Part shown: positions 1 through 42,351 of the stretch, one piece after another | How positions within the stretch are numbered: the stretch's first letter is position 1 | Layout of the letters: every line of letters begins with the position of its first letter | Origin: Escherichia phage vB_EcoM-ep3 | Reading direction: 5' to 3' (one strand) | Sequence record: NC_025430.1 | DNA: 42,351 bases | The notes under the pieces: generated by a model | Databases searched by the model: none | What the model saw: only the letters and a program-made list of their open reading frames with translations | Told to the model about the DNA's origin: nothing | Program-made: the position numbers and the translations under genes

Positions 1-27
1 AAAAAAAAACCCCGCCATAACGGCGGG
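1..27 (-). terminator. Rho-independent terminator ending the leftward early operon (downstream of ssb)
   Basis: Minus strand reads CCCGCC-GTTAT-GGCGGG (plus 11-27), followed by nine T (plus A1-A9). It lies 24 nt after the ssb stop. Confidence 0.8.
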
Positions 28-51
28 TTGATTACTTAGAATGATTTGGAA

Positions 52-537
52 TTAAAACGGGATGTCATCGTCAAAATCCATCGGCGGTTCGTTCGCTGGT
101 GGTTTCTGTTGGCCGCTGTGGGTTGGCTGCTGCGGCTTACCCCATCCGCCTTGCTGGCCGCCCTGGCTTTGCCCACCGGCCTGGTTATCGTTGGCCGCTG
201 ACAGCATCAACAACCGGCCATTCATGCCCACCACGATTTCAGTTGTGTAGCGATCAACGCCAGCCTGGTCCTGCCACTTGCGCGTTTGCAGCGCGCCTTC
301 AATGAACACCTTGCTGCCTTTGCGCAGGTACTGGCTGGCGATTTCTGCCAGCTTTCCGAAGATGACCACGCGGTGCCATTCCGTTTTTTCTTTCTTCTCC
401 CCTGTCTGCTTATCCTTCCAGGTTTCAGACGTGGCAATTGATAACTGCGCCACGCCGTTGCCGTTCGGCAGCGTGCGGAATTCTGGATCGTTGCCTAAGT
501 TGCCAATGATTTCTACTTTGTTCAGTGAACCGGCCAT
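52..537 (-). CDS. ssb: Single-stranded DNA-binding protein
   Basis: 161 aa. OB-fold N-terminal half ([12 protein letters not shown]...[14 protein letters not shown]), Gly/Gln-rich linker and canonical acidic tip DDDIPF. Confidence 0.95.
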
Positions 538-545
538 AATTGCCC

Positions 546-755
546 CTATTTACGTTTTAAGTGTGCGGCGTGGTCGTTGGCACAATCCGCATCGCAATAA
601 ATTTTCTTGCTGCCTTCCGGGAAATCTTCACCACAGTTCAGGCAGTAACCACGCGCAACAGCTTTAACCGCTGGTGCCTTCTGGAGATGCGCGGCAATCA
701 TCGCCGCGCGTTCCTGTTCTTCACGCTCGCAAGCGCGGTCAATATCATCAGCCAT
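546..755 (-). CDS. Small four-Cys zinc-ribbon protein (TraR/DksA-like)
   Basis: 69 aa with a CLNCG...CDADC pattern. It overlaps the upstream gene by 8 nt, consistent with translational coupling. Confidence 0.5.
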
Positions 756-1143
756 GTTCTGCCACCGTGCATTTTGGATGGTGGAAGCCGTCCTGGTGCT
801 GGCACACAGGGCAGCAATCGCGCGGCTGTTCGTTGTCGTTACCAGCTACCGGATGGCGGCCACGTTCCAGCGCGATGACCGCGCCAGCCAGGTAGTTGAT
901 TGCGCCTAACAGTTCCGCCACATCGCGGCCCGCTGGAAGGCGCTGTGATTCCTGCGCTTTCTTCGCTGCCTGGCCGAGTGCGAACCCTGGCCCGTACAGG
1001 TCAATCAGTTTTTGCATGGGCTGCTGGTCAAACGGCTTGTTTACCGCGTGACGTTCGTGGCCTTTGCCACTGGCAGCCTGCGCAAATGCCCGGTCAAGTA
1101 CATCGCGCAGTGATTCATATCCGTTAGCGGGTGGTCGTGTCAT
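748..1143 (-). CDS. Hypothetical early protein
   Basis: 131 aa with a conserved-looking GKGHERH segment and a C-terminal CCPVC...H..C cluster. It is operon-packed with its neighbours. No function can be assigned from sequence alone. Confidence 0.6.
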   Translation of the reverse strand: MTRPPANGYESLRDVLDRAFAQAASGKGHERHAVNKPFDQQPMQKLIDLYGPGFALGQAAKKAQESQRLPAGRDVAELLGAINYLAGAVIALERGRHPVAGNDNEQPRDCCPVCQHQDGFHHPKCTVAEHG

Positions 1144-1351
1144 TGTCGTTTGCTCCGATCATGTGTTTTGCTTCATACGCTTCCACGCTGGTGATGGAGT
1201 AGCGAACGCGTGAGCCAAATTTTGTATAGGCTGGCCCTTTACCTTTGTTGCGCCAGTTCGCCAGGGTTCCGGTGGTAACTGCGCCATTCCAGCGCAGCAC
1301 CAGTTCCTGTGGCGTCAGATACGTGCTTTGTTTCTGTGCCGGTTGTGCCAT
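1124..1351 (-). CDS. Excisionase/AlpA-family helix-turn-helix DNA-binding protein
   Basis: 75 aa. YLTPQELVLRWNGAVTTGTLANWRNKGKGPAYTKFGSRVRY matches the excisionase-type HTH pattern (lt..El...tl..wr..g.gP...G.rvrY). Confidence 0.6.
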   Translation of the reverse strand: MAQPAQKQSTYLTPQELVLRWNGAVTTGTLANWRNKGKGPAYTKFGSRVRYSITSVEAYEAKHMIGANDNDTTTR

Positions 1352-1364
1352 TTTTTACCCTTTC

Positions 1365-2354
1365 TTACTGTGCGCCGGTGCCCATCACCTGGCTGTTTAA
1401 ATCATCAACGTCCTGCGCATCGCCGTTTGCGTTGGCGCGCTGTTCGTCATATGCGCGGGCGGCTTGCAACAATGATTGTTTGAATTCATCGCCCAGCTTT
1501 TTGCGAATTGCTGGTGGGGTTTTGTCCCAGCATTCCTGCGTGTACTGCTCACCCTGTTCGGTAACGCCGCGCAGCTTGTTGCGGTAGGCTTCCACCTTCG
1601 GATCTAACTTGTTGCCACCCTGAACCCACTGACGCAGCGCCAAACCGTCCTGTGCGCTGATGTAGCCAGTTTCACGTCCTAAGATGCCGCGCAATTCTTC
1701 CGGGCACTTCATGACCTGCTGCGCGCTGCCAGAATCCCACATCATCAGGCTGGCGGTCATTTCAAACATCACGTTCTTTTCCGTCACCGGCATGATGCCT
1801 TGCGGTTCATATTCCGTTTTACCGTTGACCTTCACCAGTTTCACTTTTTCACGTGCGCGGATGCAGCAGATGATGTGCATGTTGGATTGCAGCAACGCGT
1901 TCATGAATCGCTTGTGTTCAGCCTTCGCACGGTTCCACTGTGGCTTCATCGGGTTGGCCAGGGTGGCGATTTCTTCGCAGCCGCCTGTTCCTTCCCATTC
2001 GTGCGAAATGCTATCAATCACCAGCACTTCAACGCCTGCCTGTTCAAATTCGCGGATGGCGTCAATGTATCGCTGCGGGCTGAAAGGCGGTTCTAAATCG
2101 CCAATCCAAAACGCGTCCGGGCGTTCTTTCAGTCCAAGTGATTCCTGGATTTTTTCATAAGTGTCATCACTGGCATACAGTGAGCCACGGCGGTTTTCAG
2201 TATCGAGAAAGCCAACCTTTGTGCCGTCACCGTTAGCCAGGCCATATGCCAGCATAAGTGCTGACAGGGTTTTGCCGCTGCCGCTGATACCTGCCAGGCC
2301 GATTACCAGGCGCGCGCCTTCACGTTCTGCCTTACGAATATTAATTACTGCCAT
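1365..2354 (-). CDS. RecA-like AAA ATPase, Sak4-type recombination/annealing protein
   Basis: 329 aa. Walker A GISGSGKT and Walker B-like VLVIDSISHEW. It lies between a nuclease and SSB, as in phage recombination modules. Confidence 0.7.
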   Translation of the reverse strand: MAVINIRKAEREGARLVIGLAGISGSGKTLSALMLAYGLANGDGTKVGFLDTENRRGSLYASDDTYEKIQESLGLKERPDAFWIGDLEPPFSPQRYIDAIREFEQAGVEVLVIDSISHEWEGTGGCEEIATLANPMKPQWNRAKAEHKRFMNALLQSNMHIICCIRAREKVKLVKVNGKTEYEPQGIMPVTEKNVMFEMTASLMMWDSGSAQQVMKCPEELRGILGRETGYISAQDGLALRQWVQGGNKLDPKVEAYRNKLRGVTEQGEQYTQECWDKTPPAIRKKLGDEFKQSLLQAARAYDEQRANANGDAQDVDDLNSQVMGTGAQ

Positions 2355-2381
2355 TGTTTTTAGTCTCTTAGGTGATGAAAA

Positions 2382-3524
2382 TTAAGCCGCACCAACCAGG
2401 TGGGCGTTTTTGTTGGCGTGCCACGCTGGCAGGCTGATGGTCTGGATTTTATCGCCGTATCCAGGCCAAACACCTGTGCGCACGCATTCAGCGTAGACAC
2501 GCAAATCATGCTGGTATTGTGCGCGGCCAATTTCTACGCCTTCGCTATCCAGTACATAAACACCAACTGCGTAAGGCGGTTTTTTCTCAACGGCGATAAA
2601 CGCAAAGTGTTTAGGATAACCACGCCAGAAATCAGGGCGGCAGCGGCACAGAACACCGGTCACCGGATCAGTCCAGTAAACTGATAATTCTGCTTTGCCT
2701 TCGTGCGGAGGCGTGCACTTGCCCTGTTCCAGAGCCAGACGCGTGCCGTCCATGTAGTATGCGTGTTGCACGTCATAGCGCCAGTTGGCGATTGATTTTG
2801 CGAACCCTTCCGGGCTGGCATCTTCGGTGGTTTTCAAGTCACCAATGATGTCTTTGACGTGGTGCAGGATAGCGAACGCTGCCGGATGATTCATTACCGC
2901 GTCACGCATGGCAAAAATTTGTTCAAACGCTTCCGGTGATAGCACTTTGCGTTCGCTGTTATTGCGCTGCCATTCTTCCAGCACATCTGACCACAGTGTG
3001 ACTTCAACGCCGTTGGCGCGCAGCAGGTTGGCCAGCTCATGACGGCTGCCGCTGGTGGATAGTTTGCCAGGACGGTCAATATTCAACTGGTTGATGATTT
3101 CTTTCAGGTCTGGCGCTTTCATCGCGTTAAGCTGTTCAGTAGTCCAGGTTTCAACAGGCTGGTTTTCCAGGATGCGTTCAACCAGTTCGCCTTTGTTGCC
3201 ACCAGTCAGCAGCTTAGGCAGGCGGCCTTCGTTCAGCTTGTTGACCATTTCCACCAGCACTTCACGGTCATCAATAGCATCAGGCACATCAGGACGGCGC
3301 AGCGCCAGGCAATAGGTTTTTGCGAATTCTTCCGGTTCAAGAATTGCCATATGCACAGCCGTGCCGATTTCCTGCGCTGGTGTTGGCGTGCGGTCATTAG
3401 CAGCAGTCACAACAGCGTTGTAGTGCATCGGGCTGCGGTGCACCAAATCCAGGCCAGATTTACTGATGCCTGGTCCGCCGTGGTATTCAGCGTTGGGAAT
3501 ACCTTCGTAAACTCCTGGTTTCAT
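2382..3524 (-). CDS. PD-(D/E)XK (Cas4/RecB-like) exonuclease
   Basis: Motifs IIGDLKTTED and QHAYY, with N-terminus MKPGVYEGIPNAEYHG. The start is placed at ATG 3524, 7 nt after a GAGG RBS. The ORF-track start at 3539 lacks an RBS. Confidence 0.7.
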   Translation of the reverse strand: MKPGVYEGIPNAEYHGGPGISKSGLDLVHRSPMHYNAVVTAANDRTPTPAQEIGTAVHMAILEPEEFAKTYCLALRRPDVPDAIDDREVLVEMVNKLNEGRLPKLLTGGNKGELVERILENQPVETWTTEQLNAMKAPDLKEIINQLNIDRPGKLSTSGSRHELANLLRANGVEVTLWSDVLEEWQRNNSERKVLSPEAFEQIFAMRDAVMNHPAAFAILHHVKDIIGDLKTTEDASPEGFAKSIANWRYDVQHAYYMDGTRLALEQGKCTPPHEGKAELSVYWTDPVTGVLCRCRPDFWRGYPKHFAFIAVEKKPPYAVGVYVLDSEGVEIGRAQYQHDLRVYAECVRTGVWPGYGDKIQTISLPAWHANKNAHLVGAA

Positions 3525-3575
3525 TATGTTACCTCGCAATTATTATTTAACATGAATTCGGATTAACTGCGGTGA

Positions 3576-3605
3576 ATTATGGCTGACGTGTTGTTATACT
3601 GTCAA
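3576..3605 (-). promoter_or_regulatory. Candidate leftward early promoter
   Basis: Minus strand TTGACA (3605-3600), 18-nt spacer, CATAAT (3581-3576). It lies about 50 nt upstream of the exonuclease start. Confidence 0.55.
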
Positions 3606-3703
3606 CTTATTTGTAACTAACATTGTTTAGATCAGCGTCACGCTCGCTAATCAACAAACCTTAGCTGTACATCAGCTATGCGTTTTTTGCACATCGCGGC
3701 TTG

Positions 3704-3715
3704 ATTGACGTCAAT
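3704..3715. promoter_or_regulatory. Perfect 12-bp palindrome ATTGACGTCAAT (possible operator)
   Basis: Self-complementary 12-mer 16 nt upstream of the -35 of the rightward promoter, in the divergent control region. Confidence 0.3.
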
Positions 3716-3730
3716 GAACATTACTACTGG

Positions 3731-3760
3731 TTGCAACGTCGCCATGTAGTAACATACAAT
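3731..3760 (+). promoter_or_regulatory. Candidate rightward early promoter
   Basis: TTGCAA (3731-3736), 18-nt spacer, TACAAT (3755-3760). It lies 38 nt upstream of the helicase ATG. Confidence 0.55.
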
Positions 3761-3797
3761 TGCGAATACTTTAAATGATGGCGAATGAACGATAATT

Positions 3798-5216
3798 ATG
3801 GGCGTAATACTTAGGGACTATCAATCCGACATTATCAATAAGGCGCGCCTTTCTATGCGGCGCAACCGCCGCGTGTTATTGCAGGCACCAACAGGCGCGG
3901 GCAAAACTGCGCTGGCGTCATACATGGCTGGGGAAACATCGGCCAAAGGCCAGCAGGTGTGGTTTATTTGCCACCGCGCTGAACTGGTATTACAGACCAG
4001 TTTGACATTCAGGAAGTTCGGCATTGACCACGGCTTTATTGCCGCAGGCTATCCCATGAACCTGCGCGCCGGGGTGCAGGTGTGCAGCATCGACACCCTG
4101 AAAAACCGCCTGCACACCCTGCCAGCTCCTAAGCTGGCCATCATGGACGAAGCGCACCACTGTGGCGCGGCTGGATGGGCGCGCGTCAACGCCTGGCTGT
4201 TCGAGAATGGCGCGTATGTAATCGGCCTGTCAGCCACGCCAAAGCGCCTGGACGGCACCGGCCTGGATGACCACTTTGATGACATCGTGTTGGGGCCATC
4301 GGTGCGCTGGCTGATGGATAACGGCCACCTGTCTGATTATCGCATGTTCTGCCCGGACATCCCTGACATGAAGGGTGTACGCAAACAGATGGGCGATTTC
4401 TCAAAAGGAGAAACCGCCGAGAAGATGGATAAGCCGAAACTAACCGGCAACATCATCAGCCACTGGCTGAAATACGCCAGGGGCATGAAAACGGTTGGCT
4501 TTGCGGTCAACATCGCGCACAGCCGCCACTTAACGCAGGCATTCATTGATTCAGGCATCCGCGCCGCGCACCTGGATGGCGGCACCGATAAGGCGGAACG
4601 CAAGCGCATCATTCAGGACTATGCCAACGACAACCTGGATGTGATTTTCAACGTGTCGCTGTTCGGTGAAGGTTTCGACCTGTCAGCTATCGCACAGACT
4701 GACGTGACGATTGACTGCCTGATTGACGCGCAGCCCACACAATCATTGTCGCTGGTTTTGCAGAAAGATGGCCGCGTGTTGCGACCGTCCAAAGGCAAAA
4801 CCGCCATCATCCTGGACCACGCAGGCAATGCGCTGCGTCATGGCTTCCCTGACGATGAACGGGAATGGTCACTGGCTGGCGATGATAGCGGCAGCAAATC
4901 CAGCAGTGCTGGTGGTCCACCGCCGCCAGTCATCTGCAAAGGCTGTTTCAACGCCATCCGCCGACCACTGCCGCCGAAGTGCCCGCACTGCCAGAAGGAA
5001 CTACAGGCCGAAGCCAAAGAAATTGAAGTGGCAGAAGGAGAACTGCGCGAAATGGACGAACGCGCCAAAGAAAGCCTGCGCGCCAAGATGAGGCGCGAGG
5101 AGGACGCTTGCAAGGATATTGGCGCACTTACTGCCCTGGCGATGAAACGCGGGCTGCCGAACCCATCAGGGTGGGCCATAGCGAAGATGGGTGGAAGAAG
5201 ATTTAAGCGCAAATAG
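3798..5216 (+). CDS. Superfamily-2 DEAD/DEAH-box DNA helicase with C-terminal zinc ribbon
   Basis: 472 aa. Motif I APTGAGKT, motif II MDEAHH, motif III SATP, motif VI QKDGRVLR, and C-terminal CKGC...CPHC. Confidence 0.85.
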   Translation: MGVILRDYQSDIINKARLSMRRNRRVLLQAPTGAGKTALASYMAGETSAKGQQVWFICHRAELVLQTSLTFRKFGIDHGFIAAGYPMNLRAGVQVCSIDTLKNRLHTLPAPKLAIMDEAHHCGAAGWARVNAWLFENGAYVIGLSATPKRLDGTGLDDHFDDIVLGPSVRWLMDNGHLSDYRMFCPDIPDMKGVRKQMGDFSKGETAEKMDKPKLTGNIISHWLKYARGMKTVGFAVNIAHSRHLTQAFIDSGIRAAHLDGGTDKAERKRIIQDYANDNLDVIFNVSLFGEGFDLSAIAQTDVTIDCLIDAQPTQSLSLVLQKDGRVLRPSKGKTAIILDHAGNALRHGFPDDEREWSLAGDDSGSKSSSAGGPPPPVICKGCFNAIRRPLPPKCPHCQKELQAEAKEIEVAEGELREMDERAKESLRAKMRREEDACKDIGALTALAMKRGLPNPSGWAIAKMGGRRFKRK

Positions 5217-5227
5217 TAGAGTAATTA

Positions 5228-5272
5228 ATAGGTATAACCGATTGGCGATATTTACCAAAGGAAATGTATAGT
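5228..5272 (+). promoter_or_regulatory. Conserved upstream element, copy A (ATAGGTATAACCGATT ... ATTTAC ... AAATGTATAG)
   Basis: 15/16 identity over the first 16 nt to 10480-10495, with further shared blocks downstream. It is intergenic, just 5' of gene 5321-5989. Confidence 0.4.
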
Positions 5273-5320
5273 TATTTCACCGGCACACAGGTGCCCAACA
5301 ACAAAAGAGGAAACACCCAA

Positions 5321-5989
5321 ATGGCACGTTTAACCGCTGCAATCCGTGATGGCATCATTGCCAACGCAATCAAAACCAAAGACTTTGCAGGCCGTGACAT
5401 GGCTATTGTTCAGAAGCGCGCTGATTTTGCTGAACGTCTGCGCAAGTATGCGCTTGCACAATATGGCCTTACTGATGCGCGCCTTATTGAAATTAAAAAG
5501 CAGATTGAAGAACTGCAAAACGAAGTTAAGCACGAAGGAGCAAGGTTCGTTCGAATTACTTTTGACTCAACTAACCGTGCTTGGGATGTGAACCTGGCAG
5601 GACAGGCGCGCAGGCTTTATCTTGATGGTACTTGTTCAGGGGAAAGCGTAAAACCGCTTTATAGTGATTCACGCGTAGAATACAGCGACGATAAAATTAC
5701 TCCACATTTCCATGAATCTGATTTCACAGTGCGCGATCCTAAATGGCGCGAAGAACTGGACGCCATTGACCTGGAAGCGGCGCAACTGCGTGAAGAATAC
5801 AACACGCTTAAATCAACACTGGCAGCGACAATTTCAGGATTCACGACGGTGGAAAAACTTCTGGAAGCCTGGCCAGACGCGAAAGAACTGATTCCAGAAA
5901 CAACGCCGATTGCTAAACATCCAGGAACAGGCATTGCGCTGTCGGTAGCTGAACTTAACGCGCTGTGTGGAATTCCTACCGGAAAATAA
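5321..5989 (+). CDS. Hypothetical protein, possibly Nmad5-like (nucleotide-modification-associated)
   Basis: The start is moved to ATG 5321 (MARLTAAIRDGIIANAI...), behind an AGAGGA RBS. The N-terminal pattern M.LT..IRD.I recalls Nmad5-family proteins; this is from memory and unverified. Confidence 0.45.
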   Translation: MARLTAAIRDGIIANAIKTKDFAGRDMAIVQKRADFAERLRKYALAQYGLTDARLIEIKKQIEELQNEVKHEGARFVRITFDSTNRAWDVNLAGQARRLYLDGTCSGESVKPLYSDSRVEYSDDKITPHFHESDFTVRDPKWREELDAIDLEAAQLREEYNTLKSTLAATISGFTTVEKLLEAWPDAKELIPETTPIAKHPGTGIALSVAELNALCGIPTGK

Positions 5990-6032
5990 CAAACAATGCC
6001 CGGTGCGCCGGGCAGTTCTCACAGGTGACACC

Positions 6033-6425
6033 ATGAAAAAACTTATCATCGCCGCTTTCATCCTGGCGGCCACCAGCGTCACTGCACAGGCGCGCGAATG
6101 TCTGCCAGGCATGGACCCGGCAAAAGACAACTGCCAGGTGACGGAAGAACAGGAACCGGCACCACAGCCGGAATTACAGGACGTTGACCAGGTTTACTAC
6201 TGCCTGGAACTGCAAAAAATCGCCGTCAAAATCGCTGAACTGCGCGACAAAGGCGCAGGCGAACAGGGCGTGGTCACACTGCTGGCTAACAACAACCAGA
6301 ACCGCATCATTTGGGTGGCGCGCCAGGTGTTCTGGCCGCAATCGGCAAGCCTTCGTCCTGAACAAATCGGCCTGCGTGTGTGGATGCGCTGCAATTCTGG
6401 TGAATATCCGGGAGCCGTCAAATGA
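6033..6425 (+). CDS. Secreted (periplasmic) small protein
   Basis: The start is moved to ATG 6033. Signal peptide MKKLIIAAFILAATSVTAQA|RE with an AXA cleavage motif. The mature part has four Cys. Confidence 0.6.
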   Translation: MKKLIIAAFILAATSVTAQARECLPGMDPAKDNCQVTEEQEPAPQPELQDVDQVYYCLELQKIAVKIAELRDKGAGEQGVVTLLANNNQNRIIWVARQVFWPQSASLRPEQIGLRVWMRCNSGEYPGAVK

Positions 6426-6529
6426 AACTGTTCCTGCGTGGCGTCCTGGCGATGCTGCATGATGAATTATTCTGGCTGCTGGTGGTGCTGGCCGCCTGTG
6501 CTTACCTGGTGGGGGTTATCTATGGCTAA
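6422..6529 (+). CDS. 35-aa hydrophobic membrane peptide (below the ORF-track cutoff)
   Basis: MKLFLRGVLAMLHDELFWLLVVLAACAYLVGVIYG. Its ATG overlaps the upstream stop (ATGA) and its TAA overlaps the next ATG (ATGGCTAA). Confidence 0.5.
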   Translation: MKLFLRGVLAMLHDELFWLLVVLAACAYLVGVIYG

Positions 6530-6932
6530 CAAAGAACACGCGTTGCAGAACGCAATCCGCAACGCACTGGCGGGTCGCTGCCTGCTGTTTCGCGCCAACG
6601 TGGGCAAGGCGTACACCAGCAATGACGTGGTGAAGGTGCCGCGCCAGATGCCGGTTGTGATGGGGCCGCGTGACGTGCTGCTGAAAAACGCCAGGCCGTT
6701 TGACACCGGGCTGCCGCCAGGGTTTTCCGACCTGTTCGGCCTGGTCAGTGTAGAAATCACACCTGACATGGTGGGGCAGAAAGTGGCCATCTTCACCGGC
6801 CTGGAAGTCAAAGACGGTGCCCGCGTGTCACCATTGCAGCGAAACTTCATCAACGCGGTGAACGACAACGGGGGCCGCGCCGGTGTTGTGCGGTCAGTGG
6901 ATGACGCTGAAAAACTGGTGTTCGGAAAATGA
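6522..6932 (+). CDS. VRR-NUC domain nuclease (PD-(D/E)XK, resolvase-like)
   Basis: The start is moved to ATG 6522 (MANKEHALQNAIRNAL...). Motifs GFSDLFGL and GLEVK fit the VRR-NUC D...E.K signature. Confidence 0.65.
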   Translation: MANKEHALQNAIRNALAGRCLLFRANVGKAYTSNDVVKVPRQMPVVMGPRDVLLKNARPFDTGLPPGFSDLFGLVSVEITPDMVGQKVAIFTGLEVKDGARVSPLQRNFINAVNDNGGRAGVVRSVDDAEKLVFGK

Positions 6933-7135
6933 GCATAAAACACATAGCAGCCGACGCACTGCGCTACAGCGTCGAAACCGGACAATCAATGATGGAGCGG
7001 CTAAACCATGATGACAATAGAAAGCATTCGCAGACTGTTTGCAGAAGCACTGGTGACCAGGAACCACATCACGTTCCTGGCGGCCAAAACGGCAATGTGG
7101 AATCTGAACCGTTACGGCATGTTGACGGCGATTGA
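6929..7135 (+). CDS. Doubtful ORF (alternative to 7008-7172)
   Basis: It has an ATGA overlap with the VRR-NUC stop, and the first ~26 codons look coding. After ~7008 the third-position G+C drops (about 43% by hand count) and the product becomes low-complexity. Confidence 0.3.
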   Translation: MSIKHIAADALRYSVETGQSMMERLNHDDNRKHSQTVCRSTGDQEPHHVPGGQNGNVESEPLRHVDGD

Positions 7136-7172
7136 CGTGGAAAACCTGAAAAAAACGTGGGGTGTTGAATGA
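7008..7172 (+). CDS. Small hypothetical protein (54 aa, below the ORF-track cutoff)
   Basis: MMTIESIRRLFAEALVTRNHITFLAAKTAMWNLNRYGMLTAIDVENLKKTWGVE. It is CTG-rich with about 63% G+C at third positions (hand count). Its stop overlaps the next ATG (ATGA at 7169). Confidence 0.5.
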   Translation: MMTIESIRRLFAEALVTRNHITFLAAKTAMWNLNRYGMLTAIDVENLKKTWGVE

Positions 7173-7405
7173 ATATTTTCAAAGTAGCAATGCAGCGGCT
7201 GGTTGACGCCTGGAAGTTATCAGCCAGGGAAATCAGCCTGGGTTTTCAAATGGCGCTGGTGCGCGCTGGCTGGCGTCCAAAGGTGCGGTCAATGCAAGTG
7301 GTGCTGGACTATCCGAAGCCAGGGCCACGCCGTTCACGCTTCACCGGCATTGCAGCCATGCGCCGTGAAGCACGCCGCAAACGTAACCGGAGGCACGCAG
7401 CATGA
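7169..7405 (+). CDS. Hypothetical protein with a strongly basic C-terminus
   Basis: 78 aa with translationally coupled overlaps at both ends. The C-terminus is RREARRKRNRRHAA. Confidence 0.6.
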   Translation: MNIFKVAMQRLVDAWKLSAREISLGFQMALVRAGWRPKVRSMQVVLDYPKPGPRRSRFTGIAAMRREARRKRNRRHAA

Positions 7406-7626
7406 ACCCGGTAGACTTCATCAAAAAACAAGTCATGGCCGAACTGGTGAAGCAAGGCGCATCACCTGGCACAGCGCAGCACGCGGCTGACTACGCGGCG
7501 CAACAGTACCGCACCACGTCAGCCATCGGCAAAGACCCGTTCGCTGAACTGATACGCCTGGCAGGCGCAATGGCCATGAAGCACCAGGCCGGTTTCCGCT
7601 TCGTGATGCCGCGCGCATCAAAATGA
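7402..7626 (+). CDS. Hypothetical protein
   Basis: 74 aa. It has an ATGA overlap with the upstream gene and genome-typical codon usage. Confidence 0.6.
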   Translation: MNPVDFIKKQVMAELVKQGASPGTAQHAADYAAQQYRTTSAIGKDPFAELIRLAGAMAMKHQAGFRFVMPRASK

Positions 7627-7648
7627 CGTAAGATTATTTCAAAAGGTA

Positions 7649-7677
7649 TTTACTTTCGGAAATGCGCCCTGTACTAT
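7649..7677 (+). promoter_or_regulatory. Candidate sigma70-type promoter
   Basis: TTTACT (7649-7654), 17-nt spacer, TACTAT (7672-7677). It lies 30 nt upstream of the HTH gene start. Confidence 0.5.
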
Positions 7678-7706
7678 GGGCGCATTGTTATTACGAGGCT
7701 ATTACT

Positions 7707-7895
7707 ATGGACGAAAGGACCGAACGACTTCACAACATTATGGCTGAACATGGCTTAACCTGCCGCGACGTTGGCCGTTTACTTGGGCGCACTGAACAAA
7801 CGGTGCTTATCTGGCGCTGTAAGGGCGGGAAAGTCATTCCGACCCACCAGCTTGAATTGCTTGAACTGAAACTGAACGCGCAGGCGGAAAAATGA
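7707..7895 (+). CDS. Small Cro/Xre-like helix-turn-helix regulator
   Basis: The start is moved to ATG 7707, 8 nt after a GAGG RBS. The HTH segment is LTCRDVGRLLGRTEQTVLIWRCKG. Confidence 0.55.
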   Translation: MDERTERLHNIMAEHGLTCRDVGRLLGRTEQTVLIWRCKGGKVIPTHQLELLELKLNAQAEK

Positions 7896-8122
7896 ACGCC
7901 TGTACCTGGCAGCCAACCACAGTGACGCTGCAAGATGGGCGCGAAGTGTTGAGCGATAGCCGGGAATGGTTGCTGGAATGCGAAGCCAAATACGTTCTGA
8001 ATCAGCCAACCATTGAAGCACGGCGCACCCTGCTGGCAGCGATAGAAAAACGGCGCGGCGCAACAGCCCGCGAAGAACTAGAACAACGCGCACTGGCCAT
8101 ATGGCGCGCTAACAGGCCATAA
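7892..8122 (+). CDS. Hypothetical protein
   Basis: 76 aa with an ATGA overlap to the upstream gene. It immediately precedes the primase-helicase. Confidence 0.6.
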   Translation: MNACTWQPTTVTLQDGREVLSDSREWLLECEAKYVLNQPTIEARRTLLAAIEKRRGATAREELEQRALAIWRANRP

Positions 8123-8134
8123 AATCGGGGTTCT

Positions 8135-10444
8135 ATGAGTGCACAACAAAACTATAAGGATTTGACCGAACAGGAAATTGCAGAAGCACTTTCCTACATC
8201 GACGCCGGTTGCGACCGTGAAACATGGGTGCGCATGGCGATGGCGGTTAAATCGGAACTAGGCGACGGCGGTTTCACCGTCTGGAATGACTGGTCACGCC
8301 AGTCTGACAAGTACAACAGCAAAGACGCGCGCGACACCTGGAAATCAGTGAAGCGTCACGGCGGCATTGGCATTGGCACCCTGATTGGTGAGGCGCAGCA
8401 GTTCGGCTTTTCCCTGAACGATGCAGAACGCACGCCGCTGACAGCGGAAGAAATCGACGCACGCAAGCGCAAGCGCGAAGCCGAAGAAAAGGCAGAGCAG
8501 CAGCGCCGCGCCGAACGTATGGCGCAGGCAGCCGAACAGGCGCGCAACATATGGGAATCAGCCACCGAACTGGAAGGCGATGAACACCCCTATTTGCAGC
8601 GCAAGCAGGTGCAGGCGTTCGGCCTGCGCGTTGGGCGGTTCTGGACCGAAAAGCGCAGCATTGATGGTGCGCTACTGGTTCCTGTGCGTAACATTGACGG
8701 GCAGATCACCAGCTTGCAGGCCATCTTCCCGAACGAAAACCCACAGCTAGGGCGTGACCGTGATTATTTGCCTGGCGGCCAGAAGCGCGGATGCTTCCAC
8801 GTCATAGGCGGCAAGCCGACTGGCGGAAGCCCGGTTATTGTCATCTGTGAGGGCTATTCAACCGGCGCGTCAATCCACCAGGCAACCGGCTACTGCGTTG
8901 TAGTGGCGTTTGATGCCGGTAACGTTCCGACCGTGGCCAAGTTGATGCGCCAGCAGTTCGGACGCGCAACAATTGTTGTGGCAGCCGATAACGACCAGTG
9001 GCACGAAGATGGCAAGCAAAATGATGGCGTTCACTACGCGCGCCAGGCCGCAACCACATGCGGTGGCCTGCTGGTGGTTCCGAAGTTCGCCGCATTAAGC
9101 GACAAGCCGACCGACTTTAACGACCTGCACAACCTGCAAGGGCTGGCAGAAGTTAAGCGGCAGATTAACGCCGCAATACCTGAACCGGCAAATGACAACT
9201 TTCTGCCGCTGGATGCAACGGTCAACCCGTTCATGTACCCGCACATGAGCCACCAGCAAAAGCCATTAAGCACCTGGGAAAACCTGGAATGGCTGCTGGA
9301 ACAGTACGGCATCACGGCGCGATATAACGAAATCAGCAAAGATGTGGTGGTGACCATTCCAGGGCGTGACTACGGCGTTGACGCTGCGGCCAACTGTTCC
9401 CTGGCGGAAGTTTCCAGCCTGTGTGCCCGCAACGGTATGCCAAAAGGTGATGTGGGCGACTACATCAAGCTGATTGGCGTGGCCAACCGTTACAACCCGG
9501 CTGCTGATTTCATCACGTCACGGCCATGGGATGGCGTCAGCCGCATTTATGACCTGGTTGACACCCTGACCACGCCGGAAGGCTTTGACCGCAGCCTGGT
9601 GCTGATGATGGTGCGCCGCTGGCTGATTTCTGCCGTGGCTGCCGTCATGAAGCCAACCGGGTTCTGGTCCAAAGGCGTCCTGGTGTTACAGGGTGACCAG
9701 TCATTGGGGAAAACGTCCTGGTTTAAAGCACTGCTGCCGCCGACCATGCGCGACCTGGTGAAAGATGGCGCGACCATCGACCCTAGCAACAAAGACAGCG
9801 TGACCACCGCGATTGGCCACTGGATGGTTGAGCTGGGCGAACTAGATGCAACGTTCCGCAAGGCTGACATTGCCAGGCTGAAATCCTTCATCAGTTCTGA
9901 CGTGGACATGCTGCGCCGCCCTTATGACCGGCTTGAATCGAAGTACCAGCGCCGAACGGTGTTTTTTGCGTCAGTGAACCCCAAACACTTCCTGGCCGAT
10001 GACACCGGGAACGTTCGCTGGTGGACCATTCCGGTGACCGGCGTGAACTACGCCCACGACATCGACACGCAACAGTTATGGGCAGAAGTGGCGCAACTGT
10101 ACCGTGACGGCGAACGCTGGTGGCTGGATCGTGATGAAGAAGCCATGCTGGAAGGCGTCAACAAGGAACACGAATCCATTGACCCGGTAGAGGAAATGAT
10201 ACTGGCGCGCTTTGAGTGGGGCAGCGAACGCATCAGCGCCTACCGCGAACATACCGCCAGCCAGGTGTTGCAGGAAATCGGATTTGATAAGCCGAACAAG
10301 TCACAGGCCACGCATTGCAGTAACGTGCTGCGCAAGCTGACCGGGCAGGAACCGCGCAAGACGAAAAACGGGCGGTTCTTCAACCTGCCGCCGAAGGTGT
10401 TGCAGCCGGATTACCGGCGACCAGATGACAATTCACCGTTTTGA
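8135..10444 (+). CDS. Bifunctional DNA primase-helicase (PriCT-2 / Toprim / VirE-D5-like P-loop)
   Basis: 769 aa. N-terminal PriCT-2-like segment (ETWVRMAMAVKSELGDGGFTVWNDWS), Toprim (VIVICEGYSTGASI...VVAADND) and C-terminal Walker A GDQSLGKT. Confidence 0.9.
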   Translation: MSAQQNYKDLTEQEIAEALSYIDAGCDRETWVRMAMAVKSELGDGGFTVWNDWSRQSDKYNSKDARDTWKSVKRHGGIGIGTLIGEAQQFGFSLNDAERTPLTAEEIDARKRKREAEEKAEQQRRAERMAQAAEQARNIWESATELEGDEHPYLQRKQVQAFGLRVGRFWTEKRSIDGALLVPVRNIDGQITSLQAIFPNENPQLGRDRDYLPGGQKRGCFHVIGGKPTGGSPVIVICEGYSTGASIHQATGYCVVVAFDAGNVPTVAKLMRQQFGRATIVVAADNDQWHEDGKQNDGVHYARQAATTCGGLLVVPKFAALSDKPTDFNDLHNLQGLAEVKRQINAAIPEPANDNFLPLDATVNPFMYPHMSHQQKPLSTWENLEWLLEQYGITARYNEISKDVVVTIPGRDYGVDAAANCSLAEVSSLCARNGMPKGDVGDYIKLIGVANRYNPAADFITSRPWDGVSRIYDLVDTLTTPEGFDRSLVLMMVRRWLISAVAAVMKPTGFWSKGVLVLQGDQSLGKTSWFKALLPPTMRDLVKDGATIDPSNKDSVTTAIGHWMVELGELDATFRKADIARLKSFISSDVDMLRRPYDRLESKYQRRTVFFASVNPKHFLADDTGNVRWWTIPVTGVNYAHDIDTQQLWAEVAQLYRDGERWWLDRDEEAMLEGVNKEHESIDPVEEMILARFEWGSERISAYREHTASQVLQEIGFDKPNKSQATHCSNVLRKLTGQEPRKTKNGRFFNLPPKVLQPDYRRPDDNSPF

Positions 10445-10450
10445 ATAATA

Positions 10451-10476
10451 ACCCGCTTCGGCGGGTTTTGTTTTTA
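10451..10476 (+). terminator. Rho-independent terminator after the primase-helicase
   Basis: ACCCGC-TTCG-GCGGGT followed by TTTTGTTTTT. Confidence 0.8.
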
Positions 10477-10479
10477 TTG

Positions 10480-10521
10480 ATAGGTATAAACGATTATATC
10501 ATTTACATAAGTAAATATAGA
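10480..10521 (+). promoter_or_regulatory. Conserved upstream element, copy B (ATAGGTATAAACGATT ... ATTTAC ... AAATATAG)
   Basis: Partner of 5228-5272. It lies directly after a terminator and upstream of the methyltransferase gene. Confidence 0.4.
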
Positions 10522-10541
10522 ATTCATCTATCGAAAACGAG

Positions 10542-10565
10542 ACAAACCAAACAAACCAAACAAAG
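10542..10565 (+). repeat. C/A-rich tandem repeat (ACAAACCAA x2 + ACAAAG) forming the methyltransferase leader
   Basis: The sequence is GACAAACCAAACAAACCAAACAAAG, ending 2 nt before ATG 10568. There is no Shine-Dalgarno sequence in this leader. Confidence 0.7.
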
Positions 10566-10567
10566 TA

Positions 10568-11545
10568 ATGGGTAGCATTGTGAATAAATACGAATTGCAT
10601 TTAGGTGATTGCCTGGAAGTTATGAAGTCTATTCCAGCCGGTAGCGTTGATTTGGTTCTGTGTGATCCGCCGTATGGCACCGCTGGCGGAATGGGAAAGG
10701 GTGAAGAACGCTATTCACGAATTGCGAACGCTGAATGGGATAACGCTATTTCTCCGCAGGCCATTTTTGAAGAATGCAACCGCGTTTTGCGAACTAACGG
10801 CGCTCTTATTCTGTTCAGCCAGGAACCTTACACCAGCAAGTTAATCACAGCGGCGCATGGAAATCTGCCTTTCAGTTATCGACTAATGTGGCTGAAAGAC
10901 CATTTCTCTAACTCGCTGTTGGTAAATAAAGCGCCTGTTTCATACTTTGAAGATTTAGTGGTGTTCTTCAAGAAATATGACACGCTGGCACAGCATCCGC
11001 TAAGGGATTATGCCAAAAAAATCATGGAATACATTGGCAGAAATATAAAGCAGATAAACACTGATTTAGGTCACAGGCGCGCGGAACACTTTTTTTATGT
11101 TGAATCAACGCAGTTCGGGCTGTGTACTGAAAAGACATACAACCAGATTATTGCGCACTATGGGCTTAGTGTGTGTGACTGGCTTATGACTTATGCTGAA
11201 ATGTTAGAAATTGACCGCAGGTTTGCCCGCAGGTTTAACCTGGCGGATGGTGCAAAATACAAATCTAACGTTCTTCAGTACAAAAAGGATTATACCGGCC
11301 TTCACCCAACACAGAAGCCGGTAGCACTGCTGGCTGACATCATCAGGACATATTCAAACCCTGGCGAAACGGTTCTAGATTTCACTATGGGGAGCGGGTC
11401 AACAGGAGTCGCCTGCATCAATGAAGGCCGTAACTTCATAGGAATTGAACTTGATGAAACCTATTTCCAGACAGCGCAGGGGCGCATAATGGAAGCAGCA
11501 GCCGCAAACGATAACCAGGCAAGTAGCAATTCTGTTGTAGCATAA
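10568..11545 (+). CDS. DNA methyltransferase (N6_N4 family, beta class; DPPY motif suggests N6-adenine)
   Basis: 325 aa. Motif IV LCDPPYGT lies near the N-terminus and motif I DFTMGSGSTGVAC near the C-terminus. The region is visibly more A+T-rich than its neighbours. Confidence 0.85.
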   Translation: MGSIVNKYELHLGDCLEVMKSIPAGSVDLVLCDPPYGTAGGMGKGEERYSRIANAEWDNAISPQAIFEECNRVLRTNGALILFSQEPYTSKLITAAHGNLPFSYRLMWLKDHFSNSLLVNKAPVSYFEDLVVFFKKYDTLAQHPLRDYAKKIMEYIGRNIKQINTDLGHRRAEHFFYVESTQFGLCTEKTYNQIIAHYGLSVCDWLMTYAEMLEIDRRFARRFNLADGAKYKSNVLQYKKDYTGLHPTQKPVALLADIIRTYSNPGETVLDFTMGSGSTGVACINEGRNFIGIELDETYFQTAQGRIMEAAAANDNQASSNSVVA

Positions 11546-11592
11546 CCACCATTCCCCACCAGTGTGGGCCAATAAAAACGAGGTAACACCCG

Positions 11593-12420
11593 ATGAAACA
11601 AGTAACGATTGACAACGTGCGCGAGCGCATAGCGGAACTGGAAATGGTCAACAGCCACGGTGAACTGTCACTGCGCGGCGAATTTGAACTGGCGTGTTTG
11701 CGGATGCTGGCCGATTCAATGGGCGGCGTTGATGATGACGTGCGCAACGTGGTGGCCCTGCTGGAAAACAACGAATGGGCCGAGCACTGCACTAAAACAG
11801 AGCTTGGCCAGCGCCTGGAAAGCGAAATAACCCGCCTGGTTGGGGACGTGCAGCCAGTGCCGGTGGTAAGCGATGCTGACCCATCACTAAACGCCATGAT
11901 GCGTGCGCTTGATGCGTTCTATGCTGATGACTATGTGCCGGAACGTGCCATGCTGGCAGCTTTCAGAATCCTGCTGGCGGATGTGCGTGAAAAGCCAGCG
12001 CCGGTGGTAACTGATGATAGGCTGCTGGAAAACCTTGAAACGCGCATCAAAAGCCTGGAAATCGGTGAACGCAAAGGCGCATTGAGCACGCATCAGGAAA
12101 TCAGCCTTAAGGCGTATCGCCTGACTGTCCAGTGTCTGCGTTCGTCTGCCATCAGTGATGAAACAGACAACACCGCGCAGCAGTTCGAATCGTTGGCTGG
12201 CATCAATGCGAACAAACATCATGACCAGTGGGTGAATTGCAGCGAAAGGCTTCCAGATCGCTTCCGTGACGTTCCTGTGATGCTTTCTGATGGTTCCCAG
12301 CGAGTTGGGCGCATCAATCATAAAGATACCTGGCTGATTGCCAGTTACCACCATACAAAGCACCAATATACAGGCGACGTTGTTATGTGGTTCGACACGC
12401 CTAATCCCACCAGCGAGTGA
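11593..12420 (+). CDS. Hypothetical protein with C-terminal DUF551-like domain
   Basis: 275 aa with a GAGGT RBS. The C-terminus WVNCSERLPD...VMWFDTPNP fits the DUF551 pattern (W....RLP......W.P.P). Confidence 0.6.
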   Translation: MKQVTIDNVRERIAELEMVNSHGELSLRGEFELACLRMLADSMGGVDDDVRNVVALLENNEWAEHCTKTELGQRLESEITRLVGDVQPVPVVSDADPSLNAMMRALDAFYADDYVPERAMLAAFRILLADVREKPAPVVTDDRLLENLETRIKSLEIGERKGALSTHQEISLKAYRLTVQCLRSSAISDETDNTAQQFESLAGINANKHHDQWVNCSERLPDRFRDVPVMLSDGSQRVGRINHKDTWLIASYHHTKHQYTGDVVMWFDTPNPTSE

Positions 12421-12749
12421 AGCGGCAAGCCATGAGCCTGGCAACCGATATTCTGTGGCGCGCTTTTGTTAAGCAGGCGAAACAGAAGCCAACGCCAAAA
12501 TCCGCACCAGTGGAGGCAAAACCAAAACCGGAAGTCACGGCAATCAGCAACCGCAACCTGCACCTGGCGCGCGTCCCTGGCTGTCAGCGTCTGGCTTGGG
12601 GTTGGCAGGTTACGTGCATTGATGGCAAGCAGAAACACAAACTGGGAACCTTCAAAACAATGCCACGCGCACGCATAGCATGGCGACTTTGGCACCTGTG
12701 GAAGCGCCGGGGTTTTGCCGACATCCCAACCGGACCAAACCACGCCTAA
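12417..12749 (+). CDS. Hypothetical protein (possible AP2-like DNA-binding motif)
   Basis: GTG start overlapping the upstream stop (GTGA); an alternative ATG is at 12432. The N-terminus is Lys/Pro-rich. WGWQVTCIDGKQKHKLGTFKT resembles an AP2-type strand-turn motif, but weakly. Confidence 0.45.
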   Translation: MKRQAMSLATDILWRAFVKQAKQKPTPKSAPVEAKPKPEVTAISNRNLHLARVPGCQRLAWGWQVTCIDGKQKHKLGTFKTMPRARIAWRLWHLWKRRGFADIPTGPNHA

Positions 12750-12755
12750 ACACTA

Positions 12756-12778
12756 ACCGCCTTCGGGCGGTTTTTTAT
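12756..12778 (+). terminator. Rho-independent terminator
   Basis: ACCGCC-TTCG-GGCGGT followed by TTTTTTATT. Confidence 0.8.
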
Positions 12779-12838
12779 TGCGCAAAAGATGACAAGTATG
12801 ACAAAATAACAACGTCACCAATAACAGAGGAATTCATC

Positions 12839-13120
12839 ATGATTGAACAAAAGCTAGACCGCATCATTGAACTGCTGGAAATCATCGCGGAAGCACAACC
12901 GAAACCGCGCGTTAGTCGTAGTCAAATCAGTGATGCAAAGAGCATTATCGTTTCGCACCGAGAACAACTGAGAGGAAAGCGCATCACGTTTGGTGAATTC
13001 TGTGAAATCATTGGCGTGGAGAATTCAAAGCAAAACCGATTAAAGTTTGGTGCTGCAATGACTGAGGCTGGAGTCAAACAATACAGAACAAAAAACGCAC
13101 GTTATTATTTATTTGCATGA
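12839..13120 (+). CDS. Hypothetical protein (93 aa)
   Basis: The start is moved to ATG 12839, behind an AGAGGA RBS. The ORF-track start at 12680 would read through the terminator at 12756-12778. A GTCACC core (12814-12819) sits just upstream. Confidence 0.6.
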   Translation: MIEQKLDRIIELLEIIAEAQPKPRVSRSQISDAKSIIVSHREQLRGKRITFGEFCEIIGVENSKQNRLKFGAAMTEAGVKQYRTKNARYYLFA

Positions 13121-13140
13121 TTACTTTTATCTATTGATAC

Positions 13141-13164
13141 AGCGCCTTAATGGCGCTTTTTTTG
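13141..13164 (+). terminator. Rho-independent terminator ending the early rightward region
   Basis: AGCGCC-TTAAT-GGCGCT followed by TTTTTTGTTT. Confidence 0.75.
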
Positions 13165-13188
13165 TTTATGAGCGACTCAATAAAAAAG

Positions 13189-13448
13189 TTGGTCACCGTA
13201 GTCACCTGGTAGTCACCGCTTAAACCAATGATATATATACGAAATGACCAAGTGACCAAGGGAGACAAGGAAATAAAAGATTTTAAAAGGTGACAAAAGC
13301 ATTGAGCGCATTAGTACCTAACAGCAACTTTATGAAAACATGGTCGAGTTGGTCACCAAGCCCATAAAAACGGCGCTTTTTCCTTAAAAATCAAGGTGAC
13401 CGAGAAAAACACCGCTTGTCTCCCTGTAGTCACCTATTTCTGGTCACC
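13189..13448. repeat. Iteron-like cluster of GGTNACC / GTCACC cores with A/T tracts
   Basis: GGTNACC at 13191, 13351, 13395 and 13442. GTAGTCACC at 13198, 13209 and 13426. Tandem TGACCAAG at 13245 and 13253. GGTGAC at 13289. Flanking inverted repeat GGGAGACAAG (13260-13269) / CTTGTCTCCC (13415-13424). Confidence 0.8.
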
Positions 13449-13469
13449 GTTCATCTTTTCGGCTACAAT
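13441..13469 (+). promoter_or_regulatory. Candidate promoter reading into the Mor-like/lysis genes
   Basis: TGGTCA (13441-13446, overlapping the last iteron), 17-nt spacer, TACAAT (13464-13469). Confidence 0.5.
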
Positions 13470-13507
13470 CCCTATATTGACTTTTATTTATAATTATTGG
13501 GGGTTAC

Positions 13508-13942
13508 ATGGAATTACCGCGCACTGTGCAGGAAATAGCTGACGTTATTGGCCGTGAACGTGCGCTATATCTTATCGGACAACTACCAAAATTGTGGGTG
13601 CCATCGCAGCAGTACCACAAAGTAATTTTGTATGTGCCAAAGCGGATTCGGCCCAATGACCCCCTGGTGAAAATTCTTGGATGGAGTGACGCCAGCAAGA
13701 TGGTGCAGCACTTCGGTGGTGAAATGCTTCACCCGGCTAATTGCGAATACATTTACCGCCGTTTCATCCACAGCAGCATCAAGCGGATGCACAGCGAAGG
13801 AATGGACGCAAAAGCCATTGCGGAACTGCTGGACGTTTCAGAACGCACCGTGAAGCGGCACTGCACTGACAAACCCCACAAAGACACATCACCTGCAAAT
13901 GACAACACTCCCGAACGACTACTAACCGCTATGGGGCAATGA
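13508..13942 (+). CDS. Mor/C-family-like transcriptional activator (C-terminal HTH)
   Basis: 144 aa. HFGGEMLHPANCEYIYRRFIHSSIKRMHSEGMDAKAIAELLDVSERTVKRH parallels the Mu Mor core (LGGGQVYIP...RD..I...F.G.N..EL....GV....VY). It sits at the early/late boundary. Confidence 0.55.
   Translation: MELPRTVQEIADVIGRERALYLIGQLPKLWVPSQQYHKVILYVPKRIRPNDPLVKILGWSDASKMVQHFGGEMLHPANCEYIYRRFIHSSIKRMHSEGMDAKAIAELLDVSERTVKRHCTDKPHKDTSPANDNTPERLLTAMGQ
13868..13884 (+). promoter_or_regulatory. Late-motif copy 1 (15/17: GACAAACCCCACAAAGA)
   Basis: Inside the 3' end of the Mor-like gene. AACACT follows 19 nt downstream (13904-13909). It ends 62 nt before the holin ATG. Confidence 0.5.
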
Positions 13943-13946
13943 CGAA

Positions 13947-14267
13947 ATGGAGTTTTTCCAGAAATTTCTAGATAACATTGGGTGGGGCATCGCTGGCATA
14001 ATGGGTGCGCTGGTTTCGCTCCCGTTCCACGATGACATCAAATCTGTAAAGGCGCGCATCTGGTTCGTGTGTACCGGTGCAATCTGCGCTTACTTCCTGA
14101 CAGACCTGGTTTCTTTGTATTTCAAAATTGATCGCGGGCTGGCTGGTAGTGTTGGCTTTCTTATGGGGGCATTTGGCGGTTCGCTGCTTGCTGCTGTCAT
14201 CCGGGCCATCAAAGCAGCAGACATTTGGCAACTCCTGAAAAACCGCTTCGGTGGGGGTAACGTATGA
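13947..14267 (+). CDS. Holin-like membrane protein (three predicted TM segments)
   Basis: 106 aa. Hydrophobic stretches GWGIAGIMGALVSLPF, IWFVCTGAICAYFLTDLVSLYF and GLAGSVGFLMGAFGGSLLAAVI. It is the first gene of the lysis cassette. Confidence 0.65.
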   Translation: MEFFQKFLDNIGWGIAGIMGALVSLPFHDDIKSVKARIWFVCTGAICAYFLTDLVSLYFKIDRGLAGSVGFLMGAFGGSLLAAVIRAIKAADIWQLLKNRFGGGNV

Positions 14268-14545
14268 TGCTGTTTACGGTCATCAACTTCATTTCAGTCG
14301 TCATTCTATTCCTTTGGGCCACCTGGTGCGTTTTGTATCAGGGCGTGCGTGATGGCATCGTGGGGAAAATATTGTTTTCCTGCGTTGCCATTTCTGCCCT
14401 GGCAATCATCCTGCATGACATCCAGGGCACCTACACAGCCAAACCGGCAGTCACACTTCACGCCTGCATGGCGGCGGTGGCTGTTCGTCATTTCATCGTC
14501 AACACGGTTTGGAAGCCATTTTTCTCAAAGCTGTTTCATAAGTGA
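14264..14545 (+). CDS. Second lysis-cassette membrane protein (holin/antiholin-like)
   Basis: 93 aa with three hydrophobic segments. It has an ATGA overlap with the upstream gene and lies directly upstream of the endolysin. Confidence 0.55.
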   Translation: MMLFTVINFISVVILFLWATWCVLYQGVRDGIVGKILFSCVAISALAIILHDIQGTYTAKPAVTLHACMAAVAVRHFIVNTVWKPFFSKLFHK

Positions 14546-14553
14546 GGATTGAT

Positions 14554-15033
14554 ATGAAAATTTCATCCAATGGCCTGGCTGTTCTTAAATACTTCGAGAA
14601 TTGCCACCTTAAGGCATATCCAGATCCTGCCACCGGTGGTGCGCCGTGGACGATTGGATGGGGCCACACAGGGCCAGAAGTTAAACGCGGGCTAGTGTGG
14701 ACACAAAAGCAGGCTGATGATGCACTGGTGGCCGACCTGGCACGATTTGAACGCGCAGTTAGTGCCGCCGTTCGTGTTCCGCTGAACCAGGGCCAGTTTG
14801 ATGCGCTGGTTTCGTTCACTTACAACTTGGGTGAAGGCAATCTGAAATCCAGCACGCTGCTGAAAATGGTCAACGCTGGCAACTTTGCCGGTGCTGCTGA
14901 ACAGTTCAAACGCTGGAACAAGGCGAACGGCAAGACGATGCGCGGCCTGACCCGACGCCGTGCCGCTGAACAATGCTTGTTCCTGGGCATGGGTGGTGCG
15001 TCAGCTATTGAACGCGGTGTGGCGGCAGCATGA
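14554..15033 (+). CDS. Endolysin, GH24 (T4/lambda-type) lysozyme
   Basis: The start is moved to ATG 14554, 5 nt after a GAGGA RBS. YFENCHLKAYPD...WTIGWGHT...QFDALVSFTYNLG is the phage lysozyme signature. Confidence 0.9.
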   Translation: MKISSNGLAVLKYFENCHLKAYPDPATGGAPWTIGWGHTGPEVKRGLVWTQKQADDALVADLARFERAVSAAVRVPLNQGQFDALVSFTYNLGEGNLKSSTLLKMVNAGNFAGAAEQFKRWNKANGKTMRGLTRRRAAEQCLFLGMGGASAIERGVAAA

Positions 15034-15551
15034 TGGATAAATACGCTACTCCTGTGAAACTCATTGTGGCGATAATCATCGCCTTTGCGCTGGTATCCTT
15101 CGGGTATGTATCAGGGTTCAGCAAATCAGATCGTGAATGGCAGGCCAAATGGTCTGCCCGCGATGCTGCTGACGCACAGGCACGCCAGCAATTTACCGAA
15201 CAACAACGCCGCATTGAAATACAGCGGCAGGGGGCTATTGATGCTATTCAGGAACAAGCACAGCAGGACATTGCTACAGCACAGCGTAATGCTGCCATTG
15301 CTGCTGCTGAGTCTAAGCGCCTGCAAGACGGTATCGCAGACGCCATCACCAGACTACAGGCAGATAGCGGCAATCCCGGCGCTACCATCAGCAGCAAGAC
15401 AAGGGCCAGCACCAGCAGCCTGCTTGCCGAGTTGTTCAGAGAGATTGACGCAGCAGCGGGCATCTATGCAGCAGAGGCTGACAGGGCAAGAGCCGCAGGG
15501 CTGACCTGTGAACGGGCTTACGACGCAGTGAGAGCGACATCACAACAATGA
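15030..15551 (+). CDS. i-spanin (Rz-like)
   Basis: 173 aa. N-terminal TM segment (LIVAIIIAFALVSFGYV), then an Ala/Gln/Arg-rich coiled-coil periplasmic domain. It overlaps the endolysin stop. Confidence 0.75.
   Translation: MMDKYATPVKLIVAIIIAFALVSFGYVSGFSKSDREWQAKWSARDAADAQARQQFTEQQRRIEIQRQGAIDAIQEQAQQDIATAQRNAAIAAAESKRLQDGIADAITRLQADSGNPGATISSKTRASTSSLLAELFREIDAAAGIYAAEADRARAAGLTCERAYDAVRATSQQ
15241..15504 (+). CDS. o-spanin (Rz1-like lipoprotein), fully embedded in the +1 frame of the i-spanin gene
   Basis: ATG 15241 lies 6 nt after AGGGGG. The signal is MLFRNKHSRTLLQHSVMLPLLLLSLSAC with lipobox LSAC. The mature part is Pro-rich. A shorter alternative start is ATG 15289. Confidence 0.7.
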   Translation: MLFRNKHSRTLLQHSVMLPLLLLSLSACKTVSQTPSPDYRQIAAIPALPSAARQGPAPAACLPSCSERLTQQRASMQQRLTGQEPQG

Positions 15552-15715
15552 AAATATTTTCACGCACGACGCAAATAATGCTTGACATCAGCCGAAGTCG
15601 AAAAAGTCAAGGTACTTCCGAGGGGGGTACAGCCTGCGGGGGCATTGGTCCCGCCTAATTCGCGTTGTGCGTGGATAATCAAAATCGATTTTAGCATTAG
15701 ATAAGGCGGCATTAA

Positions 15716-16240
15716 TTGGCTAAAACAATAAAAGGCCGAACAGTAAACCGCAGCGGCCTGGCGGAAGTTTTCGGGGTAGCACCGCCAACAGTTGACCAGT
15801 GGCGAAAAGACGGCGCGCCCTACGTAACACTTGGCGGGCGTGGTAAAGAATGGGAGTACGACACCGCGCAGGTGGCGGCCTGGTTGCGTGAACGCGATGT
15901 GAAGGCGGCCACCGGCGACGTGATGGCGGATGAAACGGAATTGAAGCGCCGCAAGCTGGCAGCCGAAACCGAAAAAGCAGAACTGGAACTGGCCAAAGCC
16001 AAAGGCGAAGTGGCACCACTGGACCAGGTTGAACGCGCCGTTGCCCGCGCCTTCGCGGAAGTGCGCGCCGGGATGCGCAACCTGCCACAGCGCACCGTTT
16101 CAATGCTTATCGGTGAAACCGATGAACGCCGGTTCAAATCGGTGATGATGGGCGAAATTGACGAAGTGCTGAAATCACTGGTGACCGCTTCCCTGCTGGA
16201 TGGCTATGACGAAGGGGGCGACGGTGACAGCGAAGAATAA
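15716..16240 (+). CDS. Terminase small subunit (lambda Nu1-like)
   Basis: TTG start. VNRSGLAEVFGVAPPTVDQWRKDGAPYVTLGGRGKEWEYDTAQVAAWLRERD aligns closely with the lambda Nu1 N-terminal winged HTH (VNKKQLADIFGASIRTIQNWQEQGMPV..GGGKGNEVLYDSAAVIKWYAERD). Confidence 0.85.
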   Translation: MAKTIKGRTVNRSGLAEVFGVAPPTVDQWRKDGAPYVTLGGRGKEWEYDTAQVAAWLRERDVKAATGDVMADETELKRRKLAAETEKAELELAKAKGEVAPLDQVERAVARAFAEVRAGMRNLPQRTVSMLIGETDERRFKSVMMGEIDEVLKSLVTASLLDGYDEGGDGDSEE

Positions 16241-18248
16241 CCCGTTTGCCAACATTGAAGGCATTGACCAGGCTATCCGGCGCGCACAACAACAATTGTT
16301 GCCGCCGCCAGACATGAAGCCGTCAGAGTGGGCGCAGGCTAATATCCGCATTCCGTCTGGCAACGCCGTGCCAGGACCGCTGCGCCTGGATAACGCGCCA
16401 TACCAGCGCGAACCAATGGACATGCTGGTTGACCCTGATTGCTACCGTGTAACGCTGATGTGGGGCGCGCAGGTGGGCAAAACCATGCTGGCACTGTGCG
16501 TGCAGGCGTACAGCGTAGCCGCTGAACCGCGCAGCCAGATGATGATGCAGCCAAGCCAGGATGACTTGCGCACCTGGCTGGAAACGAAATTCAACCCTCT
16601 GGCGGAAGAATGCGCGCCGGTAAACAACGCCATTGCCAAACCGCGTGGCCGCGACGGGGTGAACAACCAGAAAATGAAATCATACCCTGGCGGGTTCTTG
16701 ATGTTCGCCTGGTCCGGTTCGCCAAAGACCATGCGCGGGCGTTCAGCGCCGCTGATTGTATGTGACGAGGTAGACGGATATGAACGAACCAGCGAAGGGC
16801 ACCCGGTTGGCCTGCTGTGGCAGCGTTCTGCCACCTTCGGTGACCAGCGGTTTTTGCTGGAAATCAGCACCCCTACCCTTAAAGGTGAATCGTACATCGA
16901 AAAAGCGTATGAAATGGGCGACCAGCGGCACTTCTTTGTTTGCTGCCCGCACTGTGACGATCACGTTACGCTTGAATGGGAAAACGTCAAATGGGATGGC
17001 CAGCGGGAAACTGACGCGGAAACGCTGGCGGCCATCGAAGAACAGAAGCCGGAAACAGCGCACCTGTATTGCCCATCGTGCGGCGCGCAGTGGAATGACG
17101 GCGAACGGATAGCGGCTATCCGTCAGGCCGAAGAAAAGGGCGCAGGCTGGAAGGCGTCCAGGCCGTTTGAAGGGCACGCAAGCTACCACCTGAACGAACT
17201 ATACAGCACATTCCGCAAAGTACCGGCCATCGTGCGTGACTACCTGGACAAGCTGAAAACGGACGACCTGCAAACCTTCACCAACGTCAGCCTGGCGCGC
17301 ACCTGGGAAGAAGAAGGCGACAAGGTTGACCCGGATTCACTGATGGCACGCCGCGAGGAATACGCCGCGCAGGTGCCTGCTGGTGGGCTGTATATCACCG
17401 CAGGCATAGACATGCAGGTTGACCGCCTGGAATGTGAGGTGGTGGCCTGGGGCGTTGGTGAAGAATCCTGGTCATTGGGTTACCACGTCCTGTGGGGCGA
17501 CCCTCTGACGCCAGATCCGTGGGATGCGCTTGATGACCTGCTGGCGGAAACCTACCAGCACGAAACCGGCGCAGTGCTGCCGATCATGGCCGCCTGCCTG
17601 GATACCGGCGGCACCAGCGGTTACACGCAGGCCGCCTATGACTACGCCAGAGGGCGCACAGGCCGCCGCCTGTTTGCCATCAAAGGAGTGGGCGGTTGGG
17701 GTCGTCCTATCGTGGAGAAGCCGCAGCGCAAGCAATCCGGGAAGGATGCCCGCAAAGTGGATTTATTCCTGGTGGGCACCGATGAAGCCAAGCTGATAAC
17801 TGCACGCCGTTTAAACAAGACGGCACCGGGGCCAGGTTATTGCCACTTCCCTGCTGACCGCGATGAAGAATGGTTTAAGCAAATCACCGCTGAAAAGCTG
17901 ACCATGCGTTACGTGAAGGGCCAGCCAATCCGCGAGTGGAAGAAACCCGACCGGGCGCGCAACGAAGCACTGGACTGCCGCAACTATGCGCTGGCCGCGC
18001 TTAAAATCATGCAGCCGTCATTCCGCCGCCTGGCTGAAAAGTTTGGCGTAGCGAACGACAACGCGCCACCGGAACGCCGCAAGCGGCTTCCGAACGTCAA
18101 ACCCATCGTGAAACCGGTGGAAGTGCCGCAACCGGCCAATGACAAACCCCAAGAAGAAGAAAAACAGCAAGTCACAGAGACTAAGCCCATTAAACGTTCC
18201 GCCAGGGCATCCAAACGCCGTGGCGGTGGATGGGTTAGCCGCTGGTGA
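16200..18248 (+). CDS. Terminase large subunit (lambda gpA family)
   Basis: 682 aa with a gpA-like N-terminus (PSEWAQANIRIPSGNAVPGPLRLDNAPYQREPMD). An alternative in-frame GTG start at 16224 lies behind AAGGGGG. Confidence 0.9.
   Translation: MAMTKGATVTAKNNPFANIEGIDQAIRRAQQQLLPPPDMKPSEWAQANIRIPSGNAVPGPLRLDNAPYQREPMDMLVDPDCYRVTLMWGAQVGKTMLALCVQAYSVAAEPRSQMMMQPSQDDLRTWLETKFNPLAEECAPVNNAIAKPRGRDGVNNQKMKSYPGGFLMFAWSGSPKTMRGRSAPLIVCDEVDGYERTSEGHPVGLLWQRSATFGDQRFLLEISTPTLKGESYIEKAYEMGDQRHFFVCCPHCDDHVTLEWENVKWDGQRETDAETLAAIEEQKPETAHLYCPSCGAQWNDGERIAAIRQAEEKGAGWKASRPFEGHASYHLNELYSTFRKVPAIVRDYLDKLKTDDLQTFTNVSLARTWEEEGDKVDPDSLMARREEYAAQVPAGGLYITAGIDMQVDRLECEVVAWGVGEESWSLGYHVLWGDPLTPDPWDALDDLLAETYQHETGAVLPIMAACLDTGGTSGYTQAAYDYARGRTGRRLFAIKGVGGWGRPIVEKPQRKQSGKDARKVDLFLVGTDEAKLITARRLNKTAPGPGYCHFPADRDEEWFKQITAEKLTMRYVKGQPIREWKKPDRARNEALDCRNYALAALKIMQPSFRRLAEKFGVANDNAPPERRKRLPNVKPIVKPVEVPQPANDKPQEEEKQQVTETKPIKRSARASKRRGGGWVSRW
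18141..18157 (+). promoter_or_regulatory. Late-motif copy 2 (exact GACAAACCCCAAGAAGA)
   Basis: Inside the terL 3' end, where it encodes DKPQEE. GAGACT follows 19 nt downstream (18177-18182). It ends 97 nt before the next gene start at 18255. Confidence 0.5.
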
Positions 18249-18254
18249 TAAATA

Positions 18255-18794
18255 GTGAAAAACTGCCAAGTACCGCAGAAAATTACTGCTGGATTGACAT
18301 TTGAGACGCGCCTGACGCTTCCCGGCTATCCTGCAACTGAATGGGCTGTTCAGCTACTGCTGCGCGGCCCGCAGTCAATTAACATCAACGCCGTCGCTGA
18401 TGGTAACGATCACGTCATCCGCGCAGCCGCTGGCGTCACTGCAACGTGGCCAGCAGGCGATTACTGGTATTCGCTGCGCGCGACCAAAGGCGATGACGTT
18501 ATGGAGGCCGGAAACGGCCAGATTACCATCCTGCCAGACCTGGCCAGCGCCAGTGATGGATTTAACGGGAAAACTCACGCGCAACGCACCCTGGAAGCCA
18601 TTGAAGCGGTCATAGAGAAGCGCGCGACAATGGACCAGGAACGCTACCGCATCAATAACCGCGAGTTATATCGCACCCCGATTGCGGATTTGCTGAAACT
18701 GCGCGACTTGTACCGCCTGGAAGTAGCACGCGAAAAACAGGCGCAGTGCGGCAAAAACCCGTTCGGGCGTAAAGTTCGGGTGAGCCTTCGCTGA
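18255..18794 (+). CDS. Head-tail joining protein, gpW-like C-terminal domain with N-terminal extension
   Basis: GTG start after a GGTGA RBS. The C-terminus TLEAIEAVIEKRATMDQERYRINNRELYRTPIADLLKLRDLYRLEV resembles lambda gpW. Its position between terL and the portal gene matches lambda. Confidence 0.5.
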   Translation: MKNCQVPQKITAGLTFETRLTLPGYPATEWAVQLLLRGPQSININAVADGNDHVIRAAAGVTATWPAGDYWYSLRATKGDDVMEAGNGQITILPDLASASDGFNGKTHAQRTLEAIEAVIEKRATMDQERYRINNRELYRTPIADLLKLRDLYRLEVAREKQAQCGKNPFGRKVRVSLR

Positions 18795-20350
18795 TGAAAC
18801 TGTGGCCATTTACCAGAAACAAGCCTGCCGAACAGGCACAACAGCCGCGCACGCGGCGTTTACCGCTTAACCGCCTGGCGTCCCGTATGTTTACCGGTGC
18901 CAGTGTTGACCGTTTTGGCACCGCGTGGGGTACACAGCCGCTGACGGCTGATGAAGTCATTACCAAAAATCAACGCATCCTGGTGGCCCGTTCCCGCGAA
19001 CAGGCCGCCAACAATGATTATGCCAAAAAGTTCCTGCGTCTGTGCCGCACAAACATTGTGGGGCCAAAAGGCGTTCTGTTGCAGGCAAAAAGCCAGGATA
19101 ACACCGGAAAACTGGACACCCTGGCGAATGAAGCCATTGAACTGGCGTTTGACGCATGGGGCAAAAAGACCAACTGTGACGTGACCGGTAAGTTGTCCTG
19201 GCGCGCCATCCAGGCCGCCTGCGTCAACAGCGTGGCCAAAGACGGTGAATTCTTCGTGCGCCTGGTGTTTGGGGCTGACGCAGGGCCGTGGGGCTTCTCG
19301 CTGCAACTGCTGGACCCGCAACGCTGTCCTGTGGACATGGTTGAAGATCGACTGCCAAACGGAAATTTCATCCGCCAGGGAATCGAGTTTAACCGATACG
19401 GGCGGCCTATCGCGTATTATTTCAGCACAGTTGATGAATCGGATGAAAACTACCGTTGGGCTGGGCGTGACTTCGTGCGCGTGCCTGCGGATGAAATCCT
19501 GCACGGTTTCTTTGATGACATGGTGGGCCAGAAACGCGGCCTGCCCTGGATGGCCACCAGCCTGTTTCGTATGCGCCACCTGGGCGGCATGGAAGAAGCC
19601 GCACTGGTCAACGCGCGAGCAGGTGCCAACAAAATGGGGTTCATCGAATGGGATGAAAACGGCGCTGGACCTGAATTCGACGATGAAGACGAACTGATCA
19701 TTGACAGTGAACCGGGTGAATTCCAGGTGCTGCCACAGGGCGCACGCATCAAAGACTGGTCACCGCAATACCCCAACGGCGAATTTGCCGTGTTCACCAA
19801 ACAGATGCTGCGCGGCATGGCTTCTGGCATGGGCGTGGCTTACAACAACCTGGCCAACGACCTGGAAGGCGTCAATTTCAGTTCCATCCGACAGGGCACG
19901 CTTGACGAGCGCGAAAGCTGGAAGGAATTGCAGGAATGGCTAATCGAAAACCTGCACCAGCCTGTTTTTGACGCCTGGCTGCCGCGCGCCCTGCTGTCTG
20001 GACGCATCACGGTGAAAGGCCGCAGCCTGAAACCGGAACGCATAGACCGTTACAGCAATATTGAATGGCAGCCACGCCGTTGGGCCTGGATTGACCCGTC
20101 ATCTGACGTGGAAGCGGCTGAAAAATCAAAAAACAACATGCTGCAATCGCCTGGCCGCATCATCCGTGAAGGTGGCAGCGACCCTGACACCGTTTGGAAG
20201 GAAACCGCTAGCGACGTGGCACGCATGATTGAGGCGTACACGCAGCACGGTATCAGCCGAGAAATGGCGGAAAAACTGGTCATGCAAAGCATGGGCATGG
20301 ACAAAACACTGTTAATGGGGCAGCAAAATGCAGAAAAACCTGCTGAATAG
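18794..20350 (+). CDS. Portal protein (lambda gpB family)
   Basis: 518 aa with a TGATG overlap to the upstream gene. The size, position and overall sequence pattern are typical of lambda-family portals. Confidence 0.85.
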   Translation: MKLWPFTRNKPAEQAQQPRTRRLPLNRLASRMFTGASVDRFGTAWGTQPLTADEVITKNQRILVARSREQAANNDYAKKFLRLCRTNIVGPKGVLLQAKSQDNTGKLDTLANEAIELAFDAWGKKTNCDVTGKLSWRAIQAACVNSVAKDGEFFVRLVFGADAGPWGFSLQLLDPQRCPVDMVEDRLPNGNFIRQGIEFNRYGRPIAYYFSTVDESDENYRWAGRDFVRVPADEILHGFFDDMVGQKRGLPWMATSLFRMRHLGGMEEAALVNARAGANKMGFIEWDENGAGPEFDDEDELIIDSEPGEFQVLPQGARIKDWSPQYPNGEFAVFTKQMLRGMASGMGVAYNNLANDLEGVNFSSIRQGTLDERESWKELQEWLIENLHQPVFDAWLPRALLSGRITVKGRSLKPERIDRYSNIEWQPRRWAWIDPSSDVEAAEKSKNNMLQSPGRIIREGGSDPDTVWKETASDVARMIEAYTQHGISREMAEKLVMQSMGMDKTLLMGQQNAEKPAE

Positions 20351-22376
20351 CATCATTGGGGCCGAATTTACCCGCAAATCAGACAGCAAAACGCTGCCTG
20401 ATTTCAACAAAGGCGGGCTGGTGCGCACTATGGAAGTGCGCAAGTTTGACACCGAAAAACGCACCGTAGAACTGGCGTTTTCCTCCGAAATCGAGGTTGA
20501 ACGCTGGTACGGTATCGAAATTCTGGACCATTCGCCGGAAAGCGTGCGCCTGGACCGTCTGCGTGACGGTGGGGCGCTGCTGGTTGACCACGATTGGACT
20601 GACCAGGTGGGCGTTGTTGAATCCGTCAGCATTGACGCTGACCGCCGGGGGCGGGCTGTGGTGCGCTTTGGCCGAAGTGCACGCGCTGACGAGATTTTCC
20701 AGGACATCGTTGACGGCATTCGCAAGCATGTTTCCGTTGGCTACCGCGTGTTAGCGGCCAAGCTACAGGAAACGCGTGACGAGTGGCAGGATGTCTACCG
20801 CATCACTGAATGGGAACCGTTCGAAATTTCAATTGTGAGCGTTCCCGCTGACACCAGCGTTGGCATTGGGCGTGCGTTTGACAAACCCCAAGAAGAACAA
20901 CGCGGCATCAAATCCGATACTGCGGGCACCGTAGAGGTTCCAGCACCAAAAAAATCATTTGAGGATTCACGAATGTTAGAAAAAATTCTGCGCGACGCTG
21001 CCGGTAACCTGGTGCGCGCGATGGTAGACGAGAAAGGCAACATCACGCAGGTTCTGGAAATGCTGGAACGTGCTGGCGATGATGCGCGCAACGCTGAACA
21101 GCGTGGCCGTGAAGCGGAAAAGGCGCGCGTGCGTTCCATCACTGAAATGGGCGAGAAGTACAACGCACGTGACCTGGCTTTGAAAGCTATTGGCGAAGGC
21201 ACCACCGCCGAAGATTTCCAGCGTTCCTTGCTGGACCACCTGAACAAGCCGAAAGACCCGGCACAACCGGCTGATGACACCCGTTCCGGCAGCAAGCCGC
21301 TGTCAGAAATGCCGTCCAGCGTGATTGGTATGTCTGACAAAGACATCCGCCGCTATAGCATTTTCAACGTGGTTCGCGCGCTGGCTAACCCGAACGATGC
21401 AGCCGCACAGCGTGCCGCAGCGTTTGAAATCGAATGCAGCCACGCAGCGCAACAGCAGTATGGCCGCAGTGCAAAAGGCATCCTGATCCCTGACGATGTT
21501 CTGCGCGCATTCAACGCTGGTGGCGCACCGAACACCCCGACAGGTGCACAGACCGGTTCCAACCTGGTTGGCACTGACTTTATGGCCAGTTCGTTCATCG
21601 ACCTGCTGCGCCCGCGTACCACCATCATGCGCCTGGCGCGTACTATGGGCGGCCTGGTTGGCAACGTTGAAATTCCGAAACAGACTGGCGGCGCTACTGC
21701 CTACTGGATTGGTGAAGGTGATGACGCAACCGAAACCACGCCGACCATCGGCCAGCTTAGTTTGTCACCGAAAACCGTTGCGGCTTACACCGACATTACC
21801 CGCCGCCTGCTGATGCAATCCACCCCGGATGCGGAAGCTATCGTGCGCGGTGACCTGGTGGCAGCTATCGCGCAGGCGATTGATTACGCTGGCTACTACG
21901 GCACCGGCACCAGCAACCAGCCGCTGGGTCTGGCGAACTACACCGGCATTAATGCGGTAGACTTCGCAGCAGCCAACCCGACTTATGCGGAACTGGTGCA
22001 GATGGAAACCGAAATCGCGGCTGACAACGCTGACGTGAACAACATGGCATATGTGCTGAACGCGCGTGGCCGTGGTGCAGCGAAAACCACGCCGAAGTTT
22101 GCCAGTGGTTCTTCCGTGGCTGACGCTGGCGTGATTTGGGAACCGGGCAACACCCTGAACGGTTACCGCGCCGAAGTTACCAACCAGGTTCAGGATGGTG
22201 ACGTGTTCTTTGGCAACTTCGCTGACTTGGTTGTTGGTATGTGGGGCGGCCTGGACATGACGGTTGACCCGTATAGCCTGAGCAAATCCGGTGGCCTGCG
22301 CATCGTGGTATTCCAGGACGTGGATTTTGCGGTGCGCCGCGTTGAATCCTTCTGCCTGGGCCGCAACGCAGCATAA
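20328..22376 (+). CDS. Prohead serine protease (HK97 S78 type) fused in frame to scaffold-like linker and HK97-fold major capsid protein
   Basis: 682 aa. The N-terminal ~185 aa is protease-like (RTVELAFSSEIEVERWYG...HDWTDQVGVVES...ISIVSVPAD). A coiled-coil region follows, then a C-terminal MCP pattern (GSNLVGTDFMASSFIDLLRPRTTIMRLA...AYWIGEGD). Confidence 0.8.
   Translation: MQKNLLNSIIGAEFTRKSDSKTLPDFNKGGLVRTMEVRKFDTEKRTVELAFSSEIEVERWYGIEILDHSPESVRLDRLRDGGALLVDHDWTDQVGVVESVSIDADRRGRAVVRFGRSARADEIFQDIVDGIRKHVSVGYRVLAAKLQETRDEWQDVYRITEWEPFEISIVSVPADTSVGIGRAFDKPQEEQRGIKSDTAGTVEVPAPKKSFEDSRMLEKILRDAAGNLVRAMVDEKGNITQVLEMLERAGDDARNAEQRGREAEKARVRSITEMGEKYNARDLALKAIGEGTTAEDFQRSLLDHLNKPKDPAQPADDTRSGSKPLSEMPSSVIGMSDKDIRRYSIFNVVRALANPNDAAAQRAAAFEIECSHAAQQQYGRSAKGILIPDDVLRAFNAGGAPNTPTGAQTGSNLVGTDFMASSFIDLLRPRTTIMRLARTMGGLVGNVEIPKQTGGATAYWIGEGDDATETTPTIGQLSLSPKTVAAYTDITRRLLMQSTPDAEAIVRGDLVAAIAQAIDYAGYYGTGTSNQPLGLANYTGINAVDFAAANPTYAELVQMETEIAADNADVNNMAYVLNARGRGAAKTTPKFASGSSVADAGVIWEPGNTLNGYRAEVTNQVQDGDVFFGNFADLVVGMWGGLDMTVDPYSLSKSGGLRIVVFQDVDFAVRRVESFCLGRNAA
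20880..20896 (+). promoter_or_regulatory. Late-motif copy 3 (exact GACAAACCCCAAGAAGA)
   Basis: At the protease/linker junction, where it encodes DKPQEE. GATACT follows 19 nt downstream (20916-20921). It ends 76 nt before the internal ATG at 20973. Confidence 0.5.
20973..22376 (+). CDS. Possible nested in-frame product: scaffold(delta)-major capsid protein from an internal start
   Basis: ATG 20973 lies 7 nt after a GAGGA RBS inside the fusion ORF. The product would begin MLEKILRDAAGNLVRAMVDEKGN..., a coiled-coil delta-domain-like N-terminus. Confidence 0.45.
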   Translation: MLEKILRDAAGNLVRAMVDEKGNITQVLEMLERAGDDARNAEQRGREAEKARVRSITEMGEKYNARDLALKAIGEGTTAEDFQRSLLDHLNKPKDPAQPADDTRSGSKPLSEMPSSVIGMSDKDIRRYSIFNVVRALANPNDAAAQRAAAFEIECSHAAQQQYGRSAKGILIPDDVLRAFNAGGAPNTPTGAQTGSNLVGTDFMASSFIDLLRPRTTIMRLARTMGGLVGNVEIPKQTGGATAYWIGEGDDATETTPTIGQLSLSPKTVAAYTDITRRLLMQSTPDAEAIVRGDLVAAIAQAIDYAGYYGTGTSNQPLGLANYTGINAVDFAAANPTYAELVQMETEIAADNADVNNMAYVLNARGRGAAKTTPKFASGSSVADAGVIWEPGNTLNGYRAEVTNQVQDGDVFFGNFADLVVGMWGGLDMTVDPYSLSKSGGLRIVVFQDVDFAVRRVESFCLGRNAA

Positions 22377-22381
22377 TGAAC

Positions 22382-22401
22382 ATGGCCGCTTCGGCGGCCA
22401 T
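22382..22401 (+). terminator. GC-rich hairpin after the capsid gene (attenuator or mRNA stabiliser; no T-run)
   Basis: ATGGCCGC-TTCG-GCGGCCAT, 5 nt after the capsid stop codon. Confidence 0.4.
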
Positions 22402-22427
22402 AGTCTTATCTGACAGGAGAAGTTTTT

Positions 22428-22730
22428 ATGTCTGGTACTTATGTACTGAAATTGACTTCCGCTATTGCTATCAGCGGCGAAGTCATGAAAGCGGGTTCAC
22501 TGGTTGAGGTTTCAGAGCTTGAGGCTAAAAACCTGTTGTCGCGCGGCAAGGCAGAGATGCACGACGAACAACCAGCACGTGATGACGATGTTGAAATCAC
22601 GAAAATGAACAAAGATCAGCTTATCGCTATTGCAGAGCAGATGGAAATTGAAGGCGCTGACAAGATGACCAAAGCGCAGTTGATTGAAGCCATCGAAGCC
22701 GCAGGCGAAATCAAAGAGGGTGACGAATAA
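22428..22730 (+). CDS. Hypothetical head-module protein with two Rho_N/SAP-like helical repeats
   Basis: 100 aa with an AGGAGA RBS. The repeats are MNKDQLIAIAEQMEIEG and MTKAQLIEAIEAAGEI. Confidence 0.55.
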   Translation: MSGTYVLKLTSAIAISGEVMKAGSLVEVSELEAKNLLSRGKAEMHDEQPARDDDVEITKMNKDQLIAIAEQMEIEGADKMTKAQLIEAIEAAGEIKEGDE

Positions 22731-23086
22731 TGCAACACGGCACATCTGTAACGGTTCTGGCCGCACCAGCAACAATCACAGCCAGCGGCAACGGTTCAGC
22801 CGTCAACGTTGGTGATTATCATGGCCTGTGCCTGCTTCACCTTAACGGCATCGGCACTGCTGGCACCACCACTGTAAGCCTGCAACACAGTGATGACGGT
22901 TCAACCAATTGGGCTGACGTACCCAACACCACTTTTGCGCAGATCAGCACCGCAGCTAAGGCTGACACGATCCTGTTTAATGCTGACCGATTCAAAAAAT
23001 TTGTCCGCGTGAAGGATGTTTCAGCCAGTTCCGGTTCGGCAATCCGCAGCGTTGTGCTGGTTGGCAATAAGCGGGAATCACAGTAA
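22730..23086 (+). CDS. Hypothetical head/connector-module protein
   Basis: 118 aa with a TAATG overlap to the upstream gene. It is Thr/Ser/Ala-rich and looks beta-rich. Confidence 0.55.
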   Translation: MQHGTSVTVLAAPATITASGNGSAVNVGDYHGLCLLHLNGIGTAGTTTVSLQHSDDGSTNWADVPNTTFAQISTAAKADTILFNADRFKKFVRVKDVSASSGSAIRSVVLVGNKRESQ

Positions 23087-23418
23087 TGCCCGCGCCGTCC
23101 TGGGAAAACCTGGACGACTTTTTTGACCTTGACACCAACGGCGGGTTTGCATTTCCCGCCGTTATTCATTCGCAAAAAGGTTGGACCAGAACAATTAACG
23201 CCATCTTTGATGACCCCTACTTCAACGCGCAAATAGGCGAGTATGAAGCGGACACCAGCAGCCCGCGAATCACGGCAAAGGAATCTGACCTGGCTGGCAT
23301 CCTGCGTGGTGACACAATCATTGTGGCCGGTGAAACCTTCGATGTGCTGGCATCCCCTGAACAGGATGGCACAGGCACTGCCGTTGTGAGGATGACGCGC
23401 CAAGATGCTGCATTTTGA
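23086..23418 (+). CDS. Head-tail joining protein (lambda gpFII-like)
   Basis: 110 aa. INAIFDDPYFNAQIGEYEADTSSPRITAKESDLAGILRGDTIIVAGETFDV...DGTG parallels lambda FII (IRGVFDDPENISYAG...SSPSLFVRTDEV..LRRGDTL...F.V...DDGG). Confidence 0.55.
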   Translation: MPAPSWENLDDFFDLDTNGGFAFPAVIHSQKGWTRTINAIFDDPYFNAQIGEYEADTSSPRITAKESDLAGILRGDTIIVAGETFDVLASPEQDGTGTAVVRMTRQDAAF

Positions 23419-23959
23419 CCTGGATTGGCAACAACTGCGCGGCGTGGCTACTGAACTGGAAGCCAGTGAAAAGCAGTTCAAAGCCGCATTAAGCCGCGCT
23501 TGCAACCGCACGGCGGCCACCCTGCGCAAAATGTCTGGCCGTGGCCTGAAAGATGAACTGCAACTGCGCACGATGGCGGCTATGCGCAAGCGCCTAAAAT
23601 CCATCAGGCTGCGCACGCGCCAACAGGGCGTTGTGTTGTGGTACGGCTTAAATGATTTGCCGGTGAGTAGCTTTAAGGGCCGCGCCAAGCAGACCAGCGA
23701 CGGTGCCACGTTCCGTGACCAGAAGTTTGACGGCGCATTTGTGGGCCGCAGCACGGTGAAAGGCAAACGTACAGTGTTTAAACGCGCTGGAAAAGCACGC
23801 CTGCCCATCACTGAACAGTTGATGCCCATTAAGGACAAAGCCGAAATTTTCATTGAAGATGAAATATTCACGCAGGTTGAAGAAATATTCTGGAAGCACT
23901 TCGAACGCGATATTAAAGCGCGCGTCAAATACTTTGAAACATCCGACAGGTGGGCATAA
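23405..23959 (+). CDS. Tail completion / minor tail protein Z-like
   Basis: 184 aa. The basic central region (LKSIRLRTRQQGVVLWYGLNDLPVSSFKGRAKQ...KRTVFKRAGKARLPI) resembles lambda gpZ-family proteins. Confidence 0.45.
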   Translation: MLHFDLDWQQLRGVATELEASEKQFKAALSRACNRTAATLRKMSGRGLKDELQLRTMAAMRKRLKSIRLRTRQQGVVLWYGLNDLPVSSFKGRAKQTSDGATFRDQKFDGAFVGRSTVKGKRTVFKRAGKARLPITEQLMPIKDKAEIFIEDEIFTQVEEIFWKHFERDIKARVKYFETSDRWA

Positions 23960-24528
23960 TGAACGCCGATACTCACATTGATTTAGAAGTGCTGCACAGC
24001 GCCATTGTGGCCGACATCAAAGCAGCATTCCCGCAACTGGTCACCGTGGAGTTTTACCAGGATGACCCGGAAGCGCGCAAAACGCTGCCAATTCCCGCCT
24101 GCCTGCTGACCATCAGCGAACTGGAGGCAGACAACGAGATTGACCCCGGCACGGAACAGTTGGCCGTTGTGGCGACGTTTGAGGCGCATTTCATCATTAA
24201 CAGCATCAGGACACCCCGCGCCGCCCTGGCCATCAGGACGCTGGCCGCTGCCTTCATGGCCTGGCTGCGCAAGCGCCGCTGGACCAACCCGGCAGACCCC
24301 GCCAGGAAGCTGCCCACAGGGACAGCCAACGTGGTTGGCGGCTTCCCTGACGACTTCACCCCGGAACTGGACAAATTCGAGGTGTGGCGCGTGGAGTGGC
24401 AGCAAGTCATCCACCTGGGCGAAAGCGTGTGGAACGATGAAGGCATAACCCCATCAGAGGTTTATTTCAGTTGGTTGCCTGAAATTGGCACCGGCAACGA
24501 AGAAGATTACGAGAAGGTGAACCCATGA
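23959..24528 (+). CDS. Hypothetical tail-completion-module protein
   Basis: The start is placed at ATG 23959 (TAATG overlap, AGGTGG RBS). The ORF-track GTG at 23950 is an alternative. Confidence 0.5.
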   Translation: MNADTHIDLEVLHSAIVADIKAAFPQLVTVEFYQDDPEARKTLPIPACLLTISELEADNEIDPGTEQLAVVATFEAHFIINSIRTPRAALAIRTLAAAFMAWLRKRRWTNPADPARKLPTGTANVVGGFPDDFTPELDKFEVWRVEWQQVIHLGESVWNDEGITPSEVYFSWLPEIGTGNEEDYEKVNP

Positions 24529-25178
24529 TCGCAGAAGTTAGCGAACTGAACCGCCAGCTAAACAACGTTGTGCGCATCGGCACCATCAAACAACTGGACC
24601 TGGCCAACGCGCGTGCTAAAGTTTCCGTTGCTGGCTGCACCACTGACTGGCTGCCCTGGGGAACCAACCGTGCCGGGAAGCGCCGCGACTGGTCACCGCC
24701 TGTCATCGGCGAACAGGTAGTTTTGTTTGCGCCTTACGGCGACTTAGGCCAGGCAGTCATTGGGCCGTCAATCTTCCAGGATGACCACGCGGCACCAGCG
24801 GCAAGCGCGGACCAGGAAACAACCGTTTACCCTGACGGCACAACGGTGGACTACAACAGCGCAAGCAACACGCTGACCATCACCGTGGCTGGTGCAGGTA
24901 ATGTCATCATTAACTGCAAACAGGCCAACGTGAACACTGAAACGGCCACCGTGACGGCATCAACAAGCGTCACTCTGGACACGCCTGACACGTTTTGCAC
25001 CGGCAACCTGACCGTGGCCAAAAGTTTCCAGATGGGAAGCGAAGGCGGAACGGCTACGATGACTGGTAACGTGGCGATTGAAGGCGGAAGCCTGACACAC
25101 AACGGCAAAAACATTGGCAGCAACCATGCTCACAGCGGCGTGCAGTCTGGTGGCAGCAACACCGGCGCACCGGTGTGA
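24525..25178 (+). CDS. Baseplate spike/assembly protein (P2 gpV-like)
   Basis: 217 aa. VVRIGTIKQLDLANARAKVSVAGCTTDWLPW...GEQVVLFAPYGDLGQAVI is the gpV OB-fold pattern. The C-terminus is a repetitive beta-helix-like segment. Confidence 0.8.
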   Translation: MIAEVSELNRQLNNVVRIGTIKQLDLANARAKVSVAGCTTDWLPWGTNRAGKRRDWSPPVIGEQVVLFAPYGDLGQAVIGPSIFQDDHAAPAASADQETTVYPDGTTVDYNSASNTLTITVAGAGNVIINCKQANVNTETATVTASTSVTLDTPDTFCTGNLTVAKSFQMGSEGGTATMTGNVAIEGGSLTHNGKNIGSNHAHSGVQSGGSNTGAPV

Positions 25179-25181
25179 CCT

Positions 25182-25198
25182 GACAAACCCCAAGAAGA
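25182..25198 (+). promoter_or_regulatory. Late-motif copy 4 (exact GACAAACCCCAAGAAGA)
   Basis: Intergenic, 3 nt after the gpV stop. CATCAT follows 20 nt downstream (25219-25224). It ends 33 nt before the gpW ATG. Confidence 0.5.
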
Positions 25199-25211
25199 TA
25201 AACCATCACCC

Positions 25212-25233
25212 ATGCGGGCATCATTGCCCGCAT
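25212..25233 (+). promoter_or_regulatory. Perfect 9-bp-stem hairpin that includes the first two bases of the gpW start codon
   Basis: ATGCGGGCA-TCAT-TGCCCGCAT. The 5' arm starts a 7-codon mini-ORF (MRASLPA, 25212-25235) whose TGA overlaps the gpW ATG at 25232. Confidence 0.6.
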
Positions 25234-25570
25234 GAAAGGAACAAACGCGGCCACAGGCGCGCCGCTGGATGGTTTAGACCATCTGCGCCAATCCATAAGA
25301 GACATACTCACGACGCCAATTGGCACGCGAGTGATGCGCCGCGACTACGGCAGCCGGTTGCCCTACCTGGTTGATGCACCGATGAACCGCAGCACGCTGC
25401 TGGACCTGTACGCAGCGACTGCGGAAGCACTGGAAGCCTGGGAACCACGCATCAGCGTGCAGCAGGTGACAGCAACATCAGCAGAACCAGGACGCGTGGA
25501 ATTGTCCATTACCGGCGAATACCTGCCAGACGGCAAACAAATAACAATTGACGGCATAGTGGTGACATAA
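25232..25570 (+). CDS. Baseplate wedge protein (P2 gpW / T4 gp25-like)
   Basis: 112 aa. LRQSIRDILTTPIGTRVMRRDYGSRLPYLVDAPMN is the GPW/gp25 signature. Confidence 0.85.
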   Translation: MKGTNAATGAPLDGLDHLRQSIRDILTTPIGTRVMRRDYGSRLPYLVDAPMNRSTLLDLYAATAEALEAWEPRISVQQVTATSAEPGRVELSITGEYLPDGKQITIDGIVVT

Positions 25571-26473
25571 ATGGCGGGTGCCTTCACAGTTGTAAACTTA
25601 TCTCAATTACCAGCGCCAAACGTTGTTGTGCCGCTGGACTTTGAAACGATTCTGGCGGCCATGATCGCCGATTTGCAGGATCGTGACCCCACATTCACCG
25701 CATTGGTGGAATCTGACCCCGCTTATAAAATCCTGGAGGTCTGCGCTTACCGGGAGTTACTGCTGCGTCAGCGAGTTAATGAAGCGGCCAAAGCAGTTAT
25801 GCTGGCTTACGCGTCTGGTGCAGATCTTGACCAGTTAGGCGCGAACGTTGGTGTTAAGCGCCAGGTGATTACGCCTGCTGATGACACAACTGTGCCGCCA
25901 ACACCTGCAGAAATGGAATCAGATGAAGATTTCCGCGCGCGTATTCAGTTGTCACCGGAAGGCTACACAACAGCGGGTTCAGAAGGCAGTTATGTGTTCC
26001 ACGGATTGGGTGCTGACGCTGACGTGAAAGACATCCAGGCCATAAGCCCGGAGCCAGGAAAAGTCACCGTTTACGTGCTGTCACGCACCGGCGACGGCAC
26101 CGCACCTGCTGAAACCATTACTGCGGTTGCCAACACCCTAAACGGCGAAACCATCAGGCCAATGACCGATGAAGTCACAGTGCTGTCAGCAAACATCGTG
26201 AGTTACACCATTAATGCTGAACTAACGCTGTTCCCTGGCCCTGACTCCACTGTGGTTCTCCAGTCTGCCATTGATGCCGTAACAGCGTTTGCAGAATCTC
26301 AGCGCCGCATTGGCTATGATGTCACGCTGTCTGGTCTGTATCACGCATTGCATCAGCCTGGCGTGCAGAACGTCAACCTGACCAGCCCAACAGCATCACT
26401 GGTGCTTGGCGATGGTCAGGCCAGCTATTGCACAGCAATCAATGTAACCGTGGCGGGTGATACTGATGTCTGA
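25571..26473 (+). CDS. Baseplate protein (P2 gpJ-like)
   Basis: 300 aa. Typical gpJ N-terminus (LSQLPAPNVVVPLDFETILAAMIADLQDRDP...ESDPAYKILEVCAYRELLLRQRVN). Confidence 0.85.
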   Translation: MAGAFTVVNLSQLPAPNVVVPLDFETILAAMIADLQDRDPTFTALVESDPAYKILEVCAYRELLLRQRVNEAAKAVMLAYASGADLDQLGANVGVKRQVITPADDTTVPPTPAEMESDEDFRARIQLSPEGYTTAGSEGSYVFHGLGADADVKDIQAISPEPGKVTVYVLSRTGDGTAPAETITAVANTLNGETIRPMTDEVTVLSANIVSYTINAELTLFPGPDSTVVLQSAIDAVTAFAESQRRIGYDVTLSGLYHALHQPGVQNVNLTSPTASLVLGDGQASYCTAINVTVAGDTDV

Positions 26474-27059
26474 CTTATTGCCATATAATTCAACAGAACA
26501 GGAACGCGCACTGGCTGAAACAATAGCCAGGATTAGTGACGTTCCGGTTGTCGTGCGTGAAGTCTGGAACCCTGACACATGCCCATCAAGCGTTCTGCCC
26601 TGGCTGGCTTGGGCGTTCAGCGTTGACGATTGGGATACTACCTGGTCAGACGAGCAGAAACGCAAGGTAATTAAAGAGTCGGTTTATTCGCAGCGCATAA
26701 AAGGCACTATCGGGGCTGTTACGCGTCAGCTTGTTGCTTTGGGCTACCAGATTCAGATCCTTGAGTGGTTTAAACAAAGCCCGATTGGCCAGCCGTACAC
26801 ATTTGATGTTTACATTACTGCTAATCAATATCCGTTAACTCAAGAAGATTTTAAAAAAATACTACAAGTGATTGACACTAACAAAAACCTGCGTTCGCAC
26901 CTGGATGAAACGCAGTTGATTGTTAAGTCAGAAAGTAAAACGACTGCTGCCATTGTCTGTGGCACAGGAAATGAAATTAGTCTGACGAACTACACCAGAT
27001 TTGTTGGTGCTTTGAATGACTATGTTATGGTGCAACCAAATATATCTATAGGTGCTTAA
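26466..27059 (+). CDS. Baseplate/tail protein (P2 gpI-like)
   Basis: The start is placed at ATG 26466 (ATGTCTGA overlap with the gpJ stop). LLPYNSTEQERALAE...VWNPDTCPSSVLPWLAWAFSVDDWD is the gpI signature. Confidence 0.8.
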   Translation: MSDLLPYNSTEQERALAETIARISDVPVVVREVWNPDTCPSSVLPWLAWAFSVDDWDTTWSDEQKRKVIKESVYSQRIKGTIGAVTRQLVALGYQIQILEWFKQSPIGQPYTFDVYITANQYPLTQEDFKKILQVIDTNKNLRSHLDETQLIVKSESKTTAAIVCGTGNEISLTNYTRFVGALNDYVMVQPNISIGA

Positions 27060-29303
27060 GTGGAACTGAAAACATACTTCGCCCAAGACAGAAACGGAAA
27101 CCTTATTCCATCTGCTACAGTGTCAATTTTTTTGTCTGGCACATCAACCTTAGCCACAGGATTAAAGACCGTTAGCGGCGCTAATCTTACCAATCCTTTC
27201 ACCGCAGGTTCTGACGGTAAAATACAGTTTTACGCTCCAGACGGAATTTATGACATGCAGGTATCACTAGGCAGCGTTGACGGAGTTAAAGTTACGTTTC
27301 AATGTATCGATGTTCAACAGCAACTTAGCGAAGCAAGCAGCGCCGCAGATCGCGCAGAGGCTGCGGCTGAATCCATAGAATCGCAGTCCGCTAACATCGA
27401 ATCAAACAGCCGTGAACAATGGCGCAGATCGCTGGCAGATGCAGGAATAACGCTTGTTAACGGTAGCTTTGAGGCGGGGGCGACAGTCAGTAACGCTTCT
27501 GAAGCTGTCTGGCATATTGCTGGTGGTCAGTGCTACACCTGGGGCGGAGTGATGCCGAAAGTAGTAACAGAAGGTTCAACACCTTCCGAAACAGGTGGCG
27601 TTTCCCCTGGAGCCTGGACTAGCGTTGGTAATAAATCCTTTAGCCAAATCCTGGCATCAAACAAGGGAATGAATCTAATCGGTGACGTTGATTCTGTAGC
27701 TCAGTTAGCATCTGTTTCTGGCGCATCTGTTGGCGATAAGATACTTGTCAGATCATACATCGCCGGTTCTAATAAAGGTGGTGGCACATTTGTTGCAGTT
27801 GAAAACACTGAAACGCCTGATGGCGTGGTAGTATTTGACGGCGTAGGTGTTAAATGGCGGAGACTTTTCTTTGCTGGTGAGGTAAATGTATTTGACGCCG
27901 GATATACGGGAAGCGGCGACATTGCTGTTTACATCAATAAAGTGAATTCCGCAGGATACGATTGTTTTATTCCATGTTCCGGTGCGTTTTCTTCCGCAAT
28001 AGAAATTGATTTCAGCAAAGGAAGTGTAAGAGGCGCAAACAAATGCACACTTACAGAAATTGAAGGAATTCCAGGTGATTATGCGTTGAAGCTTTTCAAC
28101 TCAAACACCGATTATGCTGACCGAGATTCAATTAACGCAAACGCCATATTGGATGGGGTCGCATTTCAGTTTTCTGGAACAAAAAAAATTGCGCTTGGCG
28201 GAGCGGGAACGGGTGAACTATCTGAATTGCGGATAAGTAACTTTGGTTTCATATCTTCTGCTGGATTAGAGTTTCTTGACAACTCTTACCGGATTATTTT
28301 CGATAAAGGCGCTATTTCACGCAGCTTTAATGACACACTCATATTTAATTCACCTGCGAACTCAGGAGAAGTGATTAACTTCAATCATTGCTGGATGGTA
28401 GACAATGGCGGGCCATTAAAATTCAAAAATGGGCAGTTTATATTTAATGGTTGCTCAATGCCTGCCGGGAAGAAGGCAGGATATTTTGACCCAAACATAA
28501 TATTGGAGGACAACGCAACAGTTGTTTACGCAAATGGCAACATTGAATTTCAACCAGGTCAAAGTTTTGTTGCATTTGTGGTTGGCGGCAGTTCCAGATT
28601 GAGTATTAAAGATTCAACGCTGCTAACTCCATCTGGATATTCAGCTATACCAATCGTTGCAAATGATGATGCGGTCGTCTCGCTAACAAACTGTTCGCTT
28701 CCTCTATATGAGCAAACAGAGATTGCCGCTGGTGCTGCTGCGCGTCAAATTATTGGTGGGAACAGTAAGAAAGTAATGTCTTATGGTTGTTATCCCAGGG
28801 CTGGTTTTATAACAGCAAATTGGGATAAAGGTAACATTGTTAGTGCTTACATAAACTCATTGTCGAATGGCAGTGGACAATTTTTAAACTATTCAAACTG
28901 GAGTTTAATGCAAACCGGAAGCGGTGTTGTTACGGCAGGTACTGATACTGACGTACCAAATACAATCATGTTTTCAAGATCGCTATACGTAACTGTCCCT
29001 TCCGTTGGTGCGACAGCAGATTTCTACCAAGACTGCCTTGACTGTTCACCTGGCCGCTATTTTCAACTTGGGTTTTGGGCAAAGAACGCTGTGACATCAC
29101 TGGCATCAATTGAATTCTTTGATAAAGAGGGCAACAGCGTTCAAGGGAAAATACCTTTTAATATACCTTCTGTGAATGCTTGGGGATTCTATGCGCTCGT
29201 AGACATTGTTCCGCCTGGTGCAAGTAAAGCAAGGGTTAACTTTGCAGTTTCTGGTGAAGTAGGTACACTGCATATTCATAACGCTATTTATGGCTTGATT
29301 TAA
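27060..29303 (+). CDS. Tailspike / tail fibre with predicted beta-helix polysaccharide depolymerase domain
   Basis: GTG start after an AGGTG RBS; 747 aa. The N-terminal anchor plus GSFEAGATVSNASEAVWHIAGGQCYTWGGVMPKVVTEGSTPSETGGVSPGAWTSVG is common in depolymerase tailspikes. A long Gly/Asn/Ser-rich repetitive core follows. The region is A+T-rich. Confidence 0.7.
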   Translation: MELKTYFAQDRNGNLIPSATVSIFLSGTSTLATGLKTVSGANLTNPFTAGSDGKIQFYAPDGIYDMQVSLGSVDGVKVTFQCIDVQQQLSEASSAADRAEAAAESIESQSANIESNSREQWRRSLADAGITLVNGSFEAGATVSNASEAVWHIAGGQCYTWGGVMPKVVTEGSTPSETGGVSPGAWTSVGNKSFSQILASNKGMNLIGDVDSVAQLASVSGASVGDKILVRSYIAGSNKGGGTFVAVENTETPDGVVVFDGVGVKWRRLFFAGEVNVFDAGYTGSGDIAVYINKVNSAGYDCFIPCSGAFSSAIEIDFSKGSVRGANKCTLTEIEGIPGDYALKLFNSNTDYADRDSINANAILDGVAFQFSGTKKIALGGAGTGELSELRISNFGFISSAGLEFLDNSYRIIFDKGAISRSFNDTLIFNSPANSGEVINFNHCWMVDNGGPLKFKNGQFIFNGCSMPAGKKAGYFDPNIILEDNATVVYANGNIEFQPGQSFVAFVVGGSSRLSIKDSTLLTPSGYSAIPIVANDDAVVSLTNCSLPLYEQTEIAAGAAARQIIGGNSKKVMSYGCYPRAGFITANWDKGNIVSAYINSLSNGSGQFLNYSNWSLMQTGSGVVTAGTDTDVPNTIMFSRSLYVTVPSVGATADFYQDCLDCSPGRYFQLGFWAKNAVTSLASIEFFDKEGNSVQGKIPFNIPSVNAWGFYALVDIVPPGASKARVNFAVSGEVGTLHIHNAIYGLI

Positions 29304-29310
29304 CAAACAA

Positions 29311-29326
29311 CCCCACTTCGGTGGGG
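29311..29326 (+). terminator. Hairpin after the tailspike gene (weak terminator)
   Basis: CCCCAC-TTCG-GTGGGG followed by TAGCAAATTTT. Confidence 0.45.
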
Positions 29327-29356
29327 TAGCAAATTTTAAAATTGAGGCCAAACACA

Positions 29357-30694
29357 ATGCCATTTCTTACAATTCATACTAACTATGGTCTGCAAAAGCT
29401 TGCGCAGGCTGAATCAACAGGAACGCAAATCCGGTTGACGCATATGGCAGTTGGCGACGGCAACGGAAATGCTGCGCCGCCTAATCCAAATCAGACGCAG
29501 TTGGTGCGTGAACGTTTCCGCGCAACCATCAACCGCGTTTATCAGGATGCAAATAACCCGCTGCGCTTCACTGCTGAATTGGTTATCCCGGCCAGCGTTG
29601 GTGGTTTTACTATGCGTGAGGTTGGTGTTTTTGACGCTGATGGTTCTCTGTTTGCTGTTGGCGATCTTCCATCTACTTACAAGCCGGTTGATACAGAAGG
29701 TGCCTACTCTGACACGGTTGTGCGGCTTGACTTCATGGTAAGCAACGCCAGCACTATCACCCTACAAGTTGACCCAAATGTTGTGGTTGTCACACAGCAG
29801 TGGATTTCTAACAACGTGACAGCAGGAACCATCATCCCTGGTGGCACAACCGGGCAGGTTCTTGCAAAGCAGTCAAACGCTGACGGTGACGTCCATTGGG
29901 TTGACCCTACACAAGCAAACGTTGTGGTTGATACCATCACCGAAAAACAAACATTGGCAGCCAACCAGACTGTAGTGATGCTGACAACAACCATAACACG
30001 CGGACTGGCGGTGTATATCGAAGGCATCAGGCTGCCGCAAGGTTCTGGTGTTGATGAGTGGCAGCCTGATGCAACTGACTCGTCGAAATTTACACTTGGG
30101 AAGCCTTACCCAGATGGGTCGATTTTGCAGGCTGTGAACAATGAACCAGCAGGAAGCGCACCTGCTCCACTGGAAAGAAGTAAAAACCTTTCAGATGTTG
30201 CAAGTAAATCCGAGTCACGGAGCAACCTTGAAGTTTACAGCAAAACGGAAACTGACCAAAAGATGCCGACAGGTGGAATTGTTTATTTTCCACGCTCTAC
30301 GGCACCGACAGGATGGTTGAAAGCCAATGGGGCTGCGATCAGTAGAACGGCTTATGCAAATCTTTTTTCTGTAATAGGAACAATGTTTGGCAATGGTGAC
30401 GGTGTTAACACGTTCAATTTGCCAGATCTGCGCGGAGAATTCATCAGAGGATATGATGACGGTAGAGGTGTAGACGCTTCACGGTCACTAGGTAGCTATC
30501 AGGCCGATGAAATAAAAACCCACTATCACAGATTGGGGAGTGAATTTGTAGCAAACGGAGCCGAAAACCTTATTGCTGACGCCTGGGACCAGGGCACTAG
30601 CGGCAATTATCCAGAAGGAATTGGCACTGGATACACAGGCGGTACAGAAACCAGACCGCGAAACATCGCTCTACTGGCGTGCATCAAATTTTGA
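29357..30694 (+). CDS. Tail fibre protein (P2 gpH-like N-terminus, C-terminal tail-collar domain)
   Basis: The start is moved to ATG 29357 (MPFLTIHTNYGLQKLAQAE...HMAVGDGNG). The C-terminal collar motif is WLKANGAAISRTAYANLFSVIGTMFGNGDGVNTFNLPDLRGEFIRG. Confidence 0.8.
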   Translation: MPFLTIHTNYGLQKLAQAESTGTQIRLTHMAVGDGNGNAAPPNPNQTQLVRERFRATINRVYQDANNPLRFTAELVIPASVGGFTMREVGVFDADGSLFAVGDLPSTYKPVDTEGAYSDTVVRLDFMVSNASTITLQVDPNVVVVTQQWISNNVTAGTIIPGGTTGQVLAKQSNADGDVHWVDPTQANVVVDTITEKQTLAANQTVVMLTTTITRGLAVYIEGIRLPQGSGVDEWQPDATDSSKFTLGKPYPDGSILQAVNNEPAGSAPAPLERSKNLSDVASKSESRSNLEVYSKTETDQKMPTGGIVYFPRSTAPTGWLKANGAAISRTAYANLFSVIGTMFGNGDGVNTFNLPDLRGEFIRGYDDGRGVDASRSLGSYQADEIKTHYHRLGSEFVANGAENLIADAWDQGTSGNYPEGIGTGYTGGTETRPRNIALLACIKF

Positions 30695-30702
30695 GGCGAA
30701 TC

Positions 30703-31008
30703 ATGAAGACAAAACCCGTTTATCAATATGACGTCGCTGGCCTTTTTGTTGGCCAGACAGATGCTGATGAATCACCTCTTGAACCTGGTGTTTTTCTAAT
30801 TCCTGCACGCTGCGTAGAGGTGGCACCCCCTGAATTTTCAGGTGACCAATGGCCACGCTGGAACGGCGCAAAGTGGGAACTGATTAGCGTATCGCCAGCT
30901 AACGATAACCAACCGGCAAGCCCGGTTGATAAACTGCGAGAATTCCTGAACGCAAACCCTGACGTGGCCGCGCTGATTGGCGCAACGAATGAGGCAACCA
31001 ATGTATGA
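30703..31008 (+). CDS. Tail fibre assembly chaperone (gpG/Tfa-like)
   Basis: The start is moved to ATG 30703 behind a GAGG RBS. YQYDVAGLFVGQTDADESPLEPGVFLIPARCVEVAPP...WPRWNGAKWEL is the Caudo_TAP pattern. Confidence 0.7.
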   Translation: MKTKPVYQYDVAGLFVGQTDADESPLEPGVFLIPARCVEVAPPEFSGDQWPRWNGAKWELISVSPANDNQPASPVDKLREFLNANPDVAALIGATNEATNV

Positions 31009-31367
31009 GCGAAGTCTTAAGGGGCATCACTAACAAAAACCTTGCAGCGCAAGGATACCAGGAATTACCTGGCGGCATGATTATTCAGTGGGGTAGTTTC
31101 ACCAGCACCGTTACATCTGGTGCAGGCACAACCGATACACGTATGTACCAGGGCACGCAGAGTGTCACGTTTCCAAAACCGTTCCCTACGGCTGTGGTAA
31201 GCATTCAGGCTACGCCAAGAGACAACGAAAACATTATTCTTGAATATGCCAATATCAGTGGTCGGACGCTAACCACATTTTCAAGCATTCTTGGCGGCGT
31301 CCAGAACGAAGGAACGGTGCCAGGAACCACAACACTAACCGTTGACTGGTTCGCTATCGGTTATTGA
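31005..31367 (+). CDS. Small fibre-associated protein (gp53-like C-terminal domain type)
   Basis: 120 aa with an ATGA overlap to the upstream gene. GYQELPGGMIIQWGSF...VTFPKPFPTAVVSIQATP is a pattern seen at the tips of many phage fibres. Confidence 0.5.
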   Translation: MSEVLRGITNKNLAAQGYQELPGGMIIQWGSFTSTVTSGAGTTDTRMYQGTQSVTFPKPFPTAVVSIQATPRDNENIILEYANISGRTLTTFSSILGGVQNEGTVPGTTTLTVDWFAIGY

Positions 31368-31379
31368 TTTGTCGCCTTT

Positions 31380-31401
31380 GCCCGCTTCGGCGGGCTTTTT
31401 T
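31380..31401 (+). terminator. Strong rho-independent terminator after the fibre cassette
   Basis: GCCCGC-TTCG-GCGGGC followed by TTTTTT. Confidence 0.85.
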
Positions 31402-31404
31402 ACG

Positions 31405-31421
31405 GACAAACCCCAAGAAGA
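31405..31421 (+). promoter_or_regulatory. Late-motif copy 5 (exact GACAAACCCCAAGAAGA)
   Basis: Intergenic, 3 nt after the terminator T-run. GACCAT follows 19 nt downstream (31441-31446). It ends 72 nt before the sheath ATG. Confidence 0.55.
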
Positions 31422-31493
31422 AGCCACGCACGGTTCCTGCGACCATCACACTGCGAATTTTCACTGTGTGCACAGTTAATAGGAAACCGAATA

Positions 31494-32921
31494 ATGGCAG
31501 GTACTGATTTTTTACATGGCGTGGAGGTGCTGGAAATTGATTCCGGTTCACGCGTCATTCAAACCGTTAAATCAAGCGTCATCGGTATTGTTGGCACCGC
31601 GCCAAATGCTGACCCTGACGCATTCCCGCTAAACACCCCAACCCTGATTGCAGGCAGCCAGCGCGAAGCGGCCAAACTGGACATGCTTGGCACCGGTGAA
31701 GGCACCCTTCCCAAAGCACTGGATGCCATCCTGGACCAGATCGGCGCTGTGGTCATCGTTGTGCGTGTTGAAGAAGGCGAAAACGAAGCCGCAACGCTGG
31801 CCAACATCATGGGTGGAGTTAACGCATCAACCGGCAAATATGAAGGCGTTCACGCACTGCTTGGCGCTGAATCCGTTGTGGGCTACTCGCCGCGCATTCT
31901 GTGCGTTCCCGGCTTCACGCATACCCGCGTTCAGGATGGCGTCACCGCTATCACCATCGGCAACGGCGGCAGCGGTTACACCGAAGCGCCTACGGTCACC
32001 CTGGCTGGTGGCGGCGGTGGTTCTGGCGCAACTGCGCAAGCAACCGTGGTTGGTGGCGTCATCACCAAAATCATCGTCACCAACGCTGGCATGGGTTACA
32101 CCAAAGCGCCAACCGTCACCATCACTGGCGGCAACGGCACCGGCGCAACTGCAACCGCATCCGTTGGTATCGCAGCCAATGCCGTGGTTTCTGAACTGCT
32201 TGGCATCGCCAACCGCCTGCGTGCTGTCATCATCGCTGACGGTCCAAACACCAACGACGCTGACGCCATCGCCTACCGCAAAGACTTTGGCAGCAAGCGC
32301 GTTTATGTGGTTGACCCAAAAGTGCTGGTGCTTGACGAGGATGGCACCACGATTACTGACTGGGCATCGCCGCGCGTGGCTGGACTGATTGCCCGCATCG
32401 ACAACGAGCGCGGTTTCTGGTGGTCACCATCAAACCAGGAAATCTATGGCATCCAGGGCACGGCCAGAACCATTGATTTCACCCTGGGTGACACGTCCAG
32501 CCGTGCAAACCTGCTGAACGAAAACGAAGTCACCACCATCATTCGCCAGGACGGTTTCCGCCTGTGGGGCAACCGCACCACTTCCAGCGATCCGAAATGG
32601 GCGTTTCTGTGCGTTGTTCGCACGGCTGACATCATCAATGACAGCCTGTTGCGTGCACACCTGTGGGCCGTAGACCGTGGCATCACCAAACAATACGTCA
32701 ATGACGTGATTGAAGGCGTGAACGCGTACCTGCGCAACCTGGTGAGCCTGGGCGCAATTCTTGGCGGCACGTGTTGGGCTGACCCTGACTTAAATACTGC
32801 TGACCAAATCGCTGACGGTAAGGTATACTTTGATTTTGATTTCACGCCTGTTTATCCGGCTGAACACATTATCTTCCGCAGCCAATTGACCAACGATTAT
32901 ATTAGTGAGGTATTCGAATAA
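31494..32921 (+). CDS. Tail sheath protein (P2 gpFI-like) with an internal duplicated insertion
   Basis: 475 aa with a sheath-type N-terminus ([32 protein letters not shown]) and C-terminus. Residues ~155-225 carry two copies of G.GYT.APTVT..GG.G.GATA.A.V. Confidence 0.85.
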
Positions 32922-33427
32922 TGGCCGCACGTGACGTTTTGAAAAACATCAACTTATTTGTTGATGGCCGTGGTTACGCGGGCCAGGTGGAGAGCGTCAC
33001 GCCGCCCACCTTAACCCTGCAAACCGAAGAATTCCGCGCAGGCGGCATGGATGCGCCCATTGATGTGACGTTGGGCATGGAAAAGCTGGAAGCCAGCTTT
33101 GCGCTGCGTGCTTATGATTCTGACGTGCTGGCGCTGTTTGGCCTGTCAGAAGGTGCAAGCGTTCCGCTGACGTTTCGCGGTGCGCTAGAATCCTATGACG
33201 GCAGCGTGAAAGCCGTTGTCATGAACATGCGCGGCAAAATCACCAGCATGGAGCCAGGCACCTGGACGCCTGGGGAACTGAGTTCCCTTAACGTCACTGT
33301 CAGCCTGAACTATTTCAAGCAGCAGCATAACGGAAAGACCATCCACGAAATCGACGTGGAAAACATGGTGCGCATCATCAACGGTGTAGACACCCTGGCA
33401 GCCATCCGTTCTGCGCTGGCGCTGTAA
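32921..33427 (+). CDS. Tail tube protein (P2 gpFII-like)
   Basis: 168 aa. VLKNINLFVDGRGYAGQVESVTPPTLTLQTEEFRAGGMDAPIDV is the tube-protein signature. Confidence 0.85.
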   Translation: MAARDVLKNINLFVDGRGYAGQVESVTPPTLTLQTEEFRAGGMDAPIDVTLGMEKLEASFALRAYDSDVLALFGLSEGASVPLTFRGALESYDGSVKAVVMNMRGKITSMEPGTWTPGELSSLNVTVSLNYFKQQHNGKTIHEIDVENMVRIINGVDTLAAIRSALAL

Positions 33428-33434
33428 TTTTTAC

Positions 33435-33460
33435 GGCCAGTCATTTGGCTGGCCATTTTC
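33435..33460 (+). terminator. Hairpin with short T-run after the tube gene (attenuator-type terminator)
   Basis: GGCCAG-N8-CTGGCC followed by ATTTTC. Confidence 0.4.
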
Positions 33461-33487
33461 AACAATCATTGTTTGAGGCGATAAGAA

Positions 33488-33772
33488 ATGGCTAAATTAC
33501 CTGATTATCTGAAATTCAACCACGAAACCGGCCACTGTGACATCACCCTGTCACGACCGCTGAAAATCGCAGGCGTTGACGTTTCCGTGCTGCGTATGCG
33601 CGAACCAACCGTGGCTGACCAGGAAATTGCAAGCGACATGGGCGGCAGCGATGCTGCGCGCGAAATACAGACGTTTGCCAACCTGTGTGAACAGGCACCT
33701 GATGACATCCGCCGCCTGCCGCTGAAAGATTACAAGCGTTTGCAATCCGCTTACATCAGTTTTTTAGATTAA
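33488..33772 (+). CDS. Tail assembly chaperone (P2 gpE-like)
   Basis: 94 aa. It lies between the tube and tape measure genes and ends at the slippery site. Confidence 0.8.
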   Translation: MAKLPDYLKFNHETGHCDITLSRPLKIAGVDVSVLRMREPTVADQEIASDMGGSDAAREIQTFANLCEQAPDDIRRLPLKDYKRLQSAYISFLD

Positions 33773-33903
33773 GCCCGGAATACATACGTGCGGGCGCTTT
33801 GGCGCTCGCAAGTCATACGGGCTGGCAGTTATCGGAAATTCAAAGGTTGCGGGTTTCCCGTTTTGTGTGGTGGTTGGAAGGATTGCCGAAGGCTAACAGC
33901 TAA
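33488..33903 (+). CDS. Tail assembly chaperone frameshift product (gpE+E'-like), made by -1 slip at 33760-33766
   Basis: After T_TTT_TTA, the -1 frame stays open for 45 more codons (RLSPEYIRAGALALASHTGWQLSEIQRLRVSRFVWWLEGLPKANS), ending at TAA 33901-33903. Confidence 0.7.
33760..33766 (+). promoter_or_regulatory. Programmed -1 ribosomal frameshift heptamer T_TTT_TTA
   Basis: An X_XXY_YYZ heptamer in the correct zero-frame phase (AGT TTT TTA), three codons before the gpE stop. Confidence 0.7.
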
Positions 33904-33908
33904 AACAA

Positions 33909-33938
33909 TTGAAGGTAAAGTAAATATGCGTGTATCAT
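33909..33938 (+). promoter_or_regulatory. Candidate promoter of the HNH gene
   Basis: TTGAAG (33909-33914), 18-nt spacer, TATCAT (33933-33938), in an A+T-rich spacer. Confidence 0.35.
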
Positions 33939-33974
33939 TATAAATAACTTTAAGTAATTTAGTGGTGGTGCACG

Positions 33975-34658
33975 ATGAAGAAAGTAACCAAGAGTGAGGC
34001 GATAGAGCAAGGGCTTAATTATTACTTTACTGGTAAGCCATGTAAGCATGGGCACGTCAGCGAAAGGTATATAAAAGGCGGAGCTTGCGTGGCTTGCCAG
34101 AGAATTAAAAGCAAAGAGTTCAGTAAAAACAATGTTGAATCAGAAAGGATTAGGAAGCATCTAGATTATCTTGCGCACAAGGAAGAAAGGAACGAGAGAA
34201 ATAAATCTTGGCAAAAAAGAAACAGGGCAAAAGTCTCAGAGTATGTTGCAAAATGGAGGAAAAAAAACAGGGAGAAGGTGAACGAAATGGCCGCTGAGTT
34301 AAGGCGCAAAAACCCAGAAAAGCAAAAAGAGGCTGACAGGAGATGGAGAGCAAAAAACAAACACAAGGTGGCCAAGAAAGACGGTCTTAAAAGGGCAGCA
34401 AAACTGGCAAGAATTCCAGTTTGGTTTGGTGAATTTGATGATTTTGTGATTCAGGAAGCGCACACGCTGGCAGCGTTAAGAGGTGATGAAACCGGAATAC
34501 CCTGGCACGTTGACCACATGTTGCCAATGAGGGGGAGAAAAATTTCCGGGTTACACTGCGCGCATAATATCCAGGTGATTCCGGCAGCCATGAATGTGAG
34601 AAAAATCAACAAAATGGTTTTGACCAACCCACTAGAGTGGTTACGCGATGGCGTCTAA
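33975..34658 (+). CDS. Free-standing HNH homing endonuclease
   Basis: 227 aa. N-terminal YFTGKPCKHGH...GACVACQR zinc motif. Four tandem ~13-aa basic repeats (W.K.N.EK type). C-terminal HNH core WHVDHMLPMRGRKISGLHCAHNIQVIPAAMNVRK. The region is markedly A-rich. Confidence 0.8.
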   Translation: MKKVTKSEAIEQGLNYYFTGKPCKHGHVSERYIKGGACVACQRIKSKEFSKNNVESERIRKHLDYLAHKEERNERNKSWQKRNRAKVSEYVAKWRKKNREKVNEMAAELRRKNPEKQKEADRRWRAKNKHKVAKKDGLKRAAKLARIPVWFGEFDDFVIQEAHTLAALRGDETGIPWHVDHMLPMRGRKISGLHCAHNIQVIPAAMNVRKINKMVLTNPLEWLRDGV

Positions 34659-37005
34659 CAAGAAATTATCTGCAACAATAGTAATTGGCGGTGCCGTATC
34701 CAGCAGCCTGAAAGGCGCATTCAGCACCGTCAAATCTTCCGTTGACCAGGTTGGCGCAGCAATGGCCAAACTGGAACGCGAGCAACGACAACTAACCAAC
34801 GCCATCCAGACGTTTGGCCGCCAGGGCAAAAACGTTGATTCACTGCGCGCCAAGTACGCCGCCAACGTTTCTGCGGTGGACAAACTGCGCGCAGCCACCG
34901 AACGCCTGAAACGCGTGGAGGATGCCCGCGAACGCAACCTGGCGAAGCGCGACCAATACAAAGATGGGATCATGGGCACCATTGCCCTGGGTGCCACTAT
35001 CGCCGCGCCAATCAAAGCCGCGATGGATTTTGAAAGCACCGTTGCCGACATCAAAAAGGTAGTGGATGCGCCGAAGGGTGCCGACGAAGATACTTTCTTC
35101 AAAGCCATCAGCAAACAGGTTTTGGATATGTCCAAAACCCTGCCGATGACGGCCAACGAAATTGGCCGCATCTTTGCGCTTGGCGGCCAGTCTGGCATCG
35201 CAGCCGAAGATTTGGGCAAGTTCACAGAATCAGCCGTAAAAATGGGCGTGGCGTTTGATGTCAGCGCGGAACAGGCTGGCCAGTCAATGGCGGAACTGCG
35301 TTCTGCTTTCGGCATGACGCAAGACCAGGTGAACACGCTGGCCGACCAGATGAACTACCTGGACAACAACGGCAGCGCCGCAGCAAAAGATATTCTGGAA
35401 ATCGTCCAGCGCGTTGGGCCGCTTGGCAAGGTTGCTGGCACTGCTGCCGGTCAGATCGCCGCGATGGCATCAACACTGCGCGGCATGGGTGTGCAGAATG
35501 AAGTTGCCGCAACCGGCATTCAAAACTTCATGCTGGCGCTCACTGCTGGTGATGCTGCCACGAAGTCACAGAGGGCGGCCCTTGCCGAATTAGGCTACGG
35601 TTCACGCGAAGTGGCGAAGTCAATGCAGTTGGATGCGCAAAAAACCATGACGGTGATTCTGAAACAAATCAGAAAACTACCGAAGTGGAAACAGGCGTCA
35701 GCACTAACTGATTTATTCGGCAAAGAGTCGATTAAGGCCATCGCACCACTGCTGGATCAGCTTGAACAGCTTGAAGATAACTTCGCAAAGGTAGCCGACA
35801 AATCGAAGTATGCCGGTTCCATGCAGAAAGAATTTGAAGCGCGCGCGGCCACCACAGCAAACCAGCTTATTTTGTTCCGTAACCAGATCACCGGCCTGGG
35901 CGTCACGATTGGTTCAGTCCTGCTTCCTGCGGTCAACAGCGTCCTGCAAACCGTTGGGCCGTGGATTGGCAAAATCACTGAACTGGCTGACGCGCACCCG
36001 GTTGTCACCAAAGCCATTGTGGCCACGGCTGGCGCACTAATTACCATGCGCATTGCCACGTTTGCGGCTGGCTTCGCTTTCACGTACCTGCGCGGCGGCG
36101 CGCTGCGTGTTGTGGGTGCCCTGGCTGGTGCCCGCGCACAGATGGCACTGACGGCGGTTTCCGCGCGTGCAGTGGGTGCCGCAGCTACCGTGGCCAACGG
36201 CGGCCTGGTGGGCATGGCATCACGTGGAATCCCTGCCGTTGTTACTGGCGTGCGCGCCATCGGTGCGGCGTTCATTTCCACCGGCATTGGTGCCCTGATT
36301 ACCGGCCTGGCGCTTGGCGGCCTGTGGATTTACCGCAATTGGGCTGGCGTCAAAGCGTTCATGACCGGCACTTTGCAGGGCATCCAGCAAGGGTTGCAGC
36401 CTGTTACGGAGAAATTCCAGGCGCTGTGGGATAAGTTAGGACCAGTCAAAACCGCTTTCCAGTGGGTTGCTGACGCTGCTGGCAAGGCGTGGGATTGGTT
36501 CACCAAACTGGCCGAACCGGTGAGCTACAGCGGCGAAGAACTGAAAAAGGCCGGTGACGCTGGCCAGCAGTTCGGCAAGGCGCTGGCGGCAGGTATTGAT
36601 TTTGTGTTGGGGCCGATTCAGTTCCTGATTGATAAGATCATTTGGGTTTCTGACAACATTGGCGCGCTGACGCAAAAAGCCGTTGAGTTCAAAAACAGCG
36701 TTTCTGACATGGCTGGTGGTGCCTGGCAGAAAACGAAAGACTTTTTCAGCAACCCGTTTGGCGATGACGCGCCGCAGGGCAACGCGCTGACGACGCCGCA
36801 GACACCGGCCAGCGCATTGCCAGCGCCTGCCCTGGCGAACCGTGGCGGCAGTACATACACCGACAGCAGCACAACCACCATTCAGGTGACGCAGCGCCCT
36901 GGTGAGAACAACGCAGACCTGGCCAAACGCATTGCCGACGAACAGGAGCGCCGACGCCAAGTGCGCCAGCGCAGCATGATGAATGACGGAGTGACGGCAC
37001 CATGA
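34648..37005 (+). CDS. Tail tape measure protein
   Basis: 785 aa. N-terminal coiled coil, a conserved TMP core (ANEIGRIFALGGQSGIAAEDLGKFTESAVKMGVAFD) and Gly/Ala-rich hydrophobic segments. Its position is typical for a tape measure gene. Confidence 0.9.
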   Translation: MASNKKLSATIVIGGAVSSSLKGAFSTVKSSVDQVGAAMAKLEREQRQLTNAIQTFGRQGKNVDSLRAKYAANVSAVDKLRAATERLKRVEDARERNLAKRDQYKDGIMGTIALGATIAAPIKAAMDFESTVADIKKVVDAPKGADEDTFFKAISKQVLDMSKTLPMTANEIGRIFALGGQSGIAAEDLGKFTESAVKMGVAFDVSAEQAGQSMAELRSAFGMTQDQVNTLADQMNYLDNNGSAAAKDILEIVQRVGPLGKVAGTAAGQIAAMASTLRGMGVQNEVAATGIQNFMLALTAGDAATKSQRAALAELGYGSREVAKSMQLDAQKTMTVILKQIRKLPKWKQASALTDLFGKESIKAIAPLLDQLEQLEDNFAKVADKSKYAGSMQKEFEARAATTANQLILFRNQITGLGVTIGSVLLPAVNSVLQTVGPWIGKITELADAHPVVTKAIVATAGALITMRIATFAAGFAFTYLRGGALRVVGALAGARAQMALTAVSARAVGAAATVANGGLVGMASRGIPAVVTGVRAIGAAFISTGIGALITGLALGGLWIYRNWAGVKAFMTGTLQGIQQGLQPVTEKFQALWDKLGPVKTAFQWVADAAGKAWDWFTKLAEPVSYSGEELKKAGDAGQQFGKALAAGIDFVLGPIQFLIDKIIWVSDNIGALTQKAVEFKNSVSDMAGGAWQKTKDFFSNPFGDDAPQGNALTTPQTPASALPAPALANRGGSTYTDSSTTTIQVTQRPGENNADLAKRIADEQERRRQVRQRSMMNDGVTAP

Positions 37006-37412
37006 CCAGTTTCACGATTTTAACCGGGCAGACCAACATCATGATGATGTTGGGCGGCTTCCAGTTCTGCATCCTTACTGCGGCATATCAGGAACTGAAC
37101 CGCCACAGCGAATATAAGTGGCCATCGCAGCACCGCTTTGGCCTGCGCCCATCATCGCAATTCGTGGGCATCGGAGAGGAAACCATCACCCTGGCTGGCA
37201 TCATTTACCCTGAATACCGTGGCGGGTTTCAGCAGGTGGAGCAAATGCGCAGCATGGCTGGCCGTGGTCAGCCGCTGTTGCTGGTTGATGGCCTGGGCAA
37301 ACTGTGGGGCCGTTGGGTGATTGAAGCTATTGACGAAAAACAATCATTGTTTGCGGCGTTCGGTGCGCCGCGCAAACAGGAATTCAATTTGCAACTGCGG
37401 CGGTTCAACTGA
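37002..37412 (+). CDS. Tail protein (P2 gpU-like)
   Basis: The MMMLGGFQFCILTAAYQELNRHSEYKWPSQHRFG pattern is gpU-like. It has an ATGA overlap with the tape measure stop. An alternative start is ATG 37041. Confidence 0.8.
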   Translation: MTSFTILTGQTNIMMMLGGFQFCILTAAYQELNRHSEYKWPSQHRFGLRPSSQFVGIGEETITLAGIIYPEYRGGFQQVEQMRSMAGRGQPLLLVDGLGKLWGRWVIEAIDEKQSLFAAFGAPRKQEFNLQLRRFN

Positions 37413-37621
37413 TGCAAACTTACATTACCAAAGACGGTGACACGGCGGATTACATCGCCTGGAAATACTACGGCAACCAGGATGCGGGCACCGTGGAAGC
37501 ACTGGTGGACGCCAACAAGGGGCTGGCCGACCGTGGGCCTGTGTTGCCTGCTGGCCTGGTCATCAACCTGCCGGAAATTACGACACCAGCGACCACGCAA
37601 GGTATCAAATTATGGGATTGA
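37412..37621 (+). CDS. Tail protein X (P2 gpX-like, LysM-type fold)
   Basis: 69 aa. YITKDGDTADYIAWKYYGNQDAGTVEALVDANKGLADRGPVLPAGLVINLP is the gpX signature. Confidence 0.8.
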   Translation: MQTYITKDGDTADYIAWKYYGNQDAGTVEALVDANKGLADRGPVLPAGLVINLPEITTPATTQGIKLWD

Positions 37622-38718
37622 CTGGAATTGCGCCAGCGTTTCGCGTGCTGGCCAACGGCGATGACATCACCGCCAAAATCAATGAACGACTGATAAGCCT
37701 TAGTCTGTCTGACGGCGTGGGGCTGGAATCTGACACGCTGGAAATCAGCCTGGCGGATGATGAACCGGCCAACCCAATCCAGATGCCGGAAACAGGCGCA
37801 GAACTGGAACTGTTCCTGGGCTATGACAACTGGACCCAACGCATGGGCCTGTTTATCTGTGACGAAGTGGAACTGGCTGGCTGGCCAGGCACCATGACCA
37901 TCAGGGCGCGCGCTGCCACCTATGACAAGTCAAAGGGCGGCAAAACCGACCTGCAAACGCAGAAATCACGAAGCTGGACCAAAGGCACGAAGTTTGGCGA
38001 CATGGTGAAGAAGATAGCCAGCGAACACGGCATGGAATCCGCCGTGTCAGAAAGCATGGCCAAAATCACCCTGCCCCACACCGACCAGGCCGATGAATCT
38101 GACCTGAACCTGTTGCTGCGCCTCGCCAAGAAATATGACGGCGTAGTGAAGCCAGCAGGCGGCAAAATCACGGTCACGAAGAAAGGCGAAGGCAAGACGG
38201 CCAGCGGCGAAGAACTGCCAACCATCACGCTGACGGCGCAGGATTGCACCGCATTCAGGCTGACCAGCCAGAAGCGCGAAAACGCAGGCACGGTGGTGGC
38301 TTACTACCAGGTGACGAAGAAGGCCGCGCGCAACGAAGTGAAGGTGGGCGAAGGTGAGCCGGTCAAACGGATTGGCAAATACTACCCGACGCAGGCAATG
38401 GCCCTGGACGCTGCCAAAGCCGAACTGGCCAAGCGCCAGCGCAACCAGGTGACCGTTGCCGTTACGCTGCCGGGTGACCCATCCATTGCCGCAGAATGCA
38501 AACTGGTGCTGGTTGGGTTCCGTGATGGCATTGATGGCGAATGGCTGATTACCCGCGCAGATCACCGGCTGGATGACAACGGCTATTCTTGCGACGTGGA
38601 AGCAACGAAGCCGAACAGCGAAGAAGAACCGAAGGTGGAAGTTATCGAGCGCAAGAAGCCGCAAGAAAGCGACCCGCCTGACGATGATGGCCCTGGGCAC
38701 GTCATCGAAGAAAAATAA
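37612..38718 (+). CDS. Tail/late control protein D (P2 gpD-like)
   Basis: 368 aa. APAFRVLANGDDITAKINERLISLSLSDGVGLESDTLEISLADD is the GPD signature. Confidence 0.85.
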   Translation: MGLTGIAPAFRVLANGDDITAKINERLISLSLSDGVGLESDTLEISLADDEPANPIQMPETGAELELFLGYDNWTQRMGLFICDEVELAGWPGTMTIRARAATYDKSKGGKTDLQTQKSRSWTKGTKFGDMVKKIASEHGMESAVSESMAKITLPHTDQADESDLNLLLRLAKKYDGVVKPAGGKITVTKKGEGKTASGEELPTITLTAQDCTAFRLTSQKRENAGTVVAYYQVTKKAARNEVKVGEGEPVKRIGKYYPTQAMALDAAKAELAKRQRNQVTVAVTLPGDPSIAAECKLVLVGFRDGIDGEWLITRADHRLDDNGYSCDVEATKPNSEEEPKVEVIERKKPQESDPPDDDGPGHVIEEK

Positions 38719-38730
38719 CAACAAACATTG

Positions 38731-38760
38731 TTGTAATCATTCTACATCATCGTATATCAT
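38731..38760 (+). promoter_or_regulatory. Candidate promoter of the post-tail accessory operon
   Basis: TTGTAA (38731-38736), 16-nt spacer, TATATC (38753-38758). It is preceded by hairpin ACAACAA-ACA-TTGTTGT (38718-38734) and followed by a 5'-UTR hairpin (38769-38789). Confidence 0.45.
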
Positions 38761-38810
38761 TACCTTAACCGGGCGGATAACCTGCCCGGATAAATAACGA
38801 GGTAATGCCC

Positions 38811-39284
38811 ATGTGTTTATTACTTTCCCACTCTATCGCCGGAACCGGCGGACCGTACCCACAACCTAAAAATAACGGCTGGATTGATTGGCATGGTGGT
38901 GAATGTCCGGTGGATAGTGACGAAATTGTTGAGGTCAAATTCCGTGAACCTTGCCCGATTCATTTCAGTAATGACAGAGCAGGAGATTTTACATGGCTTC
39001 ATTATGGACATACCGCCGACATCATTGCTTACAGACTGGTGAACAAGCATGAATTAGAAACCGCTTGCATTGATGTGAAGCGCGATGCTGTCAAATCCAA
39101 TGATGCGCAGTTAGAAGCCGACCTGAATGACTGCATTGGCCAGCCGCAAAGCGATGACGATGCGCGTGATGAAATACTTTACGAACTGGCTAACTTTGCG
39201 GCCACTACAAAAACCAGTCTTGACATTGGTGTTGCCACAGAAATTGCAATTTGGCTTTCTGGCAAAGGTTATCGTAAACAATGA
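38811..39284 (+). CDS. Hypothetical accessory protein
   Basis: The start is placed at ATG 38811, 8 nt after GAGG; ATG 38805 is only 2 nt from the RBS. It contains GWIDWHGGECPVDSDEIVEVKFR...WLHYGHTADIIAYRLV and an acidic C-terminal half. Confidence 0.55.
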   Translation: MCLLLSHSIAGTGGPYPQPKNNGWIDWHGGECPVDSDEIVEVKFREPCPIHFSNDRAGDFTWLHYGHTADIIAYRLVNKHELETACIDVKRDAVKSNDAQLEADLNDCIGQPQSDDDARDEILYELANFAATTKTSLDIGVATEIAIWLSGKGYRKQ

Positions 39285-39364
39285 TTGTTAAAAAACGCGA
39301 TCTGCCCATCATTATTGTATGGGCTTCATTTCTAATCACTTCATTTGTATTGGGATTTATGTAA
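39281..39364 (+). CDS. 27-aa membrane peptide (below the ORF-track cutoff)
   Basis: MIVKKRDLPIIIVWASFLITSFVLGFM. Its ATG overlaps the upstream stop (ATGA) and its TAA abuts the ParB-like ATG at 39365. Confidence 0.45.
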   Translation: MIVKKRDLPIIIVWASFLITSFVLGFM

Positions 39365-40240
39365 ATGGCTACTATCGGGCAACTGTATAAATCAAAACAA
39401 ACCGCAGCAACGCCGCGCAAGGTGTTTTGGGTGCCGCTGGCTGAACTGTATGTGGAAGATGGCTACAACATCCGCGACGTGGACCAGGCGCACGTTGAAG
39501 AATTCCGCGATGCGTACCTGGCCGGTGAATATGTGCCGCCGCTGACCGTGGAAGTGACGCAGCAGGGCATCAAGGTGATTGATGGCCACCACCGCTTTGC
39601 CGGTGCAAAGATGGCCGCAGAAACCGGCCTGGAACTGCGCCTGGAAGTGAACGACATCACCGGCACCAGTGAGGCTGACAAAATCGCGCTGATGGTCACC
39701 AGCAGCCAGGGCAAGCCGCTGGAACCGCTGGAACGCGCCAAAGCCTATTCGCGCCTGAAAGCGCAGGGCTGGACCAATGACGAGATAGCCAAGAAGGTGA
39801 AGCGCAGCCCGTCAGACGTGGCCAACATGCTGGCCCTGGCTGAATGCCCGGAACCCATCAAAGACATGGTGCGCGGTGGCCAGATGTCCTACGTGACCGC
39901 CACCGAACTGACCCGCCAGCACGGCACCGAAGCCGAAGCCGTGGCCGCACAGGCGCTGGAAGAAGCCAAAGCCGCTGGCAAGGATAAAGTAACAAAGAAA
40001 TTCACCGAACCGAAGGCACCAAAAGCGCCGAAGGCCAAGCCGGAAGCAATCCAGCCACCGTTCGGCAAAGACAAGCTGACGCGCCTGGCTGACCTGGCCG
40101 TGCAAATCGAACTGGTCCACAGCGATGAACGCCTGGAAGATGCCGAGCCTGACGAATCCATGACCCTGCGCGCACCTGCTGGCGTGGTGCGTGAATTCAT
40201 GGCGCTGGTGGCTGACTACGTGGGCGGGGTGCCGGAATGA
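39365..40240 (+). CDS. ParB N-terminal (ParB/sulfiredoxin-like nuclease) domain protein
   Basis: 291 aa. VPLAELYVEDGYNIRD...VIDGHHRFAGAKMA is the ParB-N motif. A central HTH-like region (TNDEIAKKVKRSPSDVANMLAL) is followed by a Lys/Pro/Ala-rich linker. Confidence 0.75.
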   Translation: MATIGQLYKSKQTAATPRKVFWVPLAELYVEDGYNIRDVDQAHVEEFRDAYLAGEYVPPLTVEVTQQGIKVIDGHHRFAGAKMAAETGLELRLEVNDITGTSEADKIALMVTSSQGKPLEPLERAKAYSRLKAQGWTNDEIAKKVKRSPSDVANMLALAECPEPIKDMVRGGQMSYVTATELTRQHGTEAEAVAAQALEEAKAAGKDKVTKKFTEPKAPKAPKAKPEAIQPPFGKDKLTRLADLAVQIELVHSDERLEDAEPDESMTLRAPAGVVREFMALVADYVGGVPE

Positions 40241-40548
40241 AAGGCGAACTGAAAGCCGGTGGCCTGGCGCTGGTGATTGGTAACAACCCGCACGCTGGGA
40301 AGTGTGTAACGCTGGTTCGTTTTGTAACCCCTGGCCAGATGTTTAACATTCCTACAGGCGGAGAGACTTTCTTATCTCTGAAAGCCGATGCCTCATGGTT
40401 GGTGACCGGAAATGTTTATCCAAAAGGATGTGAACATGATCAAGGCTGGTCGCTTTTTGCGCCAAGATGCCTGCTGCCAATCGACGGCGACGACCACCAG
40501 GAACAGGAACAACTAACCAAAGACAAACCAGCCGAACTGACGGCGTAA
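40237..40548 (+). CDS. Hypothetical accessory protein
   Basis: 103 aa with an ATGA overlap to the ParB-like gene. Confidence 0.55.
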   Translation: MKGELKAGGLALVIGNNPHAGKCVTLVRFVTPGQMFNIPTGGETFLSLKADASWLVTGNVYPKGCEHDQGWSLFAPRCLLPIDGDDHQEQEQLTKDKPAELTA

Positions 40549-40557
40549 GGGGCATAT

Positions 40558-40779
40558 GTGAAACTGCGAAAAGTGGATGTGAAAGGAACCTATAACATCA
40601 GGTTCATCATTTCGATGACGGCAAGTGATGGCCGTGAGGCGTGCTGGTATCTTGAAACAGTAGAACGTTCTCTGAATAAAGCAGATAAGGGGAACTGGCG
40701 TAATGCAATAGCAGCCGATCTGCTACGAGGACGCCAGGCGCTGCGTGACATTATAAACAACCTAGCCGGTGAGGCGTAA
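40558..40779 (+). CDS. Hypothetical accessory protein
   Basis: GTG start 5 nt after AAGGGG; 73 aa. Confidence 0.5.
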   Translation: MKLRKVDVKGTYNIRFIISMTASDGREACWYLETVERSLNKADKGNWRNAIAADLLRGRQALRDIINNLAGEA

Positions 40780-40788
40780 GGGGATAGT

Positions 40789-40968
40789 GTGGAAGAAATA
40801 GAATACGTTGTAACACTGAAAATGGAAGATGGCGCGATGTATGAGGCTTTACGCGCCACCGCAACCAAAGATGGTGATCTATCTGTGCAGGCACCAGACC
40901 AGGAAGCCCTACTGGCAGTCCTGGATAAGATGCAGGAAATGATAGATTATATCCGTGAAAACATGTAA
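40789..40968 (+). CDS. Hypothetical accessory protein (59 aa, below the ORF-track cutoff)
   Basis: GTG start 5 nt after AAGGGG, in a junction nearly identical to the previous one. The product is VEEIEYVVTLKMEDGAMYEALRATATKDGDLSVQAPDQEALLAVLDKMQEMIDYIRENM. Confidence 0.5.
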   Translation: MEEIEYVVTLKMEDGAMYEALRATATKDGDLSVQAPDQEALLAVLDKMQEMIDYIRENM

Positions 40969-40974
40969 CACACA

Positions 40975-41000
40975 GCCCGCCTCTTCGGCGGGCTTTTTGT
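40975..41000 (+). terminator. Rho-independent terminator ending the rightward late/accessory genes
   Basis: GCCCGCC-TCTTC-GGCGGGC followed by TTTTTGTT. Confidence 0.8.
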
Positions 41001-41031
41001 TGGTGGCGACCCAGGAAGGAATCGAACCTGT
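41001..41031 (-). other. tRNA 3'-end fragment (T-loop, acceptor strand, CCA); not an intact tRNA
   Basis: Minus strand reads CAGGTTCGATTCCTTCCTGGGTCGCCACCA. The T-loop GGTTCGATTCC and the terminal CCA are present, but no matching 5' acceptor strand, D arm or anticodon arm lies upstream. Confidence 0.6.
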
Positions 41032-41563
41032 AACATACAGCTTATACTACCTGCCGCAGACGCGCGAGGCGATGAATAAATGGGAAATATTGTTGCGAAA
41101 TGCACTTGCGTGATATAGGATTAAATTGTCAGTTGTAGAGATTCACGCTGTCGAGAGATACACGATGACCGCCGTGAAAGGACGGCACACAACAGGTAAG
41201 AGCATTGAACCCGTAGACCTCGCGGATTTGGTGAAAGGTGCCGCGCATTGCTCTTTCCGTTGTGGTGAATGCGCAGGCTGATGCGCGACCAATGTATAAA
41301 CAGCGCTCATGGCAAGCAGTAACCAATCTGCGCCTCAAGACAGCGTCACTGGTAGTGCGGGCGCTCTAACCAGTAAGCCGGAGTTCAGCACCGGCCACCA
41401 CAACACGCGCCGTGATGCGCTTTTGCGAACACTTCCAACCACCAGGGTGTTACCTCGCAACGTGAAAGCGCATCGCAGTGCGACATTCGCACAGACTGGA
41501 ACTTACCAGACTAGTGATTCCAATAAGGCAGGTGATCTGTATCTCGCATCACAGCGTCACGTG

Positions 41564-41595
41564 ACACAAAACCCCGCTTAGGCGGGGTTTTTCTT
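41564..41595. terminator. Bidirectional rho-independent terminator (ends sprT-like gene on the - strand)
   Basis: A-rich run, then ACCCCGC-TTAG-GCGGGGT, then TTTTTC. The hairpin is flanked by an A-tract and a T-tract. Confidence 0.75.
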
Positions 41596-41598
41596 TGG

Positions 41599-42270
41599 TC
41601 ATTCGTCATCGCCTTCCGGAGTCATCGCGCCATGTTCCGGGCAGTGAGGCGGCCCGACCTCCAACCATTTTTGCGTTACCCGAACCGTGTAGCCGCATTC
41701 CTGGCATTCGCATTTTTTCAGCCTGGTGGTTTGCTTAGGCTTCGCCGTGGACGCACCGCCGACCGGTGCCACTTCGATTTCCTCCCCTTCATCATCGTCA
41801 CCGCCTTCATCCAGGCCGATGCGCAGGCGTGGCACTTTTATGGATATGCCACGGTCAAACGTCAGCTTGGCGTGCGGCATGGGGCCAAGTTCGTCCAGGA
41901 ACGGTTTGACGTACTCTTTGAATTTCTCGCCAGGCGTGGTGGCGGTCATCGGTCCATTCAGGCCAACAGCCTTGCACACAGTGGCAAACGCGCCCTTGTG
42001 GCCACAGTCAAAACCAACGGTGGCGTGCGTCAGTTCGTGCCACAGGTGGTTTGCGACCAGGTACGGTTCCACCTGGTCTGGCATGATGAATATTTCAAAG
42101 GTGTTGTCTGCACTGCACTTGCTGTGCCAGCACTGTGCCGCCGTACTGGACCGCGCGCCGCTGCTGCAAAAGCCAACTGACACCCGGAATTTTGGCATTT
42201 CATAGCCGAATTCTTTAAAACGCGGCGCAAACTTCGCCGCCAAAGCATTTAACCAACCTTCACGGTCCAT
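41599..42270 (-). CDS. SprT-like zinc metalloprotease-domain protein with C-terminal zinc ribbon
   Basis: 223 aa. HExxH motif (LWHELTHATV), an acidic linker (GGDDDEGEE) and C-terminal CECQECGYTVRV...HCPEHG. The RBS is GAGAGGA. Confidence 0.7.
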   Translation of the reverse strand: MDREGWLNALAAKFAPRFKEFGYEMPKFRVSVGFCSSGARSSTAAQCWHSKCSADNTFEIFIMPDQVEPYLVANHLWHELTHATVGFDCGHKGAFATVCKAVGLNGPMTATTPGEKFKEYVKPFLDELGPMPHAKLTFDRGISIKVPRLRIGLDEGGDDDEGEEIEVAPVGGASTAKPKQTTRLKKCECQECGYTVRVTQKWLEVGPPHCPEHGAMTPEGDDE

Positions 42271-42305
42271 ATATATTTCCTCTCAATGCGTTTAAACGTG
42301 TTTAG

Positions 42306-42311
42306 ATTATA
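42306..42311 (-). promoter_or_regulatory. Consensus -10 element (TATAAT) for the sprT-like gene
   Basis: Minus strand reads TTGTATAAT about 35 nt upstream of the start codon. There is no good -35 element. Confidence 0.4.
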
Positions 42312-42320
42312 CAAAGGCAA

Positions 42321-42345
42321 AGAAAAACCCGCCATAACGGCGGGG
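42321..42345 (-). terminator. Rho-independent terminator, near-duplicate of the one at 1-27
   Basis: Minus strand reads CCCGCC-GTTAT-GGCGGG followed by TTTTTCTTT. The 17-mer CCCGCCATAACGGCGGG (42328-42344) is identical to 11-27. Confidence 0.7.
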
Positions 42346-42351
42346 TGGTTA

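Follow-up and report, generated by a model that had tools for sequence, protein, structure and literature searches.

The DNA analysed here (the window, 42,351 nucleotides) is essentially the whole genome of a myovirus that belongs to Jilinvirus, a genus in the subfamily Iiscvirinae. Over the 8-kb stretch used for searching (3700-11700), it is 97.6% identical to Escherichia phage vB_EcoM_ECOO78 (ECOO78), and Bas97, ECO1230-10, Alux-21, PT1, KA2-1 and Arya also match this stretch, with falling coverage and identity. Genes run leftward from 52 to 3539 and rightward from the helicase gene (3798-5216) onward. The large open reading frames encode primase, helicase, terminase, portal, capsid, tail and tape-measure proteins. 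No phage-encoded RNA polymerase, which promoters of the T7 or SP6 type would require, was found among them, so host polymerase must transcribe the genome. A literature search found no promoter-mapping paper for Jilinvirus or Iiscvirinae, and no start-site, expression or binding data for any member of the group.

Two intergenic positions in the rightward arm carry a similar stretch of DNA. Site 1 starts 9 nt past the helicase stop codon (5214-5216), while the primase gene, with its stop codon at 10442-10444, is followed by an intrinsic terminator and directly after that by site 2. The genes and signals around the two sites are as follows.

5305-5313, ribosome-binding site AAGAGGAAA of the Nmad5-family gene
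5321-5989, plus strand, Nmad5-family gene (Pfam Nmad5, E = 1.7e-36), true start at ATG 5321; the cargo of slot 1 in this genome
10450-10476, plus strand, intrinsic terminator after the primase gene, insulating site 2 from upstream transcription
10568-11545, plus strand, DNA methyltransferase gene (Pfam N6_N4_Mtase, E = 2e-30); the cargo of slot 2 in this genome
12755-12780, plus strand, terminator closing the site-2 transcription unit

A first-pass annotation, made from the sequence, had placed both copies in intergenic DNA after a helicase or primase gene and ahead of candidate DNA-modification genes. The positions agree, and the Pfam matches bear out both gene assignments.

The resemblance between the two sites was first noticed as a pair of 16-mers, ATAGGTATAACCGATT (5228-5243) and ATAGGTATAAACGATT (10480-10495), which are identical at 15 of 16 bases. 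Both are followed by ATTTAC (5250-5255 and 10501-10506) and TATAG (5267-5271 and 10516-10520), and all of these blocks lie where they had been reported. When the two intergenic regions are aligned locally, the score is 34; shuffled sequences give 16 +/- 2.5 (maximum 29), and none of 2000 reached 34. Twenty-two copies, two from the window and the rest from relatives, were combined into a profile, which makes exactly two full matches in the 42-kb window, both on the plus strand (5222-5296, E = 2e-17; 10474-10540, E = 1e-10). The resemblance is thus beyond chance, which had been judged an unlikely source at the outset. The shared element is wider than the originally reported interval of 5228-5272: it spans about 5225-5279 at site 1 and about 10477-10530 at site 2, and similarity between the sites stops near the predicted start.

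Read 5' to 3', the element appears to be composed of an upstream box, a weak -35, a 16-bp inverted repeat, a -10 and a CA start region.

5225-5241, plus strand, upstream box of site 1, TTAATAGGTATAACCGA, at about -54 to -38, holding most of the 16-mer
5242-5247, plus strand, weak -35-like hexamer TTGGCG of site 1 (4/6 against TTGACA; 19-nt spacer), assigned from sequence
5250-5265, plus strand, inverted repeat ATTTAC-CAAA-GGAAAT of site 1, filling the promoter spacer
5267-5272, plus strand, predicted -10 hexamer TATAGT of site 1 (5/6 against TATAAT, with A2 and T6)
5279, plus strand, predicted start of site 1, the A within TTTCAC
5282-5295, plus strand, 5' leader hairpin GGCAC-ACAG-GTGCC of site 1
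10477-10493, plus strand, upstream box of site 2, TTGATAGGTATAAACGA
10494-10499, plus strand, TTATAT, the -35 equivalent of site 2, a poor match (2/6) lying 18 nt before TAGAAT
10501-10516, plus strand, inverted repeat ATTTAC-ATAA-GTAAAT of site 2, a perfect palindrome
10518-10523, plus strand, predicted -10 hexamer TAGAAT of site 2 (5/6), with TATAGA at 10516-10521 as an alternative
about 10526-10530, plus strand, predicted start of site 2

This arrangement suggests a sigma-70-type promoter, with hexamers and starts that are predicted. In every aligned copy, a -10 with A2 and T6 is placed 0-3 nt past the repeat; in relatives, the hexamer at the same place reads TATTAT, TAATAT, TATAGT or GATAAT, always with A2 and T6. 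A conserved ATTTCA or CACA context follows 6-8 nt past the -10, and in relatives a conserved structured segment starts 5 nt beyond that point. The -35 is much less regular. TTGGnn is retained at site 1 in relatives and in the Pseudomonas-type copies, and the corresponding position at site 2 reads TTAGAA or TTGGAA in relatives. The original remark that no consistent -35 is visible was therefore a fair one, given 4/6 matches at site 1 and 2/6 at site 2. This weakness of the -35 is why a consensus promoter scan called neither site 1 nor site 2.

The last two T's of the 16-mer open the -35-like hexamer, and the remainder of the 16-mer is upstream box. The TATAA(C/A) motif inside the 16-mer, which had been put forward as the -10, is therefore misplaced: it lies upstream of the -35, its sixth position is never T, relatives show TTTAAA, TAGAAA or TACAAA instead, and it is absent from Pseudomonas-type copies. 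The predicted -10 is the TATAG(T) block farther 3'. Several other assignments were compared by eye and set aside: TTGATA as -35 with (C/T)ATTTA as -10, where position 6 is not T; a sigma-54 promoter, for which the GG/GC spacing is wrong and the GG is missing at site 2; an IHF site, whose flank is mismatched; TyrR boxes, whose half-sites are oppositely oriented; and a minus-strand promoter, for which a TATAAT is present only at site 2 of some genomes.

The upstream box has the shared form TT(G/A)ATAGGTATAAMCGA. Across 20 copies from 10 enterobacterial phages its consensus is ATTgATAGGTa.AAaCgaTT, and the central part of the element reads aTTTAC.tAaGtAAA. The GATAG core and the A-rich tract of the box are also found in the copies of Pseudomonas, Burkholderia and Ralstonia phages. 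UP elements are A/T-rich stretches between -40 and -60; the box is AT-rich, with an AAA tract near -42, and its GATAGG falls outside the UP consensus AAAWWTWTTTTnnnAAA when the two are compared by eye. In Enterobacter phage Arya the box is unchanged despite an altered repeat, so its conservation does not depend on that of the repeat. It may act like a UP element, or a second, conserved factor may bind there.

The ATTTAC and AAAT blocks had been described as separate features. They are the two arms of one inverted repeat, whose general form is ATTTAC-N4-G(T/G)AAAT (16 bp). The repeat has a third copy in the window, where it occurs by itself, lacking the upstream box.

7648-7663, plus strand, inverted repeat ATTTAC-TTTC-GGAAAT of site 3, its left arm overlapping the -35 TTTACT (7649-7654)
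7664-7683, plus strand, hairpin GCGCCC-TGTACTAT-GGGCGC (-17.8 kcal/mol, z = -3.3), its loop holding the site-3 -10
7707-7895, plus strand, gene for a 62-aa Cro/XRE-like helix-turn-helix (HTH) protein (phrog_14341, E = 6e-19), the candidate repeat binder

The predicted promoter of site 3 has a 17-nt spacer and a -10 TACTAT (7672-7677), and it precedes the HTH gene, which stands immediately behind site 3 in all relatives. Against an expectation of 0.08, the window contains three exact instances of TTTACNNNNGKAAA (5251, 7649 and 10502), all of them intergenic, and every Jilinvirus locus has it at the matching three places. The site-3 repeat is equally placed in all relatives, with a degenerate right arm in the Pseudomonas-type phages. 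The stem of the 7664-7683 hairpin is kept through compensatory changes in Arya, MQ-4 and L045, more distant contigs included.

The sequence of the repeat differs between lineages, and it does so in both arms and at all three sites. Arya carries perfect TTTAA-N4-TTAAA repeats at the three sites (TTTAA-ATTC-TTAAA at site 3), and these are the sole matches to that pattern in 15.6 kb. The Ralstonia phage phiRSP has TTCAC-N4-GTGAA at three sites; the Burkholderia phage Mica is of the phiRSP type with imperfect arms, and the repeat of Mano is T(T/A)TAC-N4-GTATA. When perfect 5-N4-5 repeats are counted with no motif specified, only the operator half-site reaches three occurrences in UViG_3300045988, Arya, MQ-4 and phiRSP, a number reached in 0-2 of 200 shuffles of those four genomes. 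The same count with one arm mismatch allowed was uninformative, being swamped by GC-rich coding sequence. Arms that shift together at unlinked promoters are expected from a dimeric DNA-binding protein with lineage-specific specificity. Across genera, conservation within the promoter is highest in the spacer. As an RNA hairpin, the repeat is worth just -2.4 to -2.6 kcal/mol (z = -0.3 at site 1), a value so weak that the repeat is best regarded as a DNA site. These properties point to an operator for a phage-encoded dimeric regulator, as judged from sequence. No conserved copy of the repeat was found in the PL/PR region. A weak repeat-like site at PL (3562-3577, two mismatches) was considered as an operator and rejected: it lies within a block that is conserved in any case, and CI-bearing relatives, Arya included, have nothing corresponding to it.

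The most likely binder of the repeat is the 62-aa Cro/XRE-like protein encoded behind site 3, as sequence comparison and a predicted structure suggest. When the window and Arya are compared, none of the shared early proteins has diverged as far (57% identity, against 61-92% for the others). Its recognition helix varies with operator class, reading EQTVLIWRC in the window, VSTVRVWRC in Arya and AQTVRVW(C/R)C in Mica and phiRSP, and the EQTVLIWRC form is invariant in 18 homologues of 68-93% overall identity. An AlphaFold2 model (pLDDT 89) predicts a four-helix Cro/XRE fold, whose best matches in the PDB are HipB, CapH-N, C.EcoT38IS, C.BclI, Aca1/Aca10, 434 Cro and P2 C. A sequence search of the PDB returned nothing significant for the HTH protein or for the late activator. 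A single-residue code for operator choice, in which Q in the recognition helix changes to S, is contradicted by contig L057, which has the S-T-V helix of Arya yet carries TTTAC repeats. The link between protein and operator rests on a few lineage switches, with no simple residue code.

Two other proteins were considered as binders. The window, ECOO78, ECO1230-10 and KA2-1 have no CI-like repressor and keep the repeats intact, so CI is not the binder. A 75-aa HTH_17 (MerR-like) protein (1124-1351, minus strand) has an HTH core that is identical in Arya and the window, and it therefore cannot account for the switch in Arya.

The first-pass annotation had proposed looking for the element in related phages and had listed a lack of conservation there among the findings that would count against it; the element is in fact well preserved. 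It is kept at both syntenic positions in all Jilinvirus relatives examined (ECOO78, Bas97, ECO1230-10, Alux-21, PT1, KA2-1, Arya and two uncultured genomes). Beyond the genus, the order of blocks (GATAG box, A-rich tract, TTGGnn, inverted repeat, -10, ATTTCA) is recognisable in Serratia phage MQ-4, Pseudomonas phages of the PPpW-3 and Persinger types, Mica and phiRSP. In these phages it follows the primase terminator and, in most cases, the helicase gene as well. A profile made from the four Pseudomonas-type copies alone does not retrieve the window sites significantly (best E of about 1), so the cross-genus link is one of synteny and block order and not a sequence statistic. A search of contigs with a primase profile returned mostly distant primases, and L017, the one locus inspected, has no element after its primase gene. 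Overall, the initial idea of a promoter or an operator is supported in the form of a conserved regulatory element that looks like a promoter and an operator combined.

The genes behind the two sites are far more variable than the element itself. At site 1, the window and ECO1230-10 have the Nmad5 gene, ECOO78 has a gene for a 96-aa protein, and Bas97 has a small open reading frame followed by an Nmad5-like gene whose start matches that of the window. At site 2, the window and ECOO78 have the methylase, and ECO1230-10 and KA2-1 have small genes. In Bas97, Alux-21, PT1 and Arya, site 2 is followed by a non-coding segment of about 166-184 nt that opens at the predicted start; in KA2-1, UViG_3300029526 and MQ-4, this segment lies behind site 1 instead. 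The same segment behind different sites means that cargo has moved between the two promoter copies. The window matched no Rfam family at gathering scores, and for the non-coding cargo of relatives Rfam gave no match that was credible. Because cargo varies and moves between sites, the element marks positions in the phage backbone and not DNA-modification genes. Co-regulation of two such genes, as suggested at first, is incidental to this genome: the promoter copies of relatives precede unrelated genes or the non-coding, RNA-like segment.

The explanation favoured here, and considered fairly probable, is that the two sites are paralogous promoter-operator modules of the backbone, of host-RNA-polymerase type, whose repeat is bound by the 62-aa protein and which head interchangeable cargo. 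Sites 1 and 2 would be copies of one regulatory module of Jilinvirus and related Iiscvirinae. Host RNA polymerase of the sigma-70 type would transcribe from it, with the 16-bp repeat nearly filling a long spacer, and the 62-aa Cro/XRE-like protein would bind that repeat as its operator. The repeat over the -35 of the HTH gene's own promoter suggests autoregulation. Filling the spacer, as at sites 1 and 2, or covering the -35, as at site 3, is the position of a repressor, which favours negative autoregulation. As the HTH protein accumulates, it may bind within the core promoter and shut all three promoters, leaving a pulse of expression. PR and the three promoters would split the rightward early arm into consecutive units: the helicase gene; slot 1, with a nuclease gene and small genes; the HTH gene with the primase gene; and slot 2. 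The genes behind sites 1 and 2 would be interchangeable accessory cargo. Sequence comparison directly shows the repeat, where it lies, how it is conserved, the matched changes of its half-sites and the variation and exchange of cargo, whereas the promoter hexamers and starts, the binder, the repressive sign and any part played by the upstream box are inferred.

The main rival concerns the sign of regulation. In this alternative, the repeat binder is a MerR-like activator that re-aligns a poor -35 with the -10 across an over-long spacer, so that the promoters are switched on. Spacers of 18-19 nt between a TTGG-type -35 and the -10 are found in most copies, namely at site 1 of the window and of MQ-4 and in ECOO78, ECO1230-10, UViG33997 and Mica; the repeat is centred in the spacer, and the -35 hexamers are weak enough for both sites to escape the consensus scan. 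Long spacers and weak -35 hexamers leave room for an activating mode of this kind. However, several site-2 copies can be read with spacers of 15-17 nt, and at site 3 the repeat overlaps the -35 of a promoter with a normal 17-nt spacer, where a repressor would sit. The candidate binder has a Cro/XRE fold and not the winged helix and coiled coil of MerR, and the sole MerR-like protein is the 75-aa HTH_17 protein, whose HTH core stayed the same in Arya despite the altered repeat there. Activation by a MerR-like protein is accordingly rather unlikely.

A little less likely again is that the sites are two plain paralogous promoters with no dedicated regulator, in which the shared blocks reflect descent by duplication or gene conversion together with generic features. 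Promoters in general do have a -10, AT-rich DNA upstream and a conserved start context, but common descent alone does not explain why, in Arya and phiRSP, the two arms of the repeat have changed in concert at three separate loci, why the repeat recurs at site 3 with none of the rest of the element, or why the spacer is the part best conserved across genera.

The variability of the cargo could also mean that the element is chiefly recombinational, a boundary or site-specific target for cassette exchange whose promoter features are secondary. This is quite improbable. Cargo behind both sites differs among close relatives, the 166-184-nt segment changes site, and the halt of between-site similarity near the predicted start would suit such a boundary; against this, the sites have no associated recombinase, the 3' end of the cassettes is not marked by a matching element, and the third repeat is located at a non-variable gene. 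Homologous recombination between the promoter copies suffices for the exchanges, which therefore read as a side-effect and not as the function of the element. Action at the RNA level, with the hairpin serving as a processing site, attenuator or terminator part in read-through transcripts, is scarcely credible: the arms of the repeat could pair into a 6-bp hairpin and site 2 adjoins a terminator, but the hairpin is of the marginal stability given above, the site-2 repeat would rarely be transcribed downstream of so strong a terminator, the box, repeat, -10 and start hold a fixed order in the DNA, and no Rfam family matches anywhere in the window.

The favoured reading, of paralogous promoter-operator modules under the 62-aa protein, lays out the operons of the rightward early arm in a form that can be tested, in which PR is followed by same-operator promoters with predicted starts at about 5279, 7684 and 10528. 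It names a candidate regulator, for which the window and Arya proteins offer a specificity swap. Additionally, it marks two hot-swappable slots that collect accessory genes, possibly with anti-restriction roles.

A more ambitious extension, possible but doubtful, is a circuit common to the Iiscvirinae in which one HTH regulator resembling Aca and C proteins gates two plug-in slots, the promoter doubles as a homology patch for cargo exchange, and a second factor reads GATAGG. In this extension, the slots would carry cargo for DNA modification or anti-defence and, in some phages, a structured RNA of about 160 nt, under operator specificities TTTAC, TTTAA and TTCAC. If such a circuit exists, the regulator and its operators would be a portable marker for new anti-defence genes.

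The module of the favoured reading is classical in kind and has not been described before for these phages. Its value therefore lies in local annotation and as a lead for gene discovery, and it introduces no new principle. Like the Cro and CI operators of lambda, 434 and P22 and those of P2 C, the repeats are short, lie inside core promoters and occur at several promoters per genome, and a small HTH protein, here a candidate dimeric binder, is encoded nearby. As with phage immunity specificities, the operator is lineage-specific and changes together with the candidate protein, whose predicted fold resembles 434 Cro and P2 C. Unlike the Cro and CI systems, the repeats stand at three internal rightward promoters and not at divergent PL and PR, the HTH gene lies in the middle of an early operon, and phages that have lost CI and integrase retain the system. 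Nor does the sequence of the candidate protein significantly match any Cro or CI protein of solved structure.

Aca (anti-CRISPR-associated) repressors and the C (controller) proteins of restriction-modification systems are small dimers with an XRE-like HTH. They recognise inverted repeats in promoters, control their own genes and set the timing of accessory, anti-defence or modification genes. Some of the best fold matches of the candidate protein are to Aca1, Aca10, C.EcoT38IS and C.BclI, and the cargo in this genome includes a methylase and an Nmad5 gene. However, the likeness is one of fold (Foldseek E = 0.1-0.5) and not of sequence membership. The regulator gene also lies outside both cargo slots and shares no operon with the cargo, and one regulator would serve three promoters.

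MerR-type promoters, such as those of merT, copA, zntA and soxS, combine an over-long spacer with a centred inverted repeat and poor -35 and -10 hexamers. The elements described here share a spacer of 18-19 bp with an inverted repeat at its centre and a poor -35, but the spacer does not keep to 19-20 bp throughout: it is 19 nt at site 1 and in several relatives, and readings of 15-18 nt are possible at site 2. No MerR-family regulator with the right variation is encoded, and the site-3 repeat lies over the -35.

Site 2 has the layout of a moron. It is bracketed by the terminators at 10450-10476 and 12755-12780, has its own putative promoter, and holds cargo that differs in Bas97, ECO1230-10, KA2-1 and Arya. 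In contrast to morons, the promoter is a conserved feature of the backbone with a putative phage operator and is not imported with each gene, and site 1 has no upstream terminator. In T4-like phages, PeSL repeats, which consist of an early promoter plus a stem-loop, flank variable genes. The present element differs from PeSL in having two copies per genome, another sequence and architecture, and an operator; as with PeSL, a repeated early-promoter element marks hyperplastic regions of the genome and could mediate the shuffling of accessory genes.

A sequence of the form (T/G)GACAAACCCCA(A/C)(G/A)AAGA is repeated five times in the late region of the window, always on the + strand:

13867-13888, + strand, copy of the repeated late-region sequence
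18140-18161, + strand, copy of the same sequence
20879-20900, + strand, copy of the same sequence
25181-25202, + strand, copy of the same sequence
31404-31425, + strand, copy of the same sequence
13508-13942, gene for a Mor-like late activator

Downstream of each copy, at a distance of ~50-110 nt, comes a late-gene start or a module boundary; one of the five is located directly 3' of a terminator. The Mor-like late activator may use this repeat as its late-promoter box. The long intergenic stretch 5' of the activator gene (13180-13450) is densely populated by GGTCACC, AGTCACC, and GGTGACC repeats, which could be iterons or operators. A promoter-like site, TGGTCA-17-TACAAT, is also found at 13441-13469.

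The predicted promoter of the HTH gene, which encodes a Cro/XRE-like protein, carries its -10 element in the loop of a hairpin, GCGCCC-TGTACTAT-GGGCGC (7664-7683). This hairpin has a folding energy of -17.8 kcal/mol. Compensatory changes preserve its stem in Arya, MQ-4, and distant contigs, and the structure may be the terminator of the upstream unit, overlapping the next promoter.

The leader of the methylase gene consists of a CA-rich repeat, ACAAACCAAACAAACCAAACAAAG (10536-10566), and no Shine-Dalgarno sequence precedes the ATG at 10568. This hints at unusual translation initiation or at the use of another start codon, GTG 10580.

Further downstream, an ORF of 93 amino acids (12839-13120) with no family match stands isolated between terminators at 12755-12772 and 13141-13157. 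It is a second moron-like unit, a moron being an autonomous promoter-gene-terminator unit within a phage genome. Both ends of the window (2-34 and 42319-42351) carry a direct repeat, 88% identical, that includes a terminator-like hairpin, CCCGCC-ATAA-CGGCGGG. The repeat may stem from the cutting of the record, or a terminator may have been duplicated.

At 3540-3797 the window has no gene for a cI-like repressor, and the same is true of ECOO78, ECO1230-10, and KA2-1. Bas97, Arya, and MQ-4 possess this gene in the interval between exonuclease and helicase, where repeats of the ACGGTTA / TAACCGT type are also found.

Several relatives additionally contain a GC-rich non-coding segment of ~160 nt that is absent from the window, its 5' end coinciding with the predicted start of a promoter of the site-1/site-2 type, the elements that follow the helicase and primase genes:

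about 10838-11000 in Bas97 (L002), ~160-nt non-coding segment; also in L004, L005, L006, Arya (L007), L041, and MQ-4 (L115)

This segment lies behind site 1 in some phages and behind site 2 in others. A search of Rfam returned no match for it. RNAalifold predicts 43 pairs, 10 of which show compensatory changes, along with a GNRA-type loop. Possible identities for the segment are a small RNA of the phage and a structured leader.

Follow-up and report, generated by a model that had tools for sequence, protein, structure and literature searches.

The 387-bp gap at positions 13121-13507 of Escherichia phage vB_EcoM-ep3 (hereafter ep3) contains an array of short repeats that is probably a functional replication origin of the iteron type, served by the primase-helicase of the phage. 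Replication would start at this array. A preliminary description of the same DNA had left two readings side by side, an iteron-type origin used by the primase-helicase and an operator array; the former is favoured by the recurrent architecture of the array in related phages and by an exclusive co-variation between the repeats and the C-terminal wing of the primase-helicase, which suggests that the specificity of the initiator matches the repeats. The kind of origin is known, and is so far unmarked in the Jilinvirus/Iiscvirinae group: an origin annotation is absent from all nine GenBank records opened for this group, and the replication of these phages is undiscussed in the searchable literature. 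All positions refer to the window, the complete stretch of 42,351 bp that was analysed.

Genomic setting of the gap

The 42-kb genome in the window is that of a myovirus in the genus Jilinvirus (subfamily Iiscvirinae), most closely related to Salmonella phage PT1 and to the Escherichia phages ECOO78, Bas97 and Alux-21. The gap is bordered on the left by the orphan gene 12839-13120 and on the right by the gene of the late activator, in the following setting:

12755-12772, + strand: early-operon terminator, conserved, directly before the array in relatives
12839-13157, + strand: window-specific insertion of about 380 bp, comprising the orphan gene 12839-13120 and its own terminator (13141-13157)
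13508-13942, + strand: gene of the late transcriptional activator (PHROG 836), conserved as right neighbour of the array

The insertion sits between the early-operon terminator and the array, is outside the origin and looks like a moron-type insertion at its edge. The orphan gene codes for a protein of 93 aa with no significant match in Pfam or PHROG and none in the four whole genomes compared (ECO1230-10, MQ-4, ECOO78 and Arya), and in the alignment the insertion is missing at the corresponding position in PT1 and KA2-1. A scan of 12700-13600 against Rfam yielded zero matches at E <= 1, hence the region is not a known RNA element. GC skew was uninformative at the scale of the window; it would mostly mirror transcription, since the long ORFs taken as genes are all on the + strand from 3798 onward.

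From the primase-helicase gene to the candidate origin the genome is variable, and this part contains the N6/N4 methyltransferase 10568-11545, which is 100% identical in ECOO78, with no match in ECO1230-10, Arya and MQ-4. The protein 5264-5989 matches Nmad5 (nucleotide modification associated domain 5, E = 2e-36) and is common only to ECO1230-10 (76% identity), with no match in ECOO78, Arya and MQ-4, which hints at a variable DNA-modification module.

Enrichment and structure of the repeats

Eight perfect GTCACC/GGTGAC cores and three one-mismatch copies lie within 260 bp of the gap. The hexamers occur 56 times in the whole 42,351 bp; the expectation is 0.51 (Poisson lambda) per 387 bp, and the probability of at least eight is 7e-8, or about 8e-6 after correction for about 109 windows. 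The enrichment claimed in the preliminary description is thereby borne out, with one correction: GGTNACC had been expected about once per 4 kb, and the count of 25 in the window corresponds to about one per 1.7 kb. Other 400-bp windows hold at most four cores, and in 2000 shuffles of the gap the count of the most frequent 6-mer reached seven once and eight never. The remaining tiles with a high top-6-mer count fall inside long ORFs taken as genes, the strongest being a CAG triplet repeat. The repeat cluster in the gap is real and above chance. The k-mer control also recorded six copies of GGCGCA/TGCGCC in about 390 bp (7301-7687), spread across small early genes.

A weight matrix for the repeat class of ep3 (class A, see below) was built from 58 sites of ep3 and four relatives, and sites scoring at least 7.5 were taken as array sites. 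The matrix yields an asymmetric unit of 8-9 bp, GGTGAC-N-A-(a), equivalent to (t)T-N-GTCACC on the other strand, and adds to the hexamer an invariant A/T two bases outside it. The palindrome GGTNACC, earlier regarded as the unit, gives way to this asymmetric form; the palindromes are unit copies whose N happens to be G. Nine sites in the gap score at least 12, versus four isolated sites, all coding, in the other 42 kb. The gap holds 11 matrix sites, seven forward (13192, 13201, 13212, 13352, 13418, 13429 and 13443) and four reverse (13251, 13261, 13289 and 13395), arranged as follows:

13185-13449, no strand: iteron array, candidate origin core, with 11 sites scoring at least 7.5 in the class-A weight matrix
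13190-13217, + strand: left block of three direct iterons, TGGTCACC (13190-13197), TAGTCACC (13199-13206) and TAGTCACC (13210-13217)
13251-13296, - strand: reverse iterons AGTGACCA (13251-13258), GGAGACAA (13261-13268) and GGTGACAA (13289-13296)
13266-13349, no strand: AT-rich stretch between the opposed iteron sets, including the reverse site 13289-13296
13350-13357, + strand: forward iteron TGGTCACC, score 13.7, at the centre of the 11-bp symmetric TTGGTCACCAA
13395-13402, - strand: reverse iteron GGTGACCG, score 12.0, without the flanking A
13416-13448, + strand: right block of three forward iterons, TTGTCTCC (13416-13423), TAGTCACC (13427-13434) and TGGTCACC (13441-13448)

The iterons of the left block (scores 16.1, 15.0 and 15.5; core spacing 9 and 11 bp) align to four to five direct copies in relatives. 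In the reverse set, which aligns to GGTGACtaagGGTGACaagg of relatives, AGTGACCA and GGAGACAA each carry one mismatch and GGTGACAA is the top site (score 19.0). This left reverse pair is degenerate in ep3 compared with relatives: the TGACCAAG tandem, which falls within the set as does GGGAGACAAG, aligns with two perfect GGTGAC sites in them. The forward iteron 13350-13357 is kept in PT1, Arya and KA2-1. In the right block (scores 9.8, 16.1 and 15.4) TTGTCTCC has one mismatch and corresponds to CTTGTCTCCC, and the iterons 13427-13434 and 13441-13448 are invariant among four class-A phages. GC content is 0.30-0.40 at 13220-13345 and in the stretch 13266-13349, against 0.53 for the window, and a further AT-rich patch is located at 13220-13244; the stretch 13266-13349 is a candidate DNA-unwinding region.

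The elements named in the preliminary description were recovered at their positions: GGTNACC at 13191, 13351, 13395 and 13442, GTAGTCACC at 13198, 13209 and 13426, the TGACCAAG tandem at 13245 and 13253, GGTGAC at 13289 and the promoter TGGTCA-N17-TACAAT at 13441-13469. Several interpretations changed. The extended palindrome at 13349 is an 11-mer (TTGGTCACCAA) and not a 12-mer. Both arms of the 10-bp inverted repeat, GGGAGACAAG at 13260 and CTTGTCTCCC at 13415, are present, but what had been described as a bracketing of the cores consists of two opposed one-mismatch iterons. Likewise, the GTCACC at 12814 exists but does not qualify as an array core, as it misses the flanking T and scores below 6, under the threshold; it may have arisen by chance or may be a degraded relic on the left side of the inserted gene.

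Arrays in related phages

In each of the eight GenBank relatives whose gap was read directly, it lies upstream of the late activator and measures about 390-430 bp. The arrays of PT1, Bas97, Alux-21, ECOO78, KA2-1 and Arya comprise 12-13 GTCACC cores, ordered as in ep3, in which some array sites are decayed or turned over according to the alignment. Among four class-A phages, 62% of the iteron columns are invariant versus 29% of the spacer columns (Fisher P = 1.5e-7), a contrast that is somewhat inflated by the tendency of aligners to align repeats.

That the cluster consists of chance or compositional BstEII-type restriction sites, or of methylase targets, read by no protein, is close to untenable. 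GGTNACC is indeed a palindrome resembling a restriction site and the window encodes an N6/N4 methylase, but the Poisson probability of about 7e-8, the asymmetric unit with its conserved flanking base and the conservation of the sites while the spacers diverge all speak against this explanation. The idea of methylase targets was also rejected on the distribution of the enzyme: the methylase 10568-11545 is not common to the phages that share the array (no match in Arya), and PT1 annotates a different product, an EaA protein, at its position.

The repeat itself differs between lineages. ECO1230-10 has an ep3-like layout with the different repeat TGGGACTATC, and Serratia phage MQ-4 carries GGTAAC. 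With 61 IMG/VR loci fetched via the activator protein, the repeat classes by lineage are GGTGAC, TGGGAC(T/A)A, AGTGAC, AGTGTA, GGTTACA, GGTAAC and GGGTAC, each assigned by the commonest 6-mer, of which some loci (L021, L028) hold few copies. Class A is defined by GGTGAC and class B by TGGGAC, with the sequence TTGGGACTA as contrasted with TNGTCACC.

The layout recurs. Usually, in the relatives mapped, a pair of sites is followed by an AT-rich run, two to four sites in opposite orientation and the activator promoter. An AT-rich run comes after the reverse pair in almost every relative, and opposed repeat sets around an AT-rich stretch are present in the relatives whose gap was read directly and in most others that bear a primase-helicase. 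The contig L022 displays a minimal form (7714-7893 in its gap), composed of two GGGAC and two GTCCC sites around a stretch of about 150 bp with an AT-rich palindromic core. No array was found upstream of the activator at several loci with no primase-helicase match in the fetched DNA (such as L050-L055 and L066-L073); at L023 and L045 an array is present although the fetched DNA has no such match.

A cluster of GGGAC at 4523-4650 of L022 was considered as a relocated array and rejected as a coding tandem repeat. The region 4480-4700 is made up of coding 12-bp units that repeatedly contain GGGAC and mimic an iteron cluster, a pitfall for origin searches based on k-mers.

Primase-helicases of about 900 aa occur in Serratia phage MQ-4 (37050-39743 of L010) and in the IMG/VR contigs L019, L030 and L041, whose arrays consist of GGTTACA or GGTAAC repeats. 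The C-terminal part of the MQ-4 protein, the only one of these that was aligned, is essentially unrelated to that of ep3. This suggests that the subgroup combines a different reading domain with the same origin layout.

Co-variation of the repeats with the primase-helicase

The proposed initiator and the parts of it that concern the repeats are:

8135-10444, + strand: primase-helicase, proposed initiator, 769 aa, composed of PriCT_2, Toprim, a VapE-like helicase and a C-terminal winged helix
10184-10387, + strand: predicted C-terminal winged-helix domain, residues about 684-751 (AlphaFold2)
10355-10387, + strand: wing hairpin RKTKNGRFFNL, residues 741-751, with the class-diagnostic T743/K744

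A search of the PDB with the whole sequence found only the VapE-like helicase 7pds (PriRep1), and Pfam assigned the helicase to PF05272. The C-terminal 115 residues were modelled with AlphaFold2 from an alignment of 34 sequences taken from the full-length homologue search, which returned 663 homologues as against two matches for the C-terminus alone. The model has a mean pLDDT of 71 (80-88 over the core) and a predicted topology of helix, strand, helix, helix, strand, hairpin and strand, that is, a winged helix. A fold search with this model matched generic winged-helix folds only, the P4 domain not being among the matches. A PDB profile search with the C-terminal 115 aa found nothing, and hence the sequence does not connect this part of the protein with the origin-binding domain of P4.

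Primase-helicases from seven class-A and ten class-B loci were aligned, together with four others. Among the 17 proteins, the mean identity within classes exceeded that between classes by 0.20 at residues 726-750, while every other 25-residue window of the protein lay between -0.06 and +0.01; none of 10,000 label permutations reached the wing signal. The repeat class thus tracks residues about 726-760, the wing of the predicted C-terminal winged helix, and the covarying residues lie at the tip of its hairpin. Class A is diagnosed by T743/K744 (RKTKNGRFF, KRTKAGRFF) and class B by S/G (RKSGSNRLF, RKSGSRRLF), whereas the class-C wings are heterogeneous. Pairs of different class that are 81-89% identical over residues 1-700 drop to 41-53% in a 17-residue wing segment, and pairs of the same class with only 34-39% identity in the body rise to 62-82% in it. 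The wing signal is therefore not a by-product of phylogeny, as wing identity follows class against body identity. At least two independent switches between A and B are present, in addition to the A/C pair L017 and L036. In post-hoc checks, L022 has a class-B-like wing (RKSGSKRLF) and a gap with GGGAC sites, and L016 has a class-E-like wing and three copies of AGTGTA upstream of the activator.

Seven control proteins were put through the same test where they lay within the 8-kb flanks, and more distant genes were compared in four whole genomes. The maximum class deltas were:

Primase-helicase: 0.21, at about residue 736
Resolvase (6438-6932): -0.01
HTH "repressor" (7662-7895): -0.02
Protein 7892-8122: 0.01
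Late activator: 0.02
Small terminase: 0.05
Large terminase: 0.06
Portal: 0.06

From this pattern, the primase-helicase very probably reads the sites of the array, and we propose that the wing tip RKTKNGRFF (residues 741-749) contributes to sequence discrimination.

One of the distant genes encodes a ParB-like protein (39365-40240). Since many centromeres consist of arrayed short repeats, the array might be a parS-like centromere for this protein. We regard this as exceedingly unlikely. The protein is 97% identical between ep3, with its GGTGAC repeats, and the class-B phage ECO1230-10, with TGGGAC repeats; its HTH segment is nearly unchanged, with one conservative K-to-R change between the two, and class B is set apart from three class-A phages by only four columns, which are scattered.

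Promoter of the late activator and regulatory alternatives

The right end of the array adjoins the promoter of the late activator gene:

13441-13469, + strand: sigma-70-like promoter TGGTCA-N17-TACAAT of the late activator gene, with the -35 inside the last iteron

The + strand of the gap contains no other good sigma-70 match. Most relatives whose gap was read keep the -10 GCTACAAT; several have variant hexamers. The preliminary description had noted that the last core overlaps the -35, which holds for ep3 and the other enteric class-A phages but not for all lineages: the last iteron and the -10 are 15 nt apart in ep3, 26 nt apart in ECO1230-10 and about 60 nt apart in L022. Because this spacing varies, occlusion of the -35 cannot be general. 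The position of the array beside the promoter is conserved and may bring in a regulatory coupling, which the origin explanation does not need.

Downstream of the -10, the leader 13470-13507 (ATTGACTTTTATTTATAATTA...GGGGG) is almost invariant across the enteric Jilinviruses up to the start codon of the late activator, even in ECO1230-10 with its other repeats, and is far more conserved than the remaining gap. A regulatory RNA or protein site could account for this, as could a second promoter element.

The overlap with the -35 of the only good promoter in the gap, and the invariable location of the array directly upstream of the late activator gene, would suit an array of operators through which a small early DNA-binding protein represses or times the late activator promoter, with no role in replication. 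The candidates for such a protein do not bear this out. The HTH protein 7662-7895, the protein 7892-8122 and the activator itself are devoid of a class-linked segment (-0.02, 0.01 and 0.02), and the first of them is 93% identical in the class-B phage ECO1230-10 and 57% in the class-A phage Arya. The product of 12839-13120 is absent from four of four genomes, including those of the array-bearing class-A phages ECOO78 and Arya, and that of 12417-12749 has a poor match or none in several relatives. Moreover, 11-13 sites over 260 bp around an AT-rich stretch far exceed the needs of an operator, and the overlap with the -35 varies as described. An operator array of this kind is very unlikely; the early proposal of one acting through a small early protein or ParB is unsupported, given the missing co-variation of the HTH protein, 7892-8122, the late activator and the ParB-like protein, and, for 12839-13120 and 12417-12749, their absence or poor conservation in relatives that keep the array.

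Another explanation accepts the primase-helicase as the reader and has it bind the sites mainly for control (handcuffing, titration or gating of the late promoter), with synthesis starting elsewhere. Co-variation identifies the reader of the sites and not the outcome of the binding, the last site covers the -35 in class-A enteric phages, and there is a precedent in P4, which needs both ori and the distant crr, the latter located just downstream of the alpha gene. Yet the window holds no second cluster, its outside sites scoring at least 12 being four isolated coding matches. A patch of seven GTCACC/GGTGAC cores at 31941-32529, in the gene 31494-32921, was considered as a crr-like site and rejected, as coding explains it: six of the seven cores are frame-0 codons, five of them GTC-ACC for Val-Thr. 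Opposed sets around AT-rich DNA are, in addition, the standard anatomy of a melting site (PMC6092414). A control function in place of an origin is accordingly rated as unlikely.

Proposed mechanism and significance

Three generic features of an iteron origin are present in the array: clustered short sites, an AT-rich stretch and, by co-variation, a class-matched initiator. In the origin reading, the C-terminal winged helix of the primase-helicase would dock on the opposed iteron sets, whose opposite orientations would position helicase assemblies on both sides of the AT-rich DNA, by analogy with origins served by initiator helicases of the SF3 or D5/VapE type. The AT-rich DNA at about 13266-13349 would then melt, the primase-helicase would load as a helicase, and its Toprim primase part would prime synthesis. 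Melting, loading and priming are modelled on P4 alpha and on Pri-Rep of PICI/SaPI, with reference to Fig. 2 of PMC6092414 and to the annotation of the P4 record.

Expression of the late activator is possibly coupled to the occupancy of the origin in the ep3 lineage. Beyond this, the origin might double as a switch for late expression and, separately, the wing-tip residues might constitute a natural recognition code; both ideas are conceivable though doubtful. For the switch, primase-helicase bound to the promoter-proximal iterons would occlude the -35 in ep3, and the promoter of the late activator would fire once the initiator leaves the origin or newly replicated copies titrate it. The code would read TK-x-GRFF for GGTGAC and SGS-x-R-[L/V/Y]-F for TGGGAC. 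If true, late transcription would be coupled to replication in a way undescribed for the Jilinvirus/Iiscvirinae group, and the wing code would let related phages keep their origins mutually incompatible.

With a proposed origin and a named reader, the little-studied phages of this group, among them the BASEL phage Bas97 and therapy candidates, gain a concrete, testable annotation. The swaps of the repeat between lineages, matched by a few wing residues, would mean that initiator and origin specificity change together, and pairs of wing and repeat could guide the engineering of orthogonal phage or plasmid replicons. Since origins of this kind are well known, knowledge is refined and not overturned.

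Comparison with known replication systems

Lambda O with ori-lambda, RepA of pPS10 and pi of R6K resemble the ep3 system in having initiator-binding repeats beside an AT-rich unwinding element, and several initiators of the lambda and plasmid type also use winged-helix reading heads. In contrast to the ep3 protein, they are not helicase-primases and must recruit the DnaB of the host. Their iterons are about 19-22 bp long and mostly direct, and the lambda origin lies inside the O gene, which likewise sets them apart from ep3.

The origins of E. coli PICIs consist of two iteron sets around an AT-rich region beside pri-rep, according to the legend of Fig. 2 in PMC6092414. PICI and SaPI elements share with ep3 an element-encoded primase and helicase, lineage-specific iterons and an AT-rich putative melting region; the likeness of the initiators concerns the general primase and helicase classes. 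The PICI origin is located immediately downstream of pri-rep, and in a satellite, whereas the ep3 array lies 2.7 kb beyond the stop codon of the primase-helicase, separated from it by accessory genes and a terminator, and beside the late activator gene.

Satellite P4 offers the most extensive parallels. Like the ep3 primase-helicase, alpha is a single protein of about 770 aa with a Toprim primase, a helicase and a C-terminal end for DNA binding (putative in ep3), and in the P4 ori, as in the ep3 array, iterons of 8 bp lie in either orientation around AT-rich DNA. In P4, a winged-helix domain at the C-terminus of alpha reportedly binds the type-1 repeats. These repeats, annotated as TGTTCACC in ori and again in crr in the P4 record NC_001609, are strikingly similar to the ep3 unit T-N-GTCACC. 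Both the P4 ori and the ep3 array are situated between the early region and the operon of a late activator, the P4 ori upstream of sid-delta-psu (delta being the late activator) and the ep3 array upstream of its own late activator. BLASTP aligned alpha and the ep3 protein over their Toprim regions (residues 178-419 against 160-378), with 30% identity and E = 1e-18, and gave no other significant segment, the C-terminal domains being without detectable sequence similarity. The ep3 helicase is VapE-like, with PriRep1 (7pds) as its closest solved relative, and differs in this from alpha; P4 has two iteron clusters, ori and crr, against a single one in the ep3 window; and ep3 is a full-size myovirus while P4 is a satellite. 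With similarity in the Toprim region only, a VapE-type helicase and a single cluster, the ep3 array does not belong to the P4 system itself. P4 is nonetheless the closest functional analogue of the ep3 array.

Follow-up and report, generated by a model that had tools for sequence, protein, structure and literature searches.

The window analysed here, 42,351 nucleotides in length, is the complete genome of vB_EcoM-ep3, a small E. coli myophage that belongs to Jilinvirus (Iiscvirinae). Its late half carries five copies of one 17-bp box in the same orientation, while the early half is devoid of them (Table 1). The 17-mer GACAAACCCCAAGAAGA is found exactly in boxes B to E, and box A, GACAAACCCCACAAAGA, matches it at 15 of 17 positions. 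All copies are located on the plus strand; across the whole window the minus strand gives no match at up to three mismatches. By chance 0.10 +/- 0.30 matches are expected, and five or more were obtained in none of 100 shuffles. The recurrence in a single orientation that a preceding sequence-only reading had claimed is thus real, and the coordinates also bear out its placement of two copies between genes and three inside ORFs (13508-13942, 16200-18248 and 20328-22376). The first G of the box falls on codon position 1 in each of these three ORFs, so that all of them are read as D-K-P-(H/Q). Across 596 Gb of bacterial genomes the exact 17-mer occurs at about chance frequency and is therefore not a host signal. 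Two further matches to the first 8 nt, at 10541 and 40522, do exist as noted before, but neither is accompanied by a NANNNT hexamer at +19 or +20 and both are probably due to chance. One of the two sits within a (CAAAC)n-like run.

The gene that contains box A encodes a helix-turn-helix protein and is followed by two holin genes, an endolysin gene and a spanin gene. The product of ORF 20328-22376, which contains box C, combines a Peptidase_S78 domain (residues 84-176) with a Phage_capsid domain (residues 410-678).

Table 1. Boxes, candidate promoter elements and associated features in the ep3 genome
Feature	Position	Strand	Remarks
Gene for 144-aa candidate late activator	13508..13942	+	PHROG 836 'late transcriptional activator', 1.1e-30
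Box A (15/17)	13868..13884	+	Inside 3' end of activator gene; candidate lysis-gene promoter (holin ATG 13947)
Promoter A, -10-like AACACT	13904..13909	+	19 nt past box; predicted start ~13916
Box B (exact)	18141..18157	+	Coding DNA of terL C-terminal tail (…NDKPQEEE…); syntenic in all relatives
Promoter B, -10-like GAGACT	18177..18182	+	Predicted start ~18189, upstream of head-tail joining (18255) and portal genes
Box C (exact)	20880..20896	+	Variable linker from protease domain to scaffold/capsid part, ORF 20328-22376
Promoter C, -10-like GATACT	20916..20921	+	Predicted start ~20928
Shine-Dalgarno GAGGA (20961-20965) and in-frame internal ATG (20973)	20961..20975	+	Downstream of promoter C
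Box D (exact)	25182..25198	+	Intergenic; begins 3 nt past gpV stop (ORF 24525-25178)
Promoter D, -10-like CATCAT	25219..25224	+	20 nt past box; gpW ATG (25232) 7 nt later
Perfect 10-bp inverted repeat	25211..25234	+	Brackets promoter D -10; includes gpW start codon
Intrinsic terminator	31380..31401	+	Stem 31380-31395, T-run to 31401; ends tail-fibre unit
Box E (exact)	31405..31421	+	Intergenic; 3 nt past terminator, ends 72 nt before ATG 31494
Promoter E, -10-like GACCAT	31441..31446	+	Predicted start ~31453, upstream of sheath gene (ATG 31494)

Conservation of the box and its partner hexamer

The box is present at the same five syntenic places in 12/12 complete relatives. It is uniform or nearly uniform within each genome and differs between genera, reading GACACCCCGCACGAAGA in Arya and GAAATCCCACAAGAGGA in Persinger. 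Such uniformity within genomes, in combination with a change in step between genera, points to one trans-acting reader. Among six close genomes only one of 85 box columns varies, compared to 17-31% of the flanking columns (Fisher p = 6e-9), even though three copies are embedded in three unrelated coding sequences. Retention at syntenic places, part of the check on relatives suggested together with the sequence-only reading, was thus observed, as was a lower variation than in the flanks. In addition, we fetched 80 IMG/VR loci, on contigs of uncultured viruses, by alignment of the activator, in which only places within 10 kb downstream of the activator gene are visible. About 50 of these 80 display the layout of a box, 19 or 20 nucleotides and a hexamer at the 3' end of the activator gene and again ~4.3 kb and ~7 kb downstream; no box was found in three loci that have 10 kb of downstream sequence. 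Across Iiscvirinae-like phages at least 10 box variants occur. The 3' half of the box reads AAGAGGA, GGGAGGA or AGGAGGA in many lineages and GAAGA in the enteric phages.

The hexamers described earlier, with A at position 2 and T at position 6, are present as claimed: four of them start at +19 relative to the box and CATCAT at +20. When the five places are followed through seven diverged genomes, NANNNT is found at +19 in 32 of the 35 sites and at +20 in the remaining three, compared to at most six of the 35 at any further offset between 0 and 44. The 35 observations are not independent of one another, as the sites of one class are orthologs. A scan for the sigma-70 consensus (a TTGACA-like -35, 16-18 bp spacing and a TATAAT-like -10) returned a -35/-10 pair at none of the five sites. 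By reading, the sequence that stands in place of a -35 (AAGAAG or AGGAAC type) agrees with TTGACA at no more than 2/6. The -10 hexamers are weak; GACCAT and CATCAT agree with TATAAT at only 3/6 each. From the centre of the box to the start of the hexamer there are 28 bp, which places the centre at about -40 relative to the predicted starts, or at -42 when the predicted start is anchored on the gpW ATG of site D. Dyad symmetry was sought in eight box variants; the best self-complementarity was 2-4 of 8 pairs, not above that of shuffles.

A set of candidate late promoters

We consider it likely that the five copies mark sigma-70 late promoters that depend on a phage activator, most likely the product of 13508-13942. 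This reading of the boxes as late promoters, already put forward from the letters of the genome, is strongly supported by the synteny, the co-change of copies within genomes, the fixed hexamer at +19/+20, the lack of a -35 hexamer, the geometry at gpW and a regulator helix that co-varies with the box. In the proposed mechanism, the host sigma-70 RNA polymerase would use a weak -10 (NANNNT, mostly NANAMT) without a -35 hexamer. The -35 would be replaced by an asymmetric box of 17-18 bp that ends 19-20 bp before the -10, at about -50/-48 to -34/-32, and a phage activator bound to this box would recruit or reposition the polymerase. For this role, the helix-turn-helix regulator of 144 aa (gene 13508-13942) is the most likely candidate. 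We infer the transcription starts, the need for an activator and its identity from sequence features, synteny, spacing and co-variation.

Each promoter would serve one late unit. Promoter A is predicted to drive the lysis genes. Box A is the most degenerate copy in 19 of 28 loci, and the hexamer region of this promoter encodes the nearly invariant A-N-D-N of the activator family. Promoter B would transcribe the head-tail joining, portal and protease-capsid genes, and promoter C a nested scaffold-capsid product starting at ATG 20973, along with head- and tail-completion genes. An internal ATG lies 36-57 nt past the hexamer of site C in all seven diverged genomes, with a Shine-Dalgarno-like sequence in six of the seven. 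As with the nested C/Nu3 pairs of phage lambda, the internal start would give rise to a scaffold-capsid protein that lacks the protease domain; one relative is annotated as 'protease C / scaffolding Nu3'. Unlike in lambda, the ratio of both products would be set by a dedicated internal promoter and not by an internal ribosome-binding site alone.

Promoter D would serve the baseplate and fibre genes. In 7/7 diverged genomes the hexamer of site D is followed after 6-7 nt by the gpW ATG and there is no Shine-Dalgarno sequence, for which reason a leaderless gpW mRNA is predicted; the alignment of the gpW protein to PHROG 43 begins at residue 1. The inverted repeat at this site has a predicted RNA fold of -20.3 kcal/mol (z -5.6), and its arms covary in MQ-4, Mano and PPpW-3. 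Finally, promoter E would head the tail genes from sheath to gpD, downstream of a terminator; in 7/7 diverged genomes, PPpW-3 among them, an intrinsic terminator is found ahead of box E.

The candidate reader of the box and other readings

In the 144-aa regulator, a helical/beta domain at the N-terminus is followed by an FGGE linker and a C-terminal helix-turn-helix, whose recognition helix is SERTVKRH. Residues 123-144 form a disordered tail, and the DNA encoding this tail contains promoter A. Its AF2 model has a pLDDT of 82, with residues 123-144 below 50. A Pfam search with the regulator gave generic helix-turn-helix matches only, without PF08765 (Mor) at E <= 0.1, while nine of 30 homologues match PF08765 weakly (best E 8e-6). 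Mor and C of phage Mu themselves belong to PHROG 532, yet show secondary matches to PHROG 836 (1e-10 and 2e-11) over the linker and helix-turn-helix half only. With hhalign, the regulator matches Mu Mor over the FGG linker and helix-turn-helix at E = 0.016; comparison with Mu C gave nothing useful, and there was no significant fold match to the Mor structure 1RR7, in which a dimerisation domain at the N-terminus, a beta linker with glycine and a C-terminal helix-turn-helix are combined. The regulator is hence a distant relative of Mor/C only, linked through PHROG 836. This qualifies the earlier description of a Mor/C-like activator: PHROG 836 and the co-variation of helix and box speak for it as the activator, but the relationship to Mor/C is distant and a Pfam Mor match is lacking.

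Recognition helices pair with the 5' tetranucleotide of the box as SERTVKRH with GACA, S(D/E)R(H/Q)VRN with GAAA, SRETVNA with CAGA and SASQVRL with C(C/G)TA, and helix classes track box classes over many lineages, a co-variation that is confounded with phylogeny. It is conceivable, if rather unlikely, that the boxes belong to late promoters read by another phage protein, such as another helix-turn-helix protein, the ParB-like protein (39365-40240) or the TraR/DksA-like zinc-finger protein (546-755, minus strand), the 13508-13942 product having a different role. Indeed, several further DNA-binding proteins are encoded in the genome, the assignment of the activator is based on family annotation, gene position and the phylogeny-confounded co-variation, no structural similarity to Mor was detected, and the box lacks the dyad symmetry expected of Mor/C-type binding. 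The match of helix classes to box classes argues against another reader, as does the fact that the 80 loci were fetched by activator alignment and most testable ones carry the layout from the 3' end of that very gene. As for the ParB-like protein, its gene is found in a different, early position in PPpW-3 and Mano. ParB sites are normally palindromic, and a separate recurrent palindrome, ACAATSATTGT, is the better ParB candidate.

Two readings without promoters are very improbable. According to one of them, the box is another DNA signal, i.e., Chi-like, a packaging or replication site, or the site of a nucleoid-organising protein, in line with its strict single orientation and dispersed positions, which resemble Chi-like or architecturally imprinted sequences. 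Such a signal does not account for NANNNT at +19/+20 in 35/35 sites, for the placement after a terminator and before operon starts, or for the fixed distance between hexamer and ATG at gpW; the restriction of copies to the late half and the chance frequency of the 17-mer in bacteria, which makes a host signal untenable, also speak against it. The other, for which we see just as little prospect, is an element at the RNA level, which would serve read-through transcripts as a processing site, translational signal or stabiliser. It would fit the Shine-Dalgarno-like 3' half of the box in many relatives (GAGGA, GGAGGA), the three copies within long transcribed ORFs and the strong hairpin adjoining site D. 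The boxes, however, lie ~50 to 115 nt before the next start codon, a variable distance that is too far for ribosome binding, and the GAAGA of enteric phages is not Shine-Dalgarno-like. Moreover, the conserved partner at a fixed distance is a -10-like hexamer instead of a start codon, and no common RNA structure is evident across the five flanks. A common peptide (DKPQEE) or chance can be dismissed in spite of the three copies in the same frame (D-K-P-(Q/H)-(E/K)-(E/D)), given the 0.1 matches expected in shuffles, the two intergenic copies that change together with the coding ones between genera, the identical synonymous positions and the location of the peptides in predicted-disordered tail and variable linker/tail segments.

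Known late promoters and co-variation of box and regulator

The proposed late promoters resemble those of phage Mu in several respects. Mu late promoters have -10 hexamers but no -35 hexamers, and the activator site overlaps the -35 region (PMC2582627). As in Mu (Plys, PI, PP and Pmom with C; Pm with Mor), where the host sigma-70 polymerase is at work as predicted for ep3, a -10 without a usable -35 is found here, with several such candidate promoters per genome. In ep3 the lysis genes come right after the candidate activator gene, whose 3' end holds the predicted lysis promoter, just as lys comes after C in Mu. The linker and helix-turn-helix half is common to the regulator, Mor and C via PHROG 836. 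Mu sites, in contrast, are imperfect 16-bp dyads centred at -43.5 and bound by dimers or tetramers, whereas the ep3 box has no dyad symmetry and a centre near -40 to -42 relative to the predicted starts. Compared to the class II, Mor/C-type geometry proposed before, the dyad is missing, and the predicted centre of the box comes near that of Mu without coinciding with it. Also unlike in Mu, the ep3 regulator itself has neither a Pfam Mor match nor a significant 1RR7 fold match, three of the five candidate promoters are inside coding sequences, and one predicts a leaderless mRNA.

The order of tail and baseplate genes is similar to that of P2. The late promoters of P2, 186 and P4 are activated by zinc-finger proteins of the Ogr/Delta/B type. 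In P2, PF heads the sheath-to-gpD unit and PV lies near the baseplate/fibre unit; promoter E would correspond to the former and promoter D come close to the latter. Both P2-type phages and, as predicted here, ep3 have four to five activator-dependent late operons without -35 elements. The P2 dyad is nevertheless farther from the -10 (about -55) than the ep3 box. The 60 nt ahead of each of the five boxes are free of TGT-N12-ACA. A search of the window for an Ogr-like zinc-finger protein was negative, and the product of ORF 40558-40779 lacks cysteines. With neither the dyad nor an Ogr family match, promoters of the P2 Ogr/Delta type were rejected. In the searchable literature we did not find the box-promoter layout described.

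We put forward more tentatively that the pairs of box and regulator form a co-evolving, possibly orthogonal set of activators and promoters. A Mor/C-like protein would then read an asymmetric 17-bp site, different from the dyad/tetramer mode of Mu. In this scheme, specificity for the 5' tetranucleotide would come from the recognition helix, and contact with the conserved 3' half, (A/G)GA(A/G)GA, would fall to a conserved region of the protein or to RNA polymerase itself. Promoters written into the DNA of the disordered tail and of variable linker/tail segments would thereby dictate the peptide motifs PQEE…ANDN. If true, the Iiscvirinae-like phages, a poorly studied group, would offer a large natural collection of activator-promoter pairs.

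The recurrent box and its companion hexamer

We infer from sequence that a recurrent 17-mer (the box) and a -10-like hexamer (NANNNT) beyond it form a family of late promoters in Escherichia phage vB_EcoM-ep3 and its relatives. A search allowing up to three mismatches returned precisely the five plus-strand copies listed by the sequence-only reading, i.e., four exact matches to GACAAACCCCAAGAAGA and one 15/17 match. By chance 0.10 matches are expected, and five were never reached in 100 shuffles. Also correct on checking were the positions of the copies relative to the ORFs, the terminator and the sheath ATG, the common reading frame of the three coding copies (G1 is codon position 1 in each) and the hexamers, which are AACACT, GAGACT, GATACT and GACCAT at 19 nt past the box and CATCAT at 20 nt. 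The 8-nt partial matches reported at 10541 and 40522 do exist, but were rejected as promoters since neither has a NANNNT hexamer at the right distance; they are regarded as chance. One of them is explained by a short (CAAAC)n-like run, GACAAACCAAACAAACCAAACAAAG, in the primase-methyltransferase gap. The box itself lacks dyad symmetry, and an alignment of the five flanks reveals no conservation beyond it except at the hexamer positions. Across 596 Gb of species-representative genomes, the exact 17-mer gave 94 single matches in unrelated taxa, close to what 4^17 predicts; this rules out a host motif and tells nothing further.

Positions of the features discussed, in ep3 unless another phage is named; places A to E hold syntenic boxes in the relatives
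Feature	Position	Context
Box A	13868 (+)	15/17 match; 3' end of activator gene
Box B	18141 (+)	exact; 3' end of terL
Box C	20880 (+)	exact; within protease-capsid ORF
Box D	25182 (+)	exact; gpV-gpW gap
Box E	31405 (+)	exact; directly after terminator, ahead of sheath gene
Activator gene	13508-13942 (+)	144-aa helix-turn-helix protein
Non-coding gap	13121-13507	387 bp, upstream of activator gene
Intrinsic terminator	13141-13157 plus T-run	inside the gap
Sigma-70-like match	13441-13469	TGGTCA-17-TACAAT, in the gap
Conserved tail motifs of activator	13868-13942	residues 121-144
Degenerate box A region	13868-13909	compared with 27 other loci
Protease-scaffold-capsid ORF	20328-22376	682 aa
Internal start	20961-20975	GAGGA, ATG at 20973
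Inverted repeat at promoter D	25211-25234	CATGCGGGCA-tcat-TGCCCGCATG
(CAAAC)n-like run	10541-10565	primase-methyltransferase gap
Near-palindrome ACAAT(C/G)ATTGT	1469-1479, 4739-4749, 23314-23324, 33462-33472, 37340-37350, 39278-39288	six copies
ParB-like gene	39365-40240	directly downstream of one near-palindrome
Place of tRNA-Arg and integrase in Bas97, PT1 and MQ-4	40780-41600	no integrase-sized ORF
Tandem 12-bp units, PPpW-3	37829-38015	GGGCCGCAGCCA-like, inside ORF 37524-38099

Over seven diverged genomes (ep3, MQ-4, Arya, KA2-1, Mano, Persinger and PPpW-3), A2 and T6 of the hexamer lie exactly 19 nt past the box in 32 of 35 sites, which fall into orthologous classes and are thus not 35 independent events; A4 is shared by 25 of these 32. 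The remaining three, site D of ep3, Arya and KA2-1, have the hexamer at 20 nt, and NANNNT is counted at most six times at each of the remaining offsets between 0 and 44. The box-to-hexamer spacers have diverged between the genomes. Despite the orthology of the sites, A2 and T6 persist while adjacent bases drift, which is characteristic of a functional -10 element. None of the five ep3 sites shows a -35/-10 pair in a consensus sigma-70 scan. If the hexamer is placed at -12 to -7, the box would occupy about -48 to -32, the same range as proposed before. Transcription starts are predicted near 13916 (A), 18189 (B), 20928 (C), 25231-25232 (D) and 31453 (E).

Conservation of the box among relatives

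Phage ep3 is a small myophage belonging to the genus Jilinvirus in the subfamily Iiscvirinae, and the sequence analysed is its complete genome in circularly permuted form. This genome shares 97-98% identity over most of its length with Escherichia phage vB_EcoM_ECOO78, about 90-95% with HeidiAbel_Bas97, Alux-21, ECO1230-10 and Salmonella phage PT1, and about 77-84%, in the aligned parts only, with Enterobacter phage Arya and Klebsiella phage KA2-1. More remote kin are Serratia MQ-4, Pseudomonas PPpW-3 and Persinger, and Achromobacter Mano. There is no tRNA gene in the whole genome, and the lack of an integrase-sized ORF at the place of the Bas97, PT1 and MQ-4 integrase makes ep3 an integrase-less member of the group, like ECOO78 and ECO1230-10.

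All eleven complete relatives scanned carry the box at all five syntenic places. Its copies are identical or nearly so within one genome, the sequence varies between genera, and intergenic and coding copies change together, pointing to a single trans-acting reader. No copy was found on the other strand of the relatives scanned, except one loose pattern match in PPpW-3. Among six close genomes, one of 85 box columns is variable versus 17-31% of flank columns (ungapped; at two places indels raise the flank values). Retention at syntenic places, proposed as a check in the sequence-only reading, is borne out.

Box sequence in the seven diverged genomes
Genome	Box
ep3 and close relatives	GACAAACCCCAAGAAGA
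MQ-4	GACAAACCCAAAGAAGA
Arya	GACACCCCGCACGAAGA
KA2-1	GACAAGCCGCACGAAGA
Mano	GAAAA(G/C/T)CCGCAAGAGGA
Persinger	GAAATCCCACAAGAGGA
PPpW-3	GCAAACCCACAAGAGGA

The breadth of the family was screened in 80 IMG/VR loci, fetched with an alignment of 30 activator homologues, for a 17-mer near the activator 3' end that recurs downstream with NANNNT at +19/+20. About 50 loci have this layout; boxes typically occur at the activator 3' end and again some 4.3 kb and 7 kb farther downstream. Most of the other loci stop less than 4.3 kb past the activator gene and are hence uninformative. A pairwise screen recovered four more, and three loci whose downstream sequence spans 10 kb showed no box layout in either screen. 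At least ten further variants occur among these loci, e.g., GAAATCCCACGGGAGGA, CAGAACCCACAAGAGGA, CCTATCTCGCAGGAGGA and GAAAAACCGCCACAGGA.

A second recurrent motif, the near-palindrome ACAAT(C/G)ATTGT, gives 16 strand-matches at one mismatch or fewer in ep3 against 1.3 expected. Each E. coli/Salmonella relative has six copies at seemingly syntenic positions, Arya has four, KA2-1 seven and MQ-4 two, and the Pseudomonas and Achromobacter relatives have none. The copy just upstream of the ParB-like gene makes a parS-like site a lead. The tandem 12-bp units of PPpW-3 are unrelated to the box.

The candidate activator and the individual predicted promoters

The candidate reader of the box is the counterpart of the gene annotated as 'late transcriptional activator' in the records of relatives. 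It is followed by holin, endolysin and spanin genes, then by terminase, head, baseplate, fibre and tail genes, all on the plus strand. The recognition-helix classes of the activator pair with the 5' end of the box: SERTVKRH (enteric phages) with GACA, S(D/E)R(H/Q)VRN with GAAA, SRETVNA with CAGA and SASQVRL with C(C/G)TA. The 3' half, (A/G)GA(A/G)GA, is common to all four. This co-variation, which is confounded with phylogeny, is consistent with the activator being the reader, and we consider it improbable that a different protein reads the box.

The activator had been called Mor/C-like, after the phage Mu activators. It matches PHROG 836 at 1e-30, and Mu Mor and C, members of PHROG 532, match PHROG 836 at 1e-10 and 2e-11 through their linker and helix-turn-helix half. 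With hhalign the FGG linker and helix-turn-helix align to Mu Mor (E = 0.016), and no useful alignment to Mu C was obtained. Pfam Mor matches weakly in 9 of 30 homologues and gives no match in the ep3 protein. The likeness covers the linker and helix-turn-helix half, and the relation is distant. Upstream of the gene, the non-coding gap contains an intrinsic terminator. It also holds the region's best sigma-70-like match, a candidate (middle) promoter for the activator gene itself.

Site A lies within DNA coding for the C-terminal tail of the activator (residues 123-144), which is predicted to be disordered (pLDDT below 50). Two motifs are conserved here, (D/E)xP(Q/H)(E/K)(E/D) and the nearly invariant A-N-D-N. 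The latter is the translated -10 region (GATAACAMT), while the …PQEE… segment is the translated box A, so that this conservation seems to stem from the DNA signal rather than from protein function. Among the copies, box A, which would serve the lysis promoter, is the most degenerate in 19 of 28 loci; on average it has 1.3 mismatches to the other copies versus 0.4 between B and C (Wilcoxon p = 2e-4). This may reflect either a promoter kept weak on purpose to delay lysis or coding constraints.

Site C is located in the variable linker past the protease domain of a protease (S78), scaffold and major-capsid fusion, 36-57 nt upstream of an in-frame ATG conserved in all seven diverged genomes. A Shine-Dalgarno-like sequence accompanies this ATG in six of them, and the ATG begins a conserved M(L/N)EKILRDA… scaffold segment. 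Together, site C and the internal start predict a nested scaffold-capsid product lacking the protease.

At site D, the gap between the hexamer and the gpW ATG is 6 nt in Mano and 7 nt in each of the other six genomes. This ATG is the first start codon of its ORF, has no Shine-Dalgarno sequence ahead of it, and the protein alignment to the baseplate-wedge PHROG starts at residue 1. A leaderless gpW mRNA with its 5' end at or beside the A of the ATG is predicted, which fits all seven genomes and would explain why gene callers disagree on this start (a downstream one was chosen in the KA2-1 and PT1 annotations). The -10 element of promoter D is bracketed by a perfect 10-bp inverted repeat with the gpW ATG in its 3' arm (-20.3 kcal/mol as RNA, z -5.6). 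Covariation of the arms is seen in MQ-4, Mano and PPpW-3; Arya and KA2-1 lack the repeat. On read-through transcripts it could mask the ATG, or it could be an operator. Site E is always preceded by an intrinsic terminator.

These arrangements bear on two readings in which the box is no promoter element. Were it a non-transcriptional DNA signal, the fixed-distance hexamer, the terminator-promoter arrangement and the gpW geometry would all go unexplained, and an RNA-level signal fails to account for the same three features. Peptide conservation or chance as the source of the repeats is excluded by the shuffles and by the joint change of coding and intergenic copies.

Relation to Mu and P2, and significance

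Judged from their layout, the five ep3 promoters would work, in outline, like the late promoters of Mu. Those have -10 but no -35 hexamers, and C binds a 16-bp imperfect dyad centred at -43.5 (PMC2582627); in cryo-EM structures, Mor and C bind dyads of this type as tetramers, immediately upstream of a -35 element that is poor (bioRxiv 10.1101/2025.05.02.651988). The activator-then-lysis gene order also matches C-lys of Mu. In contrast to the Mu site, the ep3 box has no dyad symmetry, and its centre lies about 2-3.5 bp nearer to the -10 element. The sequence-only reading had likened the late units to those of both Mu and P2; the Mu likeness stands in outline and gene order, but promoters of the P2 type are excluded, as there is no TGT-N12-ACA and no protein like the zinc-finger activator Ogr.

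None of the box variants is printed in the searchable literature, where only the 11-base fragment CCGCAAGAGGA matched, in unrelated papers. The accessible Jilinvirus, Foxunavirus and Arya genome papers make no mention of a promoter motif of this kind, in agreement with the earlier impression that the motif had not been described. Activator-dependent phage late promoters without a -35 element are well known as a kind. The family found here appears undescribed so far and is distinguished by an asymmetric box, a regulator distant from Mor/C, promoters in coding DNA and a predicted leaderless gpW mRNA.

Jilinvirus, the enterobacterial genus of the subfamily, is described in the BASEL paper as not well characterised (PMC11990801), and the group includes the phage-therapy candidates ECO1230-10, ep3 and PPpW-3. 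The five late units and their predicted start sites provide a concrete, testable transcription map for the subfamily, and tests are simple because Bas97, of the same group, plates on E. coli K-12 with restored O16 antigen. The series of boxes with their matching recognition-helix variants offers a starting point for working out a specificity code of Mor/C-like activators and for designing orthogonal expression parts. In addition, the family offers a clear case of promoters within coding DNA that constrain protein sequence.

Follow-up and report, generated by a model that had tools for sequence, protein, structure and literature searches.

The nesting of an assembly protein gene within the gene of a head protease has been described in several viruses. 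In the herpesvirus HSV-1, UL26 encodes an N-terminal protease of the assemblin family, and UL26.5 is an in-frame, 3'-coterminal gene nested within it and equipped with its own promoter. The shorter product is more abundant and is a scaffold only, whereas the protease enters the procapsid as part of the full-length product; the capsid protein has a gene of its own. In λ (C/Nu3), Mu (I/Z) and the archaeal virus HFTV1 (gp17/gp17.5), an internal in-frame start in the protease–scaffold ORF gives rise to an assembly protein deprived of the protease, and the capsid protein is also encoded separately. λ, the protease of which is S49/ClpP-like, and HFTV1 use internal translation starts, and no internal promoter has been reported for them. 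In HK97, the protease (gp4) and the capsid protein (gp5) each have a separate gene, the protease is targeted via a peptide at its C-terminus, and it removes the N-terminal assembly domain (102 aa) of the capsid protein, the mature form of which has 282 aa. In HK97-type systems, capsid subunits greatly outnumber the copies of the protease.

The fusion of a protease with a capsid protein is in itself already known from NCBIfam and PHROG families and from papers on MD8 and Murka. All three functions were described in one gene of MD8, in which the protease is ClpP-like, and the fusion of Murka was described as one propeptide of 684 amino acids. An internal start or promoter is not mentioned in these published descriptions, and databases annotate such fusion genes as one CDS. 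A nested expression unit inside a fusion gene seems to be undescribed before.

Here, we analyzed a 42,351-nt stretch of DNA of Escherichia phage vB_EcoM-ep3 (NC_025430.1), which we refer to as the window. The phage is a Jilinvirus (Iiscvirinae) myophage with about 97% identity to HeidiAbel/PT1/ECO1230-10. We consider it quite likely that its 682-codon protease–scaffold–capsid gene contains a nested expression unit, and that two products from one frame can be expected. By analogy, we read the nested gene as similar to UL26/UL26.5 of herpesviruses or to C/Nu3 of λ, extended through the capsid protein. The window shares with UL26/UL26.5 the N-terminal protease, the in-frame, 3'-coterminal nested gene and, as predicted, a separate promoter for it; a more abundant short product and a protease-carrying full-length product would also be expected. 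The internal in-frame start is shared with λ, Mu and HFTV1. However, in contrast to all these systems, the nested ORF of the window (20973–22376) spans the whole capsid domain, and its protease belongs to the Peptidase_S78 family, unlike those of herpesviruses, λ and MD8. The families of the protease (TIGR01543 and Pfam S78 matches) and of the capsid protein (TIGR01554) are those of HK97, and the removal of the assembly domain as well as the length of the mature capsid protein are predicted to be the same, but in the window a covalent link connects the two proteins, and the assembly domain is longer (about 185 aa). True homologues of the fusion, with the same architecture, are those of Murka (48% identity) and PPpW-3 (68%). 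Of the C/Nu3 analogy drawn in an earlier sequence-only reading, the in-frame internal start signals and the extension through the capsid protein were confirmed, and two products are what such signals would predict.

Organization of the Fusion Gene

The proposal that the protease, a scaffold-like linker and the capsid protein form a single ORF was borne out. The Peptidase_S78 protease and the HK97-type major capsid protein are in one frame at 20328–22376, with no stop codon or frameshift signal between them (Table 1), and the 5' end of the ORF overlaps the 3' end of the portal gene by 23 nt. The fusion is kept in all 120 best homologues, as well as in 80 IMG/VR loci and 33 bacterial-genome loci. 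The protease part matches Pfam Peptidase_S78 (PF04586; residues 84–176, E = 1.5e-9) and PHROG 80 and 3244 ("head maturation protease"), and scores 36 bits with TIGR01543, under the cut-off of 59 bits; H88, S136 and S168 are invariant across 85 non-redundant relatives. The family NF045541 (scaf_prot_MCP2, "prohead protease/major capsid protein fusion protein") gave 167 bits vs. a cut-off of 525 bits and matched residues 40–318 only; the window fusion shares the architecture of this family, but is of a different subfamily.

The capsid part is recognized by Pfam Phage_capsid (PF05065; residues 410–678, E = 2.7e-47) and by TIGR01554 (117.6 bits vs. a cut-off of 27.5), which places residues 402–677 on HK97 profile positions 105–382, and hence the N-terminus of the mature capsid protein near residue 401. 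The capsid protein of roseophage R4C (PDB 8GTA) aligns with residues ~411–682 (E = 4.6e-71). The R4C gene is also fused (629 aa), and its solved capsid chain of 268 residues, the alignment of which with the window protein begins at about residue 411, is without a counterpart of residues 216 to ~400.

These latter residues, which form the scaffold/delta-like region, start with a conserved N-terminal block (EKILRDxxGNLVRA), and include the variable linker 2 (311–330) and another conserved block (331–400). They showed no recognizable sequence resemblance to the delta domain of HK97. The sequence-only reading had assigned a coiled-coil to residues 216–330, which found no support in this form: an AlphaFold model of low confidence (mean pLDDT 43) has three short strands (217–247) followed by three helices (251–305; pLDDT 63–86). 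The delta-like part, which had been supposed to end at about residue 330, extends instead to about residue 400.

Table 1. Features of the fusion gene, the late motif and the associated elements in the window.
Feature	Position	Strand	Basis or remarks
Putative activator of late transcription (144 aa; HTH at the C-terminus, similar to sigma-70 region 4)	13508..13942	+	PHROG 836, HTH
Late-motif copy 1 (2 mismatches)	13868..13884	+	3' end of activator gene; 79 nt before lysis cassette
Late-motif copy 2, putative promoter for head-tail joining, portal and full-length fusion genes	18141..18157	+	3' end of large-terminase gene
Full-length ORF: protease, scaffold-like segment, major capsid protein	20328..22376	+	682 codons plus stop, ATG start
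Prohead serine protease domain (~residues 36–185; Peptidase_S78)	20433..20882	+	Candidate catalytic H88 and S136 invariant
Late-motif copy 3, TGACAAACCCCAAGAAGAA (putative late-activator binding site, about −49 to −31)	20879..20897	+	In-frame DKPQEE
Hypervariable linker 1 (residues 186–215): −10-like hexamer, predicted 5' UTR, SD	20883..20972	+	Late-motif 17-mer runs into it from 20880
−10-like hexamer GATACT	20916..20921	+	18 nt past motif; predicted transcription start near 20928
Shine-Dalgarno (SD) GAGGA	20961..20965	+	7-nt spacing to internal ATG
Nested in-frame ORF of 467 codons from M216 onward, predicted to yield scaffold and capsid without protease	20973..22376	+	SD and ATG conservation
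Scaffold/delta-like region (residues 216 to ~400)	20973..21527	+	Conservation, predicted structure
HK97-fold major capsid protein proper (~residues 401–682, 282 aa)	21528..22373	+	Pfam, TIGR01554, PDB 8GTA
GC-rich hairpin, 8-bp stem, GGCCGC-TTCG-GCGGCC core	22382..22401	+	5 nt past stop (ends 22376)
Late-motif copy 4	25182..25198	+	Intergenic, baseplate V/W
Late-motif copy 5	31405..31421	+	Intergenic; after terminator hairpin, 89 nt before tail sheath gene

Putative Initiation Signals Downstream of the Protease Domain

The internal ATG (20973–20975) is codon 216 and is in frame. The duplex energy of its SD is −6.0 kcal/mol, and that of the full-length start is modestly weaker (−4.7). The value of −6.0 is not outstanding within the window, as the SD of ATG 22257 scores −6.9 via a G-rich conserved protein motif. 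We compared the site among 85 non-redundant fused ORFs, less than 80% identical to each other and about 30–100% identical to the window, and the sequence-level predictions of the earlier reading held throughout. All 85 relatives have an in-frame ATG in the linker that follows the protease. The best linker ATG is preceded by an SD with a ΔG of −5 or lower in 82% of relatives, as compared with 12.5% of all other in-frame ATGs, and with 22% and 49% in matched 150-codon windows of the capsid domain (Wilcoxon 2e-11 and 7e-5). Where the 60 codons that follow the protease contain one ATG only (60 loci), the proportion is also 82%. In R4C and VP882, the in-frame ATG with the best SD of the entire ORF is directly after the protease domain.

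The SD is encoded by different amino acids in different lineages (SEDSR, PEGIR, KRSGE, TEGSG), and therefore the constraint acts on nucleotides. Moreover, in the four E. coli/Salmonella prophage proteins in which Met is absent at this site (P0069, P0073, P0075, P0078), the codon is GTG (three) or TTG (one), both capable of serving as starts, and each is preceded by GAGG at a distance of 5–8 nt. Around the internal start, the region from −30 to +18 ranks within the 1.1% of positions with the least structure in the window ORF, and 73% of relatives have it within their least structured 10%; its GC content is 48% vs. 60% for the ORF. The linker abounds in charged residues, a composition that alone reduces both GC content and mRNA structure.

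These signals support an internal in-frame initiation site downstream of the protease domain, and, at the level of sequence, the internal start proposed earlier at 20973 was upheld, since both SD and ATG are kept at the nucleotide level in a linker that is variable at the protein level. Alternatively, such genes could encode a single polyprotein, with all subunits of 682 aa processed after assembly, and with the internal ATG, SD and late motif irrelevant to expression. The literature describes the genes of Murka and MD8 in this way, and the annotation as one CDS and the uninterrupted frame agree with it. However, a polyprotein leaves unexplained the nucleotide-level conservation in a linker without protein conservation, the replacement of ATG by GTG or TTG only, the unstructured initiation region and, as described below, a motif of genome-specific sequence at a constant position. 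It also implies one protease per capsid subunit within the procapsid. We consider this explanation quite unlikely.

Late Motif and Putative Activator

The 17-mer GACAAACCCCAAGAAGA is present exactly at 20880–20896, starting just upstream of linker 1 and running into it. Further exact copies start at 18141, 25182 and 31405, and a fifth, with 2 mismatches, at 13868. Five copies on the + strand compare with 0.10 expected by chance, and none of 100 shuffles gave five. Each copy is 50–114 nt upstream of a start codon. The copy in the 3' end of the large-terminase gene is read as DKPQEE, likewise to that in the fusion gene. Motifs of their own sequence are present in Arya (GACACCCCGCACGAAGA) at four of the five window positions, and in PPpW-3 (CGGCAAACCCACAAGAGG) at all five, including that inside the fusion ORF. 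Among 14 sites in three genera, the motif is followed by a hexamer nAnnnT at a distance of 18 nt in 12, and one base further in the other two; inside the fusion ORF, it is AATACT in Arya and CAAACT in PPpW-3, at an equal offset.

Exact linker repeats of at least 14 nt that recur elsewhere in the locus were found in 39 of 85 relatives, as compared with 28 of 560 windows used as controls. The repeat is located 40–62 nt after codon 170 in 37 of these 39, and its partner copy is about 1.9–2.3 kb upstream or 4.3–5.0 kb downstream. These spacings correspond to those of the terminase 3' end and of the baseplate V/W junction in Arya, PPpW-3 and the window. The recurring motif was not found in the marine clade (~40–45% identity) or in the E. 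coli prophage clade, in which the start site is present, and therefore the internal promoter would not be universal.

These results support a late-operon motif shared on the coding strand, with a −10-like hexamer at fixed spacing, which would function as a promoter. The late motif noticed in the sequence-only reading thus turned out to be an element with five copies, all on one strand and ahead of late operons, fixed in position and genome-specific in sequence, and the predicted transcription start near 20928 agrees with the offset of the hexamer. The internal promoter-like site is without a sigma-70 −35 at proper spacing, and a generic promoter scan made no call at it, so its activity would depend on the putative activator. 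The product of the activator gene, which adjoins motif copy 1, matches PHROG 836 ("late transcriptional activator", E = 1e-30), and its homologue is likewise named a late activator in the annotation of Arya. Pfam matches were limited to generic HTH and sigma-70 region 4, near or below threshold. Membership in the Mor/C family was considered and rejected, as there was no Mor/C Pfam match.

The late promoters of Mu that depend on C protein are Plys, PI, PP and Pmom, and the P2 activator is Ogr. As in Mu and P2, the putative late promoters of the window are few and have an upstream activator site in common; their −10 is recognizable, and their −35 is weak or absent. As in Mu, the putative activator gene lies shortly ahead of the lysis genes, and one putative promoter lies shortly ahead of the head protease, scaffold and capsid genes. 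In contrast to Mu, the putative activator is not detectably Mor/C, the motif is without dyad symmetry, and two of its copies are in coding sequence.

Two other explanations of the motif were weighed. First, the internal start could be used solely at the level of translation, on a long polycistronic late mRNA, as in λ C/Nu3, with the 17-mer being a late-gene element of a different kind, for example a site for an activator or repressor that acts in some other role, or one for RNA processing or stability. The lack of a canonical −35/−10 pair and the wider conservation of the start site than of the motif, seen in the marine and E. coli prophage clades, are consistent with this. Nevertheless, motif copies lie upstream of operon starts, one of them between a terminator hairpin and the sheath gene, the −10-like hexamer keeps its 18-nt distance from the motif across three genera, and a dedicated putative late-activator gene is present, which makes this explanation unlikely. 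Second, Met, the preceding acidic residues and DKPQEE could be kept for protein reasons, for example because the protease cuts or recognizes the site or because the peptide binds the portal, with the nucleotide signals merely apparent. The frame that gives DKPQEE is indeed shared by the terminase tail and the fusion linker, and interdomain linkers are typical cleavage sites. However, motif copies 25182 and 31405 are intergenic, unrelated amino acids encode the SD in different lineages, and Met changes to Val or Leu solely through GTG and TTG codons. A constraint at the protein level is very improbable.

Proposed Expression of the Gene

In the nested expression unit that we propose, late transcripts started upstream, probably at motif copy 18141, would be translated from ATG 20328 into small amounts of the 682-aa polypeptide. 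This form would co-assemble into the procapsid via its capsid domain, bringing the protease inside, so that the covalent link would stand in for the targeting peptide found at the C-terminus of free HK97-type proteases. An activator-dependent late promoter in the linker after the protease (motif 20879–20897, GATACT, start near 20928) would provide a shorter mRNA of about 1.47 kb, ending at the hairpin 22382–22401, which is probably a partial terminator or an mRNA 3' stabilizer closing the nested unit. Ribosomes initiating at GAGGA-N7-ATG 20973 on both the short and the long mRNAs would produce an abundant scaffold–capsid protein of 467 aa. After assembly, the protease would cut away everything N-terminal of about residue 401, leaving the HK97-fold capsid protein of 282 aa. 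Such a nested unit would explain how fusion genes can provide much capsid protein but little protease.

With somewhat less confidence, we favor an extension of this proposal to the whole clade of proteobacterial phages and prophages that comprises Iiscvirinae, Foxunavirus, VP882/phiHAP-1-like phages, Cronusvirus/R4C-like phages and marine cyanosiphoviruses. In this clade, a gene within a gene may resolve the stoichiometry of the fusion: the internal start would serve for the bulk of scaffold–capsid protein, the Iiscvirinae-like branch would add the linker promoter, and the rare full-length form would be the sole vehicle of the protease. If true, bacterial viruses would have an equivalent of herpesvirus UL26/UL26.5 that extends through the capsid protein, and a promoter motif would dictate the amino acids DKPQEE in two unrelated proteins.

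A single gene for the protease, the scaffold-like region and the capsid protein

The Jilinvirus (Iiscvirinae) myophage vB_EcoM-ep3 encodes its protease and capsid protein in one open reading frame of 682 codons (20328–22376, + strand), which begins with an ATG inside the 3′ end of a lambda-type portal gene. As the sequence-only reading had claimed, both parts lie in a single frame: Pfam assigned residues 84–176 to Peptidase_S78 and residues 410–678 to Phage_capsid. Residues 402–677 aligned with positions 105–382 of the NCBIfam HK97 capsid profile, the NCBIfam HK97 prohead protease model also matched, and the NCBIfam model named 'prohead protease/major capsid protein fusion protein' matched below its cut-off. 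The capsid part matched the roseophage R4C capsid protein, whose structure is solved (PDB 8GTA, E = 4.6e-71); a PDB sequence search gave no meaningful match for the protease part. His88, Ser136 and Ser168 of the protease are invariant in 85 non-redundant relatives (fused ORFs sharing less than 80% identity), and thus the protease looks active.

The DNA of the ORF region is 95–97% identical in five coliphage/Salmonella phage isolates (HeidiAbel_Bas97, PT1, ECO1230-10, ECOO78 and Alux-21), 87% identical in Arya, and 85% identical in KA2-1. Among 8,000 candidates scored, 4,822 were homologous at E ≤ 1e-5, and 3,682 clusters were found at E < 1e-30. Every homologue examined was fused, including the 120 best of the 4,822 significant matches, almost all of the 150 top-ranking cluster representatives (the few that were shorter are incomplete sequences), 80 IMG/VR loci, 33 bacterial-genome loci, and cultured phages of Pseudomonas, Xanthomonas, Vibrio (VP882), Halomonas (phiHAP-1), Rhodobacter, Dinoroseobacter (R4C) and Synechococcus. 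Protease–capsid fusion genes are common, and are covered by curated families. The fusion by itself, without the nested unit described below, is already known: PHROG 4523 is labelled 'major head and protease protein', ORF5 of phage PPpW-3 is annotated as 'major capsid protein and peptidase U35', and the papers on MD8 and Murka describe the protease, scaffold and capsid protein as encoded 'as a single propeptide'.

Two apparent exceptions to the fused arrangement were rejected. Protein P0148 (460 aa) begins exactly at the internal start and could be taken for an unfused relative, but its contig (L121) ends within the linker, 73 nt upstream, with the frame open to the contig end, and the gene caller had placed the start of the gene at the internal ATG. 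Thus, members of this family that databases list with about 460 aa can be artefacts rather than unfused capsid genes. Locus L109, a Kushneria sinocarnis prophage, matched only residues 330–682 in the locus table, as if it was a domain swap, but its ORF (2286–4568) encodes an ordinary fusion, in which a second linker holds a long low-complexity insert rich in Gly and Ser. This linker, therefore, tolerates large insertions.

The scaffold or delta-like assembly region predicted to follow the first linker extends to about residue 400, and not to 330 as proposed, with the second, variable linker at residues 311–330. The AlphaFold model of the full-length protein (22-sequence alignment) had a mean pLDDT of 43 and a pTM of 0.27, and was thus too poor for fold searches. 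The coiled-coil label given earlier to residues 216–330 found no support in this sole, low-confidence model, which places strands at 217–247 and helices at 251–305. The HK97 profile alignment places the mature capsid N-terminus near residue 401. The R4C gene is also fused (629 aa), and the solved capsid chain comprises only its last 268 residues; both observations point to the trimming of everything N-terminal of about residue 401.

A probable internal translation start

After the protease domain, 30 residues (186–215) show essentially no protein conservation. At the end of this linker, directly before a conserved EKILRDxxGNLVRA block, a Met is kept in relatives down to 40% identity. In vB_EcoM-ep3 it is encoded by the in-frame ATG at 20973, preceded at a distance of 7 nt by GAGGA (20961–20965), as the sequence-only reading had noted. 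Because another in-frame ATG of the ORF has an equal or better Shine–Dalgarno (SD) score, this pair proves little in the one sequence alone. The comparison with relatives, however, upheld it. A linker ATG is present in all 85 of the non-redundant ORFs, and in 82% of them the SD duplex energy of the best such ATG is −5 kcal/mol or lower, as compared with 12.5% of other in-frame ATGs. The corresponding values for matched 150-codon windows of the capsid domain were 22% and 49%, even though these windows are richer in ATGs (paired Wilcoxon 2e-11 and 7e-5). As the amino acids spelling the SD differ between lineages, it is the nucleotide pattern that is conserved. In support of an internal start, the region from −30 to +18 around it ranks among the 1.1% of positions with the least structure in the vB_EcoM-ep3 ORF, and in 73% of relatives it falls into the tenth with the least structure. 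Of all in-frame ATGs in the ORFs of R4C and VP882, the one directly following the protease domain has the best SD.

In four proteins of E. coli/Salmonella prophages (P0069, P0073, P0075 and P0078), Val or Leu replaces the Met; three have a GTG codon there and one a TTG codon, with GAGG 5–8 nt upstream in every case. In prophages L084, L123, L124 and L125, which have a fusion protein of about 70% identity, a GTG or TTG codon with GAGG is the putative internal start.

A candidate late promoter in the linker

The linker also contains a 17-nt motif, of which three other exact copies and one with two mismatches occur in the window, all on the + strand, where 0.1 would be expected. Every copy lies 50–114 nt upstream of a start codon (see the table). 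The sequence of the motif differs in other phages, being GACACCCCGCACGAAGA in Arya (L119) and CGGCAAACCCACAAGAGG in PPpW-3 (L120), but it occupies the same five positions in PPpW-3 and four of them in Arya, including the linker of the fusion gene in both. The earlier claim of a motif copy upstream of the internal ATG is thereby strengthened.

Late-motif copies in vB_EcoM-ep3 and in two related phages
Phage	Position	Strand	Location	Downstream start
vB_EcoM-ep3	13868–13884	+	3′ end of activator gene	lysis cassette, 13947
vB_EcoM-ep3	18141–18157	+	3′ end of large terminase gene	head–tail joining gene, 18255
vB_EcoM-ep3	20880–20896	+	linker of fusion ORF	internal ATG, 20973
vB_EcoM-ep3	25182–25198	+	intergenic, after baseplate V	baseplate W, 25232
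vB_EcoM-ep3	31405–31421	+	after terminator hairpin	tail sheath, 31494
Arya (L119)	2510, 5262, 9535, 16419
PPpW-3 (L120)	2560, 5377, 9702, 14070, 41712

A hexamer of the form nAnnnT follows the motif after exactly 18 nt at 12 of the 14 sites, and one base further at the other two; at the linker copy it reads GATACT in vB_EcoM-ep3, AATACT in Arya and CAAACT in PPpW-3. With this spacing, the motif would lie at about −49 to −31 and transcription would begin near 20928, in agreement with the start proposed earlier. A plain sigma-70 promoter was rejected: the TTGACA at 20877–20882 has no −10 element at a spacing of 16–19 nt, and a generic sigma-70 promoter scan made no call at the linker site; an activator-dependent promoter is preferred.

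The ORF adjoining the first motif copy (13508–13942, 144 aa) belongs to PHROG 836, 'late transcriptional activator', and its homologue in Arya carries the same annotation. The C-terminal helix-turn-helix of its product resembles sigma-70 region 4, with weak matches to sigma-70 region 4 and LuxR-type models; no match to Mor/C was found. Judged from sequence, the five motif sites look like a late regulon in which the positions are constant and the motif is genus-specific, probably co-evolving with the adjacent activator gene.

In the 85 relatives, we searched for exact repeats of at least 14 nt, since 11-mers were too noisy (68% of control windows positive). Such a repeat, present in the linker and recurring elsewhere in the locus, was found in 39 of 85 relatives but in only 28 of the 560 windows used as controls. 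In 37 of the 39, it lies at one fixed place, 40–62 nt after codon 170, with a consensus near GGAAAnCCCnCnAGAGGAA, and the second copy lies about 1.9–2.3 kb upstream or 4.3–5.0 kb downstream, which corresponds to the spacing of the terminase 3′ end and of the baseplate V/W junction in vB_EcoM-ep3, Arya and PPpW-3. No recurring linker motif was found in the marine clade or the E. coli prophage clade, where only the start site is present. Thus, the putative internal promoter is not universal, and the E. coli/Salmonella prophages may rely on translational control alone.

The motif is also read as protein. It encodes DKPQEE in the same frame in the terminase large subunit (codons 648–653) and in the fusion protein (codons 185–190, 20880–20897), and DKPHKD in that frame at 13868; two copies are non-coding. 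The recurrence of DKPQEE in two proteins, together with the non-coding copies, argues that the DNA signal dictates the peptide and not the reverse, as if a transcription signal imposed its amino-acid sequence on the disordered tails of unrelated proteins.

The 3′ end of the proposed nested unit and the downstream genes

A strong GC-rich hairpin with a weak T-run (22382–22401), which recurs in relatives, starts 5 nt after the capsid stop codon. As no further late motif was found between it and 25182, transcription of the head-completion genes downstream must pass through the hairpin, which probably serves as an attenuating terminator or stabilises the mRNA. The predicted promoter, 5′ UTR, SD, ATG, stop codon and hairpin would together make a nested unit that is complete within about 1.47 kb.

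Downstream of the capsid gene are two small ORFs. The product of the first (22428–22730, 100 aa) has Rho_N and DUF7210 matches and is labelled 'endonuclease VII' in PHROGs, a name that looks doubtful for a head-module gene. The product of the second (22730–23086, 118 aa), with a weak match to F5/8 type C, may be a jellyroll cement or minor capsid protein such as the one described in Murka.

Discussion

The predicted nested unit finds good support in the comparison with relatives, and a two-product model is the most likely one, in which we infer the activity of the promoter, the route of protease delivery and the ratio of the two products. Transcripts from upstream would yield little full-length protease–scaffold–capsid protein, while the internal start, boosted by the internal promoter, would yield abundant scaffold–capsid protein. 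The two would co-assemble, and the protease would then remove everything N-terminal of about residue 401.

The same nested protease/scaffold logic is found in lambda C/Nu3, Mu I/Z and HFTV1 gp17/17.5, the last shown by ribosome profiling (preprint). The closest match in logic is herpesvirus UL26/UL26.5, where the nested gene has its own internal promoter. In contrast to all four, the nested product predicted here includes the capsid protein. In the searchable literature, we found no previous account of an internal start or promoter in protease–capsid fusions.

The single-propeptide annotation leaves open how one gene provides hundreds of capsid subunits but few proteases. A conserved nested start, with its own late promoter in one branch, offers a concrete and testable answer to this stoichiometry, and model systems are on hand in HeidiAbel/Bas97 on E. 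coli K-12, in VP882, and in R4C, for which a capsid structure has been solved. The linker motif would also be a clear case of a transcription signal constraining protein sequence. If the model is true, the annotation of fusion genes should change to two products instead of one, and a shared expression logic would link the head-assembly modules of bacterial and archaeal viruses and herpesviruses.

Follow-up and report, generated by a model that had tools for sequence, protein, structure and literature searches.

A conserved six-gene block around a ParA-less ParB-like protein in Escherichia phage vB_EcoM-ep3, with a dispersed palindrome as its candidate binding site

Organization and setting of the six-gene block

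In this study, we analyzed the 42,351-nt sequence of Escherichia phage vB_EcoM-ep3 (NC_025430.1), the whole of which is called the window here, with emphasis on a block of six genes behind the tail gene gpD (Table 1). The six ORFs, the promoter-like site, the 5′ hairpin, the terminator and two near-identical GTG junctions (GGCGTAAGGGGCATATGTG and GGCGTAAGGGGATAGTGTG) described in an initial annotation of the sequence were all found at the same positions, and the two genes that it reported as missing from a 60-codon ORF track are pep27 (27 aa) and ORF6 (59 aa). Stops and starts are coupled by ATGA between ORF1 and pep27, by TAAATG between pep27 and parB and again by ATGA between parB and ORF4. 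For ORF1, 38811 is the better start because an in-frame ATG at 38805 lies just 2 nt past the SD.

The genome is that of a Jilinvirus (Iiscvirinae) myophage with a P2-type tail module, not a P2-like genome as had been supposed. The proposed placement of the block between gpD and an attachment site proved right, and the attachment module has decayed to ∼45 nt of the 3′ part of a tRNA-Arg (minus strand) fused to the last ∼20 codons of a deleted integrase. A 52-aa ORF (40955-41113) has the integrase C-terminus at its end; ARAGORN found no tRNA, and Rfam gave no match above its gathering score on 38000-42351. In addition, cI is missing from the window, and integrase and cI are decayed or deleted both here and in several relatives, and the lifestyle has been described as enigmatic (PMC11990801).

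The block is clearly syntenic in the relatives: the order ORF1, pep27, ParB-like gene and ORF4 behind gpD was the same in every one compared (ECOO78, ECO1230-10, HeidiAbel, Alux-21, PT1, Arya, KA2-1 and metagenome contigs). The locus was absent from 5,426 complete E. coli genomes and 72,556 plasmid records (PLSDB). In the draft assembly of one E. coli isolate (AATBGZ010000031), the phage forms a separate contig of 42,429 bp, which starts within the tape-measure gene and has no host DNA flanking at att.

Table 1. Coordinates of the genes, regulatory features and palindrome copies in the window.
Feature	Position	Strand	Remarks
Palindrome AACAATGATTGTT	1468..1480		In early-left gene; orthologous site Arya 28177
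One-mismatch palindrome	3615..3627		10 bp upstream of -35 of the window's strongest sigma-70 promoter
Palindrome AACAATGCTTGTT	14969..14981		Near end of endolysin gene; orthologous site Arya 41241
Palindrome AACAACAATTGTT	16288..16300		In terminase genes; orthologous site Arya 654
Palindrome AACAATCATTGTT	33461..33473		Between tail tube gene and next gene; Arya 18481 orthologous, 1 mismatch
Palindrome AACAATCATTGTT	37339..37351		Within gpU; orthologous site Arya 21337
Palindrome AACAAACATTGTT	38720..38732		Starts 2 nt past gpD stop, overlaps -35 hexamer by 2 nt
Sigma-70-type promoter-like site TTGTAA-18-TATCAT	38731..38760	+	9/12 matches
Conserved RNA structure	38758..38808	+	Outer helix CAUUACCU/AGGUAAUG covers SD; inner 8-bp hairpin 38769-38789
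ORF1	38811..39284	+	157 aa, acidic (pI 4.7)
Palindrome AACAATGATTGTT	39277..39289		Spans ORF1 stop/pep27 start, 76 nt upstream of parB
pep27	39281..39364	+	27 aa, basic N-terminus and hydrophobic stretch (GRAVY 1.46)
ParB-like gene (parB)	39365..40240	+	291 aa
ORF4	40237..40548	+	103 aa; overlaps parB stop
Junction 1 GCGTAAGGGGCATATGTG	40544..40560	+	Stop, SD, GTG start; kept behind ORF4 in all relatives
ORF5	40558..40779	+	73 aa, basic (pI 9.7), GTG start
Junction 2 GCGTAAGGGGATAGTGTG	40775..40791	+	Stop/start junction before ORF6
ORF6	40789..40968	+	59 aa, very acidic (pI 4.05), GTG start; last gene before terminator
Intrinsic terminator	40974..41000	+	8-bp stem 40974-40994, then T-run; z = -3.8
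Decayed attachment module	41002..41113		From alignment to HeidiAbel

By count, promoter-like sites scoring 9/12 were not above chance (2 sites against 2.9 expected in shuffles), and the -35, the -10 and their spacing are kept in 8 relatives, including Arya and KA2-1, in which the spacer sequence differs. The 56-nt fold that contains the hairpin at 38769-38789 had a dG of -19.9 kcal/mol (z = -3.5). The loop of this hairpin varies and its stem is kept, with one compensatory G-C to C-G change in KA2-1; two further changes in the RNA structure preserve wobble pairs, and the covariation term is weak (-0.24). The outer helix would mask the ribosome-binding site of ORF1 only on read-through transcripts from the tail operon, because its 5′ arm is upstream of the local start; ORF1 would then be translated mainly from the local-promoter transcript, which would begin with a stabilizing 5′ hairpin. 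A conserved regulatory region on the 5′ side, coupled cistrons and a strong terminator on the 3′ side support the earlier claim that the six-gene block behaves as a transcription unit.

The ParB-like protein and its small neighbors

The ParB-like protein comprises a ParB/Srx-type N-domain, an HTH_ParB domain with the recognition helix RSPSDVANMLAL, a Lys/Pro/Ala-rich linker and a C-terminal domain of ∼55 aa. The HTH domain matched PF17762 (E 3.8e-13; 49.9 bits against a cut-off of 22.6). The N-domain was recognized by TIGR00180 at residues 44-171 (E 4.7e-13, below the curated cut-off), and residues 38-182 aligned to Spo0J/ParB structures (E 1.5e-10 with the single sequence, 6e-13 with a profile); Pfam PF02195 gave no match at E ≤ 0.1. 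No nuclease domain was found in the protein by Pfam or NCBIfam, and PADLOC returned just noise (E ∼0.01-0.04). That the protein has no ParA partner, as initially noted, was borne out: Pfam scans of 18 window ORFs (the six locus genes, gpD, ORF 41599-42270 and ten early or unknown ORFs) gave no ParA-type family, none is annotated in the fully listed relatives Arya and HeidiAbel, and the ParA-binding motif (L/F/I)G(K/R)G(L/F/I) is absent from the protein. The CTP motifs GERRxRA and ENLQR are absent as well. The aligned positions read DGHHRFAGA and VTSSQGKPL, and only D73, G74, H76 and R77 are invariant within the family. As GERR is replaced by GHHR and ENLQR by TSSQG, the protein may have no clamp-type CTP chemistry, and the analogy with KorB considered below may then be limited to DNA binding.

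Orphan ParB-like proteins are common in phages, and the literature recognizes those of mobile elements as a class (PMC12704722). The protein studied here belongs to PHROG 1033 (E 5.8e-85). Homologues were counted in 302 phage records and are also found in many enterobacterial prophages, in no case together with ParA; the literature found assigns no function to members of this PHROG. Within the genus, the ParB-like proteins are 96.6-99.7% identical, and the GC3 of parB is 0.70 versus 0.64-0.68 in structural genes and 0.32-0.51 in its neighbors at the locus. On conservation and composition, the ParB-like gene, syntenic in all relatives, is a core gene and not a moron. The label of accessory operon given in the initial annotation hence does not suit this gene; it suits the exchangeable small genes, and for ORF1 and ORF4 it agrees with their hypervariability but not with their fixed positions in every relative.

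Some phage 5mYOX enzymes are activated by ParB proteins that likewise have no ParA, serve a role other than segregation and are apparently independent of the canonical CTP residues (PMC13229309). The ParB-like protein could by analogy serve as cofactor to an enzyme that modifies or cuts DNA, as in ParB-dependent thymine dioxygenases, DndB or ParB-methyltransferase fusions. In KpV2811 the homologue stands directly upstream of a C5-methylase, and an Nmad5 protein and an N6/N4 methylase are encoded elsewhere in the window. The 5mYOX-associated ParBs, however, have no obvious DNA-binding domain and sit beside a dioxygenase (PMC13229309), whereas the protein here has a clear HTH and its locus contains no enzyme gene; moreover HeidiAbel, a carrier of the locus, was reported to be very sensitive to restriction-modification systems (PMC11990801). 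A cofactor role is consequently very improbable. As specific partners, the methylase and Nmad5 of the window were rejected because relatives keep ParB without those genes: the methylase is missing in HeidiAbel and Arya and Nmad5 in Arya, and ParB is present in all.

The small genes are far more variable. ORF1 is a short allele of a hypervariable protein of ∼200-280 aa, with a small beta domain and a conserved C-terminal three-helix part, for which the fold search gave no match. Its variants formed 355 clusters at 90% identity, and those of ORF4 formed 73; identity within the genus is 54-82% for ORF1 and 38-95% for ORF4. ORF4, conserved at its ends and variable in its center, was confidently modeled as an SH3-like beta-barrel with an acidic disordered tail. 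This fold is generic and its BFVD matches are all uncharacterised phage proteins, and no function was drawn from it; homologues of ORF4 are publicly annotated as ATPase, and neither a P-loop nor another ATPase fold was found in ORF4. An intact pep27 of 27 codons is present in 11 of 13 loci (truncated in ECOO78, absent in KA2-1), with 93-100% identity in close relatives and 56% in Arya. ORF5 shares 40% identity with an ORF of Alux-21 and has a weaker match in HeidiAbel, and its 3′ end and junction recur in Arya and KA2-1. No homologue of ORF6 was found in seven annotated relatives. An identical protein is encoded on 12 contigs; it is the last called gene of the block in all six contigs with the neighborhood shown, and an integrase follows ∼0.4-0.8 kb past it in the four that extend far enough. 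Since ORF5 and ORF6 are present or absent between phages otherwise 97-99% identical, they are, by comparison of these sequences, swappable mini-cassettes ahead of the decayed tRNA-Arg/integrase module.

The initial annotation named the locus as the best candidate in the window for a host-interaction or counter-defence module; on this view the whole locus, including the ParB-like protein, would serve counter-defence or host takeover. In line with this, ORF1 and ORF4 are hypervariable among otherwise near-identical phages, the ORF5 and ORF6 cassettes come and go, the products of ORF1 and ORF6 are short acidic proteins, a sigma-70-type promoter precedes the locus, the locus adjoins the attachment module, and an anti-defence role has been suggested for ParB-fold proteins on mobile elements (PMC12704722). 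We nevertheless consider this unlikely for the locus as a whole. The ParB-like gene belongs to the conserved core and is native in composition; PADLOC, Pfam and NCBIfam matched ORF1, pep27, ORF4, ORF5 and ORF6 to no annotated family, whether defence-related or not; neither folds nor families yielded a function for ORF1, ORF4, ORF5 or ORF6; and the restriction sensitivity of HeidiAbel points the other way. A literature search for an anti-defence role of phage ParB returned nothing relevant. For the small genes taken alone, the results speak neither for nor against counter-defence. ORF1, ORF4, ORF5 and ORF6 would be fast-evolving or exchangeable passengers, whose likeliest role, judged from diversity alone, would be in host interaction, and the genes flanking parB constitute a compact hypervariable candidate set for host-interaction screens.

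A dispersed 13-bp palindrome

The initial annotation reported no obvious parS, which needs revision because a strongly over-represented palindrome, AACAAT-N-ATTGTT, exists in the genome. The window contains seven perfect and three one-mismatch copies, and these 10 matches (≤1 mismatch) compare with 2.49 ± 1.39 in shuffles, none of 100 of which reached 10. When all 5-N(0-6)-5 palindromes were scanned without bias, it took the top rank in each of three genomes, namely the window (7 copies, 0.15 expected), Arya (6 copies, 0.03 expected) and HeidiAbel (7 copies, 0.17 expected), and the top count for any palindrome in simulations was 4. In Arya, an independent replicate, 11 matches were counted where 1.97 were expected, and seven of these correspond in position to sites of the window. 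Because the majority of copies are within genes, coding constraint could explain part of this positional conservation. The sequence may be the binding site of the ParB-like protein.

Two copies bracket ORF1 just 5′ of parB in every relative. The first, at 38720, has its center ∼41 bp upstream of the inferred transcription start, and its position is kept in all relatives, including Arya and KA2-1; the second is kept in KA2-1 although the pep27 ATG inside the site is lost. The strongest sigma-70 promoter of the window (11/12), behind a one-mismatch copy, is on the minus strand at 3605-3576. Two other uses of the palindrome were considered. A role as cI/Cro operator is unlikely, with no copy in the HeidiAbel cI/early intergenic region, where repressor operators are expected, and no cI in the window; a role as late-promoter element is unlikely too, since the late gene blocks carry another repeat, of 22 nt, as their mark.

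Phages with the palindrome share the recognition helix RSPSDVAN(M/F)LAL, though their ParBs are only 53-60% identical overall, and homologues with other helices are found in genomes without the motif. There were no copies in Erwinia 59, KpV2811 and OS31, and at most one perfect copy in any of 79 non-Jilinvirus IMG/VR loci; this absence from unrelated phages neither supports nor refutes the link, because their recognition helices differ. The match between helix and motif is confounded with the phage backbone, every motif-bearing genome being Iiscvirinae-type, and no independent lineage with the same recognition helix was found.

It is rather doubtful, but a serious alternative, that the palindrome is owned by another regulator or a host factor, with the ParB-like protein binding elsewhere or non-specifically; protein and palindrome would then be unrelated neighbors. 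Further HTH proteins are conserved across the same phages, among which a 77-aa HTH protein (7662-7895) and the late activator (13508-13942) are candidates for the site, and no dispersed palindrome was seen to accompany the ParB homologues of other phages. Against such an owner stand the invariable pair of copies immediately 5′ of parB, the missing copy at the expected repressor operators, and the fact that a 13-bp odd-length palindrome abutting a -35 is an arrangement described for some KorB operators (PMC11790492). Should the ParB-palindrome link fail, the locus would be an ordinary uncharacterised early/accessory block and the palindrome would be without an owner.

Possible roles and comparison with known systems

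Tentatively, and somewhat short of an even chance, we read the ParB-like protein as a KorB/Noc-like site-specific binder that autoregulates and acts genome-wide. The block would then be a conserved, separately controlled Jilinvirus operon built around a core ParB-family DNA-binding protein, which would differ from the usual partition proteins and would not be a nuclease. Its dimer would bind the palindromes via the HTH, as KorB does with OB operators and Noc with NBS sites; the copy abutting the -35 of the operon would give autoregulation, and the dispersed copies would permit action across the genome, either as a regulator or silencer or as an organizer or tether of the phage DNA.

First, KorB of the IncP plasmid RK2 is likewise a ParB-family protein with an N-domain and an HTH, and its short palindrome is present in many copies on the replicon, some directly upstream of a -35 and others far from promoters (4-10 bp upstream of some target promoters, up to >1 kb from others; PMC11790492). 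KorB is a global regulator and an autoregulator (PMC11790492), the role proposed for the ParB-like protein, which is similar to KorB structures (E 2.9e-5 to 3.4e-4) but closer to Spo0J/ParB structures. KorB differs in having ParA (IncC) and KorA as partners and in depending on CTP-binding residues for sliding; no KorA-like or IncC/ParA match was found among the locus proteins by Pfam and NCBIfam. Second, Noc of Bacillus subtilis is an orphan ParB paralogue without ParA, with palindromic sites dispersed over the genome. The NCBIfam model nucleoid_noc hit the ParB-like protein with E 1.7e-11, far below its cut-off, and Noc chains in the PDB matched; however, Noc keeps CTP motifs, membrane binding and a cell-division role, none of which is evident here. 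Third, N15 SopB and P1 ParB are phage-encoded ParB-type proteins too, and N15 has four separate palindromic sites instead of one centromere array (PMC7205306). They partition a plasmid prophage with a ParA/SopA ATPase, whereas the present locus has no ATPase, the phage is not known to exist as a plasmid, and the ParB-like protein resembles chromosomal-type ParB and not SopB.

The N15 arrangement also lends some weight to the idea that the ParB-like protein and the palindromes maintain the phage as a non-integrated episome (a carrier or pseudolysogenic state) through ParA-independent positioning or nucleoid tethering. The loss of integrase and cI, the enigmatic lifestyle and the separate phage contig in AATBGZ010000031 would fit, and the Lys/Pro/Ala-rich linker could bind DNA non-specifically. 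Episomal maintenance is nonetheless distinctly improbable in view of the missing ParA and ParA-binding motif, of the absence of the locus from the E. coli genomes and plasmid records searched, and of homologues in integrating lambdoid prophages, where partition is unneeded; no lysogen-like growth has been reported for these phages. Similarly, only as a long shot do we put forward that the ParA-less ParB and the scattered palindromes form a KorB/Noc-like system that silences or tethers a non-integrated 42-kb phage chromosome. If true, this would explain how Jilinvirus persists after losing integrase and cI, and why whole-genome contigs turn up in assemblies of bacterial isolates.

Returning to site-specific binding, the locus brings together a strongly conserved member of the family and a specific candidate site, which is also present in HeidiAbel (Bas97), an isolated E. 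coli phage of the BASEL collection. Should the palindromes be bound by the ParB-like protein, phages would have their own version of the ParA-less genome-wide ParB function of the KorB/Noc type. Among PHROG 1033, the combination of recognition helix and dispersed palindrome is specific to Iiscvirinae-type phages; the lambdoid members are in early operons, whereas the gene here stands behind the tail genes. In other ParB clades, the clade-specific palindromes recurred only as single copies at fixed positions, and no general rule emerged. One of these single-copy sites, GTGACA-N4-TGTCAC, recurs ∼400 nt downstream of parB, and by position it would fall in the replication-initiator gene behind parB in Erwinia 59.

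A conserved ParB-family gene among exchangeable neighbours

Our analysis identified the locus behind gpD as a conserved Jilinvirus operon centred on an orphan ParB-family HTH protein, around which the genes are hypervariable or exchangeable. The window covers, in circularly permuted form, essentially the entire genome of a Jilinvirus-type phage. Myophages of Jilinvirus (subfamily Iiscvirinae), namely ECOO78, ECO1230-10, HeidiAbel (Bas97), Alux-21 and Salmonella PT1, match it at 86-96% nucleotide identity over the alignable parts; Enterobacter phage Arya is a more distant match, and the gene orders of Arya and HeidiAbel served as the map for that of the window. The order ORF1, pep27 (a 27-codon ORF), parB, ORF4 after gpD was constant in these six phages and in the more distant Klebsiella phage KA2-1, so that synteny, a check proposed by the initial annotation, held in all relatives examined; ORF1-ORF4 also occurred in this order on metagenome and isolate contigs. 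As a side observation, contig AATBGZ010000031 (L104, 1-13973; 42,429 bp), which the literature lists as an E. coli "prophage" of the group, has the size of a whole phage genome and starts in the tape-measure gene; its appearance is that of a free genome, circular or permuted, and not of an integrated prophage.

All six ORFs of the initial annotation were found at its coordinates; what it observed is confirmed, and its interpretation is upheld in part. Coupling is tight, with ATGA common to ORF1/pep27 and to parB/ORF4 and TAA|ATG at pep27/parB, and the near-identical junctions were present at ORF4/ORF5 and ORF5/ORF6, each comprising a stop codon, an AAGGGG Shine-Dalgarno sequence, 4-5 nt and a GTG start. 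The description "accessory operon" applied to only part of the locus: ParB is core, whereas ORF1 and ORF4 are hypervariable at fixed positions, and ORF5 and ORF6 form a cassette zone bounded by the repeated junction. Clustering of a large protein collection at 90% identity gave 355 groups for ORF1 and 73 for ORF4, mostly from 40-44 kb contigs, whereas the ParB-like protein formed ~20 clusters within the genus, every one at least 96% identical. Composition agrees with this: parB has a GC3 of 0.70, the genes for gpD, tape measure and terminase have 0.64-0.68, and the five small genes 0.32-0.51. Additionally, two E. coli-type Jilinvirus contigs (L017, 2748-3668; L019, 2636-3547) carry a 303-306-aa ParB of the Arya/KA2-1 type instead of the 291-aa allele, adjoining a short 159-aa ORF1 allele, and ParB alleles are thus also exchanged between lineages; both types have an identical recognition helix.

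Features of the locus and of related regions in the window
Feature	Coordinates (strand)	Occurrence or position	Identity or remark
gpD		all relatives	97-99% within genus
Candidate binding-site palindrome		dispersed	AACAATGATTGTT
Palindrome at 38720	38720	begins 2 nt past gpD stop, overlaps -35 hexamer	centre ~41 bp upstream of inferred start
Candidate promoter	38731-38760		9/12 consensus match
Outer RNA helix, 8 bp	38758-38765 with 38801-38808	Shine-Dalgarno covered	CAUUACCU with AGGUAAUG; RNAalifold
5'-UTR hairpin	38769-38789
ORF1	38811-39284 (+)	all relatives, order kept	54-82%
Second palindrome		across ORF1 stop and pep27 start	76 nt upstream of parB
pep27	39281-39364 (+)	intact in 11/13 loci	93-100% close relatives, 56% Arya
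ParB-like	39365-40240 (+)	all relatives, order kept	96.6-99.7% within genus
ORF4	40237-40548 (+)	all relatives, order kept	38-95%
ORF5	40558-40779 (+)
ORF6	40789-40968 (+)
Terminator	40974-41000		strong
Decayed attachment module	41002-41113		~45 nt of tRNA-Arg 3' part joined to last ~20 integrase codons
223-aa protein	41599-42270 (-)	91-99% conserved in relatives	phrog_6361, E 2.3e-74
Nmad5	5264-5989 (+)	HeidiAbel (92% identity), not Arya	PF18757, E 2e-36
77-aa HTH protein	7662-7895	conserved in same phages
N6/N4 DNA methylase	10568-11545 (+)		PF01555, E 2e-30
Late activator (HTH)	13508-13942	conserved in same phages
22-nt direct repeat, x5	13867-13888, 18140-18161, 20879-20900, 25181-25202, 31404-31425		TGACAAACCCCAAGAAGAA...

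The ParB-like protein belongs to a known but uncharacterised phage class of orphan ParB-family HTH proteins. It matched Pfam HTH_ParB (E 3.8e-13, exceeding the gathering score), PHROG 1033 "ParB-like partition protein" (E 5.8e-85) and, under the cut-off, TIGR00180 (E 4.7e-13). Over residues 38-182 its closest solved structures were Thermus Spo0J, Bacillus Spo0J and Myxococcus ParB, followed by Noc and KorB. In the structure-sequence alignment both CTP motifs are degenerate, GERRxRA being replaced by DGHHRFAGA and ENLQRxDL by VTSSQGKPL; D73, G74, H76 and R77 are the sole invariant residues of the first motif among 41 family members. The HTH is followed by a Lys/Pro/Ala-rich linker (~residues 200-232) and a C-terminal domain of ~55 aa. 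No ParA-binding motif is present in the protein. In agreement with the initial annotation, a ParA gene did not turn up in Pfam scans of 18 ORFs of the window or in the annotation of the relatives Arya and HeidiAbel. Homologues of 45-57% identity occur widely, in enterobacterial prophages as well as virulent siphoviruses. In lambdoid phages they lie in early operons, between cII and O in Erwinia 59 and in the early-left operon in OS31 and MD8; in KpV2811 the gene stands immediately upstream of a C5-methylase gene. Large conjugative plasmids commonly carry more distant relatives, at ~33% identity.

Of the small proteins, ORF1, ORF4, ORF5 and ORF6 had no match in Pfam, NCBIfam or PADLOC. ORF1 of the window is a short allele (157 aa vs ~200-280 aa elsewhere) whose N-terminal leader is common to the KA2-1 allele. 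Structure prediction, as the initial annotation had suggested, showed acidic ORF1 to combine a small beta domain with a C-terminal part that is helical and well predicted, no structural relative of ORF1 being found in the PDB; ORF4 was modelled with confidence as an SH3-like barrel with an acidic tail. The label "ATPase" that public records give to ORF4 is unsupported by this fold. The middle domain of ORF1 stands alone in Klebsiella siphoviruses, whose ParB homologue is not adjacent; ORF4 also lies 3' of parB in KA2-1 and MQ-4, and P22-like phages have it by itself in their nin region. The hydrophobic pep27, truncated in ECOO78 and lost in KA2-1, is dispensable but probably represents a genuine small membrane peptide. 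ORF5, which is basic, is 40% identical to a counterpart in Alux-21 and more weakly matched by one in HeidiAbel, and its 3' end and junction were found again in Arya and KA2-1. The very acidic ORF6 had no homologue in annotated relatives; an identical protein occurs on 12 contigs, being the last called gene of the block in 6/6 neighbourhoods shown, and an integrase follows within ~0.4-0.8 kb in the four contigs extending that far. The initial annotation had read the locus as a possible host-interaction or counter-defence module. This is plausible for the exchangeable small genes, whose diversity is the sole argument for a host-interaction role, but not for ParB, which is the conserved core.

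Regulatory signals and proposed working of the operon

The candidate promoter has conserved hexamers, but the count of such sites is no more than chance. The 92-bp spacer between gpD and ORF1 is nearly invariant in eight genomes; in Arya and KA2-1 the inter-hexamer spacer has diverged, while both hexamers (the -10 being TATCAT) are retained, as are the stem of the hairpin and the ribosome-binding site. The proposed 5'-UTR hairpin was borne out (56-nt stretch, -19.9 kcal/mol, z = -3.5). Its loop is variable and its stem unvarying, with one compensatory G-C to C-G change in KA2-1, and a G.U pair retained in every sequence points to the level of RNA, on the + strand. RNAalifold additionally placed the outer helix over the Shine-Dalgarno sequence; covariation was thin, amounting to a single compensatory pair, with two wobble-preserving changes and one broken pair.

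No terminator was found 3' of gpD, and late transcripts could thus read through into the locus. Overlap between the -10 hexamer and the 5' arm of this outer helix places the arm ahead of the inferred local start (near 38766), and the ORF1 ribosome-binding site could therefore be sequestered on read-through transcripts only. Transcripts from the local promoter would start 2-3 nt ahead of the GC-rich hairpin. In E. coli mRNA decay, a hairpin placed in this way protects the 5' end. In addition, a ParB dimer on the palindrome at 38720 would overlap the -35 hexamer and could bring about autoregulation. We infer these steps from the promoter site, folding and conservation data.

A dispersed palindrome and its possible ligand

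The initial annotation had seen no obvious parS. Our analysis revealed, as a new observation, an over-represented dispersed palindrome that is a candidate site, starting from two similar palindromes noticed while a possible binding site was sought. The pattern AACAA-N3-TTGTT had 10 matches in the window at ≤1 mismatch, 7 of them perfect, against 2.49 ± 1.39 in dinucleotide-preserving shuffles (0/100 reached 10). Because the pattern had been picked after looking, all 5-N(0-6)-5 palindromes were scanned without bias, and it ranked first in the window (7 vs 0.15 expected), Arya (6 vs 0.03) and HeidiAbel (7 vs 0.17); in 40 simulated genomes the maximum over all palindromes was 4 copies. Arya, which lay outside the pattern definition, had 11 matches vs 1.97 expected. 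The consensus is AACAAT-(G/C)-ATTGTT with unconserved flanks. Seven window palindromes have counterparts at orthologous positions in Arya, a conservation that may depend in part on protein constraint, since several lie within coding sequence. The two copies of greatest weight here, at 38720 and at ORF1/pep27, were found in every relative and metagenome locus examined, and KA2-1 retains the latter though the internal pep27 ATG is lost; the palindrome is thus maintained for its own sake. Furthermore, the early-left promoter, the strongest sigma-70 promoter of the window, has a one-mismatch copy 10 bp upstream of its -35.

That the ParB-like protein binds this palindrome is a tentative proposal, to which we give somewhat less than an even chance. 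The palindrome is short and odd-length, of a size that fits HTH dimer recognition, and its copies cluster directly upstream of parB. The arrangement recalls KorB, with operators 4-10 bp upstream of some promoters and at a long distance from others (PMC11790492), and resembles the four separate palindromic sites of N15 SopB (PMC7205306). Moreover, the recognition helix RSPSDVAN(M/F)LAL is common to the window, Arya and KA2-1 despite ParBs only 53-60% identical, while in Erwinia 59, KpV2811, OS31 and 79 IMG/VR loci the helix differs (in most cases ADVDQHLQL or SDILQHLQL); those three phages have no copy of the palindrome, and none of the IMG/VR loci has more than one perfect copy. However, phage backbone is a confounder of this correlation; the helix did not turn up in any independent lineage, the other ParB clades showed no dispersed palindromes of their own, and two further HTH proteins, a 77-aa protein and the late activator, are conserved in the same phages. 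Of the new leads the palindrome is the most useful, as it opens a locus of "function unknown" to direct testing of binding, with an E. coli phage that is available.

A separate 16-bp palindrome, GTGACA-N4-TGTCAC, was observed in 16 IMG/VR loci of the ADVDQHLQL clade at a fixed position ~400 nt downstream of the parB homologues (L026-L057); to judge from this position it would lie in the replication-initiator gene that in Erwinia 59 comes after parB, and it may thus be an origin element.

Lysogeny module and alternative roles of the ParB-like protein

In relatives, a tRNA-Arg gene and an integrase stand 3' of the terminator. The fusion of a tRNA 3' part to C-terminal integrase codons in the window indicates that a single deletion took out attP and most of int. 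The cI-like gene between exonuclease VIII and helicase is also missing (3540-3797), which agrees with the account of the genus by the BASEL authors: some members have an intact integrase and cI, whereas in others these genes are decayed. Temperate behaviour was not seen, and the authors termed the lifestyle "enigmatic" (PMC11990801). Beyond the integrase remnant, ~300 bp (41110-41400) up to a conserved stretch before the 41568-41591 terminator did not align with HeidiAbel. The gene of the 223-aa protein (41599-42270), whose KA2-1 homologue is annotated SprT-like, opens the leftward early operon.

Loss of lysogeny genes raises the possibility that ParB and the palindromes maintain the phage as an episome, and the whole phage does form a separate 42.4-kb contig, the above AATBGZ010000031 beginning within the tape-measure gene, in an E. 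coli isolate assembly. Against such maintenance, ParA is absent, homologues reside in integrating prophages, and 5,426 complete E. coli genomes and 72,556 plasmid records yielded no plasmid or prophage copy, nothing similar to the region being found. We also considered that the protein is a DNA-modification cofactor: ParB-dependent dioxygenases exist (PMC13229309), the KpV2811 methylase adjoins a parB homologue, and the window encodes both Nmad5 (nucleotide-modification-associated domain 5) and an N6/N4 methylase. Nevertheless, some relatives retain ParB without Nmad5 or methylase genes, and HeidiAbel is sensitive to restriction systems (PMC11990801). The N6/N4 methylase is missing in HeidiAbel and Arya, and is thus an accessory methylase of this particular phage.

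Finally, a 22-nt direct repeat was observed in five copies. Four precede late gene blocks (those of holin, head-tail joining gene, baseplate wedge and sheath) by ~30-95 nt, and the fifth is within the capsid gene; these repeats are probably late-promoter or activator elements.

What the first reader, a model, noticed from the sequence alone, without database searches (positions are those of the whole stretch)
41001..41031. tRNA 3'-end fragment (attP-like core) in a genome with no integrase
The minus strand reads CAGGTTCGATTCCTTCCTGGGTCGCCACCA. This contains a canonical T-loop, the 3' T-stem, an acceptor 3' strand, a discriminator base and CCA. I cannot build the 5' acceptor strand, D arm or anticodon arm from the upstream 50 nt, and the 5' half of the T-stem pairs only 3 of 5. 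So this is a fragment of about 28-30 nt, not a gene.

Such fragments are the hallmark of the attP core in phages that integrate into tRNA genes. The position, after the gpD-type tail gene and a few accessory genes, is where P2-like phages carry attP and int. Yet the window contains no integrase, repressor, excisionase-integrase pair or transposase.

The options are a relic of a temperate ancestor, a captured host fragment, or a functional tRNA-like 3' end of a minus-strand transcript from the adjacent ORF-poor region.
Basis: partly seen in the sequence, partly recalled or inferred. Interest (0 to 1): 0.6.

Follow-up and report, generated by a model that had tools for sequence, protein, structure and literature searches.

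The report
Leftover stub of a deleted phage tRNA gene
The tRNA-like string is the decaying last 41 bases of a phage tRNA-Arg gene, left when one ~1.5-kb deletion removed the rest of that gene, the attachment site and nearly all of the integrase; it is an ordinary scar of a phage that lost the ability to integrate.

Summary
The sequence is real and not a chance match. It is not an attP core. The window is a Jilinvirus-type coliphage genome.

Close relatives (HeidiAbel, PT1, Alux-21, MQ-4, PPpW-3) carry this cassette at the same position: terminator, complete tRNA-Arg(UCU), a canonical attP, then a 403-aa tyrosine integrase. The attP has two co-varying arm-repeat pairs around a CCGC-CTTCTAA-GCGG core.

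In the window one ~1.48-kb deletion joins tRNA position 37 directly to integrase codon 382. What remains is a 41-nt tRNA stub (41044..41004, minus strand) abutting 22 integrase codons (41045..41113, plus strand). The cI-like repressor is also gone.

The same scar occurs in ECO1230-10, ECOO78 and several assembled contigs, each decayed differently. In one the T-loop is destroyed, and another keeps only 17 nt. All keep the adjacent terminator. So the stub is neutral debris.

Loss of the integrase and repressor in this phage group is already published. One by-product is more interesting. The intact cassette in relatives has a 9-bp anticodon-loop core, no tRNA 3' half, and a full same-isotype tRNA. 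That looks like "tRNA-dependent lysogeny", shown so far only in actinobacteriophages. No integrated copy was found, so this is inference only.

The parts
41004..41044 (-). Relic of a phage tRNA-Arg(UCU) gene: gene positions 37-77 of 77 (third anticodon base, 3' anticodon stem, variable loop, T arm, 3' acceptor strand, discriminator G, CCA). Sequence TAAGCTGTATGTTACAGGTTCGATTCCTTCCTGGGTCGCCA.
   Evidence: Aligns without gaps to the 3' 41 nt of the intact tRNA of HeidiAbel, 36/41 identical. Intact homologues are called tRNA-Arg(tct) by ARAGORN in 14 relatives. No tRNA is called here. Two of five T-stem pairs are broken; fold z = -0.36.
41045..41113 (+). Integrase remnant: the last 22 codons plus stop (YYLPQTREAMNKWEILLRNALA*). 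Base 41045 (T) is the deletion junction. Both parental sequences have G at that position.
   Evidence: tblastn with the 403-aa HeidiAbel integrase finds only residues 383-403 in the whole window, at 41048..41110, 86% identity. Junction read.
40974..41003 (+). Intrinsic terminator: stem AGCCCGCC / GGCGGGCT, loop TCTTC, then TTTTTGTTGG. It ends the + strand tail/accessory operon (last gene 40789..40968). In intact relatives it also lies directly 3' of the tRNA on the - strand.
   Evidence: Terminator scan. Rfam leader-terminator partial matches on +. The stable hairpin explains the fold of 40970-41044, z = -2.73. The hairpin is present in every intact relative except PPpW-3 and in every scarred copy read through it.
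3525..3797 (.). Site of the missing cI-like repressor: a 273-bp gap between the exonuclease VIII gene (3524..2388, -) and the helicase gene (3798..5210, +). HeidiAbel has ~795 bp here, including a 180-aa cI-like repressor.
   Evidence: tblastn with the HeidiAbel cI-like repressor gives no hit in the window. Flanking genes located and the cI region shown to be absent.
1139..1351 (-). Retained MerR-type 'excisionase and transcriptional regulator' homologue. It is the only piece of the relatives' annotated integration/excision genes still intact.
   Evidence: tblastn, 98.6% identity over residues 1-71 of 73. Annotation as written in the HeidiAbel record.

Best explanation
The fragment is a deletion scar. 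The ancestor of this phage carried, between the tail-operon terminator and the early-left operon, a cassette of a complete tRNA-Arg(UCU) gene, a canonical attP and a tyrosine integrase gene. One deletion of about 1.48 kb removed tRNA positions 1-36 with its upstream region, the whole attP (both arm-repeat pairs and the core), and integrase codons 1-381. It occurred across a tiny microhomology: tRNA ...CTTA-GA... against int ...TTT-GA.... The 3' 41 nt of the tRNA became fused to the last 22 integrase codons. The cI-like repressor was lost separately. The stub has no promoter, no 5' partner strands and no function. It persists because it is short and young, and it lies against a terminator that is still needed. 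It is drifting toward randomness.

Shown: homology to intact tRNAs, the junction, absence of attP, int and cI, and variable decay in other carriers. Inferred: the microhomology mechanism, a single origin of the scar, and neutrality.
For: (1) Position-for-position homology to an intact 77-nt tRNA-Arg(tct) in HeidiAbel, Alux-21, PT1, MQ-4, Arya, PPpW-3 and metagenomic relatives. It has the same downstream terminator and upstream gene order.
(2) The intact copies are real tRNAs. In 9 distinct sequences 100% of 189 pair cells are paired, 8 pairs show compensatory double changes, and 0/500 shuffles reach this.
(3) The only integrase similarity in the window is residues 383-403, directly abutting the stub.
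(4) The same junction, including the odd T, occurs in ECO1230-10, L111 and L114-116. A variant occurs in ECOO78.
(5) Carriers decay differently. The window has TGTAG->TTCCT. ECO1230-10 has CCTGGAGTGG. L111 has lost the T-loop. L112 keeps only ~17 nt. The terminator hairpin is kept.
(6) Contigs encoding exactly the same 59-aa upstream protein still carry the full tRNA-attP-int cassette.
(7) The window has no attP core and only one chance-level arm-repeat match.
(8) Published: int and the cI-like repressor are 'deteriorated or absent' in some Jilinviruses (PMC11990801). Arya has an integrase pseudogene next to its Arg tRNA (PMC5754474).
Against: The 11-nt T-loop block GGTTCGATTCC is still perfect in the window, ECO1230-10, ECOO78 and L114-116. 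That could hint at constraint, but it is destroyed in L111 and deleted in L112. ECOO78's junction differs by ~4 nt on each side. So the scar either arose more than once at nearly the same place or drifted after one event. I could not decide which. No transcript data exist to exclude a minus-strand RNA ending here.
Confidence: 0.9

Rival explanations
1. The fragment is (or was) the attP core: the phage copy of a host tRNA 3' end at which an integrase crosses over, as in classical tRNA-integrating phages.
For: In more distant members of the same integrase family the DNA 160-215 nt upstream of int is exactly such a tRNA 3' half. An integrated element shows int, P arm, GCCTTCTAAGC, tRNA 3' half, then host genes.
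Against: In the clade to which this phage belongs the core is a different site. It is CCGC-CTTCTAA-GCGG at 173-189 nt from the int ATG, flanked on both sides by arm repeats that co-vary between phages. The tRNA is a complete gene beyond the P' arm. The core, both arms and int are all absent from the window. The stub retains only TAAG of the anticodon loop.
Confidence: 0.03
2. It is a piece of host tRNA DNA captured by the phage, for example by aberrant excision or illegitimate recombination.
For: tRNA-Arg(UCU) genes of E. coli resemble the phage tRNA at ~77-84% identity.
Against: The stub is 36/41 identical to the phage-lineage tRNA and only 28/41 to E. coli K-12 argU. The intact gene sits at the same locus in phages of Escherichia, Salmonella, Serratia, Enterobacter and Pseudomonas. 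That indicates vertical inheritance within the phage group. A megablast of the HeidiAbel tRNA-attP region found nothing in 5,426 complete E. coli genomes.
Confidence: 0.03
3. It is a functional tRNA-like 3' end (T arm plus CCA) of a minus-strand transcript from the adjacent ORF-poor region.
For: The stub lies just 5' of a hairpin on the minus strand, and the T-loop and CCA are intact in this genome.
Against: The predicted fold does not form a T arm, z = -0.36, and 2 of 5 T-stem pairs are broken. The early-left operon has its own terminator at 41568-41591. The only promoter-like match in 40700-41700 is at chance level, 1 found against 1.1 expected. The hairpin's T-tract is on the + strand. L111 and L112 have lost the T-loop or T-arm.
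Confidence: 0.03
4. The segment is part of a protein-coding gene. Mechanical ORFs 40955..41113 (+, 52 aa) and 40947..41105 (-, 52 aa) span it.
For: Both ORFs are open. ECOO78's record annotates a hypothetical protein ending just upstream of its scar.
Against: The + ORF starts inside the terminator region, reads the antisense of the tRNA stub and ends with the integrase tail, so it is a chimera created by the deletion. Scar carriers differ by indels here (L111, L112), and ECOO78 has a stop inside the int tail.
Confidence: 0.01

Closest known systems
Decay of the lysogeny module in Jilinvirus/Iiscvirinae phages (Humolli et al. 2025, PLoS Biol, PMC11990801; Tikhe et al. 2018, Genome Announc, PMC5754474)
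   Same: Same phage group and same locus. Integrase and cI-like repressor are intact in HeidiAbel, PT1 and the Pseudomonas phages, and 'deteriorated or absent' in others. Arya has an integrase pseudogene beside its Arg tRNA. ECO1230-10 and ep3 are described as having no integrase.
   Different: In the text I read, those papers do not describe the tRNA as truncated in the int-less phages, the exact junction, the attP architecture, or the series of decaying scar alleles.
tRNA-dependent lysogeny (Guerrero-Bustamante & Hatfull 2024, mBio, PMC10865867; mycobacteriophage Fionnbharth and other actinobacteriophages)
   Same: The intact cassette in this phage's relatives has the same parts. These are a lambda-like tyrosine integrase with an arm-binding domain, pairs of arm sites flanking a short common core inside a tRNA gene, no tRNA 3' half to rebuild the target, and a complete phage tRNA of the same isotype.
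   Different: Integration was not observed for any member of this clade. HeidiAbel makes clear plaques without lysogens. The hosts are Proteobacteria, the target would be the anticodon loop of tRNA-Arg(UCU), and here the tRNA lies immediately next to attP. The window itself has lost every component.
Classical attP carrying a tRNA 3' half with anticodon-loop crossover, as catalogued for tRNA-targeting tyrosine integrases (Williams 2002, Nucleic Acids Res, from my own knowledge; Islander database paper PMC4383910 listed)
   Same: More distant members of the same integrase family have exactly this layout. A T-loop...CCA fragment lies 160-215 nt upstream of int, and an integrated example has the host flank. 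A bare tRNA 3' fragment in a phage normally signals this.
   Different: Here the fragment derives from a complete tRNA gene truncated by deletion. It has no integrase, arm sites or core beside it.

Membership tests
Functional tRNA gene | Complete cloverleaf (acceptor, D, anticodon and T arms) recognised by tRNA detectors or covariance models | tested here: not met
   ARAGORN finds 0 genes in the window. Rfam finds no tRNA at gathering score or at E<=10. Only gene positions 37-77 are present.
Functional tRNA gene | Helices maintained by base pairing | tested here: not met
   The T stem is ACAGG/CCTTC, with 3 of 5 pairs. The acceptor 3' strand has no partner. Fold z = -0.36. Intact relatives show 100% pairing with 8 covarying pairs.
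attP of a tRNA-integrating phage | Adjacent integrase gene | tested here: not met
   Only residues 383-403 of 403 remain.
attP of a tRNA-integrating phage | Arm-type integrase binding repeats flanking a core | tested here: not met
   The clade's arm motif has one 2-mismatch match, inside a coding region at 38853-38866, and 22 of 100 shuffles do as well. The core AACCGCCTTCTAAGCGG has no match at up to 3 mismatches.
attP of a tRNA-integrating phage | Identity to a host tRNA extending beyond the universal T-loop | tested here: not met
   28/41 identity to E. coli argU against 36/41 to the phage tRNA. No close copy of the relatives' tRNA-attP region in 5,426 E. coli genomes. Other hosts were not tested exhaustively.
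Pseudogene / deletion relic | Intact homologue at the same locus in close relatives | tested here: met
   Contigs with the identical upstream 59-aa protein carry the intact cassette.
Pseudogene / deletion relic | Different, non-compensated changes and further deletions among carriers (no purifying selection) | tested here: met
   The window, ECO1230-10, ECOO78, L111, L112 and L114-116 all differ. The T-loop is lost in L111 and the T arm in L112.
tRNA-dependent lysogeny cassette (applies to the intact relatives; the window would be its scar) | Tyrosine integrase with an arm-binding domain and an attP with arm sites around a short core | tested here: met
   The precomputed Pfam domains PF13356 and PF00589 are listed for nearly all of the homologues. 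The architecture is conserved, with arm repeats co-varying on both arms. This holds in relatives only.
tRNA-dependent lysogeny cassette (applies to the intact relatives; the window would be its scar) | attB lies in a host tRNA gene and shares only ~10 bp with attP, so the tRNA is not rebuilt | tested here: inconclusive
   The core shares exactly 9 bp (CCTTCTAAG) with the argU anticodon loop and is followed by non-tRNA sequence. Family members integrate in anticodon loops. No attL/attR of this clade was found.
tRNA-dependent lysogeny cassette (applies to the intact relatives; the window would be its scar) | [quoted passage not shown] | tested here: met
   tRNA-Arg(tct) in all 14 intact relatives, with strong covariation support. 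This holds in relatives only. In the window the gene is truncated.
tRNA-dependent lysogeny cassette (applies to the intact relatives; the window would be its scar) | Phage tRNA is required for survival of lysogens | not testable with these tools
   Needs genetics, as done for Fionnbharth.

The most novel reading that the evidence does not exclude
The cassette whose scar is seen here may be a tRNA-dependent-lysogeny module. It comprises a tyrosine integrase, an attP whose core is only a 9-bp mimic of the tRNA-Arg(UCU) anticodon loop, and a complete tRNA-Arg(UCU) immediately beside it. On this reading integration would split the host's single AGA-decoding tRNA gene (argU in E. coli), and the phage copy would replace it. 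This would be the first such case in phages of Proteobacteria. It would also explain why tRNA, attP and int sit together, so that a single deletion can remove all three, as happened in the window. The window itself only preserves the scar.
Probability: 0.4. Interest if true: 0.5.

Novelty: already known. Interest (0 to 1): 0.2.

Why it matters
For this window it matters little. The string should be annotated as a tRNA-Arg pseudogene or deletion scar plus an integrase remnant, not as an attachment site or an RNA gene. It gives sequence-level evidence that this lytic coliphage descends from a temperate-type ancestor. That is relevant to safety claims for therapeutic Jilinviruses such as ECO1230-10: with attP, int and cI all missing, the phage lacks what it would need to integrate or to establish repression. 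The series of differently decayed scars is a small, clean example of neutral decay next to a conserved terminator. The wider value lies in the relatives. Their intact cassette is a testable candidate for tRNA-dependent lysogeny outside the Actinobacteria. It also bears on the 'enigmatic lifestyle' of this phage group noted by Humolli et al.

Tried and rejected
- Intact or cryptic tRNA: ARAGORN and Rfam at gathering and permissive thresholds found none. The weak Rfam hits (Trp/Phe/Thr leaders, P9, asX2) only match the terminator hairpin.
- Prophage copies to map attL/attR all failed. Megablast of the HeidiAbel tRNA-attP region against 5,426 complete E. coli genomes found nothing. The integrase against one genome per species found nothing. 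The integrase profile against the same set found only distant relatives. About 80 clusters of integrases at >=70% identity all lie on contigs <=44 kb. The published 'E. coli prophage' contig AATBGZ010000031 has an unsplit attP. The pattern for the P' side of the core gave 0 metagenome hits and 1 unintegrated viral contig.
- The exact window-type junction gave 0 hits in IMG/VR. Look-up of the window's SprT-like protein found nothing on record.
- I considered integrase-catalysed self-deletion. The window's deletion ends in the tRNA anticodon loop, and Arya's ends exactly at the attP core. The int-side sequence (agTCgAAcCGG) resembles the core only loosely, and a 2-5-nt microhomology explains the junction equally well. 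I left this as speculation.
- I considered that the spacer after the attP core is a decayed tRNA 3' half. By eye it is ~40% identical, which is not convincing, so I did not pursue it.
- I considered that the tRNA serves lytic-phase translation. AGA is only 6.1% of Arg codons, 3.7 per 1000, and the phage grows without the tRNA. That weighs against a strong need.
- I could not confirm from the literature held here my recollection that the window is coliphage vB_EcoM-ep3.
- My script gave the deletion as 1,482 bp. Recounting across the microhomology gives 1,483 bp, so I quote ~1.48 kb.

Full report
**1. Observation**

A T-loop-to-CCA motif (GGTTCGANTCC-N11-CCA) occurs once in the 42,351-bp window. 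It occurred in none of 100 shuffles. No detector calls a tRNA:
- ARAGORN finds none in the whole window.
- Rfam finds none at gathering score.
- A permissive Rfam scan of 40600-41500 returns only sub-threshold hits, and the strongest of them align mainly to the GC-rich hairpin next door.

**2. What the genome is**

The window is a complete Jilinvirus-type (Iiscvirinae) myophage genome. Its first 25 kb are 92-95% identical to Escherichia phages Alux-21 and ECO1230-10 and Salmonella phage PT1. The region around the finding matches ECOO78, ECO1230-10, HeidiAbel (Bas97), Arya and PT1. I recall that coliphage vB_EcoM-ep3 has exactly this length, but I could not verify that here.

**3. What lies at this position in relatives**

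HeidiAbel, Alux-21, PT1, MQ-4 and PPpW-3 carry the following, in the same gene order after the gpD-like tail gene, the ParB-like gene and small ORFs:
- a terminator hairpin;
- a complete 77-nt tRNA-Arg(UCU) on the minus strand;
- about 300 bp of non-coding DNA;
- a 403-aa tyrosine integrase on the plus strand.

This arrangement is shown. The E. coli assembly contig AATBGZ010000031 and several metagenomic contigs have it too.

The intact tRNAs are under selection as tRNAs. In 9 distinct sequences all 189 pair cells of the cloverleaf are paired. Eight pairs show compensatory double changes, and no shuffle or slid register comes close.

**4. The junction in the window**

tblastn with the HeidiAbel integrase finds only residues 383-403 in the whole window. 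They lie at 41048..41110 on the plus strand, directly abutting the tRNA fragment.

Read on the plus strand, the junction is ...CCTGTAACATACAGCTTA | T | ACTACCTGCCGCAG.... That is the antisense of the tRNA up to gene position 37 (the third anticodon base), then one T, then integrase codon 382 onward. Both parental sequences have G at the odd T and share GA there. A 2-5-nt microhomology is therefore enough to explain the break; this is inference.

Relative to HeidiAbel, PT1 and Alux-21 about 1.48 kb is missing. The missing DNA comprises tRNA positions 1-36, the conserved sequence upstream of the tRNA, the entire attP and integrase codons 1-381.

The remaining tRNA piece (41044..41004) is 36/41 identical to the HeidiAbel tRNA. 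Four of the five differences cluster in the 3' T-stem/acceptor junction (TGTAG to TTCCT) and break two T-stem pairs. Alone it folds no better than shuffled sequence (z = -0.36). Only the neighbouring hairpin is stable.

**5. Where attP really is**

Across 13 intact members of the clade, the DNA between the int ATG and the tRNA has a canonical lambda-type layout:
- **P arm:** a pair of direct arm-type repeats next to the ATG.
- **Core:** an inverted-repeat core, CCGC-CTTCTAA-GCGG (or GCAG), at a fixed 173-189 nt from the ATG in 12 of the 13 (L016 has no exact CTTCTAA at that position).
- **P' arm:** a second pair of the same repeats 70-85 nt further on.

The repeat sequence changes between phages (GGGTAYGG, GGGTGCAC, GGGTGTAC), and it changes on both arms together. 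That marks them as integrase arm sites and marks the site between them as the core.

The complete tRNA lies beyond the P' arm. It is next to attP and is not its core. The window has no core match at up to 3 mismatches and only one chance-level arm-like match.

In members at 43-56% identity, a bare tRNA 3' half (Gly, Arg-ACG, Lys and others) lies 160-215 nt upstream of int. An integrated element shows int, P arm, GCCTTCTAAGC, tRNA 3' half and then host genes, so crossover is in the anticodon loop.

**6. The stub is decaying**

The same scar is present in several other genomes:
- **ECO1230-10:** identical junction, including the odd T.
- **ECOO78:** the junction differs by ~4 nt on each side.
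- **L111:** shares the window's CCTTCCTGGGTCGCCA, but its T-loop is destroyed.
- **L112:** only ~17 nt of the tRNA and a shorter int tail remain.
- **L114-116:** carry other substitutions.

These are shown. The terminator hairpin is kept wherever the sequence was read through it: the window, ECO1230-10, ECOO78 and the L111-L116 contigs. One allele has a single stem mismatch.

Contigs that encode exactly the same 59-aa protein as the window's gene 40789..40968 still carry the full tRNA-attP-int cassette. So scarred and intact alleles circulate in near-identical backgrounds.

The simplest reading is one old deletion, spread by recombination and then drifting. Recurrence at the same microhomology cannot be excluded.

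**7. Rest of the lysogeny module**

- The cI-like repressor of HeidiAbel has no match in the window. The exonuclease VIII-helicase gap is 273 bp, against ~795 bp in HeidiAbel.
- The MerR-type 'excisionase/regulator' is retained at 98.6% identity.

This agrees with published statements. Integrase and cI-like repressor are intact in some Jilinviruses and 'deteriorated or absent' in others (PMC11990801). Arya has an integrase pseudogene beside its Arg tRNA, while ECO1230-10 and ep3 lack integrase (PMC5754474).

**8. Rival readings**

- **Host capture:** the stub is closer to the phage tRNA (36/41) than to E. coli argU (28/41). The whole phage tRNA is only 59/77 identical to argU.
- **Functional tRNA-like 3' end of a minus-strand RNA:** the early-left operon has its own terminator at 41568-41591. 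The only promoter-like match is at chance level. The hairpin's T-tract is on the plus strand. The T arm is lost in other carriers.
- **Coding:** the two 52-aa ORFs across the site are chimeras made by the deletion. Indels in other carriers break them.

**9. Comparison with known systems**

The scar itself is an ordinary pseudogene.

The cassette it came from resembles tRNA-dependent lysogeny (Guerrero-Bustamante & Hatfull 2024, PMC10865867). It has a lambda-like integrase, paired arm sites around a short common core inside a tRNA gene, no 3' half to rebuild the target, and a phage tRNA of the same isotype.

Here the core shares exactly 9 bp (CCTTCTAAG) with the anticodon loop of E. coli argU. 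The phage tRNA is Arg(UCU) in every intact relative. AGA usage in the window is unremarkable, at 6.1% of Arg codons. The phage manages without the tRNA, which fits a lysogeny role better than a translational one.

Integration has not been seen, however:
- No prophage copy in 5,426 complete E. coli genomes.
- All ~80 clusters of close integrase homologues sit on contigs <=44 kb.
- The cited 'E. coli prophage' contig has an unsplit attP.
- HeidiAbel forms clear plaques without lysogens.

Membership in that system is therefore inferred for the relatives. It does not apply to the window, which has lost every component.

**10. Verdict**

Loss of the lysogeny genes in this phage group is already in the literature. 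The truncated tRNA, the exact junction and the allelic decay series are small additions. Interest is low for the finding itself. The candidate tRNA-dependent lysogeny cassette in the relatives is a moderately interesting by-product.

Noticed in passing
window 41263-41400: A sharply bounded ~140-bp segment is 96-97% identical to unannotated DNA in 258 of 5,426 complete E. coli genomes and in many unrelated temperate phages (P22-like IME10, Stx2c phages, Gally, Klebsiella phages). In IME10 and an E. coli NRG 857C prophage it lies ~230 nt downstream of the cI/LexA-type repressor gene. It contains a 33-aa ORF (MNEQADARPMYKQRSWQAVTNLRLKTASLVVRAL in IME10; the window has GTG and an upstream-extended 43-aa ORF 41238..41369), followed by the hairpin GCCGG-AGTTCAGCA-CCGGC. 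Fold z-scores are unremarkable (-1.06 and -0.66) and there is no Rfam match. It could be a small mobile moron, a micro-protein gene or an RNA.
   Followed up: partly
window 41183-41272: A ~90-bp segment is 95-97% identical to unannotated intergenic DNA of Skatevirus-type Salmonella phages (SeSz-2, LPSTLL, D10 and others) and of an Acinetobacter phage. In SeSz-2 it lies next to the major tail protein gene. With the 140-bp element, this makes 41114-41600 a patchwork of short segments shared with unrelated phages.
   Followed up: no
window 41403-41621 (-): The homologue of HeidiAbel's annotated 86-aa hypothetical gene Bas97_0031 has an in-frame stop in the window (...YWNH*SGKF...). It overlaps a strong bidirectional terminator at 41568-41591 that follows the SprT-like gene (41599..42270, -). 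The annotated gene may not be real, or it is a pseudogene here.
   Followed up: partly
L001 (Arya) ~4232-4245; L002 (HeidiAbel) core ~2684-2698: Arya's integrase pseudogene results from a different deletion. One end lies exactly at the attP core: CCTTCTAAGC is retained with the P' arm and the tRNA, and it is fused to int codon ~335. The published 43-aa estimate understates the remnant, which aligns over residues 330-403. Two independent deletions in this locus end in CTTCTAA-type sequences (the attP core in Arya, the tRNA anticodon loop in the window). This might reflect integrase-mediated breakage.
   Followed up: partly
L005 (Klebsiella phage KA2-1) ~1630-1830 and 3001-3085: KA2-1 belongs to the same phage group but has a different integration module. 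Its integrase is 51% identical, and a bare tRNA 3' half (GTTCGAATCCTTTCGGGCGCGCCA, Arg-ACG type) lies 193 nt upstream, with no complete tRNA. Even so, the window's int tail and the sequence just downstream are most similar to KA2-1 (91.8%). This shows module swapping and mosaicism at the locus.
   Followed up: partly
L096 (E. coli GCA_012697465.1 contig AATBGZ010000031, 42,429 bp); proteins P0001-P0083: The contig cited in the literature as an exemplary E. coli prophage of this group is one phage-genome length. It has attP unsplit and int in the middle, so it is not integrated at attP. All close integrase homologues (>=70% identity, ~80 clusters from isolate and metagenome assemblies) are on contigs of at most ~44 kb. 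This suggests these phages occur as free or episomal genomes and not as integrated prophages.
   Followed up: partly
L097 (Logan SRR31227328 contig, 42,351 bp): A contig of exactly the window's length carries an intact integrase (95% identical to HeidiAbel's) and a divergent tRNA-Arg(UCU) body (anticodon stem CTGA/TCAG). Its attP core is unchanged. So the core does not track the neighbouring phage tRNA's stem sequence.
   Followed up: no
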